From the NCBI RefSeq assembly GCF_964355755.1, contig NC_092676.1, positions 21,904,871-21,968,870 of the forward strand: a stretch of DNA of 64,000 bases, written 5' to 3'. Position 1 is the first letter of the stretch. The number at the start of each line of letters is the position of its first letter. Made by a program: the position numbers and the translations under genes. Below, one piece after another: positions 1 through 64,000 of the stretch. Under the pieces are notes generated by a model that was not told the DNA's origin, searched no databases, and saw nothing but the letters and a program-made list of their open reading frames with translations. The DNA comes from Antedon mediterranea (Eukaryota; Animalia; Echinodermata).

Positions 1-349
1 TTTTGTATATGAATAATTTCTTTCAAGTAATGAAACTTCTGAAACATCATAAGTTTGATGTTATTATCTTTAAATCCTACGAATAAGATTACGCATTCGC
101 ACTCTCACGACAAGCTTTAATTTATTTGGTTTATAAACTTGATCGTACTTGAGCTACGATGTGGGAAATGATGGATGGATGGATTTATTTTCTATTGATC
201 TGTTCACCATATCTAATGTTACGTCATATGAAGATTTACTCGACGAACAAAACCAATATGATCACGCATGCGCACATGATAAATGACGATATCAAAACGT
301 TTCATAGTAAAATTCCTAACGAACGTATTGAGCGTATGCACTGTCTTAC

Positions 350-2916
350 CAGTCTCATGTCCTCGTAAGTTGTAAGATAGAAGTTGTTTTTATTCCTGTG
401 TTTCCAGTAGTTTGAGTTAAAATTAAACCAAGAACGACCAGGCACTGTGAAAATATTACATCTCAAATGTGAACGTTTAACATTTTGATTATTACTTCTA
501 TGATGTAGAATGACGTCTTAATCTATCCATCTCAGTGGCAATTATGGATTCCGTAGATGGCATAATTAAAATTTAAAATTTGTAGCATTCAAATTCTAAA
601 ATGTTTAACAATGATAATTATGTTGCTCTTGTATAATAAAAATATTATATTGTTAAGCAGCACTTTCTTATTCAATACAATATTCTTAAAAACATTGAAA
701 TATGATTACTTTGTTTACTTACTATTTTCAGACATGAAACATTGCAGGAAAGTTTCCCAAGTTTCAAATTCTTCGGAATACCGGAAAGGTTGTGCAAAAT
801 GAAAATACGAAACCACGGAATCTTTTGGGTTTCTAACAACATAAACAATCTGAAATAAAAAATGTATCATTTTAAAAATAGTGTTAAATAAAGTAACCCT
901 CTATAGCGGTCTACACTATCAACTTGTTGTATGTGACAAAAAAAATGCGATGGGGCCATATATAGAAATGATGATGCCATATCACTGCCATATTTGGGCA
1001 CATCACATTTTTTTGTCACATAAAGTATTATATAGTATAAATGTTTAATTGCCGACTGTATCATTATGATGAATGTTGCCTGTTGATCATTTGTTTGTAA
1101 AATGTTTCTCTAAAGCCCTGTCTAAACTATCTAACTTTATGTGTTAAAAAAATGTGATGTGCCCATATGGACATGATGATGTCATATTACTACCGTATTT
1201 AAGCATATCACTACCGTATTTGGGCATATAACTACCATATTTGATAACATCACACTTTTTTGTCAAAATTGTTTGATAGTGTAGACAGAGCTTAAAGCTT
1301 GATTCCCACTAGGACAAGTATGTTACCATGTATTATAATTATAAGTATTCCATCCTCATAATTTTCTTTATTGGCGAGTTTAATCTGAGAAAGTTATTGT
1401 GAAGCATGTGTTAATTTTAAAACGATTACTTAATAATAATTACTTACCTTTGCTTTTCCGTTAAATACAGCTTTTGGTAAGAGTTCTTCGTGAATATGCG
1501 TCACTATCAAGCGTTGCTGGTCACGTGGTATCTTTTCAAGTTCAATCATTGTGTCAAAATATTCCAACGGTTTCGGATGAATACCGAACATCTTTTCAGC
1601 TTTTTCATAATCACCATCTGCTAAAATGCTTTTGACAATCTCGGTCATCCAATGAGTTCCTGTATAAGATAAAGATTAATAATACATAAAAAGGTGATAG
1701 AAGAAAAACTCTACTGGAACGTACAAATATATTTCCTCCCTGAAGGAAATTGTGTTGAATAGGCCTAGGCCATCCCAGAATATTACATTTATTAAAATTG
1801 ATTAAATATTGGATGGAAAAAAAACCCAAATTTTACCAGAAAAAAATCAACGGGCACCTCCTATCCAACTCACTACAGTGTCTCAAATTTTAATCTGCGC
1901 CGTTGATGCTGGCACCCAGCAGAAATGATCCACGCAACTCATCATCACTCACGTACAAACGAGAGGGTGACGCAGCATTGAGTAATTTGACTAAACACAA
2001 CCCCTCATGCAAAGTTGAGTGGGTGAGGATTCGAACAAAAACCCACTTACCAGCCTTTGAATATGTTACAATATACACATCCTCGTCTCGTACGACGAAC
2101 TGCCGAACTCGCTCATGCATATCAGCCCGCACTGACGGCACATATCGATCCCCCTCAATTTCAACAAGCCCAGCATACTGTCCTTTCTTAGGAATGGAAT
2201 CTTCGCTAATCTTGGTGAATGTTTTGGCCATTCTACAAGATCTACGTTTTGATACCAACTGAAGCTTTAACCGCTGTACTATTGTAAGCCTATCGGAATT
2301 TGTATGTAAACGGTCAAAGATCAACTGATATGACGTAGCTAAAATTCATTTCCATTACAAAACAGTACAACTCTAAACACAACCTTAGAGATAATCTCAA
2401 TTGTAAATAACAAATGTTAAGGCATACAAACTTATAGTGTGTTTTATGTAGAAAGAACTTACAGTAAATGGCGCATTTGATATCTATTTTTCACGTGTAA
2501 ACTAGTTACTTAAACTAGTATAACTGCGTCTAATCATAATGTTAGATATAAATATAAATTTCGAGGACCTTTGTTACCTTAAGACCGAAATTAAATGTAG
2601 GAGTAGTTTCTTTAAACACTAACATACAGTAGGCCTACAATGGCTCTGATACATTATAAAGCTTGACCGCACTCTGTGTACCGTATCCATCCATGAAACA
2701 AATTCAAATGTAAAACATTTTGTTTATAACCTTACCCGCTTTTGGATATGTTACCACAACAACATCATCATCACGTACTTCAAAGTTCAGCATTAGCTCA
2801 TGCATGTCTTTCCGCACCTGAGGTGGATATCTTTCACCATCAACCACAACTATCCCGGCGTACTCCCCTTTCTTCGGAATGCTTTTCTGGCTTACCTGGG
2901 AAAAAGCTGTAGCCAT
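350..2916 (-). CDS. Cytosolic sulfotransferase (Sulfotransfer_1 family), 5' part; exons 2736-2916 or 2051-2231, then 1448-1659, 723-849, 350-444; remaining exons lie beyond the window start
   Basis: Spliced translation gives the 5'-PSB motif TY(P/S)KAG|THW, a TH catalytic-His motif (LIVTHIHEELLP), the 3'-PB motif IVYVVRNPKDSVVSYFHF, then SWFNFNSNYW..TYEDMR. All introns are GT-AG with matching phases. The 127-nt and 95-nt exons match the usual SULT exon layout. Confidence 0.93.
1114..1292. mobile_element. PIF/Harbinger-like MITE in a sulfotransferase intron (related partial copy at ~905-1026)
   Basis: TIRs AGCCCTGTCTAAACTATC / GATAGTGTAGACAGAGCT; TAA on both sides (1111-1113, 1293-1295); short internal repeats CTACCGTATTT. 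Confidence 0.75.
2051..2231 (-). CDS. Sulfotransferase first coding exon 1b (MAKTFTKISEDSIPKKGQYAG...IVTYSKAG)
   Basis: ATG at 2231, 181 nt, phase-1 donor GTAAGT; colinear paralog of exon 1a; possible acceptor (cttgtag) 1 nt upstream of the ATG. Confidence 0.88.
2736..2916 (-). CDS. Sulfotransferase first coding exon 1a (MATAFSQVSQKSIPKKGEYAG...VVTYPKAG)
   Basis: ATG at 2916, 181 nt, phase-1 donor GTAAGG; canonical TYPKAG. Confidence 0.88.
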
Positions 2917-3898
2917 TGTGTTATGAGTAAAATAATAACAATGCTTAACCGTAGGATATTAATCAAGTAAATGAAATTTTCTATATATGTTTGTCTAATA
3001 AAAAATATGATGGTATGGTTGTTAACTATATGAAGACATGTATATTGTGAAGGCCGTATCATACATTTTATGTTTCCGGCAAGTCGTAATAAAAAAAGTG
3101 AATGTTTAATGCAAAATCCATTATTTGTTACCAGCATACATTTGTGTAAAGTGAATTTTACAGACAAAGGAAAGCCTAATACAATCTATCTTCATATTTG
3201 TTTGTAATGTACTGCATTAAACGAGCTTTGCTCTTGTGGTCATCTATACCAGCATTTGATATATTCTATCGTTCATGAATTCTAAATGGTAAATTGATAT
3301 TTTTACTTTGTTTTCAATACCAGCAATTATTTTTATTATATAATAAAATGTCTGTTAGATGGATTTATATCCCAATTATATTGACGGGAAACGTGCGAGT
3401 TTTTTCAAAATTTAATATTTTTCTATACAATATGTATGCCGTAGGTATTATTGTAATATTCTGTATTTACTGATTGTTATATTTTTTCTATTTATTTATT
3501 TTTTTATAGTTGTTTCATTGCAGGACCATATTGAAAAACAGAAATTGTGTGATCTTTTCTTTTCTGAATTATGTTATCCTGCCTAAATAATAATTAATGA
3601 ATTAGAATGGCAAAAATTTGAATAAGAATGAATGATAACACATACTGGTAGTAGTGATTTAGGTTATTAAGTTAAATCAACACTTTACGTTTAATTAGTT
3701 TCTCCAGTATATTAATAAGAACATTTGGTAATACAACAATAGATGTGCTTTATATGTATATCATAGTATCATATACCATAACCTAAACCTTAATCGTACA
3801 TGATACAGGCACCACATGTGATACAAATGAGTATTACTGGTCGAATATTACAGATCTAAGAATCTCTTGTCAAATTCGCTTAAAAAACGTTTCTGTTT

Positions 3899-3920
3899 GG
3901 CGCCCTCTTTATCGACACAC
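3899..3920 (+). promoter_or_regulatory. Conserved motif GCGCCCTCTTTATCGTCACAC upstream of each tandem gene unit (also ~8788, 12298, 16405, 19325, 61251)
   Basis: Six near-identical copies, about 0.9-1.15 kb upstream of the paralog start codons where an exon 1 survives. Confidence 0.55.
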
Positions 3921-4329
3921 AGTATTGTTCTTGCCTACAAATAAATCATTCACGCTTATACTTTCTTTACTCTGTATCTCAATATTGTTTAGTTTTTATA
4001 GATTTATCGTGAGTTGTTTTTTTAATGAGATTAAACCTTCCATACACTTGGATAAGTTGCTGAATTTGTACAGTTTATCAGAAAATACCTTCATGGGAAC
4101 TAGGCCTACCAAACCACGTAATAACAATTTAGCTAGTAGCTGCGCAACTCAAATCTGTCTTGCTAAACCGAAAGCCCATTCCCCCTGATCTATCTCCTGT
4201 GAATGTATTTTCATAAAACATCTGTTACAAATTGTAACAAATACAATTATATCAGTCAATGAGAGTTTTGACATTGTCAAAAACGTGAGTGAAATTGTTA
4301 TAGGTCTAAACATTTGCGATATCACCGAA

Positions 4330-4472
4330 AAGAAAGTTGCGTGTCCGGTTACCAAGTGGTGGTGTTTAGGCTGGGGCGGTTCCGATGATTACGTCATCAG
4401 TTTAGCGGCAATTATTTCGTCTTGAGTCTACATCCGTGTGGGTGCCGCGCGTTGTAACGTTTGATGTAAGTA
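4330..4472 (+). promoter_or_regulatory. CpG-rich promoter-like segment with GC box, ATF/CRE-like site and a splice donor
   Basis: GGGGCGG ~4373, TTACGTCAT ~4389, local CpG enrichment in an AT-rich context, GTAAGT at 4466. Confidence 0.4.
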
Positions 4473-4488
4473 AGGTTCGTGAGCTATC

Positions 4489-4511
4489 CATGGAGCTATT
4501 ATAGCTCCATG
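4489..4511. repeat. 23-bp perfect hairpin CATGGAGCTAT-T-ATAGCTCCATG flanked by a 7-bp direct repeat
   Basis: AGCTATC at 4482-4488 and 4512-4518. Confidence 0.7.
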
Positions 4512-5050
4512 AGCTATCCATGTAATTTAACTCTTCCCTGATTTTATTAATATGTTACATTTGTTTGTATATTATCTGAAACGTAAATCATAATCAAACT
4601 GTTTGTAGTTTCTCAACTCCACTGCACAAAAGACTTTGTGTCCCGCGATCAAAAGTCACGTTTGGACTTTAGAAAGTTAATACAATTTTGATAAATGATC
4701 TAATGATAAAATATGTTCTATCCAATTAATTATCTATCCTCTCTCTATTTTTGAAACATATCACATGTCAGCACTTATTAAAACGTGGAAAGGTTTAAAC
4801 TTTTGTCAAACATCGTACACAAATTAAACGTGTCAGTAATTACATAACATATCTTTTTGGTGTTTTAATGCAATGTATACACAAAACACCATTAGTTAAA
4901 AGCAACAAGGACCTAAAAAGCCTTTGTTCAAACATTCATCTGAGATACTATCAACAACAAAATCTGGCCCATAATGTATATAAACACGTGTGAAATGTTA
5001 CAAATTCATATTAACTCTAACTCTAGCAAGGTGCATGAGTAAAAACAAAC

Positions 5051-8000
5051 ATGAAGACCGTCAAGTACGCCATTGTTTTCTGTCTGGTTTTCCTGAATCA
5101 AGTGAAGGTAAAACACAAATTGTGTTACATAAACTAGTTTTTCAGGGATGTACGTTGGTTTAAAGTCATATTGTCCACCTGAAAAAAACAAGTTTTTGTT
5201 GTTGTTGAATATGCCATTTGAATGCAACAAAAATGGATCGAAGAAAAAAGGTTTTGTAGAATATATCATTGCTTTATATTTGCTAAAGATGGCTACTACA
5301 TTAGCTACACAGCTTATGATTTACTACATAATCAGTGGATTGTTCCACATTAACGGTTGTTACATTAGCTTGCGTTTTCTACATTGACGATTGTACAGTA
5401 AAATGCTGAAGTAAGTGCTTTCGCCTCTGTACACCCATATTTAAGGGGTTCAGATTTTCCTTCCACGACTCACCCGCCTAGCCCCAATTCAGTCATTTCT
5501 TCCTTAAGCAGTTACCAATAAGACATCTGTGAGACATTTTTGTACGGTGAAACATCACTTGGTTATCAAATTTTGTTTAGTAGTTTAGTTGTTAATTAAT
5601 GTGTTTTTAATTTATCTTTTATTTTCCATTATTTTTTAAGGGTGATGATGACGATACTGAAGTTGCCGACAATGTTGAAAATTACATATGGAACATTTTC
5701 AACGGAGAAAATGGTGGTAAGATTATAAATTTATTCAATAAATATTGTACAATGCTCATGTAATGGATCTGTAAATTGTTCGTAGCAGAAATGTCATGAC
5801 AATCTCTCTCAATGCCAAAGTATAAACGTTACATGGCGTATTATTAATCGCTCTGTTATTTAACTTACGGATGACAACATAAATTGATTTCAGTTCAGTT
5901 AATTTTTTTTCCTGTGAAATCTTAAGCTCCGGAAATAATTCTGTTTTACCTATGTGAGGAATGATGTTATAAATCCATATATCTAATCTATACCAGTGCG
6001 ATTGAGACTTGATCAACACTATTTTTAATTTTGTTAAAGTCTGAATAATACGGACATGAAATTTGTTTTGTCTTTTTTGTTTGATTTGTCTGTAGGTCAG
6101 GTCAACTTTAGATATTACTAAAAATAATAAAATTACCTTTGTAGCTAAAAAGTAGCACAATTGCAAATTTCTGAAACGTACAACGTGACTTTGTTTACAG
6201 GGTACGAGCCACCCAATAACTGCAAAGGAGAGTTTATGACGTGTGAAACAAGAAATGCTAGCGTTGTGTATACACGCTGGGGTCGAAGTGACTGCACTCC
6301 AGACACGTCAGACCTCGTGTATTCTGGTAGGTAAACTTCTATATTACAAACCACTTTTGTACAATTCCCTTGCAATTCCATTGGTTGAATTCGTATCACA
6401 TGGCCGCGGTAACTTTTTCCCATTTAAGAGTAAAGCATTCATTGCTACTCAGCATGTTTTAAAGTGTACGTGTCATGTGGTAGTTTAGGAAAATACGTGC
6501 GTTATAAAATGAATGTATCTTCTTTATTCTTTATTCTTTATTTCAAGCCAACAGTGTAAAATACCAATAGCAGGTTGAAAATAAAATAACTAAACTATAA
6601 AAAATAAGCCAATATAAATGTATACAAAAATCATAAATAAGATTATTTAAATAATTTCATTAATAATACATTTAAATTGAGAGAGATTACAGTTAAAGAT
6701 ATCTAAAGAATTATTTTTTAAAAGACAAGAATTGTACAAAGACGAGAGTCTACAGAAAATACCATTTTTACAAACATTGACACGAGAAAATGTTAACATG
6801 AAGAAAGGGTTTACTACGAAGATTACGAACAGGAACATTAAAATAAAACAACGAAACAAGATTACAATCAAACTTAGAAGTAAGACATTTATACAGGAAT
6901 TGCAAATCCTGTCTTGCTCTCCTAGATGTCGGGGAAACAATAGGAGGCAGGTTGGCTGCTGGGCCGACAAAGCGCAAGAACTTGTTATGGGTCCGATCTA
7001 TTCTGGAGGCGTGAAGAAATTCGATTCCTTGAACGTTTGGCTACTGTTCAACTAAAAATATTCTGCACATCCAATATTTTTGTATATGATTCTAATGTAT
7101 AAAGGAATTCCTCATTTAAAAAACACGTGTTGAAAGTATTTTTAGAATGTAATTTCATTAAATGAAATGCAATATCTTTATTCATCATCATTATCATCAA
7201 AATACAAATAAAAAAAGATAAAAATTGATCAAATTGAACACATCTTAATGAGTATAAAAAAATATAGTAGAAGATTTTTTTAAATTGAAATATTGTATTT
7301 ATACTGGGCGACCTGAGGGCCCAGTTATGATCAGTGCCTGTGATGTATTAATACTTTGGGGTAACCCCCTACTCGTCTCGAAAGGTGTACGTGTACTAGG
7401 TTCTTTTAAGTGCACATGAGCTAGATGTGTACAATGGACCTACGGTTTATAGTCCTTATCTTATGGCTACGTAATTATTTTTCCACTGTCTTAACCACTC
7501 ACTCGCTATGAAATGAAAATAGGATAATAAGTTAACTAACATAATACGAAATATTTTAAATAATGTCCTAATTTTAAATTATGTAATTAATAATTTAGTT
7601 TAATCCATACTTTAGGTCATAGCAAAGTAGAATGATACAATATTTTAGCCTAGTAGTTACACAGTTACAAAAATTCATATATTTTGATATTGTTATTATT
7701 TATAATTAGGATATATTGGTGGTGGACATTATACACATGGTGGGGGTGGTACAAACGCACTGTGTTTACCAGAGACACCTGAATATGACAACGGATTGAT
7801 AGCAAGTGGCTCTCTACGATCATTGATATACGGTGCTGAATTACAAACCAGTGACTACTCTCCATGGGCTGGTTTCCACGATAACGACCCAGTCTGCTCT
7901 GTGTGTCTTGCACAAGGCCGATCAACAAGTCTGATGATTCCAGCTAAACGTACGTGCCCACAAGGATGGACCAAAGAGTACGAAGGTTTACTGATGGGTA

Positions 8001-8185
8001 GTTATAGAACCCATGCAGGGCATGACTATCTTTGTGTCGATTTAAATCCAGAGGTTAGACCTGGTTCTTCGCCAAACCATGATGGCTTCCTGCTCTATCC
8101 CGCTGTAGGAGATTGTGGGTATTCGTTAGCATGTCCACCCTACGTAGATAATGCCGAGTTGTCATGTGTTGTATGCACATGGTAA
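5051..8185 (+). CDS. Secreted short-chain collagen C4-like (NC1-type) domain protein, paralog A, ~244 aa; exons 5051-5107, 5641-5716, 6201-6326, 7710-8185
   Basis: Signal-peptide-like MKTVKYAIVFCLVFLNQVK|G, acidic exon GDDDDTEVADNVENYIWNIF, family motifs VYTRWGRSDC, GGGTNALCLP, YGAE, CSVC, MIPAKRTCPQGWTKEYEGLLM, YLCVD, CPPY..ELSCVVCT; GT-AG introns in phase; TATATAAA at ~4977. Confidence 0.9.
6521..7090 (-). mobile_element. 5'-truncated CR1/Jockey-group LINE, 3' end, in intron 3 of paralog A
   Basis: Minus-strand peptide RIDRTHNKFLRF...SRRARQDLQFLYKCLTSKFDCNLVSLFYFNVPVRNLRSK...SRVNVCKNGIFCRLSSLYN (one frameshift) resembles LINE ORF2 C-termini; (GAATAAA)n tail at ~6521-6542. Confidence 0.75.
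7304..7462 (-). mobile_element. SINE fragment with a Nin-like central domain
   Basis: GGTTCTTTTAAGTGCAC...GGACCTACGGTTTATAGTCCTTATC motif; related copy in opposite orientation at ~63440. Confidence 0.5.
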
Positions 8186-10160
8186 GTACAGCACAGTACA
8201 GCCTACCACAACGACTGGCTACTTTAAACAAATGTAGAATCAATGATTATTTAACCTTTATTTGCTTAAACCTATTATTGTAATTTAGATTTCAACTTTA
8301 AACGTTCAATTTATTTGGACATGGTACTATCTTAAAAATACTGGAATCACATGTTTTTTTCTTCTGTTTAAATTAAAACTACACTATTGTATTGCATACC
8401 AAGTCTCTTAAATTTATTTAAACCTGTTTGATATACTAATTATAGTAATTATACAGTTTTCAAAAAGTGTGCTTTGAAACTATTTTAGTCCGATCAAACG
8501 CTGACTGCGGCAATTCACTTAATTTAATTGTCAAGCCGTTGATTATGGTTCACTGCGTGTAAACGTCGCTCCTGAGATACCGAGATGTTTAAATCCTGGT
8601 CATCGTTCTGCCCAGGATTTCATTGTGTATTTATACAGCCTTAGCCCAAATCGTAAGTCTAATTAGGGTCTTATAGATCTGGGAATGTTTCTGCAACATT
8701 CGGCAATTGCATTCATCTTCGTGACTGTCGATCGCAAATGTCAACAAGTTGTATAGTACTTCATAATTATCGCTTCCATTTTATTAATTGCGCCCTCTTT
8801 ATCGTCACACGGTGATTGTTCCGTTCATAGATTTTGTGAGGGCGTTTAACTTAATATCGTACAAAACACGACCAATGCTATTAATTTTTACAATGATACA
8901 CACGACAAGGTGAACGAAAAAACGATATCTTATTTTATTTTGCACATTGTACTTTACGCAACGGCAGCAGACACGTTCAACGTGATTTGAACGTCTGCAC
9001 GCAATTTAAGTACTGTATTCAGTTAGTTAACGGCAATTCGGCATAATAAATTTGTTGCATATTTTGACAAAAAAATAAACACCTTATAATAACATATTCA
9101 TGTACTATATTTTTAAGGGCGGGGGACGGATAGGAGTTACATAATGGGAAATGGTATAACGATTTTAAGCGCTATACGTTCTGATAGTTTGGAGTAATTG
9201 TTACAGCGATACCCCGTATTACTGTTACCTGATCGCTCATTCGATCGCGTACTATACAATAATTTTTTTTAACATAATATTATTTAATTACAGTGAATTC
9301 AAAAATTGTTTGTACAAAAAATATGGTTTTGTTTTTAAAATAATACATAAGTTAGTAACACAATGTATATTATTAACACGAAACAAAATTTATTTAACTG
9401 TGAATCATTTTCTTACAGTTCGTCTTGAGATTATCTACTTTATTCAATGTTTTAGATTTATTTCTTATTGTTTAAATATATCATATGTCAGCACAATTAA
9501 AGCGTGAACAGGTTTAAACTTTCGTCAAACATCGTACACAAACTGAACGTCTCAGTAATAACGTTATAACAATTCTCCTAATTGTTTTTAATGCAATGTA
9601 TACACAAAACACCATTAGTTAAAAGCAACTACGACTTCATAAGTCTTTGTTCAAACAGGCATCTGAGATACATCAACAAAAACATACGGTACCTACAGTA
9701 ATGGCGTTATAAATATTCTCCTAATTGTTTTTAATGCAATGTATACACAAAACACCATTAGTTAAAAGCAACTACGACTTCATAAGTCTTTGTTCAAACA
9801 GGCATCTGAGATACATCAACAAAAACATACGGTACCTACAGTATATAAAAAACATGTGAATGTGTTACTATTCATATCATCTCTAAAAGTGCACGAGTAC
9901 TATAACGAAATGAAGTTCTTCAAGTATACGGTTGTTTTCTGTTTGATTTTCCTCAATCAAGCTAAGGTAAGGCACAACTTTTGGTACATAATTAGTTGTC
10001 CAAGTGCGTACACTGGTGATAGTAACTGGGAGGGGTCCAACGTATGCTTTACTGTTAAAAGCAAAAACATTTGTGAAATGTGTTGTCTTGCTTGAGGTGA
10101 ACTCATTTGCTTCAATGGCCTCTCGCCGAGATATATGACCACGAAAGAAATTAGGACGTG
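8124..10160 (+). repeat. Near-identical duplicated block, copy 1 (3' end of A, intergenic DNA, exon 1 and part of intron 1 of B)
   Basis: Matches ~11634-13536 almost base for base, including non-coding DNA. Confidence 0.9.
9558..9843 (+). promoter_or_regulatory. 143-bp tandem duplication of the proximal promoter module of paralog B, just upstream of the TATA box
   Basis: CTAATTGTTTTTAATGCAATGTATACACAAAACACC...GGTACCTACAGTA occurs at 9578 and 9721; single copy in A, C and D. Confidence 0.8.
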
Positions 10161-11695
10161 TGCTTCAATATCACTTAGTTATCAATATTTTATTTAGTTT
10201 AGTAGTTTAGTTGTCAATTAATCTTTATACAATTTAAACAAAATGTCCATTATTTTGAAGGGCGATGGTGACGATGCTCAAGTTGCCGACAATGTTGAAA
10301 ACTACATATGGAACTTTTTCAACGGTGACGCTGGTGGTAAGAACGAAAATAAATAAATCATTTATTGTACAATTTTCATGAAATGTTACATTTTTAGATC
10401 TATAAATTGATCGTAACAGTTACCAACAAGAAACTACTTGGCAAACTCACCCAATGGCAAAGTATAATATAGTTAAGTTGCACAGATATCATAAATAGTT
10501 TTGTTCTTTAATTGAGTGAATGACAACATTTTTTGTTTTTTTGTTTAGTTAAATAGTTGGTGAAATCGTAAGCTCCGGTAATATTTCTCTTTAACCTATG
10601 TAGGAAATTGTGCCAAAAGTTCATCTAACAGACATTTTGCAACTGTAAAATATACTTTAGTTAGTCTAAATATATGTACTCGAAATTAGGTCAACCTCAG
10701 ATTTTACGCAATAATACAAACATTAAATGTATTACTACAAAAATTCTGAAACGTCCAACTTTGTTTACAGAGTATGAGCCAACCAACAACTGCAAAGAAG
10801 AGTTTATGACGTGTGAAACAAGAAATGTTAGCGTTGTGTATACACATTGGGGACGTAGTGACTGCACCCCAGACACGTCAGACTTAGTGTATACGGGTGA
10901 GTAAACTTCTATTAACACATTACGTATAATAATAAAGTGCTTTATTCTCACCATTTGATCGTTCAATTATATTCATAAGGCAATTAAGCCCCTGTCATTT
11001 GTTTGATTGATGTAGTATATAGACATAGTATAACTACGTTCCATCCAATGTTAATTATGTATATTTATTGGTTCTATTCAACAAGATCTTTTTAGGAGCC
11101 AGTTTCACGTGATATTTCGGTACAAAAAGGAAAATAAATTCTGCGTTCCCTGCCTTTGGTGTCTATTAGTTTGATCTAAACTACAAAATTCGTACTTTAG
11201 TCGTTATATTTTATAGGATATATCGCTGGTGGTCATTATTCACATTCTGGGGCCGGTACAAATCCTTTGTGTTTACCAGAGGCACCTGAATATGACAACG
11301 GATTGATAGCAAGTGGCTCTTATCGATCTTTGATATACGGTTCTGAGTTTCAAACCAGTAACTACAATCCATTGGCTAATTTACACGACAAAGATACAGT
11401 ATGCGCCGTGTGTCTTGCACAAGGCCGATCCACAAGTCTGATGATCCCAGCTAAACGTACATGCCCACAAGGATGGACCAAGGAGTACGAAGGTTTAGTG
11501 ATGGGTAGTTATTACACTCATAAGGGAGGACATGAATACCTTTGTGTCGATTCAAATCCTGAAGTTAGACCTGGCTCCTCGACAAACCATGATGGCTTTT
11601 TGCTATTTCCCGCTGTAGGAGTATGTGGGTCTTCGTTAGCATGTCCACCCTACGTAGATAATGCCGAGTTGTCATGTGTTGTATGCACATGGTAA
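9910..11695 (+). CDS. Short-chain collagen C4-like domain protein, paralog B, ~245 aa; exons 9910-9966, 10261-10336, 10771-10896, 11217-11695
   Basis: Same exon phases and motifs as A; spliced frame open to CVVCTW*. Confidence 0.9.
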
Positions 11696-13536
11696 GTACA
11701 GCACAGTACAGCCTACCACAACGACTGGCTACTTTAAATAAATGTAGAATCAATGATTATTTAACCTTTATTTGCTTAAACCTATTATTGTAATTTAGAT
11801 TTCAACTTTAAACGTTCAATTTATTTGGACATGGTACTATCTTAAAAATACTGGAATCACATGTTTTTTTCTTCTGTTTAAATTAAAACTACACTATTGT
11901 ATTGCATACCAAGTCTCTTAAATTTATTTAAACCTGTTTGATATACTAATTATAGTAATTATACAGTTTTCAAAAAGTGTGCTTTGAAACTATTTTAGTC
12001 CGATCAAACGCTGACTGCGGCAATTCACTTAATTTAATTGTCAAGCCGTTGATTATGGTTCACTGCGTGTAAACGTCGCTCCTGAGATACCGAGATGTTT
12101 AAATCCTGGTCATCGTTCTGCCCAGGATTTCATTGTGTATTTATACAGCCTTAGCCCAAATCGTAAGTCTAATTAGGGTCTTATAGATCTGGGAATGTTT
12201 CTGCAACATTCGGCAATTGCATTCATCTTCGTGACTGTCGATCGCAAATGTCAACAAGTTGTATAGTACTTCATAATTATCGCTTCCATTTTATTAATTG
12301 CGCCCTCTTTATCGTCACACGGTGATTGTTCCGTTCATAGATTTTGTGAGGGCGTTTAACTTAATATCGTACAAAACACGACCAATGCTATTAATTTTTA
12401 CAATGATACACACGACAAGGTGAACGAAAAAACGATATCTTATTTTATTTTGCACATTGTACTTTACGCAACGGCAGCAAACACGTTCAACGTGATTTGA
12501 ACGTCTGCACGCAATTTAAGTACTGTATTCAGTTAGTTAACGGCAATTCGGCATAATAAATTTGTTGCATATTTTGACAAAAAAATAAACACTTTATAAT
12601 AACATATTCATGTACTATATTTTTAAGGGCGGGGGACGGATAGGAGTTACATAATGGGAAATGGTATAACGATTTGAAGCGCTATACGTTCTGATAGTTT
12701 GGAGTAATTGTTGCAGCGATACCCCGTATTACTGTTACCTGATCGCCCATTCGATCGCGTACTATACAATTATTTTTTTAAACATAACATAACATTATTT
12801 AATTACAGTGAATTAAAAAATTGTTGGTACACAAAATATGATTTTGTTTTTAAAATAATACATAAGTTAGTAACACAATGTACATTATTAACACGAAACA
12901 AAATGTATTTAACTGTGTATCATTTTCTTACAGTTCGTCTTGAGATTATCTACTTTATTCAATGTTTTAGATTTTTTTCCTATTGTTTAAATATATCATA
13001 TGTCAGCACAATTAAAGCGTGAACAGGTTTAAACTTTCGTCAAACATCGTACACAAACTGAACGTGTCAGTAATAACGTTATAACAATTCCCCTAATTGT
13101 TTTTAATGCAATGTATACACAAAACACCATTAGTTAAAAAGAAGCAACAATTTCATAAGCCTTTGTTGTTCAAACAGGCATCTGATATACATCAACAGAA
13201 CATACGGTACCTACAGTATATAAACAACATGTGAATGTGTTACTATTCATATCATCTCTAAAGTGCACGAGTACTATAACGAAATGAAGTTCTTCAAGTA
13301 TACGGTTGTTTTCTGTTTGATTTTCCTCAATCAAGCTAAGGTAAGGCACAACTTTTGGTACATAATTAGTTGTCCAAGTGCGTACACTGGTGATAGTAAC
13401 TGGGAGGGGTGCAACGTATGCTTTACTGTTAAAAGCAAATCAATTTGTGAAATGTGTTGTCTTGCTTGAGGTGAACTCATTCGCTTCAATGGCCTCTCAC
13501 CCAGATATATGACCACGAAAAAAAATTAGGACGTGT
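11634..13536 (+). repeat. Near-identical duplicated block, copy 2 (3' end of B, intergenic DNA, exon 1 and part of intron 1 of C)
   Basis: Matches ~8124-10160 except for the 143-bp promoter duplication and scattered substitutions. Confidence 0.9.
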
Positions 13537-15130
13537 GGTGTTATCAATATGTTATTTAGTTTAGTAGTTTAGTTGTCAATTAATATTCATACAATTTAAA
13601 CACATTTCCATTATTTTGAAGGGGGATGATGACGATGCTGCCGACAATGTTGAAAATTACATATGGAACATATTCGGCGGTGATGGTGGTAAGACAAACA
13701 GTTATTAGTTATACAATGTTAATAGAATACCAAACGTCTATATCTTATAATGATCTCTCAAAAGACAAAAATTGACTTACCTAAAGGCCCAAAATAAGAA
13801 ATGTAATCATATAAAAATGCGAGAAGTGTAATATAATTTATAGATCCAAACAAACAGGCCAACATAATGATAATTATTTCATTTCATTATTTATTCGGTC
13901 TATTTCAGTATAATACATAACAAAAAACTTAAATTGGGGAGACAAGGGTAAATCTAAGTGACCTAACTCTAACTGTGTCACTGTAGCTGAGCCGGTTGAC
14001 TCAACCCCAAAGTCAGTTTACACATAAAGACACAAAATACAGTTAAAGCGTATCAAAATGAATGTGAACTTTTCTAATGAGGCTGCATAGTAAATAAGTT
14101 GATACCAAACATGAATATTACTGTATGCACAAACAATAATTGGATTATCTTTGACTTTGTCTGAAAAACTAACATTAAACCTCTTTAATTCGATATTGCA
14201 AACACCTTTACAACTAAGCTGTACTATACCAGCATATTATCTTTGTTGGTTTCTTTATAGGGAATCTACCACCCAATGACTGCAAAGGAGAGTTTATGAC
14301 TTGTGAAACAAGAAATGCTAGCGTTGTGTATACACACTGGGGTAGGACTGACTGCACCCCAGACACGTCTGACGTCATATATACTGGTGAGTAAACTCTT
14401 TATATTACAGTATATAGTCCAATATAATTTGAAGAACTGTATATTCTATGTTATTACTTTAAAGATGAAAAATGGCGTAGACATTTTGAAAATTAATGTT
14501 GTAACAATAGTGAGTGTCACACTTAAATGCGCATTATATTGGTCTGCAGTATCATACAAAAAAACATCAATTGACAACAACAATGCACCGATGATTTTCT
14601 CGACAAATCAAAATAAAACAGTATGTAAAGCGATCGTTATTTTATTTGTAGGATATATCGCTGGTGGAAGCCATTTACATAGTGGAGGTGGTAAAAACCC
14701 ACTGTGTTTACCAGAGTCGCCTGAATATAACAACGGGTTAATAGCAAGTGGGGCTCATCGGTCTTTGGTATACGGTGCTGAATTTGAAACTAATACTTAC
14801 TCTCCTTTGGCTGGTTTTCACGACAAAGATGCAGTATGCGCTGTGTGTCTTGCACAAGGCCGATCAACAAGTCTGATGATTCCAGCTAAACGTACGTGCC
14901 CACAAGGATGGACCAAGGAGTACGAAGGTTTATTAATGGGTGATTATTACGCTCATAAGGGAGGACATGAATACATTTGCATAGATTCAAACCCAGAAGT
15001 TAGACCTGGATCTTCACCAAACCATAACGGCCTCTTACTCTATCCCGCCGTAGGTGTTTGTGGGTCTTCATTGGCATGTCCACCATACATTAACAATGCT
15101 GAGCTGACATGTGTTGTATGCACATGGTAA
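13284..15130 (+). CDS. Short-chain collagen C4-like domain protein, paralog C, ~242 aa; exons 13284-13340, 13622-13688, 14261-14386, 14652-15130
   Basis: Same architecture; spliced frame open; TATATAAA at ~13217. Confidence 0.9.
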
Positions 15131-15767
15131 ATACAATACAGTACCCTAACCCTAAACCAACAACTGCCAATGTTTAACAAGATACACATCAATTGTAATT
15201 TAACCTTTAATTCCTTAAAACCATTATTGACATTTTCATATGGTACTATCTTTAAATTCTGGAAAATATTAAACATGTCGGTTTTTCTTCTTCTGTTTTA
15301 AATAAACTACATTTTCATGGCACATTAAGTCTCTTTAATGTATTTTATTTGTTTTTTATAAACTAACGGCAACAGTTCTGAAACACTTTTGTTGGTAGAA
15401 AAAAATGTATACAACTCGACTTTCTACCCATGACAAAGATCCCATTTACATTTAAGTTTGGGTCATAATAATTATATTTTGGTCCACTCCAGGACTTTTA
15501 CACTTGCGTTACAAACAACGGCTGTGACAATTAATTTAATTCATTTTCAAGCTATTGTTGGTCCCCTGCTTGCAAAAGTCATTAACCCTAAAATAATAAT
15601 AATAATAGTATGCCTGGTCATCGTTTTGCCCATGACTTTTAAACATATCAATTGTCGACCCAGGGCCACCCCTAGGCCGTTCCACATCGTAAGTCTAAAT
15701 GGAGTCTTATAGATCGGTAATTGCATTATTTCTCTTCGAGCCTGTTGATCGCAAATGCCGAACCAGT

Positions 15768-16357
15768 CAGAGCCATATATAGAGAGAGTTACGACTTTGC
15801 GTTCACGGATTTTAGAAAGTCACGTGGTGTACACGCCGGCCATGTTTGTGTCCAACTATGCCTATGTAGCGTATGGAGTCGAGTCATTTGCTTAAAAAAT
15901 GTATAACATTCACAAGGCTTTAAATATCGAATTTAATATCAAAACAATCAATTTGTTTAAAGGTTTTTGTTAAGATAATAACGAAATCATAAAGTTACTG
16001 CGAACATGATTTTAAACAACAAAATGTAAAAACAATGCATTACTATTAGAGAATCGCTGTACAAACTAAACGCGCACGCGTAGAGCGTGCATGGAGCGCT
16101 CAACCAGAGCCGTTCCGAAATTGCTATTTTTGTTGTTTTAAATCATGTTCGCAGTAACTTTATAATTTTTTTATTATTTTAACAAAAACCTTTAATCAAA
16201 TTGATTGTTTTGATATTAAATTCGATAATTAAAGCCTTTTGAACGTTATACATTTTCAAAACAAAAGACTCAACTCCATACGGTACATAAGAGTAGTTGG
16301 ACACAAACACGGCTTCTAATCCATTCAATGCCGTAACTCTCTCTATATATGGCTCTG
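15768..16357. mobile_element. 590-bp foldback MITE with 8-bp TSD (P-element- or hAT-like)
   Basis: TIR CAGAGCCATATATAGAGAGAGTTAC with arms of ~250 bp; TSD GAACCAGT at 15760-15767 and 16358-16365; empty site visible in the paralogous spacers at ~8735-8758 and ~12245-12268. Confidence 0.88.
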
Positions 16358-17278
16358 GAACCAGTTGTATAGTGCGTCCTCTATTGAAACGGGTTGTTAT
16401 CAAATTGCGCCCCCTTTATCGTCACACAGTGATTGTTCGGTTCAAAGATTTAGTGGGGGGGGGGGGGGGCGGATTCGTTAAATTCACTGTCGTACAAAAC
16501 ACCACCAATGTTATACTACTTTACACACAGACAACGCTACTCCACATGTTATGTTGTTTTGTATATGTATACAACGACATCAGACACGTTCAATGTAATT
16601 GAAAATAAACTGCATGCAATTATTTTAAGTACTGTATTCAGTTAGTTAACCGGCATTTTGCCATAGTAAATGTGATGCATATTTTGACAAATGTGTGACT
16701 TTATTATAACACCCATATGCTATATTTTTACGGCGATGGTGGGCTGGAGATAGGAGTTACATATTGGGAAATGGTACATCTAATTGAAGCGCTATACGTT
16801 CTAATAATTAGTTAATTAGTATTTAATACAAAATATGAATTTGATAGCCGTGTGTTTGGAAATAAATATTGTATTCAAAGTCAAACCAAAACGAAGCTCC
16901 ATGCAGAGACATCACACTAAATGCATTTTTAAGCTGTTCGTCTTGAGATTATCTACATTCAAAATATTTTAAATTATTATTTGTTTCCTATTTTAGAAAT
17001 ATATCATATGTCAGCATTTATTTAAAGCGTAGAAAGGTTTACACTTTTATCAAACATGGTTGAGTATCAGTAAAGGCATTATAATAATATTCTTCCGTGT
17101 TTTAATGCAATGTATACACAAAAAACCATTAGTTAAAAGCAACTACGACTTCATAAGCCTTTGTTCAAACAGGCATCTGAGAGAATCAACAAAAACACTC
17201 GGTACATACAGTATATAAATAACATGTGAATGTGTTACTATTCATATCATCTCTAAAGTGCACGAGTACTATAACGAA

Positions 17279-18969
17279 ATGAAGTTCTTCAAGTATACGT
17301 TTTTTTTATGTTTGATTTTCCTGAATCAAGCTAAGGTAAGGCACAAACTGTTTTTTAAAACTAGTTTCAATCTAAAAACTAATTCTTGATGGATTGTTTC
17401 TACTCTGCATTTTCGCCACTGAAAGTAATGGCGTCATTCAGTCTTTCATTTGCATGTCCTTGACGCATGAAGCAACATCAATTGGTTATACGTTTTCAAA
17501 ACATTTAGAAACTTGTTATTATTTTTAAGGGCGATGATGATGATGCCAAAATAGCCGACAATGTTGAAAACTACATATGGAACATATTCGGGGGTGATGG
17601 TAGTAAGACAATAAGTTGTTAAAGATATACTGTCTGCCTAAACAAATATTTGTAAAAAATGTTTTGCTGAATATGCAATTTTAATGCACAAAATAGTTAT
17701 TCACTTTGACCAAAATTTGGATCGGAAAAAGCAAAATTATTTACCTGGAAAAAAATGTAATTTAAAGCAAAACAAAAAGTCAGAAGTAAATAACTTGATT
17801 AAAACTGCAAAATGGCCTGTTCAAAGTCTGATTTATTAATCTTTATTGTTCATGTTTTTGGGGGACATTACATCTTTAAATAAATCGTTATATATGTTTA
17901 ATCTCTTACATAACCACTACAGTGGTTTTATAAAAATACACAAAGCACAACGTTATAAAAATACTACAATTACAATATAGCACATTTCTGAAACGTATAA
18001 TATTACACTGTTTACAGGGTATGAACCACTCAAAGACTGCAAAGGAGAGTTTATGACGTGTAAAACAAGAAATGCTAGCGTTGTGTATACACATTGGGGA
18101 TGTAGTGACTGCACCCCAGAGGCACGTCAGACGTCGTCTATACTGGTGGGTAATTGTTTCAAGGTTTGCATGTAAATTATAACAATATTATTCATGATTC
18201 CTTAAATGAAGTAAATAAAGTTTAAAATATATCGACGTTTTGGTCTGAAGTAAGCTACTGTAGTAAAGTTGAGGTGAACATAACAGACAGTCTAAAGAGT
18301 ATTTGCGATCAAAGTCAAACCAGGCTTGTTGACATTAAATTAAATAGGCAAACGACGGGCTAAATGCAATTTATCTAAATCGAAGTAAATAAATAATTTA
18401 AGAAACAAACACATTTTGTTTTACGTGGGCAGTAGTGTGTTATAAAATAGATACATTTCTTTTAATTATTTAATTTTTTTATAAGATATATTGGTGGTGG
18501 ACAGTATTCACATAGTGGTGGTGGCACAAACGCACTGTATTTACCAGAGACACCTGAATATAACAACGCATTGATAGCAAGTGGGACTAAGCGGTCTCTG
18601 GAATACGGTGCTGAGATTCAATATGATGATTACCTTCCCTGGAAAGCATAAACCAAAACGACCCGTTATGTGCTGTATGTCTTGCACAAGGCCGATCAAC
18701 AAGTCTGATGATTCCAGCTAAACGTACGTGCCCACAGGGATGGACCAAGGAGTACGAAGGTTTACTGATGGGTAATAGATATGATCACCCAGGAGGACAT
18801 GAATACCTTTGTGTCGATTTAAATCCTGAAGTTAGACTTGGTTCTGCACCAAATCATAACGGATTCTTGCTTTATCCTGCCGTAGGCGTTTGTGGGTCTT
18901 CTTTAGCTTGCCCACCCTACGTTGATCGCAATGAGTTACCATGCGTTGTAGGCCCTATGTACTTGGTAA
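17279..18969 (+). pseudogene. Short-chain collagen C4-like paralog D, pseudogene; exons 17279-17335, 17530-17602, 18018-18145, ~18485-18969
   Basis: +2 insertion at ~18121, damaged exon-4 acceptor, LCLP changed to LYLP, 1-nt deletion giving TAA at 18649-18651, 7-nt insertion at 18951-18957. Confidence 0.88.
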
Positions 18970-20431
18970 TTACAGTACAGTACATTGCCTAAAACGGAAT
19001 TTGATTGGTTCATGTATAGTGATTGATCACTTAAACTTAACGATTTTTGTAAGTATAATTTAAACGTGTTACGTAATCCGTTTACCACGGCATCTAACGA
19101 ATAATGGAATCATTAAATCATCATATTGTTTTACTTTAAAACAATAATATATTGCATAACAGATGCTAGTCTATTTGAGTTTTACTTTATTTTTATCATA
19201 ATAATGCAGAGTTCTAAACATGTAATCTTATGGTAAAAGAAAAAAATAAACGCACTCCACCAATAACTTTCAAAATCGCGGAAATATATCTCTATTGCTT
19301 ATTATGGAAATACTCTTTTTATAATTGCGCCCTCTTTATCTTCACAAAATAACTATTTATGATTTTATGCGACGTTTCTTATAACGTAAATTGTAACTTT
19401 AAACAGGCCTCTGTTCTCAATACCAAAATTAAATGAAATGGTGAACATTTTTTGATAATACACATTTGTCAGCAAAGCGTTATACAAGTAATAATAATAA
19501 TAAATACTTTCCGTTGGGTTTTAATAGTTATTTCATGCAGAGCGTCCCTCTTTGTAAAACGACGATTTTCGACGACCGACGACCAACCTATGTAAATAAT
19601 AGGGACTCTTAGATGTTCATGCTATTACGTCATTTTTATGATATGCGCATGCACTAGGCGACTGATACGTCGACTGGCAAATGTGAGTGCTTGTTCAATC
19701 AGTGGCATTTCGACGTTCTCTCTCTCTGACATAGACGTACCACGGGGACGTCATAACACTGCACTGCCCAGAATCTCGCGATGATTAATACAGGTTATGG
19801 CATGGGTGTTACCACTAGGACGCTATCCTTCATTCAGAAAATAAAGGATCTCGGCTAGGCATAAGCTATGCACACTTAGCCTGGCCTAATCCCCGGCCCA
19901 GCGCGGTGGTGGAATAGCAAAACGGATGAGCGCTACTATAGAGATTACCAAGTCAGATCACAAGGTCACTACACGTCATACATTCACTGTCACGTCAACT
20001 TAAATTTCCACTTAATCTAAAAGTTCTTATATCTGTCGACGATAACCGGGTGGTTAAGGCAGGTGCGCCGTTTACCGTACCTAATGAGCCAACAATATCG
20101 ACATGGGTTAGACGCGGACTCACTCCTAGATCTGGTGAACTAAAAATCTTTAGAACAAGTGTCTATAGTTTACTTTAGTATAAGAACGAGTCCTCTGCTC
20201 TCAAATGACACAAATATAAAGATACATTAAAAAAAAATTAGAATCTTTCGTAACACCCTAATTTTTTAAGTTTGAGATGGATGAAAATTAAAAAAAAAAG
20301 CCATTAAAAACAAGTGTAGTTTGTATTCATATTTAAATACCCTTAGTGTATGTTAAAATGTATCTAAACACAAACATTTTAAAGTATCAGTATATATTAC
20401 GATTAAGTAACAGTATTTAAATTAATACTTA

Positions 20432-22756
20432 ACTAAAGGTGCGATACAGGGTGCAAACATATAAAATAGTGCTAATTTGCGCCTTTTTCTCATAAAATGG
20501 TGCAGAGTTCATAAAAGGTTTATTTTTGCACCTTTTATATCGAAAAATGCAGACAAGTATAAAAAGGTGCAGAACTGCACCACAAAGGCCCAAGTACGTC
20601 ATGGTGACTATGTGACAAAATAAGACCTATTATAGTATTAGATTAATGAACGCTTCTTGATATATTTAACTTAGGGCTTCTAAAAACTTAAAAGGTAATG
20701 ATTATGACAATTTTTTTAGAATGACATTATTGTGGTAAGTTAAAACAAAAATAAGAAAGATTCATAATAATATAGGTTTGTGGGGACAGCTATCGGAAAT
20801 CGAAAAAATCTGTTTCTTACGGTACATTAGAAAGTAGCTGGCTTGTAACTGAAAATTAAAGTGTTATACCTTTAACATGATAAATTCAAAGGTTCAACTG
20901 GGCACCCTATAAGGTTTAACATCAGTTAAAAGGTGCATAATAGCACCTTTTTGTACAATTGTTGTGCCGTATGCGCACGCAAGATGTCTGTAAACAATTT
21001 TTAAAATATTGAATTTCAGAGGTTATTTACTCTGGTTTGCTTAAGTCTAGAATGAGTACTCTTTTCTTTCATATTTAACAAAATTATTAGAATATATAAT
21101 ATCATAATGTAGGCATCTGTTGTAAATTTATTTGAAACAGGAATTGAACAATACTTTTAAGCGCGTGCGCGGTTGTTAAACATGCAGTTTAAATATTGAG
21201 AGGAGTTTGCGCCAAAAAAATCTGGCCTATAAAACTAGACCTAGCCTAGCTCCCGGATCCCACACCTCTCCAGTGTAGGATAGCTGTTAAGAGTAAGTAA
21301 CGAAGCTTTATAGGCATGTAATTTGGTGGTTTTTATTAGATTAGTTGCTTACAGGCCTAGCCTAGGCCCTAGGCCTAAAACTTAAAAATGATAGCTAAAT
21401 AAATAAATAAGGCTAGCTAAAGGGTTGTCCAGGTGGTAGGCGCGGCCTCCTACCTAGAAGGCCTAGCCTATCTAGGCATAGGTTAGGCCTAAAGTAGGCA
21501 GTCTAGAGGCCTACTTGGCCTACAGTAGACTCTCGGGCAGGGGCTAGTCCTAGACCAGGCCTAGCCTACTTACCTGGGCCTAGTTAGTAGGATAGGCATG
21601 GGCCTACTAGATAGGGCCTAGGCCTAGTTAGGCTAGCTAGGCCTAGGCTGGTAGACCTTAAACTTAATTAAAAGCAGACCTAGGCCTAACCAGCTAGGCC
21701 TATAAAGTATAATTAATAATAGGGCTAGCTAGGCAGGCTAGGGGCCTAGTTATTAATATTAGTTACAGTAGCTGGGTATTATTAGGCCTAGTAGGCCTAT
21801 ACTATAGGCTAGGCCCTAGGCCTATATTAAGTCTTATACACATTATTTTTAATTATAAATAGTTACAGCCTACATGATGTCATGGAGGGATAAAATAAGT
21901 TGAAACATGAAAGAGCACCTCTGCTCTGATCAGCAGCAATGAAGATGTTCAGAAAAGGAGAAACAAATGTGACCACGTGTACCGTAATACTCTAGATATA
22001 GGGCCTACTATACTACGAGCTGAGGAAAGGGAGAGTAACATACTTTAAAGTATGTGAAGCATGTTGACAAGGTAATTTGACTTTAACCAATGCCAATAAT
22101 GTATTGTATGATGTTTTCATAATATTGTTAATATTAATATAATAGTTTCCTTTCCTATTTCATGCTTTTTAGGAAAGTACATAATCAGGTGAAAATGTGA
22201 ACCAGACATCAAGAACACTGTTTCAGATACATGGGAATAAGAAGAAAATTGTCAAAGATGTCATCATTAGATACTTTTAGCAATAGGCCTATTGTTGGTT
22301 TGAGAAGAGTTAAGGTGCAAAGACTGGTAATTGCCATCAAAAAATTGTTGAATTGAATAATGTAATGTTTTAAAGTTGAATAAAATTATACCAAGCTTAA
22401 TCAATATTTTTTGTATTTTAGTGATTTTTATTTGTGCACCTTTTTAACAGAAATTTGAACCTTAGAAGAGCATTATTGAACCCTTTATTAGGGTGTAAAG
22501 TTGCACCTTTATTTAGAGGTTGAATTTTGCTCCTTTGGGGAACTGCTATTGTTGCATTTCGTTTGCATCTTTTAGAGTAGAAAATTACACCTTATATGGT
22601 GCAAATGTGAACTCCAAAGGAGCATTATAGCACCCTTTATCAGGGTTCAAAATTGCACCTTCCGTCAAAGGTGCAGTTGTGCACCTTAAAGGGAGCTGCT
22701 ATTGTTGCATCGGTTTGCACCTTTTTAGGTAGAGATTTGCACCTTTTTTTTAGTGT
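20432..22756. mobile_element. Non-autonomous EnSpm/CACTA-like element with GGTGCA/TGCACC subterminal repeats
   Basis: Right end ...TTTTTTTTAGTGTG (CACACTAAAA on the minus strand); dense AAAGGTGCA/TTGCACCTT repeats at 20432-20950 and 22430-22745; left terminus not clearly preserved. Confidence 0.55.
21235..21825. repeat. TAGGCCTA/CTAG-rich cryptic low-complexity array
   Basis: Dozens of interleaved TAGGCCTA, TAGGGCCTA, TAGCTA and CTAG words. Confidence 0.85.
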
Positions 22757-23399
22757 GTTCAATCGAGAATGTAATGAATACAGTAAGACAGTAAGTCATT
22801 GTGATACTTACTAAAGTATACTTTAACAAAACTAGTTCTTTGCAACTGTTGTTGCTTATTGCTTAGTTTAATTGTAGATAATTTGATTTAGAAAAAAATT
22901 ATAGATGGTAATTTAAATTACTAATTATCAGAAAGCTAAGTTTATTGGTCTACTCTGACGTAATTTTACTGAATTCTCAGTGAAGCGAGAATTGTCCAGA
23001 GTATGGCAAAAACATCTTAAAAAGTAACTCCATTGATGATCGAGTCCGACCCAAGAATTATTTAGACATTTTTGTGACCAATGTTTCAGAAATGTAAGGT
23101 TATAAGCTTCGTAGGTCTACTAAAGTAGGTATGCCTAAATGTAAAAGTAAATGTTAAAATAAGCTATACTGTATGGTATAAAGTAAATGACCTACTGATA
23201 CTATGTAAATTTATTAGTTATAATATTTATAAATAAACAATTTTTTCAAAATTGACCTAGTAATCTCTAGGTGGGAGGGGTGTGGGCGCAGTGTGCAGAC
23301 ATCAATCTGCTGCAATGTCTGTACTGTATATGCTATGTTTTTAGTAGTAGTAAGACTACTATGCAAATTGATTTAAAGGATAATTTGAATTTTTTTTAT

Positions 23400-23841
23400 A
23401 TTGTGACCTTTGACCCAGTGACCCCAGAGTAAGATGAAAAATCAAATGTGCTATTATATTTGTACTTATACATTCTTATTCAAAATACCTAATGGATTAA
23501 GAGATAATTTGCATAATTTAGATGTCAAACTGAAATGACCTTTGACCTTGACCCCAAAGACAAATCAAATATATTATTCTGAATCTTTGGGGTCATGTTT
23601 ATATTTGTGTTCAATACAATCTTATACCAAATTCTTTATGGTTTAAGAGATAATTGGGATCAAAGTTGTAAAATGGCAGCCATTTTGATTTTATGCAAAT
23701 TACAATTTATTTTGGGCAGATCAGGGTAGATTTAGGATATGATAATATCTACATATAGTTGAGCATATTTCAGCAAAAAAAACAAACTTTTGCAATTTGT
23801 TTGACTCAACGCCTATTTTTCATCTATTTCTACTCATCTAA
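23400..23841. mobile_element. End of a DNA transposon, possibly Academ-like, with TGACCTTTGACC motifs
   Basis: Ends in ...CTACTCATCTA (TAG terminus on the minus strand); TGACCTTTGACC and AAAATGGCAGCCATTTT motifs; partner end not identified. Confidence 0.35.
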
Positions 23842-24687
23842 TAAAATGAAGTCTGAAAGATTGATTAAAAAAATCGTAAGACCATTGTAGCTAATCCATA
23901 AATTATACAATTAAATATAAACATTCAAATAATTTAAGTTTACGTATGATTGTGATCCAGTCACTGATACCCACAACAATTTTATTCATTATTATAATAT
24001 ACAATAATAATAATTATTATTTTGAATATGTGTGTACTTGGTACGGGTTATTATGTCTTCCAGCTCGAAATTTGTGCCACAATAGATTTTTTTAGCTAAC
24101 TTTGTTATTCTTGAGATGCTGAATCCAAAAAAGTTAGGTGCCATTTTTTTCGACCACTCCTTCAGCCGCCATTTTGTATTTCAAAATGGCCAACGTTCCA
24201 CACTAAACTTGGTCATCCATTGTGTCATTGGAAAGGGAATGTAATACTGATTATTTTATTCCATTACACCCATATCAATAAACGCATAGTTACATAGTTA
24301 TTGCGAAAGAAAACAAATCACGTGACCAATAAAGGTCAAAAGGTCAAATGCAATTTCACCAAAATACTGTACTGTTTGGTATCGTTGGATAGATTTTTTA
24401 ATTCTGAAAACAGTTTTACTAATATCTATTCTATTTTACTTTGTTTATTGTCATAATTTTCCAATTATGTAAATAAATTGTTTTTAAATGTTCCTTGTTG
24501 TTTTTTCATGCTAATTACTTTCTTATTTACATACAATCTGTCCTATTGGTATAATAAGTACTTTAGTCGTTGTTTTCTGTTCTTCTTCTGATGAGAATAG
24601 TTTCTCGAAACATGTCACATTTTGAGGCAGTTTGCCTATTCATTAAATCGCTATACTCATTTTAACAATGACAAAAGTAGTCTCCTT

Positions 24688-27600
24688 TATGGCAAGCCTC
24701 AGCTGTCTGAAGTATTCAAAATATTATATTATTATATCATTTTTTTATTATATTATATATTGTATTGTAATGAATTATACGTTTTGCATTATATTACTTG
24801 GTTTTAGCATTATATTATATCTATTTCTAATATATTATGTGAAAAATGTAACAAATTATTGACTTTTTGTATTATATTATTTGGTTTTAGCATTATATTA
24901 TGAACATTTAATATTATATTATTAATAAAATACATTATATTATAATATAATTGTATTATATTAAACGCATTTACTTTACTTTATAACATACAACATTATT
25001 ATATTATACGGATTCGTTAGTTATATTATTATTTTGTATGATTTTTATTATACGTCACGGCTTATTTCAGTTCTTCTAACTCTTTCTCTCCCTCCCCCTG
25101 TTCACTAGCAATCAGCGGCCGGCAGAATCTGAATTGTGTGACTGTTGAAGAATAACTACGTACTAGGCCTAGCCTAGGATCACCGGACAGCTACAACTAA
25201 TACTACAATACAATAATACTACTACAATAACTACTACTGCTACTACCTAGGCCTAGCTAGTGAGTAGTAGGTAGCTACTACTAGGCTCTAGGGCGTATGT
25301 ATGATGTTAACTACTAGGGCCTAGGCTAGACCTAGAGGCCTACTAGTACTAGGCTAGGCCTAGACTTAAGTTGTAGTAGGCTAGGGCCGGGCCTGCTGCC
25401 TTAGGCTAGGCTACTACTACTACTAGGCAGCCCATGATGGGTACGAGTAAGCCAAAATTTTGGATATATGTAAACCAAAATTTGGGTACGAGCGTGTTGG
25501 CATGGCATGCATGGGTACGGGTTGACCTGTATCCTTCTAGCTAATCGTACTATGCCTAGGCCTCAAGTAAGTCTACGCTACCCAGTCCGGCTACAATATG
25601 GTCTATTTTGTTTTATAGCTTTATTGATAGCTGGGTTCAAATCTGGGTTGGGACGGCTTTTTCTCATTCTAAAACAGATTTCCTTATCATAATAAAATAA
25701 TATATGAATTTATTTGTAATATTGTAATGTATACATAATATAAGTAATTGCCATTGTCTTTATTACTATTAATTATATATTATACGGTTACCCCTTAATT
25801 ATACTATAGTATAATTTCCTTGTTATATTTTACAATATTTTCTTCCTAATTCTACAATTTTGTCTTTCACAGCACAAATTTATCATACTGAATCATCACA
25901 CACCAAGTCTCATAAATCTCTACTGTATTTGTCCAAGCTACTCCAGCTACATGGTATTGCCTTGAGGCTAAACTACACGGTATACTGGCACTACCATCAT
26001 TCCTGGCTCGTCAACCTGTACCACATAAGCACAGTTTCAGTTTCAGTTTATTTACCATTTCAATTTCTGAACATAAGAGATGAACAACTTATATGGATGG
26101 ATAACCGTAAGAGCGAAGCTCGTTTACCGGTCACCCGTTAGTGCAGTGACATTACAGACAACATAAAGACAGGACAAAGGTGCAATACTTAACAAGGCAT
26201 GTGAACACTTGTGTTTGCAACCCCTTGGATAAAATAATATATTTATATAAAGAAGAAAGTTAGATATTATAATATTTCTTTTTGATCATACAATGATAAT
26301 TTTTAAATTACTTCTTAAGAAGTCATACTACTGATTCAAAATAGTGACTTACACCCTGTGGTCAAGGCTTTATTTGCTCTTATGCTTATTTATTTCCTCC
26401 AACATACAGAGTACATAGGACTTTTTTTATTCATAACTGTTGAATTGTTTCCCAATACATAGTACCTATTGGTATTATATCTAAAAATACAAAGGCGGCT
26501 AACACAGATAGTTCCATATATACAGTACTCTTTTATAAATAAATGTATCTCTCCAAACTACTCCCAACTACCTAATCTAATAATAGTACTATTAGCATAC
26601 TACTATACACTTTGTAGACAAGAAATAAGTTGTATACACTAGAGGACTTATGGTAGTACAGTCGATCGCCCTCTCACTGGCCCGGTCAACATAATCTATA
26701 CCTAGATTATTACAGTAATTAAAGTACATGATTACAGAGTTTTTTTTTTTTTTGCAGAAATCAAAGTTATGTGTATAGAAAGCAGTACTCGTATTAAAAA
26801 CTAAGCAGGTTGCAGGTCTTGAATGCAAACTGGCAGGATATTTTGAATATTTTTTGTTGTTGAAATGATGGAATCCTAACTTCAATTTCCACGAACTGGA
26901 GACGAAGACATATTATGACCCTTTTATTTAAATTTAATTGAATAGACCTCCATGTAAAGTCATTAAAGGCTACATGATTGTTTTATATTTTAATATGTGA
27001 TAGTAGGAAATAATTGTGTATAATGAGGACTATGAATCTGATATTTACTTGCATTCTTATCTTTTTAAAATATTATTTATAATGCCGGTAATGAGTTTAA
27101 AATTTAATTATATGGACTATTTTTGATAATCATCATGTCCTTATAAATTCATTTATACTTTTTTTGTGTAATATAGTTCATATATTATGTATTAAATAAA
27201 TTGGTAAGGCCCTATACTGTTATTATTTAAGGAAAGTTTATATACATTATTATTTTATGCCTACCAATATTAGTATTAATTGTTTATGTAAATATTTTGT
27301 CTAATTGTCTTGATTTTTGTATAGGCCAATGGCATCAATGTTTTTCTCAAAGCAAATTAGCCTAATAATGCCACATTTAGACACATGATTCATTGATTTC
27401 TGATATTCTGTACTTGTGTATGCATTACTAAAATAGTAGTTAATATATTTCATTTATAATGTATGTATAAACATATATTCATATTTTTTTTAAACATTTT
27501 TAAATTTAAAAATTATTACAATACCTATCTACCTTTCTGATATTGTTACTATTATATAATTTTTGAGGCAGCAATAAAAAAAAATTAAAAAATTTATTTG

Positions 27601-30600
27601 ACTTATACTGTACTATGTTAGTTCAGGAGATGAAGTGTGTGTGGGCAGAAACTAGTGTGTTGGAGGTTGGTGGTGTGAGGTGTATAGTTGTCACTTTAAG
27701 ACCTAAATTAGATGTTTTCTGAAGAAAAGAAGTAAGCGGATACGCTTTCAAACAACTCCAAGAAGATTCACACAAAAATAATTACTTTCCAATAAAATAG
27801 TATAACAGTGTATATTACAGTACATTGAATAAACTCGAGCGGAATAATAACGCACATAAAAAACATTCATTTTCTTGTCGAAAAGTGCCCTCTCTAGTTT
27901 TCTATTAATTTATTAATAATTATTTTTCAATTAATGAGTAATATAAACATATTTTTAAAATTTAATGCTGGAAACTGTATCTACTCCTAACAAAGTTTCA
28001 TATCTCCAAATTTCATCAACGTATTCAAAGCACTTAAATAAATTACATTTAACATTACAAATTCAGGTTTTGGATATAATTTTGCTTAAAAACATATACA
28101 AAAAACATCGATAAAAAATACTTTTCGTATTCAAAAACATTTGATACTTGGTATAAATGTTCAATATAGGTTGCTCCATCCATATTGCAAACAAAAAATA
28201 ACTATCAAGCCATATCACTGATTTTTTAAATTTACGTTTTTACAAAATGTACACTTATGAAAGACCATACAATTCCAACTCATTTTTTTCAAGCTAATAA
28301 CTATTTTGAAAAAACGACCAACAAAAAACGTTCATGAATGCAATTTTTTTTTCTGTGAATAGAGCAACCTATAGTGAACATTTATACCAAGTATCAAATG
28401 TTTTTGAATACGAAAAGTATTTTTTATCGATGTTTTTTGTATATGTTTTTAAGCAAAATTCTATCCAAAACCCGAATTTTTATGTTAAATGTGATATTTA
28501 ATATTGAAGTGCTTTGAATACGTTGATGAAATTTGGAGATATGAAACTTTGTTAGGAGTAGAACCAGCTTCCAGCATTGAATATTAAAAATATGTTCATA
28601 TTACTCATTAATTAATAATAATTATTAATAAATTAATAGAAAACTAGAGAGGGCACTTTTCGAAAAGAATATGAATGTTTTTTTATGTGCGTTATTATTC
28701 CGCTCGAGTTTATTCAATGTACTGTAATATACACTGTTATACTACTTAATTGGAAAGTAATTATTTTTGTGTGAATCTTCTTGGAGTTGTTTGAAAGCGT
28801 ATCCGCTTACTTCTTTTCTTCAGAAAACATCTAATTTAGGTCTTAAAGTGACAACTATACACCTCACACCACCAACCTCCAACACACTAGTTTCTGCCCA
28901 CACACACACTTTATCTCCTGAACTAACATAGTACAGTATAACTCAAATTAATTGTTCTAATTTTTTTTTATTGCTGCCTCAAAGAATATTATATAATAGT
29001 AACAATATCAGAAAGGTAGATAGGTATTGTAATCATATTTAAATTTAAAAATGTTTAAAAAAATATGAATATATGTTTATACATACATTATAAATGAAAT
29101 ATATTAACTACTATTTTAGTAATGCATACACAAGTACAGAATATCAGAAATCAATGAATCATGTGTCTAAATGTGGCATTATTAGGCTAATTTGCTTTGA
29201 GAAAAACATTGATGCCATTGGCCTATACAAAAAATCAAGGCAATTAGACAAAATATTTACATAAACAATTAATACTAATATTGGTAGGCATAAAATAATA
29301 GTGTATATAAACTTTCCTTAAATAGTAACAGTATAGGGCCTTACCAATTTACTTAATACATAATATATGAACTATATTACACAAAAGAAATATAAATGAA
29401 TTTATAAGGACATGATGATTATCAAAAATAGTCAATATAATTAAATTTTAAACTCATTACCGGCATTATAAATAATAATTTAAAAAGATGAGAATGCAAG
29501 TAAATATCAGATTCATAGTCCTCATTATACACAATGATTTTCTACTATCAACAATCATGTAGCCTTTAATGAGTTTACATGGAGGTCTATTCAAATAAAT
29601 TTAAATAAAAGGGTTCGTGGAAATTGAAGTTAGGATTCCATCATTTCAACAACAAAAATATTCAAAATATCCTGCCAGTTTGCGTTCAAGACCTGCAACC
29701 TGCTTAGTTTTTAATACGAGTACTGCTTTCTATACACATAACTTTGATTTCTGCAAAAAAAAAAAAACTCTGTAATAATGTACTTTAATTACTGTAATAA
29801 TCTAGGTATAGATTATGTTGACCGGGCCAGTGAGAGGGCGATCGACTGTACTACCATAAGTCCTCTAGGTGTATACAACTTATTTCTTGTCTACAAAGTG
29901 TATAGTAGTATGCTAATAGTACTATTATTAGATTAGGTAGTTGGGAGTAGTTTTGAATCAGTAGTATGACTTCTTAAGAAGTAATTTAAAAATTATCATT
30001 GTATGATCAAAAAGAAATATTATAATATCTAACTTTCTCCATTATATAAATATATTATTTTATCCAAGGGATTGCAAACACGAATGTTCACATGTCTTGT
30101 TAAGTATTGCACCTTTGTCCTGTCTTTGTGTTGTCTGTAATGTCACTGCACTAACGGGTGACCGGTAAACGAGCTTCGCTCTTACGGTTATCCATCCATA
30201 TAAGTTGTTCATCTCTTATGTTCAGAAATTTAAATGGTAAATAAACTGAAACTGAAACTGTGCTTATGTGGTACAGGTTGACGAGACAGGAATGATGGTA
30301 GTGCCAGTATACCGTGTAGTTTAGCCTCAAGGCAATACAATGTAGCTGGAGTAGCTTGGACAAATACAGTAGAGATTTATGAGACTTGGTGTGTGATGAT
30401 TCAGTATGATAAATTTGTGCTGTGAAAGACAAAATTGTAGAATTAGGAAGAAAATATTGTAAAATATAACAAGGAAATTATACTATAGTATAATTAAGGG
30501 GTAACCGTATAATACATAATTAATAGTAATAAAGGCAATGGCAATTACTTATATTATGTATACATTACAATATTACAAATAAATTATATATTATTTTATT

Positions 30601-31659
30601 ATAAGGAAATCTGTTTTAGAATGAGAAAAAGCCGTCCCAACCCAGATTTGAACCCAGCTATCAATAAAGCTATAATTAAACAAAATAGACCATATTGTAG
30701 CCGGACTGGGTAGCGTAGACTTACTTGAGGCCTAGGCATAGTACGATTAGCTAGAAGGATACAGGTCAACCCGTACCCATGCCATGCCAACACGCTCGTA
30801 CCCAAATTTTGGTTTACATATATCCAAAATTTTGGCTTACTCGTACCCATCATGGGCTGCCTAGTAGTAGTAGTAGTAGCCTAGCCTAGCCTAAGGCAGC
30901 AGGCCCGGCCCTAGCCTACTACAACTTAAGTCTAGGCCTAGCCTAGTACTAGTAGGCCTCTAGGCCTAGCCTAGGCCCTACCTAGTAGTAGTTAACATGG
31001 GAATCCGTTAACATCATACATACGCCCAGAGCCTAGTAGTAGCTACCTACTACTCACTAGCTAGGCCTAGGTAGTAGCAGTAGTAGTTATTGTAGTAGTA
31101 TTATTGTATTGTAGTATTAGTTGTAGCTGTCCGGTGATCCTTGGTCCTTGTCTAGATCCCCTAGTTGGTCTAGGCTAGGCCTAGTACGTAGTTATTCTTC
31201 AACAGTCACACAATTCCGATTCTGCCGGCCACTGATTGCTAGTGAACAGGGGGAGGGAGAGAAAGAGTTAGAAGAACTGAAATAAGCCGTGACGTATAAT
31301 AAACATCATACAAAATAATAGTATAACTAACGAATCCGTATAATATAATAATGTTGTATGTTATAAAGTAAAGTAAATGCGTTTAATATAATACAATTAT
31401 ATTATAATATAATGTATTTTATTAATAATATAATATTAAATGTTCATAATATAATGCTAAAACCAAATAATATAATACAAAACGTCAATAATTTGTTACA
31501 TTTTTCACATAATATATTAGAAATAGATATAATATAATGCTAAAACCAAGTAATATAATCCAAAACGTATAATTCATTACAATACAATATATAATATAAT
31601 AAAAAAATGATATAATAATATAATATTTTGAATACTTCAGACAGCTGAGGCTTGCCATA
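24688..31659 (+). mobile_element. Giant foldback element E1 (6972 bp), non-autonomous, IS3EU-like
   Basis: Ends TATGGCAAGCCTCAGCTGTCTGAAG / CTTCAGACAGCTGAGGCTTGCCATA; TSD CTCCTT at 24682-24687 and 31660-31665; arms of ~3.3-3.5 kb around a ~185-bp spacer at ~28176-28360. Confidence 0.92.
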
Positions 31660-32313
31660 CTCCTTCGTATTAAGATAAATACGGTTTTTCTTATTGGTTT
31701 TACAATTTATTCAAATGTTTGTTTGATTTTCATTCTACTTTGTTATTGTCCATTTATATGTTTTATAGTATATTATTTATTATCTTAATACTAAATAAGT
31801 ACCGTACGGTACTGGATTACACTTAACTTCAATGTCAAGTTTCCGAGTTATTTAATTTAAAATCAAAATAACTAATAGTCCGTGAACAAAGGTGAAATAA
31901 ACTGTTGTCATGTCACATCTTTGTTTTGTTTCGTTGGATAGAAATTCTGAATCTATTTTATTTTTAGTAGTTTACATTTCTGTTTTTCGTAAAAAGGTAT
32001 CATTTGCATGGCGTTCAAAATCATTTGCATTTTTGTCAAAGCGGGTACCACACAATATATAGCCATCTGTGCACAATGCCAATGTTAATTGGCATGCCTT
32101 TCCCTTTGAACCTCAGATGAAGTGCAGCAGCAAACAGAATGTTTTCATTTGATATTATCATACAGTGAAAAGATCTTAAGAATAAAAAAAAAAAAATAAG
32201 ATCAATTAGTTTTCCTCAAATAAAGTTTACACGAAATAAAAAAAAGTCAGTGTCCTACTGCTGCCTTTACTACCTTTACAAACTACCAATCGATATTGTA
32301 GAGAAACGAATTC

Positions 32314-35300
32314 TATGGCAAGCCTCAGCTGTCTGAAGTATTCAAAATATTATATTATTATATCATTTTTTTATTATATTATATATTGTATTGTAATGAA
32401 TTATACGTTTTGGATTATATTACTTGGTTTTAGCATTATATTATATCTATTTCTAATATATTATGTGAAAAATGTAACAAATTATTGACGTTTTGTATTA
32501 TATTATTTGGTTTTAGCATTATATTATGAACATTTAATATTATATTATTAATAAAATACATTATATTATAATATAATTGTATTATATTAAACGCATTTAC
32601 TTTACTTTATAACATACAACATTATTATATTATACGGATTCGTTAGTTATACTATTATTTTGTATGATGTTTATTATACGTCACGGCTTATTTCAGTTCT
32701 TCTAACTCTTTCTCTCCCTCCCCCTGTTCACTAGCAATCAGTGGCCGGCAGAATCGGAATTGTGTGACTGTTGAAGAATAACTACGTACTAGGCCTAGCC
32801 TAGACCAACTAGGGGATCTAGACAAGGACCAAGGATCACCGGACAGCTACAACTAATACTACAATACAATAATACTACTACAATAACTACTACTGCTACT
32901 ACCTAGGCCTAGCTAGTGAGTAGTAGGTAGCTACTACTAGGCTCTGGGCGTATGTATGATGTTAACGGATTCCCATGTTAACTACGGGAATCCTTAACTA
33001 CTACTAGGTAGGGCCTAGGCTAGGCCTAGAGGCCTACTAGTACTAGGCTAGGCCTAGACTTAAGTTGTAGTAGGCTAGGGCCGGGCCTGCTGCCTTAGGC
33101 TAGGCTAGGCTACTACTACTACTACTAGGCAGCCCATGATGGGTACGAGTAAGCCAAAATTTTGGATATATGTAAACCAAAATTTGGGTACGAGCGTGTT
33201 GGCATGGCATGGGTACGGGTTGACCTGTATCCTTCTAGCTAATCGTACTATGCCTAGGCCTCAAGTAAGTCTACGCTACCCAGTCCGGCTACAATATGGT
33301 CTATTTTGTTTTATAGCTTTATTGATAGCTGGGTTCAAATCTGGGTTGGGACGGCTTTCTCTCATTCTAAAACAGATTTCCTTATAATAAAATAATATAT
33401 AATTTATTTGTAATATTGTAATGTATACATAATATAAGTAATTGCCATTGCCTTTATTACTATTAATTATGTATTATACGGTTACCCCTTAATTATACTA
33501 TAGTATAATTTCCTTGTTATATTTTACAATATTTTCTTCCTAATTCTACAATTTTGTCTTTCACAGCACAAATTTATCATATTGAATCATCACACACCAA
33601 GTCTCATAAATCTCTACTGTATTTGTCCAAGCTACTCCAGCTACATGGTATTGCCTTGAGGCTAAACTACACGGTATACTGGCACTACCATCATTCCTGG
33701 CTCGTCAACCTGTACCACATAAGCACAGTTTCAGTTTCAGTTTATTTACCATTTAAATTTCTGAACATAAGAGATGAACAACTTATATGGATGGATAACC
33801 GTAAGAGCGAAGCTCGTTTACCGGTCACCCGTTAGTGCAGTGACATTACAGACAACACAAAGACAGGACAAAGGTGCAATACTTAACAAGACATGTGAAC
33901 ATTCGTGTTTGCAACCCCTTGGATAAAATAATATATTTATATAATGGAGAAAGTTAGATATTATAATATTTCTTTTTGATCATACAATGATAATTTTTAA
34001 ATTACTTCTTAAGAAGTCATACTACTGATTCAAAATAGTGACTTACACCCTGTGGTCAAGGCTTTCTTTTCTCTTATGCTTATTTCCTCCAACATACAGA
34101 GTACATAGGACTTTTTTTATTCATAACTGTTGAATTGTTTCCCAATACATAGTACCTATTGGTATTATATCTAAAAATACAAAGGCGGCTAACACAGATA
34201 GTTCCATATATACAGTACTCTTTTATAAATAAATGTATCTCTCCAAACTACTCCCAACTACCTAATCTAATAATAGTACTATTAGCATACTACTATACAC
34301 TTTGTAGACAAGAAATAAGTTGTATACACCTAGAGGACTTATGGTAGTACAGTCGATCGCCCTCTCACTGGCCCGGTCAACATAATCTATACCTAGATTA
34401 TTACAGTAATTAAAGTACATTATTACAGAGTTTTTTTTTTTTGCAGAAATCAAAGTTATGTGTATAGAAAGCAGTACTCGTATTAAAAACTAAGCAGGTT
34501 GCAGGTCTTGAACGCAAACTGGCAGGATATTTTGAATATTTTTTGTTGTTGAAATGATGGAATCCTAACTTCAATTTCCACGAACCCTTTTATTTAAATT
34601 TATTTGAATAGACCTCCATGTAAACTCATTAAAGGCTACATGATTGTTGATAGTAGAAAATCATTGTGTATAATGAGGACTATGAATCTGATATTTACTT
34701 GCATTCCCATCTTTTTAAATTATTATTTATAATGCCGGTAATGAGTTTAAAATTTAATTATATTGACTATTTTTGATAATCATCATGTCCTTATAAATTC
34801 ATTTATATTTCTTTTGTGTAATATAGTTCATATATTATGTATTAAGTAAATTGGTAGGGCCCTATACTGTTACTATTTAAGGAAAGTTTATATACACTAT
34901 TATTTTATGCCTACCAATATTAGTATTAATTGTTTATGTAAATATTTTGTCTAATTGCCTTGATTTTTTGTATAGGCCAATGGCATCAATGTTTTTCTCA
35001 AAGCAAATTAGCCTAATAATGCCACATTTAGACACATGATTCATTGATTTCTGATATTCTGTACTTGTGTATGCATTACTAAAATAGTAGTTAATATATT
35101 TCATTTATAATGTATGTATAAACATATATTCATATTTTTTTTAACATTTTTAAATTTAAAAATTATTACAATACCTATCTACCTTTCTGATATTGTTACT
35201 ATTATATAATATTCTTTGAGGCAGCAATAAAAAAAAAATTAGAACAATTAATTTGATTTATACTGTACTATGTTAGTTCAGGAGATGAAGTGTGTGTGGG

Positions 35301-38300
35301 CAGAAACTAGTGTGTTGGAGGTTGGTGGTGTGAGGTGTATAGTTGTCACTTTAAGACCTAAATTAGATGTTTTCTGAAGAAAAGAAGTAAGCGCATACGC
35401 TTTCAAACAACTCCAAGAAGATTCACACAAAAATAATTACTTTCCAATAAAGTAGTATAACAGTGTATATTACAGTACATTGAATAAACTCGAGCGGAAT
35501 AATAACGCACATAAAAAAACATTCATTTTCTTTTCGAAAAGTGCCCTCTCTAGTTTTCCAATAATTTATTAATAATTATTATTAATTAATGAGTAATATG
35601 AACATATTTTTAACATTCAATGCTGGAAGCTGGTTCTACTCCTAACAAAGTTTCATATCTCCAAATTTCATCAACGTATTCAAAGCACTTCAATATTAAA
35701 TATCACATTTGACATAAAAATTCGGGTTTTGGATAGAATTTTGCTTAAAAACATATACAAAAAACATCGATAAAAAATACTTTTCGTATTCAAAAACACT
35801 TGATACTTGGTATAAATGTTCACTATAGGTTGCTCTATTCACAGAAAAAAATTGCATTCATGAACGTTTTTTGTTGATTGTTTTTTCAAAATAGTTATTA
35901 GCTTGAAAAAAATGAGTTGGAATTGTATGGTCTTTCATAAGTGTACATTTTGTAAAAACGTAAATTTAAAAAATCAGTGATATGGCTTGATAGTTATTTT
36001 TTGTTTGCAATATGGATGGAGCAACCTATATTGAACATTTATACCAAGTATCAAATGTTTTTGAATACGAAAAGTATTTTTTATCGATGTTTTTGTATAT
36101 GTTTTTAAGCAAAATTATATCCAAAACCTGAATTTGTAATGTTAAATGTAATTTATTTAAGTGGTTTGAATACGTTGATGAAATTTGGAGATATGAAACT
36201 TTGTTAGGAGTAGATACAGTTTCCAGCATTAAATTTTAAAAATATGTTTATATTACTCATTAATTGATAATAATTATTAATAAATTAATAGAAAACTAGA
36301 GAGGGCACTTTTCGACAAGAAAATGAATGTTTTTTATGTGCGTTATTATTCCGCTCGAGTTTATTCAATGTACTGTAATATACACTGTTATACTATTTTA
36401 TTGGAAAGTAATTATTTTTGTGTGAATCTTCTTGGAGTTGTTTGAAAGCGTATCCGCTTACTTCTTTTCTTCAGAAAACATCTAATTTAGGTCTTAAAGT
36501 GACAACTATACACCTCACACCACCAACCTCCAACACACTAGTTTCTGCCCACACACACTTCATCTCCTGAACTAACATAGTACAGTATAAATCAAATTAA
36601 TTGTTCTAATTTTTTTTTTATTGCTGCCTCAAAGAATATTATATAATAGTAACAATATCAGAAAGGTAGATAGGTATTGTAATAATTTTTAAATTTAAAA
36701 ATGTTAAAAAAAATATGAATATATGTTTATACATACATTATAAATGAAATATATTAACTACTATTTTAGTAATGCATACACAAGTACAGAATATCAAAAA
36801 TCAATGAATCATGTGTCTAAATTTGGCATTATTAGGCTAATTTGCTTTGAGAAAAACATTGATGCCATTGGCCTATACAAAAATCAAGGCAATTAGACAA
36901 AATATTTACATAAACAATTAATACTAATATTGGTAGGAATAAAATAATAGTGTATATAAACTTTCCTTAAATAATAACGGTATAGGGCCTTACCAATTTA
37001 TTTAATACATAAAATATGAACTATATTACACAAAAAAAGTATAAATGAATTTATAAGGACATGATGATTATCAAAAATAGTCAATATAATTAAATTTTAA
37101 ACTCATTACCGGCATTATAAATAATATTTTAAAAAGATAAGAATGCAAGTAAATATCAGATTCATAGTCCTCATTATACACAATTATTTCCTACTATCAC
37201 ATATTAAACTAGAAAACAATCATGTAGCCTTTAATGACTTTACATGGAGGTCTATTCAAATAAATTTAAATAAAAGGGTCACAATATGTCTTCGTCTCCA
37301 GTTCGTGGAAATTGAAGTTAGGATTCCATCATTTCAACAACAAAAAATATTCAAAATATCCTGCCAGTTTGCATTCAAGACCTGCAACCTGCTTAGTTTT
37401 TAATACGAGTACTGCTTTCTATACACATAACTTTGATTTCTGAAAAAAAAAAAAAAAACTCTGTAATCATGTACTTTAATTACTGTAATAATCTAGGTAT
37501 AGATTATGTTGACCGGGCCAGTGAGAGGGCGATCGACTGTACTACCATAAGTCCTGTAGGTGTATACAACTTATTTCTTGTCTACAAAGTGTATAGTAGT
37601 ATGCTAATAGTACTATTATTAGATTAGGTAGTTGGGAGTAGTTTGGAGAGATACATCTATCTATAAAAGAGTACTGTATATATGGAACTATCTGTGTTAG
37701 CCGCCTTTGTATTTTTAGATATAATACCAATAGGTACTATGTATTGGGAAACAATTCAACAGTTATGAATAAAAAAAGTCCTATGTACTCTGTATGTTGG
37801 AGGAAATAAGCATAAGAGCAAATAAAGCCTTGACCACAGGGTGTAAGTCACTATTTTGAATCAGTAGTATGACTTCTTAAGAAGTAATTTAAAAATTATC
37901 ATTGTATGATCAAAAAGAAATATTATAATATCTAACTTTCTTCTTTATATAAATATATTATTTTATCCAAGGGGTTGCAAACACAAGTGTTCACATGCCT
38001 TGTTAAGTATTGCACCTTTGTCCTGTCTTTATGTTGTCTGTAATGTCACTGCACTAACGGGTGACCGGTAAACGAGCTTCGCTCTTACGGTTATCCATCC
38101 ATATAAGTTGTTCATCTCTTATGTTCAGAAATTGAAATGGTAAATAAACTGAAACTGAAACTGTGCTTATGTGGTACAGGTTGACGAGCCAGGAATGATG
38201 GTAGTGCCAGTATACCGTGTAGTTTAGCCTCAAGGCAATACCATGTAGCTGGAGTAGCTTGGACAAATACAGTAGAGATTTATGAGACTTGGTGTGTGAT

Positions 38301-39554
38301 GATTCAGTATGATAAATTTGTGCTGTGAAAGACAAAATTGTAGAATTAGGAAGAAAATATTGTAAAATATAACAAGGAAATTATACTATAGTATAATTAA
38401 GGGGTAACCGTATAATATATAATTAATAGTAATAAAGACAATGGCAATTACTTATATTATGTATACATTACAATATTACAAATAAATTCATATATTATTT
38501 TATTATGATAAGGAAATCTGTTTTAGAATGAGAAAAAGCCGTCCCAACCCAGATTTGAACCCAGCTATCAATAAAGCTATAAAACAAAATAGACCATATT
38601 GTAGCCGGACTGGGTAGCGTAGACTTACTTGAGGCCTAGGCATAGTACGATTAGCTAGAAGGATACAGGTCAACCCGTACCCATGCATGCCATGCCAACA
38701 CGCTCGTACCCAAATTTTGGTTTACATATATCCAAAATTTTGGCTTACTCGTACCCATCATGGGCTGCCTAGTAGTAGTAGTAGTAGTAGCCTAGCCTAA
38801 GGCAGCAGGCCCGGCCCTAGCCTACTACAACTTAAGTCTAGGCCTAGCCTAGTACTAGTAGGCCTCTAGGTCTAGCCTAGGCCCTAGTAGTTAACATCAT
38901 ACATACGCCCTAGAGCCTAGTAGTAGCTACCTACTACTCACTAGCTAGGCCTAGGTATTAGTTGTAGTAGTAGTTATTGTAGTAGTATTATTGTATTGTA
39001 GTATTAGTTGTAGCTGTCCGGTGATCCTTGGTCACTTGTCTAGATCCCCTAGTAGGCCAACCCCTAGGCTAGGCCTAGTACGTAGTTATTCTTCAACAGT
39101 CACACAATTCAGATTCTGCCGGCCGCTGATTGCTAAGTGAACAGGGGGAGGGAGAGAAAGAGTTAGAAGAACTGAAATAAGCCGTGACGTATAATAAACA
39201 TCATACAAAATAATAATATAACTAACGAATCCGTATAATATAATAATGTTGTATGTTATAAAGTAAAGTAAATGCGTTTAATATAATACAATTATATTAT
39301 AATATAATGTATTTTATTAATAATATAATATTAAATGTTCATAATATAATGCTAAAACCAAATAATATAATACAAAAAGTCAATAATTTGTTACATTTTT
39401 TACATAATATATTAGAAATATATATAATATAATGCTAAAACCAAGTAATATAATGCAAAACGTATAATTCATTACAATACAATATATAATATAATAAAAA
39501 AATGATATAATAATATAATATTTTGAATACTTCAGACAGCTGAGGCTTGCCATA
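32314..39554 (-). mobile_element. Giant foldback element E2 (7241 bp), left half of the composite
   Basis: Same termini; spacer (~35837-36017) inverted relative to E1; left flank GAATTC, right flank GGTAAC, so no TSD of its own. Confidence 0.92.
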
Positions 39555-39765
39555 GGTAACCGCTGAAAGATACCTCGTTTTGTGCATTCAACACGACCAC
39601 AAGGAACGTGAAGCAAACACTTGCTGCGAGTACGAGTTGGAATATTCAACTTAAACAAAGCAACAAGTGGACAATCATAAACGGAATTGAATGAGTTGTA
39701 TAAAAAAACCATATCAAAAACAACTCTACGATTTTCAAGAGAAATAAGAGAAACATGTTATTATC
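39555..39765 (-). mobile_element. 211-bp CR1/Jockey-group LINE ORF2 3' fragment between E2 and E3
   Basis: Minus-strand SLENRRVVFDMVFLYNSFNSVYDCPLVALFKLNIPTRTRSKCLLHVPCGRVECTKRGIFQRLP aligns by eye with the LINE peptide at ~6740-6930. Confidence 0.78.
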
Positions 39766-42700
39766 TATGGCAAGCCTCAGCTGTCTGAAGTATTCAAAAT
39801 ATTATATTATTATATCATTTTTTTATTATGTTATATATTGTATTGTAATGAATTATACGTTTTGCATTATATTACTTGGTTTTAGCATTATATTATATCT
39901 ATTTCTAATATATTATGTGAAAAATGTAACAAATTATTGACTTTTTGTATTATATTTTTTGGTTTTAGCATTATATTATGAACATTTAATATTATATTAT
40001 TAATAAAATACATTATATTATAATATAATTGTATTATATTAAACGCATTTACTTTACTTTATAACATACAACATTATTATATTATACGGATTCGTTAGTT
40101 ATATTATTATTTTGTATGATGTTTATTATACGTCACGGCTTATTTCAGTTCTTCTAACTCTTTCTCTCCCTCCCCCTGTTCACTAGCAATCAGCGGCCGG
40201 CAGAATCTGAATTGTGTGACTGTTGAAGAATAACTACGTACTAGGCCTAGGCCTAGCCTAGGCCTACTAGGGGATCTAGACAAGTGACCAAGGATCACCG
40301 GACAGCTACAACTAATACTACAATACAATAATACTACTACAATAACTACTACTGCTACTACCTAGGCCTAGCTAGTGAGTAGGGGATAGGTAGCTACTAT
40401 GGCTATGTATGATGTTAACTACAAGGGCCTAGGCTAGGCCTAAGGCCCTAGAGGCCTACTAGTACTAGGCTAGGCCTAGACTTAAGTTGTAGTAGCCTAG
40501 GGCCGGGCCTGCTGCCTTAGGCTAGGCTACTACTACTACTACTACTACTAGGCAGCCCATGATGGGTACGAGTAAGCCAACATTTTGGATATATGTAAAC
40601 CAAAATTTGGGTACGAGCGTGTTGGCATGGCATGGGTACGGGTTGACCTGTATCCTTCTAGCTAATCGTACTATGCCTAGGCCTCAAGTAAGTCTACGCT
40701 ACCCAGTCCGGCTACAATATGGTCTATTTTGTTTTATAGCTTTACTGATAGCTGGGTTCAAATCTGGGTTGGGACGGCTTTTTCTCATTCTAAAACAGAT
40801 TTCCTTATCATAATAAAATAATATATGAATTTATTTGTAATATTGTAATGTATACATAATATAAGTAATTGCCATTGTCTTTATTACTAATAATTATATA
40901 TTATACGGTTACCCCTTAATTATACTATAGTATAATTTCCTTGTTATATTTTACAATATTTTCTTCCTAATTCTACAATTTTGTCTTTCACAGCACAAAT
41001 TTATCATACTGAATCATCACACACCAAGTCTCATAAATCTCTACTGTATTTGTCCAAGCTACTCCAGCTACATGGTATTGCCTTGAGGCTAAACTACACG
41101 GTATACTGGCACTACCATCATTCCTGGCTCGTCAACCTGTACCACATAAGCACAGTTTCAGTTTCAGTTTATTTACCATTTCAATTTCTGAACATAAGAG
41201 ATGAACAACTTATATGGATGGATAACCGTAAGAGCGAAGCTCGTTTACCGGTCATCCGTTAGTGCAGTGACATTACAGACAACATAAAGACAGGACAAAG
41301 GTGCAATACTTAACAAGGCATGTGAACACTTGTGTTTGCAACCCCTTGGATAAAATAATATATTTATATAAAGAAGAAAGTTAGATATTATAATATTTCT
41401 TTTTGATCATACAATGATAATTTTTAAATTACTTCTTAAGAAGTCATACTACTGATTCAAAATAGTGACTTACACCCTGTGGTCAAGGCTTTATTTGCTC
41501 TTATGCTTATTTCCTCCAACATACAGAGTACATAGGACTTTTTTTATTCATAACTGTTGAATTGTTTCCCAATACATAGTACCTATTGGTATTATATCTA
41601 AAAATACAAAGGCGGCTAACACAGATAGTTCCATATATACAGTACTCTTTTATAGATAGATGTATCTCTCCAAACTACTCCCAACTACCTAATCTAATAA
41701 TAGTACTATTAGCATACTACTATACACTTTGTAGACAAGAAATAAGTTGTATACACCTACAGGACTTATGGTAGTACAGTCGATCGCCCTCTCACTGGCC
41801 CGGTCAACATAATCTATACCTAGATTATTACAGTAATTAAAGTACATTATTACAGAGTTTTTTTTTTTTGCAGAAATCAAAGTTATGTGTATAGAAAGCA
41901 GTACTCGTATTAAAAACTAAGCAGGTTGCAGGTCTTGAACGCAAACTGGCAGGATATTTTGAATATTTTTTGTTGTTGAAATGATGGAATCCTAACTTCA
42001 ATTTCCACGAACTGGAGACGAAGACATATTGTGACCCTTTTATTTAAATTTATTTGAATAGACCTCCATGTAAAGTCATTAAAGGCTACATGATTGTTTT
42101 CTAGTTTAATATGTGATTAGGAAATAATTGTGTATAATGAGGACTATGAATCTGATATTTACTTGCATTCTTATCTTTTTAAAATATTATTTATAATGCC
42201 GGTAATGAGTTTAAAATTTAATTATATTGACTATTTTTGATAATCATCATGTCCTTATAAATTCATTTATACTTTTTTTGTGTAATATAGTTCATATTTT
42301 ATGTATTAAATAAATTGGTAAGGCCCTATACCGTTATTATTTAAGGAAAGTTTATATACACTATTATTTTATTCCTACCAATATTAGTATTAATTGTTTA
42401 TGTAAATATTTTGTCTAATTGCCTTGATTTTTGTATAGGCCAATGGCATCAATGTTTTTCTCAAAGCAAATTAGCCTAATAATGCCAAATTTAGACACAT
42501 GATTCATTGATTTCTGATATTCTGTACTTGTGTATGCATTACTAAAATAGTAGTTAATATATTTCATTTATAATGTATGTATAAACATATATTCATATTT
42601 TTTTTAACATTTTTAAATTTAAAAATTATTACAATACCTATCTACCTTTCTGATATTGTTACTATTATATATTTTTTGAGGCAGCAATAAAAAAAAATTA

Positions 42701-45700
42701 AAAAATGTATTTGACTTATACTGTACTATGTTAGTTCAGAAGATGAAGTGTGTGTGGGCAGAAACTAGTGTGTTGGAGGTTGGTGGTGTGAGGTGTATAG
42801 TTGTCACTTTAAGACCTAAATTAGATGTTTTCTGAAGAAAAGAAGTAAGCGGATACGCTTTCAAACAACTCCAAGAAGATTCACACAAAAATAATTACTT
42901 TCCAATAAAATAGTATAACAGTGTATATTACAGTACATTGAATAAACTCGAGCGGAATAATAACGCACATAAAAAACATTCATTTTCTTGTCGAAAAGTG
43001 CCCTCTCTAGTTTTCTATTAATTTATTAATAATTATTATCAATTAATGAGTAATATAAACATATTTTTAAAATTTAATGCTGGAAACTGTATCTACTCCT
43101 AACAAAGTTTCATATCTCCAAATTTCATCAACGTATTCAAACCACTTAAATAAATTACATTTAACATTACAAATTCAGGTTTTGGATATAATTTTGCTTA
43201 AAAACATATACAAAAACATCGATAAAAAATACTTTTCGTATTCAAAAACATTTGATACTTGGTATAAATGTTCAATATAGGTTGCTCCATCCATATTGCA
43301 AACAAAAAATAACTATCAAGCCATATCACTGATTTTTTAAATTTACGTTTTTACAAAATGTACACTTATGAAAGACCATACAATTCCAACTCATTTTTTT
43401 CAAGCTAATAACTATTTTGAAAAAACAATCAACAAAAAACGTTCATGAATGCAATTTTTTTCTGTGAATAGAGCAACCTATAGTGAACATTTATACCAAG
43501 TATCAAGTGTTTTTGAATACGAAAAGTATTTTTTATCGATGTTTTTTGTATATGTTTTTAAGCAAAATTCTATCCAAAACCCGAATTTTTATGTTAAATG
43601 TGATATTTAATATTGAAGTGCTTTGAATACGTTGATGAAATTTGGAGATATGAAACTTTGTTAGGAGTAGAACCAGCTTCCAGCATTGAATGTTAAAAAT
43701 ATGTTCATATTACTCATTAATTAATAATAATTATTAATAAATTATTGGAAAACTAGAGAGGGCACTTTTCGAAAAGAAAATGAATGTTTTTTTATGTGCG
43801 TTATTATTCCGCTCAAGTTTATTCAATGTACTGTAATATACACTGTTATACTACTTTATTGGAAAGTAATTATTTTTGTGTGAATCTTCTTGGAGTTGTT
43901 TGAAAGCGTATGCGCTTACTTCTTTTCTTCAGAAAACATCTAATTTAGGTCTTAAAGTGACAACTATACACCTCACACCACCAACCTCCAACACACTAGT
44001 TTCTGCCCACACACACTTCATCTTCTGAACTAACATAGTACAGTATAAATCAAATTAATTGTTCTAATTTTTTTTTTATTGCTGCCTCAAAGAATATTAT
44101 ATAATAGTAACAATATCAGAAAGGTAGATAGGTATTGTAATAATTTTTAAATTTAAAAATGTTAAAAAAAATATGAATATATGTTTATACATACATTATA
44201 AATGAAATATATTAACTACTATTTTAGTAATGCATACACAAGTACAGAATATCAGAAATCAATGAATCATGTGTCTAAATGTGGCATTATTAGGCTAATT
44301 TGCTTTGAGAAAAACATTGATGCCATTGGCCTATACAAAAAATCAAGGCAATTAGACAAAATATTTACATAAACAATTAATACTAATATTGGTAGGCATA
44401 AAATAATAGTGTATATAAACTTTCCTTAAATAGTAACAGTATAGGGCCCTACCAATTTACTTAATACATAATATATGAACTATATTACACAAAAGAAATA
44501 TAAATGAATTTATAAGGACATGATGATTATCAAAAATAGTCAATATAATTAAATTTTAAACTCATTACCGGCATTATAAATAATAATTTAAAAAGATGGG
44601 AATGCAAGTAAATATCAGATTCATAGTCCTCATTATACACAATGATTTTCTACTATCAACAATCATGTAGCCTTTAATGAGTTTACATGGAGGTCTATTC
44701 AAATAAATTTAAATAAAAGGGTTCGTGGAAATTGAAGTTAGGATTCCATCATTTCAACAACAAAAAATATTCAAAATATCCTGCCAGTTTGCGTTCAAGA
44801 CCTGCAACCTGCTTAGTTTTTAATACGAGTACTGCTTTCTATACACATAACTTTGATTTCTGCAAAAAAAAAAAACTCTGTAATAATGTACTTTAATTAC
44901 TGTAATAATCTAGGTATAGATTATGTTGACCGGGCCAGTGAGAGGGCGATCGACTGTACTACCATAAGTCCTCTAGGTGTATACAACTTATTTCTTGTCT
45001 ACAAAGTGTATAGTAGTATGCTAATAGTACTATTATTAGATTAGGTAGTTGGGAGTAGTTTGGAGAGATACATTTATTTATAAAAGAGTACTGTATATAT
45101 GGAACTATCTGTGTTAGCCGCCTTTGTATTTTTAGATATAATACCAATAGGTACTATGTATTGGGAAACAATTCAACAGTTATGAATAAAAAAAGTCCTA
45201 TGTACTCTGTATGTTGGAGGAAATAAGCATAAGAGAAAAGAAAGCCTTGACCACAGGGTGTAAGTCACTATTTTGAATCAGTAGTATGACTTCTTAAGAA
45301 GTAATTTAAAAATTATCATTGTATGATCAAAAAGAAATATTATAATATCTAACTTTCTCCATTATATAAATATATTATTTTATCCAAGGGGTTGCAAACA
45401 CGAATGTTCACATGTCTTGTTAAGTATTGCACCTTTGTCCTGTCTTTGTGTTGTCTGTAATGTCACTGCACTAACGGGTGACCGGTAAACGAGCTTCGCT
45501 CTTACGGTTATCCATCCATATAAGTTGTTCATCTCTTATGTTCAGAAATTTAAATGGTAAATAAACTGAAACTGAAACTGTGCTTATGTGGTACAGGTTG
45601 ACGAGCCAGGAATGATGGTAGTGCCAGTATACCGTGTAGTTTAGCCTCAAGGCAATACCATGTAGCTGGAGTAGCTTGGACAAATACAGTAGAGATTTAT

Positions 45701-46976
45701 GAGACTTGGTGTGTGATGATTCAATATGATAAATTTGTGCTGTGAAAGACAAAATTGTAGAATTAGGAAGAAAATATTGTAAAATATAACAAGGAAATTA
45801 TACTATAGTATAATTAAGGGGTAACCGTATAATACATAATTAATAGTAATAAAGGCAATGGCAATTACTTATATTATGTATACATTACAATATTACAAAT
45901 AAATTATATATTATTTTATTATAAGGAAATCTGTTTTAGAATGAGAGAAAGCCGTCCCAACCCAGATTTGAACCCAGCTATCAATAAAGCTATAAAACAA
46001 AATAGACCATATTGTAGCCGGACTGGGTAGCGTAGACTTACTTGAGGCCTAGGCATAGTACGATTAGCTAGAAGGATACAGGTCAACCCGTACCCATGCC
46101 ATGCCAACACGCTCGTACCCAAATTTTGGTTTACATATATCCAAAATTTTGGCTTACTCGTACCCATCATGGGCTGCCTAGTAGTAGTAGTAGTAGCCTA
46201 GCCTAGCCTAAGGCAGCAGGCCCGGCCCTAGCCTACTACAACTTAAGTCTAGGCCTAGCCTAGTACTAGTAGGCCTCTAGGCCTAGCCTAGGCCCTACCT
46301 AGTAGTAGTTAACATGGGAATCCGTTAACATCATACATACGCCCAGAGCCTAGTAGTAGCTACCTACTACTCACTAGCTAGGCCTAGGTAGTAGCAGTAG
46401 TAGTTATTGTAGTAGTATTATTGTATTGTAGTATTAGTTGTAGCTGTCCGGTGATCCTTGGTCCTTGTCTAGATCCCCTAGTTGGTCTAGGCTAGGCCTA
46501 GTACGTAGTTATTCTTCAACAGTCACACAATTCCGATTCTGCCGGCCACTGATTGCTAGTGAACAGGGGGAGGGAGAGAAAGAGTTAGAAGAACTGAAAT
46601 AAGCCGTGACGTATAATAAACATCATACAAAATAATAGTATAACTAACGAATCCGTATAATATAATAATGTTGTATGTTATAAAGTAAAGTAAATGCGTT
46701 TAATATAATACAATTATATTATAATATAATGTATTTTATTAATAATATAATATTAAATGTTCATAATATAATGCTAAAACCAAATAATATAATACAAAAC
46801 GTCAATAATTTGTTACATTTTTCACATAATATATTAGAAATAGATATAATATAATGCTAAAACCAAGTAATATAATCCAAAACGTATAATTCATTACAAT
46901 ACAATATATAATATAATAAAAAAATGATATAATAATATAATATTTTGAATACTTCAGACAGCTGAGGCTTGCCATA
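39766..46976 (+). mobile_element. Giant foldback element E3 (7211 bp), right half of the composite
   Basis: Same termini; left flank ATTATC; right flank GAATTC (46977-46982) matches the left flank of E2 (32308-32313). Confidence 0.92.
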
Positions 46977-47243
46977 GAATTCGGTGTTTTTAACGTCTAA
47001 AGGTTCCCTTTGATTTTTACGTATGGTTTGTGATTATCGCAATATAAATCCTAACTATACATTGTTATTATTAAAAGTCACATAGAATAATTAATCAAAC
47101 TATACTTGTTTGTGGTAACTTAACTTTAAGAACTTATCGGAAATAAGGGAAACAAAATCCGCTTTCCAGCAATAATATTCAAATTAGTTTGAGAAAAACG
47201 AAATCTTTTAACTACAGACACTTTATAAATATATACCGTATGT

Positions 47244-50200
47244 TATGGCAAGCCTCAGCTGTCTGAAGTATTCAAAATATTATATTATTATATCATTTTC
47301 TTATTATATTATATATTGTATTGTAATGAATTATACGTTTTGCATTATATTACTTGGTTTTAGCATTATATTATATCTACAGTATTTCTAATATATTATG
47401 TGAAAAATGTAACAAATTATTGACTTTTTGTATTATATTATTTGGTTTTAGCATTATATTATGAACATTTAATATTATATTATTAATAAAATACATTATA
47501 TTATAATATAATTGTATTATATTAAACGCATTTACTTTACTTTATAACATACAACATTATTATATTATACGGATTCGTTAGTTATATTATTATTTTGTAT
47601 GATGTTTATTATACGTCACGGCTTATTTCAGTTCTTCTAACTCTTTCTCTCCCTCCCCCTGTTCACTAGCAATCAGCGGCCGGCAGAATCTGAATTGTGT
47701 GACTGTTGAAGAATAACTACGTACTAGGCCTAGCCTAGGATCACCGGACAGCTACAACTAATACTACAATACAATAATACTACTACAATAACTACTACTG
47801 CTACTACCTAGGCCTAGCTAGAGTGAGTAGTAGGTAGCTACTACTAGGCTCTAGGGCGTATGTATGATGTTAACTACTAGGGCCTAGGCTAGGCCTAGAG
47901 GCCTACTAGTACTAGGCTAGGCCTAGACTTAAGTTGTAGTAGGCTAGGGCCGGGCCTGCTGCCTTAGGTTAGGCTACTACTACTACTACTACTAGGCAGC
48001 CCATGATGGGTACGAGTAAGCCAAAATTTTGGATATATGTAAACCAAAATTTGGGTACGAGCGTGTTGGCATGGCATGGGTACGGGTTGACCTGTATCCT
48101 TCTAGCTAATCGTACTATGCCTAGGACTCAAGTAAGTCTACGCTACCCAGTCCGGCTACAATATGGTCTATTTTGTTTTATAGCTTTATTGATAGCTGGG
48201 TTCAAATCTGGGTTGGGACGGTTTTTTCTCATTCTAAAATAGATTTCCTTATCATAATAAAATAATATATGAATTTATTTGTAATATTGTAATGTATACA
48301 TAATAAAGTAATTGCCATTGCCTTTATTAGTAATTACTATTAATTATGTATTATACGGTTACCCCTTAATTATACTATAGTATAATTTCCTTGTTATATT
48401 TTACAATATTTCCTTCCTAATTCTACAATTTTGTCTTTCACAGCACAAATTTATCATACTGAATCATCACACACCAAGTCTCATAAATCTCTACTGTATT
48501 TGTCCAAGCTACTCCAGCTACATGGTATTGCCTTGAGGCTAAACTACACGGTATACTGGCACTACCATCATTCCTGGCTCGTCAACCTGTACCACATAAG
48601 CACAGTTTCAGTTTGAGTTTATTTACCATTTCAATTTCTGAACATAAGAGATGAACAACTTATATGGATGGATAACCGTAAGAGCGAAGCTCGTTTACCG
48701 GTCACCCGTTAGTGCAGTGACATTACAGACAACATAAAGACAGGACAAAGGTGCAATACATAACAGGACATGTGAACACTTGTGTTTGCAACCCTTTGGA
48801 TAAAATAATATATTTATATAATGGAGAAAGTTAGATATTATAATATTTCTTTTTGATCATACAATGATAATTTTTAAATTACTTCTTAAGAAGTCATACT
48901 ACTGATTCAAAATAGTGACTTACACCCTGTGGTCAACGCTTTCTTTGCTCTTATGCTTATTTCCTCCAACATACAGAGTACATAGGACTTTTTTTATTCA
49001 TAACTGTTGAATTGTTTCCCAATACATAGTACCTATGGGTATTATATCTAAAAATACAAAGGCGGCTAACACAGATAGTTCCATATATACAGTACTCTTT
49101 TATAAATAAATGTATCTCTCCAAACTACTCCCAACTACCTAATCTAATAATAGTACTATTAGCATACTACTATACACTTTGTAGACAAGAAATAAGTTGT
49201 ATACACTAGAGGACTTATGGTAGTACAGTCGATCGCCCTCTCACTGGCCCGGTCAACATAATCTATACCTAGATTATTACAGTAATTAAAGTACATTATT
49301 ACAGAGTTTTTTTTTTTTTTTGCAGAAATCAAAGTTATGTGTATAGAAAGCAGTACTCGTATTAAAAACTAAGCAGGTTGCAGGTCTTGAACGCAAACTG
49401 GCAGGATATTTTGAATATTTTTGTTGTTGAAATGATGGAATCCTAACTTCAATTTCCACGAACCCTTTTATTTAAATTTATTTGAATAGACCTCCATGTA
49501 AACTCATTAAAGGCTACATGATTGTTTTATATTTTAATATGTGATAGTAGAAAATCATTGTGTATAATGAGGACTGTGAATCTGATATTTACTTGCATTC
49601 TCATCTTTTTAAATTATTATTTATAATGCCGGTAATGAGTTTAAAATTTAATTATTGACTATTTTTGATAATCATCATGTCCTTATAAATTCATTTATAT
49701 TTCTTTTGTGTAATATAGTTCATATATTATGTATTAAGTAAATTGGTAAGGCCCTATACTGTTACTATTTAAGGAAAGTTTATATACACTATTATTTTAT
49801 GCCTACCAATATTAGTATTTATTGTTTATGTAAATATTTTGTCTAATTGCCTTGATTTTTTGTATTGGCCAATGGCATCAATGTTTTTCTCAAAGCAAAT
49901 TAGCCTAATAATGCCACATTTAGACACATGATTCATTGATTTCTTATATTCTGTACTTGTGTATGCATTACTAAAATAGTAGTTAATATATTTCATTTAT
50001 AATGTATGTATAAACATATATTCATATTTTTTTAAACATTTTTAAATTTAAAAATTATTACAATACCTATCTACCTTTCTGATATTGTTACTATTATATA
50101 ATATTCTTTGAGGCAGCAATAAAAAAAAAATTAGAACAATTAATTTGAGTTATACTGTACTATGTTAGTTCAGGAGATGAAGTGTGTGTGGGCAGAAACT

Positions 50201-53200
50201 AGTGTGTTGGAGGTTGGTGGTGTGAGGTGTATAGTTGTCACTTTAAGACCTAAATTAGATGTTTTCTGAAGAAAAGAAGTAAGCGCATACGCTTTCAAAC
50301 AACTCCAAGAAGATTCACACAAAAATAATTACTTTCCAATAAAGTAGTATAACAGTGTATATTACAGTACATTGAATAAACTCGAGCGGAATAATAACGC
50401 ACATAAAAAAACATTCATTTTCTTTTCGAAAAGTGCCCTCTCTAGTTTTCTATTAATTTATTAATAATTATTATTAATTAATGAGTAATATGAACATATT
50501 TTTAAAATTCAATGCTGGAAGCTGGTTCTACTCCTAACAAAGTTTCATATCTCCAAATTTCATCAACGTATTCAAAGCACTTCAATATTAAATATCACAT
50601 TTAACATAAAAATTCGGGTTTTGGATAGAATTTTGCTTAAAAACATATACAAAAAACATCGATAAAAAATACTTTTCGTATTCAAAAACATTTGATACTT
50701 GGTACAAATGTTCACTATAGGTTGCTCTATTCACAGAAAAAAATTGCATTCAAGAACGTTTTTTGTTGGTCGTTTTTTCAAAATAGTTATTAGCTTGTAA
50801 AAAATGAGTTGGAATTGTATGGTCTTTCATAAGTGTACATTTTGTAAAAACGTAAATTTAAAAAATCAGTGATATGGCTTGATAGTTATTTTTTGTTTGC
50901 AATATGGATGGAGCAACCTATATTGAACATTTATACCAAATATCAAATGTTTTTGAATACGAAAAGTATTTTTTATCGATGTTTTTTGTATATGTTTTTA
51001 AGCAAAATTATATCCAAAACCTGAATTTGTAATGTTAAATGTAATTTATTTAAGTGCTTTGAATACGTTGATGAAATTTGGAGATATGAAACTTTGTTAG
51101 GAGTAGATACAGTTTCCAGCATTAAATTTTAAAAATATGTTTATTTTACTCATTAATTGATAATAATTATTAATAAATTAATAGAAAACTAGAGAGGGCA
51201 CTTTTCGACAAGAAAATGAATGTTTTTTATTTGCGTTATTATTCCGCTCGAGTTTATTCAATGTACTGTAATATACACTGTTACACTATTTTATTGGAAA
51301 GTAATTATTTTGGTGTGAATCTTCTTGGAGTTGTTTGAAAGCGTATCCGCTTACTTCTTTTCTTCAGAAAACATCTAATTTAGGTCTTAAAGTGACAACT
51401 ATACACCTCACACTAGTTTCTGCCCACACACACTTCATCTCCTGAACTAACATAGTACAGTATAAGTCAAATAAATTTTTTAATTTTTTTTTATTGCTGC
51501 CTCAAAAAATATTATATAATAGTAACAATATCAGAAAGGTAGATAGGTATTGTAATAATTTTTAAATTTAAAAATGTTAAAAAAAAATATGAATATATGT
51601 TTATACATACATTATAAATGAAATATATTAACTACTATTTTAGTAATGCATACACAAGTACAGAATATCAGAAATCAATGAATCATGTGTCTAAATGTGG
51701 CATTATTAGGCTAATTTGCTTTGAGAAAAACATTGATACCATTGGCCTATACAAAAATCAAGGGAATTAGACAAAATATTTACATAAACAATTAATACTA
51801 ATATTGGTAGGCATAAAATAATAGTGTATATAAACTTTCCTTAAATAATAACAGTATAGGGCCTTACCAATTTATTTAATACATAATATATGAACTATAT
51901 TACACAAAAAAAGTATAAATGAATTTATAAGGACATGATGATTATCAAAAATAGTCAATATAATTAACTTTTAAACTCATTACCGGCATTATAAATAATA
52001 TTTAAAAAAGATAAGAATGCAAGTAAATATCAGATTCATAGTCCTCATTATACACAATGATTTCCTACTATCACATATTAAAATATAAAACAATCATGTA
52101 GCCTTTAATGACTTTACATGGAGGTCTATTCAAATAAATTTAAATAAAAGGGTCATAATATGTCTTCGTCTCCAGTTCGTGGAAATTGAAGTTAGGATTC
52201 CATCATTTCAACAACAAAAAATATTCAAAATATCCTGCCAGTTTGCATTCAAGACCTGCAACCTGCTTAGTTTTTAATACGAGTACTGCTTTCTATACAC
52301 ATAACTTTGATTTCTGCAACAAAAAAAAACTCTGTAATAATGTACTTTAATTACTGTAATAATCTAGGTATAGATTATGTTGACCGGGCCAGTGAGAGGG
52401 CGATCGACTGTACTACCATAAGTCCTGTAGGTGTATACAACTTATTTCTTGTCTACAAAGTGTATAGTAGTATGCTAATAGTACTATTATTAGATTAGGT
52501 AGTTGGGAGCAGTTTGGAGAGATACATCTATCTATAAAAGAGTACTGTATATATGGAACTATCTGTGTTAGCCACCTTTGTATTTTTAGATATAATACCA
52601 ATAGGTACTATGTATTGGGAAACAATTCAACAGTTATGAATAAAAAAAGTCCTATGTACTCTGTATGTTGGAGGAAATAAGCATAAGAGCAAATAAAGCC
52701 TTGACCACAGGGTGTAAGTCACTATTTTGAATCAGTAGTATGACTTCTTAAGAAGTAATTTAAAAATTATCATTGTTTGATCAAAAAGAAATATTATAAT
52801 ATCTAACTTTCTCCTTTATATAAATATATTATTTTATCCAAGGGGTTGCAAACACAAGTGTTCACATGTCCTGTTATGTATTGCACCTTTGTCCTGTCTT
52901 TATGTTGTCTGTAATGTCACTGTACTAACGGGTGACCGGTAAACGAGCTTCGCTCTTACGGTTATCCATCCATATAAGTTGTTCATCTCTTATGTTCAGA
53001 AATTGAAATGGTAAATAAACTCAAACTGAAACTGTGCTTATGTGGTACAGGTTGACGAGCCAGGAATGATGGTAGTGCCAGTATACCGTGTAGTTTAGCC
53101 TCAAGGCAATACCATGTAGCTGGAGTAGCTTGGACAAATACAGTAGAGATTTATGAGACTTGGTGTGTGATGATTCAGTATGATAAATTTGTGCTGTGAA

Positions 53201-55253
53201 AGACAAAATTGTAGAATTAGGAAGAAAATATTGTAAAATATAACAAGGAAATTATACTATAGTATAATTAAGGGGTAACCGTATAATACATAATTAATAG
53301 TAATAAATGCAATGGCAAATATTATGTATACATTACAATATTACAAATAAATTCATATATTATTTTATTATGATAAGGAAATCTATTTTAGAATGAGAAA
53401 AAGCCGTCCCAACCCAGATTTGAACCCAGCTATCAATAAAGCTATAAAACAAAATAGACCATATTGTAGCCGGACTGGGTAGCGTAGACTTACTTGAGTC
53501 CTAGGTGTTATGCGCGATTTGAACGATTTGCGCAATTTGAAATTGCGCAAAAAAAATCCTTGCGCAATTTGAATTGAAACATGTGTTTCAAATTGCGCAA
53601 GCAACGTATTAAATTGCGCAAGTAATCTGCAAATTGCGCAAGGTTTTTCGACAGATTGTGAAATCATGCACACCCATATTTTTATAGTAATTTCTAAGAA
53701 TGATTCAAAATTAAAGATAAATATCGCATTTCCTTATTTTAGTAGTGCAAATATTGTTATAAGTTAGCATACCGTCGAAGAACCGACGAAGGAAAACGAA
53801 GCGGTGGTGTTCCACCAGGCGGGCGCGGCGTGGGCGGCCGGCTATACTACTCTAGCCTAGCTAGGGTCTGGACTACTGATACTGACTAGGTTTCATGGCC
53901 TAGCTTAAACTAATATTAAAAACTTAATTTTTACATTTATTTTGATTTATTTCAAGTTACAGTGATAATATTATTTAATTGTAATAATAAATGTTATGTA
54001 TTTATTACACACATCTTCGCATTTATTATGTTTTATTTTGAGTTATTTAGTTTCCAATAAATTATTATAATACCGATTGTCTGGTAGAATTTTGTTGCGC
54101 AATTTGAAAATTTACAGTTCGTTTTCAAATTGCGCAAAGGTGTCATATTGCGCAAGAACTATCTTGCGCAATTTACAAATTGTGCAGCGCAATTTAAAAT
54201 TGCGCAAAGATTTTAATTGCGCAATTTGAAATTGCGCAAAAAAATCCTTCCGCAATTTTAAATTGCGCAAGAAAAATTGCGCAAGAATTCTTTGCGCAAT
54301 TTCAAATTGCGCAAGGATTTTTTTGCGCAATTTCAAATTGCGCAAATCGTTCAAATCGCGCATAACACTAGGCCCTAGGCATAGTACGATTAGCTAGAAG
54401 GATACAGGTCAACCAGTACCCATGCCATGCCAACACGCTCGTACCCAAATTTTGGTTTACATATATCCAAAATTTTGGCTTACTCGTACCCATCATGGGC
54501 TGCCTAGTAGAAGTAGTAGTAGTAGCCTAGCCTAAGGCAGCAGGCCCGGCCCTAGCCTACTACAACTTAAGTCTAGGCCTAGCCTAGTACTAGTAGGCCT
54601 CTAGGCCTAGCCTAGGCCCTAGTAGTTAACATCATACATACGCCCTACTAGAGCCTAGTAGTAGCTACCTACTACTCACTCTAGCTAGGCCTAGGTAGTA
54701 GCAGTAGTAGTTATTGTAGTAGTATTATTGTATTGTAGTATTAGTTGTAGCTGTCCGGTGATCCTAGGCTAGGTCTAGTACGTAGTTATTCTTCAACAGT
54801 CACACAATTCAGATTCTGCCGGCCGCTGATTGCTAGTGAACAGGGGGAGGGAGAGAAAGAGTTAGAAGAACTGAAATAAGCCGTGACGTATAATAAACAT
54901 CATACAAAATAATAATATAACTAACGAATCCGTATAATATAATAATGTTGTATGTTATAAAGTAAAGTAAATGCGTTTAATATAATACAATTATATTATA
55001 ATATAATGTATTTTATTAATAATATAATATTAAATGTTCATAATATAATGCTAAAACCAAATAATATAATACAAAAAGTCAATAATTTGTTACATTTTTC
55101 ACATAATATATTAGAAATAGATATAATATAATGCTAAAACCAAGTAATATAATGCAAAACGTATAATTCATTACAATACAATATATAATATAATAAAAAA
55201 ATGATATAATAATATAATATTTTGAATACTTCAGACAGCTGAGGCTTGCCATA
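47244..55253 (-). mobile_element. Giant foldback element E4 (8010 bp including a nested MITE)
   Basis: Same termini; TSD GTATGT at 47238-47243 and 55254-55259; spacer ~50727-50910. Confidence 0.92.
53506..54367. mobile_element. 862-bp Ginger-like MITE nested in the right arm of E4, rich in TTGCGCAA
   Basis: ~65-bp TIRs TGTTATGCGCGATTTGAACG.../...CGTTCAAATCGCGCATAACA; CTAGG on both sides (53501-53505, 54368-54372); absent from the other seven arms. Confidence 0.85.
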
Positions 55254-56673
55254 GTATGTAACGATTTCAGTTATTGAATTCTCTTTTATAAATTTGTATT
55301 TTAATTTTGTTACTTTTACTGCATTTCTCAGTTATATTTATCAAAAATTCAGTGGTTTTTTTTTAAAGAGTGAAGTGCGACCACACACCGGTAGGAGATG
55401 GAATCAGCCTTTCAGTCATCGGTGCGTTTTGAATTATTATTATTTTATTGTTCTTGGGCATGATCCTATTGTATCCGTTTGTTGTTAGTATTTGTATTCT
55501 TATGAGTATTAGAATATGCCACCGATTTAATTTATATTCAATAAAATTATGTTATCATCTGAAACGGTGGAAGATTATTCGACTACTTATACACAGTATA
55601 GATGAGCTGTTTTCTATCCTGCCTTTATGGTCACACAAATATCCAATATAATTATATAATATAAGAATGTGTACATACATTAATTTAAATAAGCAACAAC
55701 TTTTTTATCGATTTACTTTATATATATATATATATAGGCCTAGGCTTACAACATGCAACCATTCTATTGGCAGAAAACCATGTTTGAAAAAAACAACATA
55801 GACACCACTGTACTGGATATAGTTATAAATAAAACTACATTAACTAGCAGAATTAAGACAAATCTAAATTACTTTTCAAAGTTACGTTTCTGTTTCTGCT
55901 GTAGTAGTTGTATGAACTTGCTCAAATAAAAGGCACTAAAATCAATTACTTTACCTCCAAATCATGTTTGCGTCGCAACTAATTTACCTGCAAAGCAATG
56001 GTTGTTTGATCTTATTTTTTACTTGCAATGCGAAAACCAGGCACATCGAGAATCTTGATAGTAAAACTTATCTTATACTAAAGTAGTTTCACACACTGAA
56101 ATTGTTATTATAATCAGATAAATGTTACCAACATTTGAAAACGTATTTATCTTTAATACGGAGGAGACCTTTTTTACTGTACATTTAAACATTTATTTAC
56201 ATAAATGGAAAATTATGACAATAAATAAAGGAAAATCGAATAGATATTAGTAAAACTGTATTCAGAATAAAAAAAAAAGCTATCCTACGATACCAAACAG
56301 TAAAGTATTTGAAAAAATTAAAATGTTGACCTTTGACCTTTTTGGTCACGTGACTTGTTTTATTGTTAAATAACTATGTAACTATGCATTTTTTGATATG
56401 GATGTAATGGGATAAAATGATCAGTATTATATTCCATTTCCGATGATACCATGGATGACAAAGTTCAGTGTGGAATGTCGGCCATTTTGAAATACAAAAT
56501 GGCGGCGGAAGGAGTGGTCGAAAAAATGGCACCTAACTTTTTTGAATTCAGCAACTCAAGAATAACAAAGTTAGCCAATAAAATCTATTGTGGCACTAAT
56601 ATCGAGCTGGAGCTAGTTTTCCTTACATATGTGACTGTACTATATACATGCTAAAATGTTTATTATTTCTAAG

Positions 56674-56740
56674 GGTAATGATAACAAGGATGGCAAAGTT
56701 GAAAATTACATATAGAACATTTTCAACGGTGATACTGGTG
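56674..56740 (+). pseudogene. Orphan exon 2 of a further C4-like paralog
   Basis: ag|GNDNKDGKVENYI*NIFNGDTG|gtaag; the conserved TGG codon is TAG at 56713-56715. Confidence 0.85.
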
Positions 56741-57015
56741 GTAAGGTTATAATTGTAAATCGTTGTATAGCGTTCACGATTGAACTAAACTTCTAGATAT
56801 ACTGTTCTCAACAGAACCATCTGCGTGGATTACTTAAAACCACGTCTGCGTGGATTACTTAAAACCACGAAGCATTTTTTATGTACTAAAAGCAGACAAG
56901 GAAATATTATTTCTAGTCCGGTGGCAGAAGGGGGGATATCACCACCCGAAAGGGGACAAATTGCCATCCAACTTTTCTAGACCAGAATTTTCCGTAGATT
57001 ACGAATATGGAAGGT

Positions 57016-60000
57016 AATCGATCAGGATAGGAAGCGTTTTCGAGATATAAGCGGTCAAAGTTCAAAATTGACCAATATAAAAACATGCTATATCTCTGGA
57101 AATTCTGGACGTAGTGAGATAATTTTGGTGTCAAATTGTTCCCAATGTATATGTTTATATTAGCTCTAACAGAACTTTCTTTGAAAAATTGACCGGAAAC
57201 CCCATTGTTAGCAATTTTGACCTTTGACCTCTTTTTGGTATATCTAAGTAACGGCAGGTCGGAGAGAATTAAAAATAGGAGCAAATTGTTCCCAAGATAT
57301 ACATTTATATTCAGTATAACAGATGATATTGCTTGAAAATAACCGGAAGTGTGGTTATTAACCTTTGACATAATTGAATAAGGTTATAAAAACATAAATT
57401 AATAACTATTTGTCGTAAGGAGCCAGTTTTGGTGTCAAATTGTTTACAATATATATGTTTATACTTGCCATAATGCAACATTTTTTTCAAAAAGTGACTC
57501 AAACACCTATTTTTCTGTAATGTTAACCTTTGACCTGTTTTTCTCATCTAAATAACGACATGGCATAGAGATTTCTAACGGCAAATTGTTTATAATAGAT
57601 ATTTTTATTAAATCTAATAGATTATACTGTTTGAAAAATACAAGTGTGATTATTGCCTTGAAATCCTGTACATAAGAGCCTATCAGGGCGGATTTAATTC
57701 AAAGAGGTGTGGAAGGGGAATAATACTATTACTATACAGTACAATGTCTTTCTTTTGAGCAATTTCAATCAGGTATCCATGTATCTCCAATAAACGCAAT
57801 GTACGGCTCATAGAGAATTCAGAAGTTACCCTTGGTTCATTTTGGCAAATCCATATGGGTTCCTTTTAAAAGGATTGAGGGTGCACAGACAGGCTTTTCC
57901 CATGGCTTAATATTGGAACCTACAGTTTTAGTTACCCGATATATTTCTAACACAGTAACTTATGTAGCCAAATGCATTGATCCGATACAGGAGCCAAATG
58001 TAGAACTGAACCTACAGTAGAGAACCACAGAAGGGTCTAAATAGATGACCTGCTGTTGTTTCATTTTAGGCAAAATCCAAATCGGTTCCTTAAGGATCGA
58101 GAGTGCACAGGCAGCTTTATTCCATGTGCCTGTCTATATAAACACACATTGTCACCCCTTATATTTCCATTATGAGGCTTAATGTCCATGGATGACCGGC
58201 CCTTGGGTTAATTTGGGCAAATCCATAAGTGTTCCTTAAGGATCGAGAGTGCAAGGCAGCTTTATTCCATGGGCCCCGCCTGTCTATTATGAACCCACAG
58301 TGTCACCCCTTATATGTCCATTATGGGGCTTAATGTCCATCCATGGAGGACCGGCTTTTGGGGGTTAATTTGGGTAAATCCATAAGTATTCCTTAAGGAT
58401 CGAGAGTGCACAGGCAGCTTTATTCCATGTGCCTGTCTATATAAACCCACAGTGTCACCCATTATATTTCCATTATGGGGCTTAATGTCCATCCATGGAG
58501 GACCGGCCCTTGGGTTAATTTGGGCAAATCCATAAGTGTTCCTTAAGGATCGGGAGTGCACAGGCAGCTTTATTTCATGGTTCTGCCTGTCTATATAAAC
58601 CCACAGTGTCACCCATTATATTTCCATTATGGGGCTTAATGTCCATGGAGGACCGGCCCTTGGTTTAATTTGGGCAAATCCATACATTTTTCTTAAGGAT
58701 CGAGAGTGCACAGGCAGCTTAATTCATGGGCCGCGCCTGTCTATATGAACTCACAGTGTCACCCCTTATATTTCCATTATGGGGCTTAATGTCCATCCAT
58801 GGAGAACGACCGGCCCTTGGGTTCATTTGGGCAAATCCATAAATGTTATTTAAAGATTGAGGGTGCACATTTAGTTTTATTCCATAGTTCATCTATGAAC
58901 TATTTACCCCATACTAATTTCTAATACAGGGCCTTATGTAGCACACCACATAGAGATCCCAAAAGGGTCCTTAGAGGGTTGTGGATTGAGTTTGGCCACC
59001 TGGATCTGCCTATGCCCTATCCTGTACGAATTGGTATTCTCTGGTTCTGATGAATAGTAGTTTATTTTCCAAAAACGAATATTGTAGCCTTAATAAATGC
59101 AACTGTATAGTGGCAAATCATTGAAGGTCAGCGCAACATTTTAACATCATAACATTTTAATCGTCATAATATTAATTTTATTATTTATTTTACAGTATTA
59201 TATTAATACATTAAAAATAATGCGCACTAGAAAAAATATAAAAATACCATAACTTCACTGATCAAATAACGTGATTTCATTTATGAACATCGATCTCATA
59301 GTTTGACTAACTTTGCATTATTTAGTATATCATTTATTCACATGTTGACCTTTGACCCATGTCAACTTGTGTAATGATAAATGTGCTCTTTTGATTGTGT
59401 ATGATTGATAGATGTCTTAAGAGAATTATAAAACATAACATTTTGTCTTAAATGTTAGTTTTTATTTGGTTTTAAATGCAAGTTGTGTGATTGGTCAATA
59501 TTGACATTTGACCTTTAATTGCAAAGTATTTGTTTTATAAGGCGACTGAATAACACCATACAATACCTATAACCATACAAATGTATTAAAAGACCAAATT
59601 GAACTTTAATAAATTGATTATAATACATATGTATATAATACATTGTTATAATTGGTCAATTTTGAACTTTGACCCCTTATCTCTTCCTATTCGCTTCCTA
59701 TCCTGATCGAAGTCTGATTTGATTAAATACAGTACTATTATAATGAAATAACATAACTTTACTAATCAAATAATTTGATTACTTGTAAAACCATCAGTAT
59801 CATAGTTTGGACAACTTTGCGGCATTTATTTGTTAACTAATACGCGTATTAAAATGTTGACTTTTGACCTTATGTCAACTGATGAAATTGACCTTATGTC
59901 AACTGATGAAATGATGTATTCGCTTTTTACATTGCGTATGATTGATTAACAGGATGAGAAAACATCCAATTTTTATTAAATATTAGTTTTTATTTGGTTT

Positions 60001-60231
60001 TATAGGTACGTTCTATGATTGGTCAATATTGACATTTGACCCTTAATCACAAAGGATTTTTTTTCCATAAGGTGATTGAATAGACACTTATAATCATAAA
60101 AATGTAATAAAAGACCAAATTGTGCTTCAATAAATTTGTTATAATACATATACATAATACATTGTTGTAATTGGTCAATTTTGAACTTTGACCCCTTATA
60201 TCTCAAAAACGCTTCCTATCCTGATCGATTA
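57016..60231. mobile_element. Degenerate inverted-repeat element(s) rich in TGACCTTTGACC-like motifs, with a ~520-bp tandem duplication on the right
   Basis: AATCGATCAGGATAGGAAGCGTTTTCGAGATATAAG..GTCAAAGTTCAAAATTGACCAAT (57016-57077) is inverted at 60170-60230 and again at ~59650-59709. Confidence 0.6.
58070..58885. repeat. Minisatellite, ~150-157-bp unit, about 5.5 copies
   Basis: AAATCCATAAGTGTTCCTTAAGGATCGAGAGTGCACAGGCAGCTTT recurs at ~58073, 58219, 58376, 58526, 58676 and 58833; degenerate copy at ~57847. Confidence 0.9.
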
Positions 60232-60406
60232 CTGGTCGAGAGAGTGGTCTACTCTATGATAGATGATAATGACATCTTTCGTGTACATATTATAACAATT
60301 AGTAATATTATTGGTAATTACGTTTCCCTATCCTCTATTCCATACTTTTAATGTTGAATATTTTCCTCACTACTCCTAAAATGAATACGTATCATAGAGG
60401 CGTGCA

Positions 60407-61127
60407 AAGGTTTAACTTTCCTCAAACAATACATTTTATCCATACAGAACGTTTTAGTAATATAGTACAATTATCATTTTCCTTTTGCTTTTTTATGCAT
60501 TATACACGAAACGTGTCTAATGATTAATTGAAGTAAAGACTACATAAGCCTTTGTTCAAACAAGTGATATGATACGATAAAAGCGTGCGTTACATAACGT
60601 ACAAATGATACGATTCATATAACTTAGAATAAGGTGTATGAATATATCTCAACCGAATCTCGTCATACACCCACTATGCAATATAAACGACATAGCCTAT
60701 CTTCAAAATACATTATTATAATAATAATAATAGTTCATTCTTATATAGCGTATATAAGCAAACTCTCAATGCCCTGAACATTATTACCCCAGTTATTTTT
60801 TTGGATCAAACACGTATGGAAACATACTTCCATAATGCAGGTAGTAATCAGCACAAAGTTGTGTCTTGATATAACCGGGTACCCATTTATACACCTGGGT
60901 GGAGAGAGGCAAACATAAGTAAATTATCTTGCCTACGGATACAAGAAATGCGGCGAGAGTTGGATTCGAACCTCGGTCTCACGATCCAACACACTGCGCC
61001 ACACGCCTTCCCGATTTTCGGCAAGCCAGGTGTGACTGATTTAACTGTTCATATTAAGCATACGATGTCGCTTTGTTTATAGCCACCCAAAGAACGGTTT
61101 CAAGAAATGCTAGAGTTGTGTATACAT
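60407..61127 (+). pseudogene. Remnants of another C4-like unit: proximal promoter (60407-60562) and internally deleted exon 3 (61081-61127)
   Basis: AAGGTTTAACTTT..CAAACA and CATAAGCCTTTGTTCAAACA match the paralog promoters; AGCCACCCAA...CAAGAAATGCTAGAGTTGTGTATACA matches exon 3. Confidence 0.6.
60716..61008 (-). mobile_element. tRNA-derived SINE
   Basis: Minus-strand A-box-like GTGGCGCAGTG and B box GGTTCGAATCC; core CCACCCAGGTGTATAAATGGGTACC; (ATT)n tail at ~60716-60732. Confidence 0.8.
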
Positions 61128-62302
61128 ATTCAACTCATAATTTGTATACCTTAAAATCTAGAAAAGAATATTTTGTACACAAAAATGGCTTCTAATCCAT
61201 TCAATGTTGTAACTCTTTCAGTGTTTATTGCTCTGCCAACACTGTAACAATTACGCCCTCTTTATCGTCACACAAATAATGTTCTACTCACAACTTGTGA
61301 GAGGGAGTATGCTTATGCTACAATACCTCACTAACGTAATACTTTTAATTTTAGCAAGTAATACTTTTTAATCCCCTAACCAAATGACCCATGAGACACG
61401 CAATCAAAATGAAAACTAACACTATTTGATATTTTAGTGAAAATAATAAAAGGATTGAAGAATGTTTAGTCTATAGAAAAAAAAACAGGCGTAAGAAAAG
61501 GCGTCACAAACTAGACAGCAGTTTGGACTAACAAAGCAGACAAACTATAAATGACGTACACATTTGTTTAAAAAATAGTCAATTTGCACACTAACAATTG
61601 TGTATCATACTAAGTCTATGGTCAATGGTGTATTTATCTTTTAATTGTGGCACGCGAATTTTATCACTAAAATCACGTATCCGTGTCGATGCATATTATA
61701 GTGAGCCCATATTATCAGCATTACCGATTGCCTATTTGACCGGTTGTATTTGATAATATATGTCCAAGGGCATCTGTTATATACTTTATAGCAATTACAA
61801 ACATAACAAAATCAAACATTGTGATGATATTGAAAATGTAAATTGTCAAAACATCACGTTAACATACACAAACTAATCAGAAACACATGACGCCATGTAT
61901 GTACGATACAAATTTTCCGGAAAAAATCAATACCACATTTTTTGAAGATATTAAAATATTCTAACTGATTTTAAAAAAAATAAGATGTTGGACCAAGTTG
62001 GTTAGCTCTAAATGAGCTTACTCTCCTAACAAATTATCTTAAGTTTAAATATTTTAATCAATTTTAATTTTCATATTCTTGAAATAAGCATATAAAAACA
62101 CGTCGACAAACACGCTAAACAGACAGAACGTGATGTACCATCCTTCAGTGTTTTAGAAATCCGTGTATAGTATACAAAAAACACCATTAGTTAGAACTAC
62201 ATATGGATTTGTAAACAGAAAAATCCGAAATACAGACTATAAATAACGGGATGTGTAACGATTTATTTCAAATTTGAAGAAGGCACATCAATGGTAACCA
62301 AG

Positions 62303-63733
62303 ATGAAGATCGTCAACTACGTCGCAATGTTTTCCTGTCTAATTTTTCTGAATCATGCCACAAAGGTAAGACACACTCAATTTTATAGAAAGAGTAGGCC
62401 TACCCAGCTAACCCTAATCCTAAATTAACCTAGAGGGAAGTTATCTAGAAGATAGTTGGTGTAAATCTAGTAAAAGCACTTGCGCATTTATAAAAAAACT
62501 AATTTTTGAATGGTGTTTTTAAGGAATAAATCTCAAAGCGATAACGCAAGGTAATATTAAAGACATTTGTTTGTTTAAAATGTTGTTTTTTTTGTTTCAA
62601 TATGAATTTGTTATGCCAAATAATAGTTATACACTTTGACCAAAAATTTGATCGAAAAAACAATATTATTACCTTACAAAAATTCAAATTGACTGGAAGT
62701 CAGCAATGTTTTGGTTGAAGTAACCGTTTATTTTGTCTTGTTATAAGTCAAAACATGGGGTTTTTAAAGTTTTAATTTTATACGGAAGTGAAGTGACTAT
62801 ATTAAAAGTGTGAAGTGGCCTATTCAAAAACATTTTTAGTCGCGTGCAACCTTACAGCTCACTACGTCGGCCAATTGGTCGTTCGGTCAGTTGGTCTGTC
62901 GGTCGGCTGGTCGGTAAAAACTAACTTGAGCACGCGACTGCAGCCATGTATATGTAAATTAATCTTACTTTTTCAGGTTTTGGGGGACAACATACATTTA
63001 ACAAACTGAAACTAATGTGACTATGCATGTGAAATGGATATTGTGTGTCATCAACTGAAACTGATTAGCCTTAATACAATTTAATTAATTAACAAGAAGA
63101 TTACAATTAATCACTTGATATTTGCTGAATTGTTTAGCTTTATATTATAACACATTTAATCAAATGAGAATGTCTTGAAGCTAAAGGTTGTGTTTTGTGA
63201 AGTTTTCTACTTTAATCGCGTTTTCTCGAAGCACGGTTTTCATCAAACACTACGCGGAGCGATTAGCCACTTTGTGGTGTCGTCACCATAGCGATATCTA
63301 ACAGCACTTAATTTTCCATACGCGAAAGTTTTTGTCAATTCTTTTTAATACTATAGAGGAATGTTTAAGTTCCTAGATGCTTATCGGGTAAAAAAAAGCC
63401 AACAATATCGGCATGTGTTTAAGGCCTACAGGTAGTTCTGGTTCGAATAAGGACTATAAACCGTAGGTGAAGTGTACAGTTGGCCGGTCTGCACTTTAAA
63501 GCACTTTGAGCAGGCGGTTTACCTCGGTGAACTGGTTGACAAAAATACTCTGTGTCAGGAGGATTACCTACAGACATACATAAAACATACATAAAATACA
63601 AAAAAAAAAGGTTCAAACCGCATGGACCTTCTAAAAATGTTCATTATTTTAAAGGATGATGATGATGACGATGCAGCCGACAATGTTGTAAATTACATAT
63701 GGAACATACTCGGCGGTGGCGGTGATGATGTTG
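62303..63733 (+). CDS. Further C4-like paralog, exon 1 (62303-62365) and exon 2 (63655-63733); continues beyond the window end
   Basis: MKIVNYVAMFSCLIFLNHATK|DDDDDDAADNVVNYIWNILGGGGDDV|G; GT-AG in phase; TATAAA at ~62238; conserved CACCATTAGTT upstream; in-frame upstream ATG at 62291. Confidence 0.85.
63440..63570 (+). mobile_element. Nin-like SINE fragment in intron 1
   Basis: ATAAGGACTATAAACCGTAGGT is the reverse complement of the motif at ~7438-7459. Confidence 0.5.
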
Positions 63734-64000
63734 GTAAGATTTCAATGTATTTCATGTTGGACAATGTATGTAAGTATTCTAAAATAGTATTATCTTAAAC
63801 AGTAGGTCTATCACCTAAAAAATAATTTAACATTTCACGAATACCAGTATAGTTTAAAACTATAGCGTAATATTTAAAGTTATGTAGTTTAACTGAATAT
63901 GGAATAAAATAAAGTATTTATTTAAGATTTATAATGATAAATAATATCATTTACAGCAAAATCATTAAATTGTTGAAATGAAATTCATTTTTATACGTCT

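What the first reader, a model, noticed from the sequence alone, without database searches (positions are those of the whole stretch)
24688..55253. Family of ~7-kb, almost fully palindromic non-coding transposons with IS3EU-type ends
Seen: four copies (about 29.6 kb in total), each made of two ~3.3-3.6-kb inverted arms around a ~185-bp spacer, alternating + - + - in orientation. They have identical TATGG...CCATA termini, exact 6-bp TSDs (CTCCTT, GAATTC, GTATGT) and no recognisable transposase. Known (recalled, not checked): TAYGG..CCRTA ends with 6-bp TSDs characterise the IS3EU superfamily. Inference: a recently active non-autonomous giant foldback derivative, about 97% inverted repeat, probably formed by mirroring one half of a parent element. 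It is far larger than usual MITEs and is a potential source of cruciforms and hairpin RNA.
Basis: partly seen in the sequence, partly recalled or inferred. Interest (0 to 1): 0.88.

Follow-up and report, generated by a model that had tools for sequence, protein, structure and literature searches.

The report
Giant palindromic transposons, one doubled again
Four gene-less, 7-8 kb mirror-image DNA elements sit here with the end signature of a known but little-studied transposon group (IS3EU/GingerRoot), and two of them form a 14.7-kb mirror of mirrors that likely jumped as one piece, which shows how such elements would double into ever larger palindromes.

Summary
Four copies (29,434 bp) have 3.3-3.5-kb arms (one swollen to 4.3 kb), a 183-185-bp spacer and identical TATGG ends. 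There are only three target duplications: GAATTC encloses copies 2+3 plus a 211-bp piece of another repeat, a 14,663-bp palindrome of palindromes. It is not a fold-back artefact: the arms differ at 24 shared sites, and single contigs bridge the centre in another sample and in a second organism. Arm sequence occurs in four coded organisms. The arms exchange sequence: copy 4's outer 1.6 kb is homogenised, and the pair's outer arms differ by 2 substitutions against 12 for the inner arms, as expected if the pair now acts as one transposon. Ends and 6-bp duplication match published IS3EU/GingerRoot; no transposase is present, and no partner could be sought. The copy2|211|copy3 junctions were not seen in listed contigs. 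This scan has noted similar palindromic IS3EU-type elements in other genomes. Verdict: new variant of a known kind.

The parts
24688..31659 (-). Copy 1: arm B 24688-28176, spacer 28177-28361 (185 bp), arm A 28362-31659 (212-bp deletion near 29951-29956); CTCCTT on both sides
32314..46976 (.). Composite of 14,663 bp: copy 2 + 211 bp + copy 3, arranged A-B-211-B-A, with GAATTC on both sides; outer ends identical for 672 bp
32314..39554 (+). Copy 2: arm A 32314-35835, spacer 35836-36018 (183 bp), arm B 36019-39554
39555..39765 (.). 211-bp spacer between copies 2 and 3; unique in the window, a piece of a separate abundant repeat in organism A
   Evidence: no second hit in window; depth; one contig continues into non-element DNA at 39553
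39766..46976 (-). Copy 3: arm B 39766-43287, spacer 43288-43470, arm A 43471-46976; sister of copy 2
47244..55253 (+). Copy 4: arm A 47244-50727, spacer 50728-50910, arm B 50911-55253; GTATGT on both sides; outer 1.6 kb of its two arms homogenised
53506..54373 (.). About 870-bp unrelated TIR element with TTGCGCAA arrays, inserted in arm B of copy 4 only
32314..32640 (+). Terminus (TATGG, 56 bp identical in all 8 ends) and subterminal array: ATTATATTA 10 times on this strand within 320 bp (3 times in 33 kb outside the cluster, both strands), 21/42/83-bp periods; likely transposase-binding region; present at every end
   Evidence: function inferred
35836..36018 (+). Central non-palindromic spacer; bridged by single contigs in organism A (run X2) and organism C (run X8); no fold beyond shuffles
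36590..36635 (-). Short tract in copy 2 arm B that carries arm-A alleles, including one specific to c2A/c3A (conversion tract, at least 44 bp; limits approximate)
24059..24491 (+). Left arm of an older 87% inverted repeat that encloses the whole cluster (partner 56181-56611)
56119..56611 (-). Right arm of that older inverted repeat; its inner part (56119-56189) resembles the empty target of copy 1, with the hexamer present once
   Evidence: score 61; 0 of 1000 mononucleotide shuffles reach it

Best explanation
These are gene-less, 7-kb palindromic DNA elements with TATGG ends and 6-bp target duplications, likely moved by an IS3EU/GingerRoot transposase encoded elsewhere, and copies 2 and 3 with the 211 bp between them likely inserted together as one 14.7-kb composite. 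Shown: anatomy, three target duplications, lack of coding sequence, presence of the same centre in a second organism, and sequence exchange between arms. Inferred steps: (1) the transposase needs only the terminus and the subterminal ATTATATTA array, so an element with the same end twice stays mobile; (2) the long arms grew, and stay alike, because a broken end is repaired by copying the other end inwards from the terminus, as proposed for Galileo; (3) one copy inserted into a host repeat, hopped 211 bp in inverted orientation, and the pair was later cut at its two outer ends and inserted at GAATTC, after which the same copying made the new outer arms alike; (4) a non-palindromic spacer of about 200 bp at both levels makes the palindromes tolerable in double-stranded DNA. 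Component odds: real mobile palindromic family 0.95; IS3EU/GingerRoot-mobilised 0.8; composite moved as a unit 0.7; end-anchored repair copying as origin of the arms 0.55.
For: TSD pattern. Both inner ends of the pair are intact to the last base, as at transposition junctions. The 211 bp belongs to another repeat that continues without the element in one contig. c2 and c3 are sisters (bootstrap 100). Outer arms of the pair differ at 2 sites against 12 for the inner arms (p=0.013; 0 v 12 in the outer 2.9 kb, p=5e-4; after dropping two patches, which removed 31 of 43 B differences and 1 of 3 A differences), while 4 other copy pairs show A about equal to B (18/21, 18/25, 33/37, 37/40). Copy 4: arms 0.65% apart in the outer 1.6 kb and 3.0% inside (p=3e-7); its two arms group together there (99%) but split into A and B inside (100%). 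Centre bridged with 43+43 bp (X2) and 67+67 bp (X8) of arm; in X8 inner-arm depth 44.1 is twice the centre's 22. Published signature: TA..TA, 6-bp TSD (PMC10045372), TAYGG..CCRTA (PMC12730594). TIR extension by repair from the other TIR proposed for Galileo (PMC3573991).
Against: No transposase or autonomous partner was found or could be sought (no genome held). No listed contig bridges either junction of the 211-bp spacer (32 pieces shown, 867 not shown). GAATTC is self-complementary, so it reads both as a direct and as an inverted repeat, and the mirror extends one base further. Copy 1, the pair's nearest relative, lies only 650 bp away, which is odd if the pair came from a distant donor site. 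Copy 3 shows no outer-inner difference between its own arms (2.69% v 2.69%). The 1.6-kb cut was chosen after seeing the data. Exchange within a copy cannot be told from exchange between copies. The best 11-base terminal match among the 13 IS3EU rows seen is 9 of 11.
Confidence: 0.68

Rival explanations
1. Copies 2+3 did not move together: the pair formed in place, for example by a second insertion next to the first at the same target followed by repair of the palindrome centre with 211 bp of filler, or the pair is a local assembly error.
For: Copy 1, the nearest relative, is 650 bp away. One contig of run X2 (depth 3.4) shows two termini 6 bp apart, so abutting ends exist in organism A (table 5c). 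The junctions are not seen in listed contigs.
Against: Both inner termini are intact to the base, which centre repair would usually not leave (general knowledge). c2B and c3B differ at 12 scattered sites plus two patches, which a mirrored chimeric read would not give.
Confidence: 0.2
2. The palindromes are made and homogenised by transposition itself: IS3EU would use the copy-out/paste-in route of bacterial insertion sequences, the copied single strand folds back on itself, and the arms are corrected against each other from the joined ends.
For: Homogenisation starts at the outer ends of whatever unit carries the TSD. One contig shows a TIR-TIR junction with a 6-bp spacer, the form of copy-out circle junctions (PMC7780238 passages on ISCth4, IS256, IS911, IS2). 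The scan's other palindromes with 6-bp TSDs have IS3EU- or Polinton-type ends (unchecked notes).
Against: A single low-depth contig with unseen side lengths and a 15-bp truncated end; adjacent insertion explains it too. No paper seen shows the IS3EU mechanism, and IS3EU/GingerRoot groups with IS481EU without strong support (PMC10045372).
Confidence: 0.15
3. The 7-kb unit itself arose as the 14.7-kb unit did: two inverted 3.5-kb monomers about 170 bp apart, whose inner ends have since decayed (recursive doubling).
For: Spacers of similar size at both levels (183 and 211 bp). Weak arm homology ends at a TATGG at 36011 in arm B of all four copies.
Against: The inner ends align with the true terminus no better than shuffles (205-1521 of 2000), lack the ATTATATTA array, and only one of the two has TATGG; TAYGG occurs 12 times on one strand of the copy. 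In organism C inner-arm depth is exactly twice the centre's, leaving no room for free monomers.
Confidence: 0.12
4. The elements are mobilised by another 6-bp-TSD group (Polinton/Maverick or Ginger2).
For: These groups also make 6-bp duplications (PMC6839031); no transposase links the family to IS3EU.
Against: Their ends are given as AG..TC and TG..CA in that paper, not TATGG..CCATA.
Confidence: 0.07
5. The palindromes are artefacts of amplification or assembly (fold-back chimeras).
For: Palindromes with near-identical arms are a known artefact class (general knowledge); no raw long reads were available.
Against: 24 substitutions separate all four A arms from all four B arms; three different TSDs; the centre is bridged in another sample and study, and in another organism.
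Confidence: 0.02

Closest known systems
IS3EU/GingerRoot superfamily (PMC10045372, PMC12730594, PMC6839031; passages read, plus 13 rows of one supplement table)
   Same: TA..TA / TAYGG..CCRTA ends, 6-bp TSD, size within the 3.9-12.9-kb range of GingerRoot; terminal 11 bases 9 of 11 like IS3EU-1_TuIn.
   Different: TIRs are given as over 30 bp (fungi) or 100-150 bp (clubmoss); here 3.3-3.5 kb, filling 97% of the element. No transposase. No composite described in the passages read.
Galileo two-TIR and recombinant-TIR copies, Foldback-like elements (PMC3573991, PMC4168063; passages read)
   Same: Non-autonomous copies made almost only of TIRs, subterminal tandem repeats, internal sequence and secondary insertions recruited into both TIRs, repair from the other TIR proposed.
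   Different: P superfamily, 7-bp TSD; longest TIRs 1.26 kb, about a third of these arms.
Composite or macro-transposons (two nearby elements moving by their outer ends; recalled: Tn10, maize Ac/Ds; no call)
   Same: Two inverted copies with captured DNA between them and one TSD outside.
   Different: Here each partner is itself a palindrome, the cargo is only 211 bp, and the outer arms have been homogenised.
Palindromic IS3EU-type elements noted by this scan in other genomes (e1-9570859, e1-9058212, e1-9364906; unchecked AI notes)
   Same: TATGG-type ends, 6-bp TSD, near-perfect mirror, no genes.
   Different: No sequence look-alike to this family; no note on a composite pair.

Membership tests
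IS3EU/GingerRoot | TA..TA termini, TAYGG..CCRTA | tested here: met
   All 8 ends TATGG/CCATA; definition
IS3EU/GingerRoot | 6-bp target site duplication | tested here: met
   c1 and c4 exact and non-palindromic; third around the pair; paralogous empty-site look-alike for c1. Copies elsewhere not tested.
IS3EU/GingerRoot | Terminal inverted repeats over 30 bp | tested here: met
   56 bp identical in all ends; arms of 3.3-3.5 kb
IS3EU/GingerRoot | Repbase rule for non-autonomous families: terminal bases 1-11 match a member with at most 1 mismatch | tested here: inconclusive
   Rule in PMC4455052. Best 9 of 11 among 13 fungal IS3EU rows seen, of about 27 in the table; animal families not available.
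IS3EU/GingerRoot | IS3/IS481/integrase-like DDE transposase in an autonomous member with the same ends | not testable with these tools
   None in these copies, as expected for non-autonomous ones; no genome held
Foldback-like element (structural class) | Long TIRs with internal tandem repeats, non-coding centre | tested here: met
Galileo / P superfamily | 7-8-bp TSD | tested here: not met
   6 bp here; Galileo 7-8 bp
Polinton/Maverick | AG..TC termini as given in PMC6839031 | tested here: not met
Composite transposon (copies 2+3) | One TSD outside the pair, none around each partner | tested here: met
   caveat: the hexamer is self-complementary
Composite transposon (copies 2+3) | Junctions confirmed in reads, donor site or second insertion known | tested here: inconclusive
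   No bridging piece among the 32 shown, 867 not shown

The most novel reading that the evidence does not exclude
IS3EU-type transposition is a self-repeating palindrome builder: a short inverted hop plus use of the outer ends doubles an element into a larger mirror with a spacer of about 200 bp, and copying from the joined ends then makes the new outer arms identical. The window would hold two rounds of this (7 kb, then 14.7 kb), and the recurrence of such palindromes across genomes would reflect a copy-out, fold-back mechanism not described for eukaryotic transposons.
Probability: 0.2. Interest if true: 0.8.

Novelty: new variant of a known kind. Interest (0 to 1): 0.52.

Why it matters
It gives a dated, within-window record of how a transposon builds and maintains multi-kilobase palindromes: arm exchange anchored at the ends, and a second round of doubling that appears to have moved as a unit. 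IS3EU structure and mechanism are described as largely unexplored (PMC11934779), and a young family shared by related organisms is a handle for finding the partner transposase and testing cut-and-paste against copy-out. Such elements would be fold-back substrates in single-stranded DNA, sources of long double-stranded RNA if transcribed, and easy to mistake for assembly errors.

Tried and rejected
No whole genome is held, so copy number, other TSDs and a partner transposase could not be searched. Terminal patterns: 0 matches in metagenome contigs (24-mer) and viral contigs (20-mer). Pfam: 0 of 49 frames (30 of the 45 frames plus 19 others) and 0 of 38 shorter frames reach a cut-off. Rfam: 0 matches in 24000-56700. 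No RNA holder listed; this says nothing on expression. My first gradient test (1 v 23 fixed differences, outer v inner half) was confounded: it is largely one homogenisation event in copy 4, and 12 sites that separate c1A-c3A from the rest lie in the outer part. The inner TATGG as a relic end: no better than shuffles. A fourth TATGG/6-bp candidate (36011-43295) is a by-product of the c2/c3 mirror and a self-complementary hexamer. The self-complementarity test of the 211 bp had an unfair control and is not used. Depth sums in runs X1, X3, X6 are not copy numbers. Flank DNA has no cover in organism C and parts of the arm have none in C and D; nothing is drawn from that. GingerRoot supplement: 0 hits for terminal motifs in the one file held. 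Literature searches for a described match found none; they cover open-access text only, and Repbase and Dfam could not be searched.
Full report
Setting. The window is 32% G+C, holds no N, and is rich in repeats, with no frame above 276 aa. It looks like a eukaryotic, probably invertebrate, genome (inference, not tested). No whole genome is held.

Observation. A self-comparison shows four related palindromes: c1 24688-31659, c2 32314-39554, c3 39766-46976 and c4 47244-55253, 29,434 bp in all, alternating in orientation. Each has two arms, called A and B by the side of the spacer, of 3,298-3,536 bp and a 183-185-bp spacer. Arm B of c4 is 4,343 bp because of a ~870-bp insertion, and arm A of c1 lacks 212 bp. 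All 8 ends share 56 identical bases starting TATGG; the terminal 16-mer occurs 8 times against 0.23 expected. Behind each end lies an array with ATTATATTA 10 times in 320 bp. None of the 58 frames of 30 aa or more over one arm and the centre reaches a Pfam cut-off, and Rfam finds nothing.

Three scars, not four. CTCCTT flanks c1 and GTATGT flanks c4, each about 5e-4 by chance. A look-alike of c1's empty target at 56119-56189 has the hexamer once (score 61, 0 of 1000 mononucleotide shuffles). GAATTC lies left of c2 and right of c3, while the inner flanks are GGTAAC and ATTATC. So c2, 211 bp and c3 form a 14,663-bp unit, A-B-211-B-A, that is itself a palindrome. GAATTC is self-complementary and the mirror runs one base further; a target duplication is still the simpler reading, because a mirrored flank has no reason to stop after 7 bases. 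The 211 bp has no second hit in the window. In organism A it is deeper than the element's ends (2,696 v 435-1,005 in X3; 532 v 155-221 in X2), and one contig continues from it into non-element DNA, so it is a piece of another repeat.

Not an artefact. A and B arms differ by 1.9-2.8%, A from A by 0.1-1.2% and B from B by 0.8-1.7%; 24 substitutions separate all A from all B. A run search listed 21 runs in 9 studies and 6 coded organisms, all as contigs, 4 with half the words or more; I laid 6 of them. Arm and spacer are covered in 30 of 30 bins in organisms A and B and 24 of 30 in C; the second stretch is covered in 27 of 30 bins in C and D. One contig of X2 (organism A, other sample and study) spans the spacer with 43 bp of arm on each side, and one of X8 (organism C) with 67 bp on each side. 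The symmetric stops are what a hairpin gives in a word graph (general knowledge). In X8 the inner-arm depth is 44.1 against 22 for the centre. Terminal contigs of C and D differ from c2 by 8 letters in about 580, plus gaps. In D the one listed centre contig leaves the spacer at 35911, so the same centre is not shown there. In X2 the centre contigs (29.6 and 13.6) are much shallower than the terminal one (152.9), so many ends probably belong to other derivatives. No listed piece bridges the 211-bp junctions (32 shown, 867 not), so the composite rests on the assembly.

History of the copies. c2 and c3 are sisters (100%), and c1 is closer to them than c4 is (52-60 v 78-95 substitutions). At 5 of the 12 sites specific to c1A, c2A and c3A that the table showed, run X1 has their allele at depth 0-713 against 75,000-233,000 for the other, a rough hint that c1-c3 are a small local lineage. 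All three insertions fall within about 0.9 kb of original host DNA, inside an older 87% inverted repeat.

The arms exchange sequence. In c4 the arms differ by 0.65% in the outer 1.6 kb and 3.0% inside (p=3e-7; cut chosen after viewing). c4A and c4B share 5 substitutions found in no other arm, all in the outer part, and group there at 99%, while inside all A and all B arms split at 100%. c1 and c2 show a weaker outer-inner difference and c3 none. c2B carries a tract of at least 44 bp with A alleles, one of them specific to c2A/c3A. The outer arms of the pair, c2A and c3A, differ at 3 sites and the inner arms at 43. After dropping a diverged patch (480-770) and the tract (2895-2975), the counts are 2 and 12 (p=0.013; 0 and 12 in the outer 2.9 kb), whereas four other copy pairs give similar A and B counts. 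The pair's outer arms were therefore made alike after c2 and c3 had diverged, as if they were the TIRs of one element. Of the 24 fixed A/B sites, 15 appear in the tables for organism C: 6 show only the A letter, 5 only the B letter, 3 both and 1 neither. That fits concerted evolution of arms in each lineage, but contigs drop variants, so it is weak.

How it likely works. Shown: anatomy, scars, absence of genes, spread, arm exchange. Inferred: a transposase supplied in trans binds the end and its array; repair of a broken end from the other end extends and homogenises the arms, as proposed for Galileo, whose longest TIRs are 1.26 kb (PMC3573991, passages; PMC4168063, passages); a 211-bp inverted hop and use of the outer ends made the composite. 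In yeast a 200-bp spacer lowers rearrangements about 20-fold against 12 bp, but not in single-stranded DNA (PMC10164571, passages), and the spacer here has no fold of its own (z +0.77). Fold-back of single strands is thus more likely than cruciforms. Against the composite's travel: c1 lies 650 bp away, and the junctions are unconfirmed. One X2 contig (depth 3.4) has two termini 6 bp apart, which fits either adjacent insertion or a copy-out junction (PMC7780238, passages); it is one row with unseen side lengths. The idea that the 7-kb unit is itself a decayed composite failed its test but is not excluded.

Comparison with the known. IS3EU families have TA..TA ends and usually 6-bp TSDs and form one lineage with GingerRoot (PMC10045372, passages); fungal ones end TAYGG..CCRTA (PMC12730594, passages and 13 supplement rows); GingerRoot TIRs are 100-150 bp (PMC6839031, passages). 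Ends and TSD are met. The Repbase 11-base rule (PMC4455052, passages) is inconclusive at 9 of 11, and the transposase is untestable. It works like a Foldback-type non-autonomous element, and is a probable, not proven, IS3EU/GingerRoot member. Searches (listings only) found no description of kilobase-armed IS3EU elements or of such a composite; Repbase, Dfam, subscription journals and bioRxiv supplements were not visible. This scan has noted three palindromic IS3EU-type elements and one Polinton-ended one in other genomes (unchecked), none alike in sequence, and no composite.

Verdict. Real; a new variant of a known kind. The single 7-kb palindrome is a recurring form. The doubled unit and the end-anchored homogenisation are the added value. 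Interest 0.52.

Noticed in passing
window 24059-24491 and 56119-56611: An older inverted repeat (87%, about 430-490 bp) encloses the whole cluster; copy 1 seems to sit in the inner part of its left arm. No TSD seen at its outer ends.
   Followed up: partly
window 53506-54373: A ~870-bp TIR element with TTGCGCAA arrays and a G+C-rich centre, inserted in one arm of copy 4 after that copy's arms were homogenised or not copied across; its ends look hAT-like (recalled), TSD not resolved.
   Followed up: partly
window 33379 (run X8): A contig of organism C leaves the arm just after a pyrimidine-rich CAG and continues with 66 other letters that begin with an ATG-bearing open stretch: a possible exon of a coding relative. 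Too short to search.
   Followed up: no
window 39032 to 39762 (run X2, table 5c): One low-depth contig holds two element termini 6 bp apart, one cut to 15 bp: adjacent insertion or an end-to-end junction.
   Followed up: partly
window 33702-34014 and 33985-34142: Contigs of other copies skip these 313-bp and 158-bp segments; in organism D forms with and without the 158 bp have similar depth (9.0 and 10.1). The arm is a mosaic of indels and repeat fragments.
   Followed up: no
window about 32967-33005: c1A, c2A and c3A share a 23-bp insertion and c2A has 16 bp more that mirror part of it, like a template-switch product.
   Followed up: no
window 4745-18991: A degenerate tandem array of four to five units of about 3.5 kb (71-95% alike; 7707-9700 and 11214-13218 at 95%), with frames up to 276 aa (14300-15130) and no Pfam match; possibly a duplicated exon or gene array.
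   Followed up: no
window 58041-58890: Tandem array of a ~150-bp unit, 5.3 copies, 86% alike, higher G+C.
   Followed up: no
window 15839-16313 and 930-1022: Two small imperfect palindromes (80%), probably MITEs.
   Followed up: no
TSDs and flanks: Several target hexamers begin with G or end with C, a hint of a G-N4-C preference; too few and biased by how loose ends are listed.
   Followed up: no

What the first reader, a model, noticed from the sequence alone, without database searches (positions are those of the whole stretch)
32308..46982. 14.7-kb composite transposon: a palindrome of two palindromes carrying captured cargo
Seen: E2 and E3 lack their own TSDs (inner flanks GGTAAC and ATTATC), but the outer flanks are both GAATTC. 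E3 is an inverted near-copy of E2, sharing variants such as IYHIESS and GRLSLIL in the outer arms and SNHLNK in the inner arms. Between them sit 211 bp of LINE ORF2 cut at both ends and unrelated to the host element. Inference: the two elements moved together using their outermost ends and carried foreign DNA, like a bacterial IS-flanked composite transposon, which is rarely documented in animals. Caveat: GAATTC is itself palindromic, so an inverted duplication could mimic the TSD, although inverted identity stops after 7 bp.
Basis: partly seen in the sequence, partly recalled or inferred. Interest (0 to 1): 0.85.

Follow-up and report, generated by a model that had tools for sequence, protein, structure and literature searches.

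The report
Double transposon palindrome with retrotransposon filler
Two 7-kb mirror-symmetric DNA transposons sit head to head around a 211-base scrap of a retrotransposon inside one 6-base target duplication; they likely inserted one after the other into the same six bases and were patched at the centre by DNA repair, although a joint jump as a composite transposon is nearly as likely.

Summary
The structure is real. E2 (32314-39554) and E3 (39766-46976) are inverted sister copies of a 7.2-kb non-coding palindromic element with TA..TA ends and 6-bp target duplications (IS3EU/GingerRoot-like). GAATTC flanks the pair. Contigs from 4 of 4 runs (one sample) show the host repeat running from 32313 straight to 46983, so the duplication is genuine. 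The 211-bp spacer is about 202 bp of young LINE ORF2 plus 9 non-LINE bases.

A shared outer duplication does not prove a joint jump: two insertions into the same six bases give the same flanks. The junctions lean that way. The hexamer is a palindrome (2% by chance), its first base and last two bases survive at the inner junctions, and the LINE joins through a TAG microhomology. One contig in one run shows an end-6 bp-end junction elsewhere. Best reading (0.5): double insertion made a perfect 14.5-kb palindrome whose centre broke and was filled with LINE DNA. Composite jump: 0.37. No genome was available to find a donor or second copy.

The parts
32308..32313 (.). Left copy of the 6-bp target duplication GAATTC (itself a palindrome)
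   Evidence: single copy in empty host sites
32314..39554 (-). E2, 7241-bp non-coding palindromic element: outer arm B2 32314-35834, 185-bp non-palindromic centre 35835-36019, inner arm A2 36020-39554
39555..39756 (-). Fragment of a young, high-copy LINE, ORF2 C-terminal region, stop-free, lacking 5' part and 3' tail; its match extends 2 bp into E2's terminal TA
39757..39765 (.). Nine non-LINE bases; the first three complete an 8-bp palindrome with the LINE end, seven match the element's own terminal region 41 bp in, and the last two equal the end of GAATTC
   Evidence: low-complexity, so chance matches are possible
39766..46976 (+). E3, 7211-bp inverted sister of E2: inner arm A3 39766-43286, centre 43287-43471, outer arm B3 43472-46976
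46977..46982 (.). Right copy of the target duplication GAATTC
31660..32313 (.). Host: piece of a high-copy interspersed repeat between E1 and E2
   Evidence: depth in the hundreds to tens of thousands; loose ends continue into 24652-24681 and 46983-47012
46977..47243 (.). Host: continuation of the same repeat between E3 and E4
24688..31659 (+). E1, single copy of the same family with its own TSD CTCCTT; 212-bp deletion in arm B
47244..55253 (-). E4, single copy of the same family with its own TSD GTATGT; carries a nested 864-bp element

Best explanation
The 14.7-kb unit is two sister copies of a 7-kb palindromic, non-coding DNA transposon lying head to head in one GAATTC target duplication, which likely arose in place when a second copy inserted into the duplicated six bases of the first, and whose centre was then likely broken and repaired with LINE DNA. 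Shown: the flanks, the single GAATTC in empty host copies, the sister relation, the LINE identity of the spacer and the junction letters. Inferred steps: (1) a transposase supplied in trans inserted one copy at GAATTC; (2) a second copy reused the TSD, giving GAATTC-E2-GAATTC-E3-GAATTC, a perfect 14.5-kb palindrome with no spacer; (3) the palindrome extruded and was cut at its tip, losing only AAT; (4) microhomology-mediated end joining copied about 200 bp of a young LINE, annealing through TAG on the left and adding 7 bases on the right, which created a stabilising spacer; (5) fill-in and fold-back templating left extra changes in the inner arms. On this reading it is a pseudo-composite that need never have moved as a unit, though its two outer ends are intact and could now do so.
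For: The hexamer is a palindrome; 2.1% of hexamers outside the cluster are (715 of 33424), and the other 2 TSDs in the window are not. With GAATTC between the two ends the centre is perfectly symmetric over all 63 of 63 bases tested per side. The inner junctions keep 1 base of GAATTC on the left and 2 on the right. LINE copies read TA before the spacer's first base, so end plus remnant shares TAG with the LINE; background is 1.4% for TAG and 4.7% for TC. The LINE match stops 9 bases short of E3 in 4 of 4 runs; a composite donor would need E3 to sit that close to a LINE end by chance. One contig in run X2 joins an element end to an element start across 6 bases, so such dimers or circles may exist in this family. 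Three insertion sites lie within 909 bp of host (648 and 261 bp apart). Outer arms are identical over the first 2.9 kb while inner arms differ at 12 sites (p=0.0005); 8 of 20 inner-arm differences match the copy's own B arm. Precedent, passages read: double insertions with a TSD in the junction, including an inverted Rover pair around a palindromic 6-mer (PMC5932611); a perfect 15.4-kb mouse palindrome rearranged at its centre in about 35% of offspring (review PMC8701086); gap-filling with short microhomology in animal TIR elements (PMC8277862).
Against: The junction coincidences were picked after seeing the sequence, and a target preference for G first, C last or palindromic sites would shrink them. 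Filler capture is the rarer outcome: 93% of 118 rearrangements of the mouse palindrome were deletions, and spacer inclusion was called uncommon (PMC8701086, passages). Both inner termini are intact, whereas 24 of 36 hobo dimers had lost terminal sequence (PMC5932611). Private substitutions in A2 and A3 (4 and 6) are no higher than in A1 and B1 (5 and 5), so the arm asymmetry may equally be recent homogenisation of the outer arms, as expected if those ends act as a pair. The end-6 bp-end joint is one contig in 1 of 4 runs, with 23 letters on its short side, and was not listed again. No listed contig bridges either inner junction (32 of 393 pieces shown).
Confidence: 0.5

Rival explanations
1. 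True composite transposition. Two copies inserted about 205 bp apart and head to head at a donor LINE, with TSDs GGTAAC and ATTATC. The transposase later paired the two outer ends and moved 14.7 kb, including the LINE piece, to GAATTC.
For: One 6-bp TSD around the whole unit and a contiguous empty site. All four termini intact. Insertions a few hundred bases apart occur in this very window (648 and 261 bp), so a donor pair is easy to form. All ends are identical, so any two could be paired. Outer arms are nearly identical (3 substitutions), like the homogenised terminal arms of single copy E4 (1 substitution in the first bin against 6-7 in E1-E3).
Against: It leaves as coincidences the palindromic TSD (about 2%), the TAG overlap (about 1.4%), the TC at the right junction (about 5%) and E3 sitting 9 bases from the LINE's end. 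No donor or second copy was seen among the 24 of 87 loose ends shown, which is a weak test.
Confidence: 0.37
2. One element inserted at GAATTC and was later expanded in place by recombination or gap repair from another locus where an element end lies beside this LINE piece, with the far arm rebuilt from the near one.
For: The family is mosaic: arm tracts are shared across copies and between arms. A3 lacks three derived characters shared by A1 and A2.
Against: A resident single copy would leave one A-type outer arm, but both outer arms are B-type from arm position 100 on. A3's states at those sites equal its own B arm, so fold-back conversion explains them.
Confidence: 0.09
3. Assembly fold-back artefact, or an inverted duplication whose palindromic flank mimics a TSD.
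For: GAATTC is palindromic and inverted identity runs 7 bases into the flank. No listed contig bridges the inner junctions.
Against: Empty host copies join 32313 to 46983 exactly. E2 and E3 differ by 38 substitutions and several indels, which a read fold-back would not give. The spacer is unique and not symmetric.
Confidence: 0.04

Closest known systems
TE tandem dimers by double insertion (McGurk and Barbash 2018, PMC5932611, passages read)
   Same: Two copies at one target; inverted pairs occur, one around a palindromic 6-mer; outer flanks carry the same TSD.
   Different: Here the junction holds 211 bp of foreign DNA rather than a clean TSD, both termini are intact, and each monomer is itself a 7-kb palindrome.
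IS3EU/GingerRoot DNA transposons (PMC10045372, PMC6839031, passages read)
   Same: TA..TA termini and 6-bp TSDs; sizes up to about 13 kb are reported for GingerRoot.
   Different: No transposase is encoded; arms are 3.5 kb against TIRs of 100-150 bp in GingerRoot, and almost the whole element is inverted repeat.
Bacterial composite transposons; eukaryotic composite-like KolobokP (PMC9587614, passages read); maize Ac/Ds macrotransposons and Drosophila FB-flanked composites (both recalled, not read)
   Same: Two complete elements around foreign DNA inside one TSD.
   Different: No evidence here of movement as a unit or of a second copy; the cargo is a 0.2-kb LINE scrap with no function; KolobokP has direct repeats and its own enzymes.
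Pack-TIR gap filling (Tan et al. 2021, PMC8277862, passages read)
   Same: Foreign DNA captured in a TIR element context through short microhomology; mostly single copy and independent of transposition.
   Different: Capture lies between two whole elements, exactly at their ends, not inside one element.
Foldback-type elements such as Galileo (PMC3573991, passages read) and FB (recalled)
   Same: Long inverted arms, subterminal repeats, non-coding copies, sequence exchange among copies.
   Different: Galileo is P superfamily with 7-bp TSDs and arms up to about 1.3 kb; these have 6-bp TSDs, TA..TA ends and 3.5-kb arms.

Membership tests
Composite transposon | Two complete elements flanking unrelated DNA | tested here: met
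Composite transposon | One TSD outside the pair, none for each element, empty site contiguous | tested here: met
Composite transposon | Moved as a unit: donor locus or further copies with other TSDs | not testable with these tools
   No genome held; one search shows only 24 of 87 loose ends and none is a donor junction
Double-insertion dimer | Same TSD on both outer flanks | tested here: met
Double-insertion dimer | A third TSD copy in the junction | tested here: inconclusive
   Only 1 base on the left and 2 on the right match GAATTC; the rest is LINE plus 7 bases
Double-insertion dimer | Intermediate alleles (single element, or dimer without filler) | not testable with these tools
   All 4 runs found are one sample
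IS3EU/GingerRoot | TA..TA termini | tested here: met
   8 of 8 ends; definition from PMC10045372
IS3EU/GingerRoot | 6-bp TSD | tested here: met
   3 of 3 insertion sites; empty sites seen for 2 of 3
IS3EU/GingerRoot | IS3-like DDE transposase, in the element or in an autonomous partner with the same ends | not testable with these tools
   No ORF of 150 codons or more inside any element; no partner in the window; 0 matches to the terminus in metagenome contigs. Assignment rests on ends and TSD only.
LINE ORF2 (spacer) | Homology to APE plus RT ORF2 proteins | tested here: met
   P0023 has endonuclease and RVT_1, and the match lies at its residues 847-907 of 948. Clade (CR1/L2-like) is recalled from motifs, not tested.

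The most novel reading that the evidence does not exclude
An animal IS3EU-type family targets the six bases beside its own ends, as bacterial copy-out/paste-in elements do, making end-6 bp-end dimers. Those that are perfect palindromes break, gain a spacer of about 200 bp and become new, twice-as-large foldback elements that can jump by their outer ends. The 7-kb monomer (two 3.5-kb arms around 185 bp) would be the product of an earlier round, and this 14.7-kb unit the next round caught at birth.
Probability: 0.15. Interest if true: 0.78.

Novelty: new variant of a known kind. Interest (0 to 1): 0.5.

Why it matters
It shows that an element-cargo-element unit inside one TSD, the usual signature for calling a composite transposon, can also come from double insertion plus repair, and it gives a locus where the two can be told apart with one genome search. 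Either outcome is useful: a natural animal composite transposon, or a natural case of palindrome centre repair with LINE filler. [quoted passage not shown] The cargo has no evident function, and the event is single-copy as far as seen, which limits its weight.

Tried and rejected
No whole genome is held, so donor, copy number and autonomous partner could not be searched. A word-index protein search with the spacer peptide found 0 of 7 candidates at E<=0.001; the exhaustive search then found 27. The element terminus had 0 matches in metagenome contigs. The scan's earlier notes gave nothing relevant: 4 of 5 look-ups were empty and one returned an unrelated bacterial islet.

I considered that the LINE continues into the host at 32313, because an in-frame reading gave a LINE-like tripeptide. 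Rejected: real LINE copies continue with other letters and the profile finds no LINE in host pieces. Adjacent inversion by hybrid-end transposition was rejected, since it needs the reverse complement of an outer hexamer at an inner junction and neither inner hexamer is GAATTC. The idea that A3 came from a distant copy was weakened, as its odd sites match its own B arm.

Summed contig depth was not used as a copy number. The lack of listed contigs across the inner junctions is no evidence either way, because the tables are cut. The region 470-835 of the arm alignment (quasi-palindromic repeats, 23 of 43 A2/A3 differences) was dropped before the asymmetry count. A search for the Drosophila FB-NOF composite returned 0 papers, so that precedent is recalled only. 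No supplements were read.

Full report
Observation. The window holds four copies of one element with identical termini: E1 24688-31659, E2 32314-39554, E3 39766-46976, E4 47244-55253. E1 and E4 have their own 6-bp TSDs. E2 and E3 have GAATTC outside and GGTAAC and ATTATC inside, 211 bp apart. Each element is two inverted arms of about 3.5 kb (A and B, 1.9-2.8% substitutions plus indels) around a 185-187 bp non-palindromic centre. E2 and E3 are sisters: 19 sites group them, against 2 and 0 for the other groupings, and they differ by 0.53%. The window is animal DNA by its content (32% GC, LINE, exon-like frames); this is inference.

The TSD is real. No genome is held, but four runs of one sample hold the host (probably the assembled sample, so not independent). 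Laid on 31625-32350, contigs cover the host piece at high summed depth with many variants, so it is an interspersed repeat. Among the 24 of 68 loose ends shown, contigs leave the stretch at 32312-32313 in 4 of 4 runs. In X3 the 30 letters shown equal window 46983-47012 exactly, X2 shows the first 9, and X1 and X4 show variant copies. Loose ends before 31660 likewise continue into 24652-24681. Empty host copies therefore have one GAATTC; whether they are allelic or paralogous cannot be told. An inverted duplication that merely mimics a TSD is very unlikely.

The spacer. Its minus strand is a stop-free 66-residue frame that matches a LINE-like remnant at 6825-6941 (44%, E 2e-7) and 27 library proteins. 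Of 9 scanned, P0023 has endonuclease plus RVT_1 with the match near its C-terminus and P0006 has RVT_1. A profile of these finds only the spacer and 6662-6929 at significant scores, nothing in the host pieces. Contigs show a high-copy LINE family, some copies identical to the spacer over 57-73 bases. LINE copies continue past both ends: on the left the match begins at 39553, two bases inside E2's terminal TA; on the right it stops at 39756 in 4 of 4 runs, leaving 9 non-LINE bases. No listed piece bridges an inner junction, but only 32 of 393 pieces are shown.

Family. TA..TA ends with 6-bp TSDs are the stated marks of IS3EU/GingerRoot (PMC10045372; PMC6839031; passages). No transposase or autonomous partner was found, so membership rests on ends and TSD alone. 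Arms of 3.5 kb are far longer than GingerRoot's 100-150 bp TIRs. In the listings of three searches (30 of 62, 12 of 35 and 15 of 115 papers listed) I saw no description of such foldback IS3EU copies; Repbase itself was not searchable.

How it formed. One TSD around two elements has two simple sources: a joint jump, or two insertions into the same six bases. The second is documented, with the TSD left in the junction and an inverted pair around a palindromic 6-mer (PMC5932611, passages). Here a second insertion into E2's right GAATTC would give a centre that is perfectly symmetric (63 of 63 bases per side tested) between 99% identical 7-kb arms. Such palindromes break at the centre: a perfect 15.4-kb mouse transgene was rearranged there in about 35% of offspring (review PMC8701086, passages; primary papers not read). 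The observed junctions keep G on the left and TC on the right, a loss of just AAT at the would-be hairpin tip. The LINE shares TAG with end plus remnant. Backgrounds are 2.1% for a palindromic hexamer, 1.4% for TAG and 4.7% for TC. The 7 extra bases look templated: three complete a short palindrome with the LINE end, and a 7-mer matches the terminus 41 bp in, though this is low-complexity DNA. One X2 contig joins an element end to a start across 6 bases (depth 22, short side 23, 1 of 4 runs, not relisted). Spacers of 6-8 bp between ends are typical of bacterial copy-out/paste-in junctions (PMC7780238, passages). Three insertion sites lie within 909 bp of host.

Against this, the coincidences are post hoc and an unmeasured target preference would reduce them. 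Filler capture is rarer than deletion (93% of 118 events were deletions), and both inner termini are intact. A donor pair about 205 bp apart is easy to form given the local clustering, and identical ends make outer-end pairing plausible. My rough weighing, a judgement and not a computed result, gives 0.5 for in-place double insertion with repair, 0.37 for the composite jump, 0.09 for expansion of a single copy by recombination and 0.04 for an artefact or mimic.

Arm asymmetry. Outer arms differ by 3 substitutions in all, none in the first 2.9 kb; inner arms differ by 12 in the same span after masking a quasi-palindromic zone that holds 23 of 43 differences (p=0.0005). Of 20 unmasked inner-arm differences, 11 are new mutations, 8 match the copy's own B arm and 1 is shared by both arms of E3. 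This fits mutagenic repair around the centre, but private counts in A2 and A3 (4, 6) resemble A1 and B1 (5, 5), so recent homogenisation of the outer arms, as seen at the ends of E4, fits too and would favour the ends acting as a pair. It does not decide.

Comparison and novelty. Composite-like units are known in eukaryotes (KolobokP, PMC9587614, passages; maize macrotransposons and FB composites, recalled), as are dimers and gap-filling capture (PMC8277862, passages) and exchange among long-TIR copies (PMC3573991, passages). The combination here, foldback monomers of IS3EU type forming a palindrome of palindromes with a LINE spacer, is a new variant of known kinds. It is a real and testable case, single-copy as far as seen, with non-functional cargo. 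Interest 0.5.

Noticed in passing
run X2, joint 31661 to 32313: One contig joins an element's end to an element's start across 6 bases: a tandem dimer elsewhere in the genome or a circle junction. Weak (1 of 4 runs, short side 23 letters) but a lead on the IS3EU mechanism.
   Followed up: partly
24688-55253: Three insertion sites of the same family within 909 bp of one host repeat, turning under 1 kb into 30 kb of nested palindromes; suggests local hopping or a hot spot.
   Followed up: partly
47244-55253 (E4): The outer 1.6 kb of arm B has become A-type and several private changes are shared by both arms, i.e. arm-to-arm conversion within one element.
   Followed up: partly
53505-54368: An 864-bp element nested in E4, with about 70-bp inverted ends, TAG on both sides and many TTGCGCAA repeats.
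   Followed up: no
24059-24491 and 56181-56611: Inverted 430-bp repeat pair at 87% identity enclosing the whole cluster; either the host's terminal repeats or two copies of another repeat. No TSD identified.
   Followed up: partly
32349, run X4 loose end: A contig shares the first 36 bases of the terminus and then diverges for 255 bases or more: a related subfamily, possibly the autonomous partner.
   Followed up: no
first 320 bp of every arm, e.g. 39808-40085: Subterminal direct repeats of about 83-bp period at about 72% identity, candidate transposase binding sites.
   Followed up: no
32986-33001 (arm B2): A 16-bp insertion, the only difference between the outer arms in 2.9 kb; it looks like an inverted-template switch.
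   Followed up: no
4745-18991: Tandem array of at least four gene copies of about 3.5-kb period with cysteine-rich last exons (7706-8185, 11201-11695, 14300-15130, 18630-18989). No Pfam hit for the 3 scanned; resembles 'short-chain collagen C4-like' invertebrate proteins (recalled).
   Followed up: partly
6662-6929 (-): A frameshifted 3' remnant of a different LINE of the same general type as the spacer, inside the gene array.
   Followed up: yes
1890-2345 (-): Frame with a sulfotransferase-like motif (recalled); Pfam gave no significant hit.
   Followed up: partly
57110-60228: Tandem repeats of about 150-bp period (58041-58890) and longer duplicated units (57110-57654, 59237-60228).
   Followed up: no
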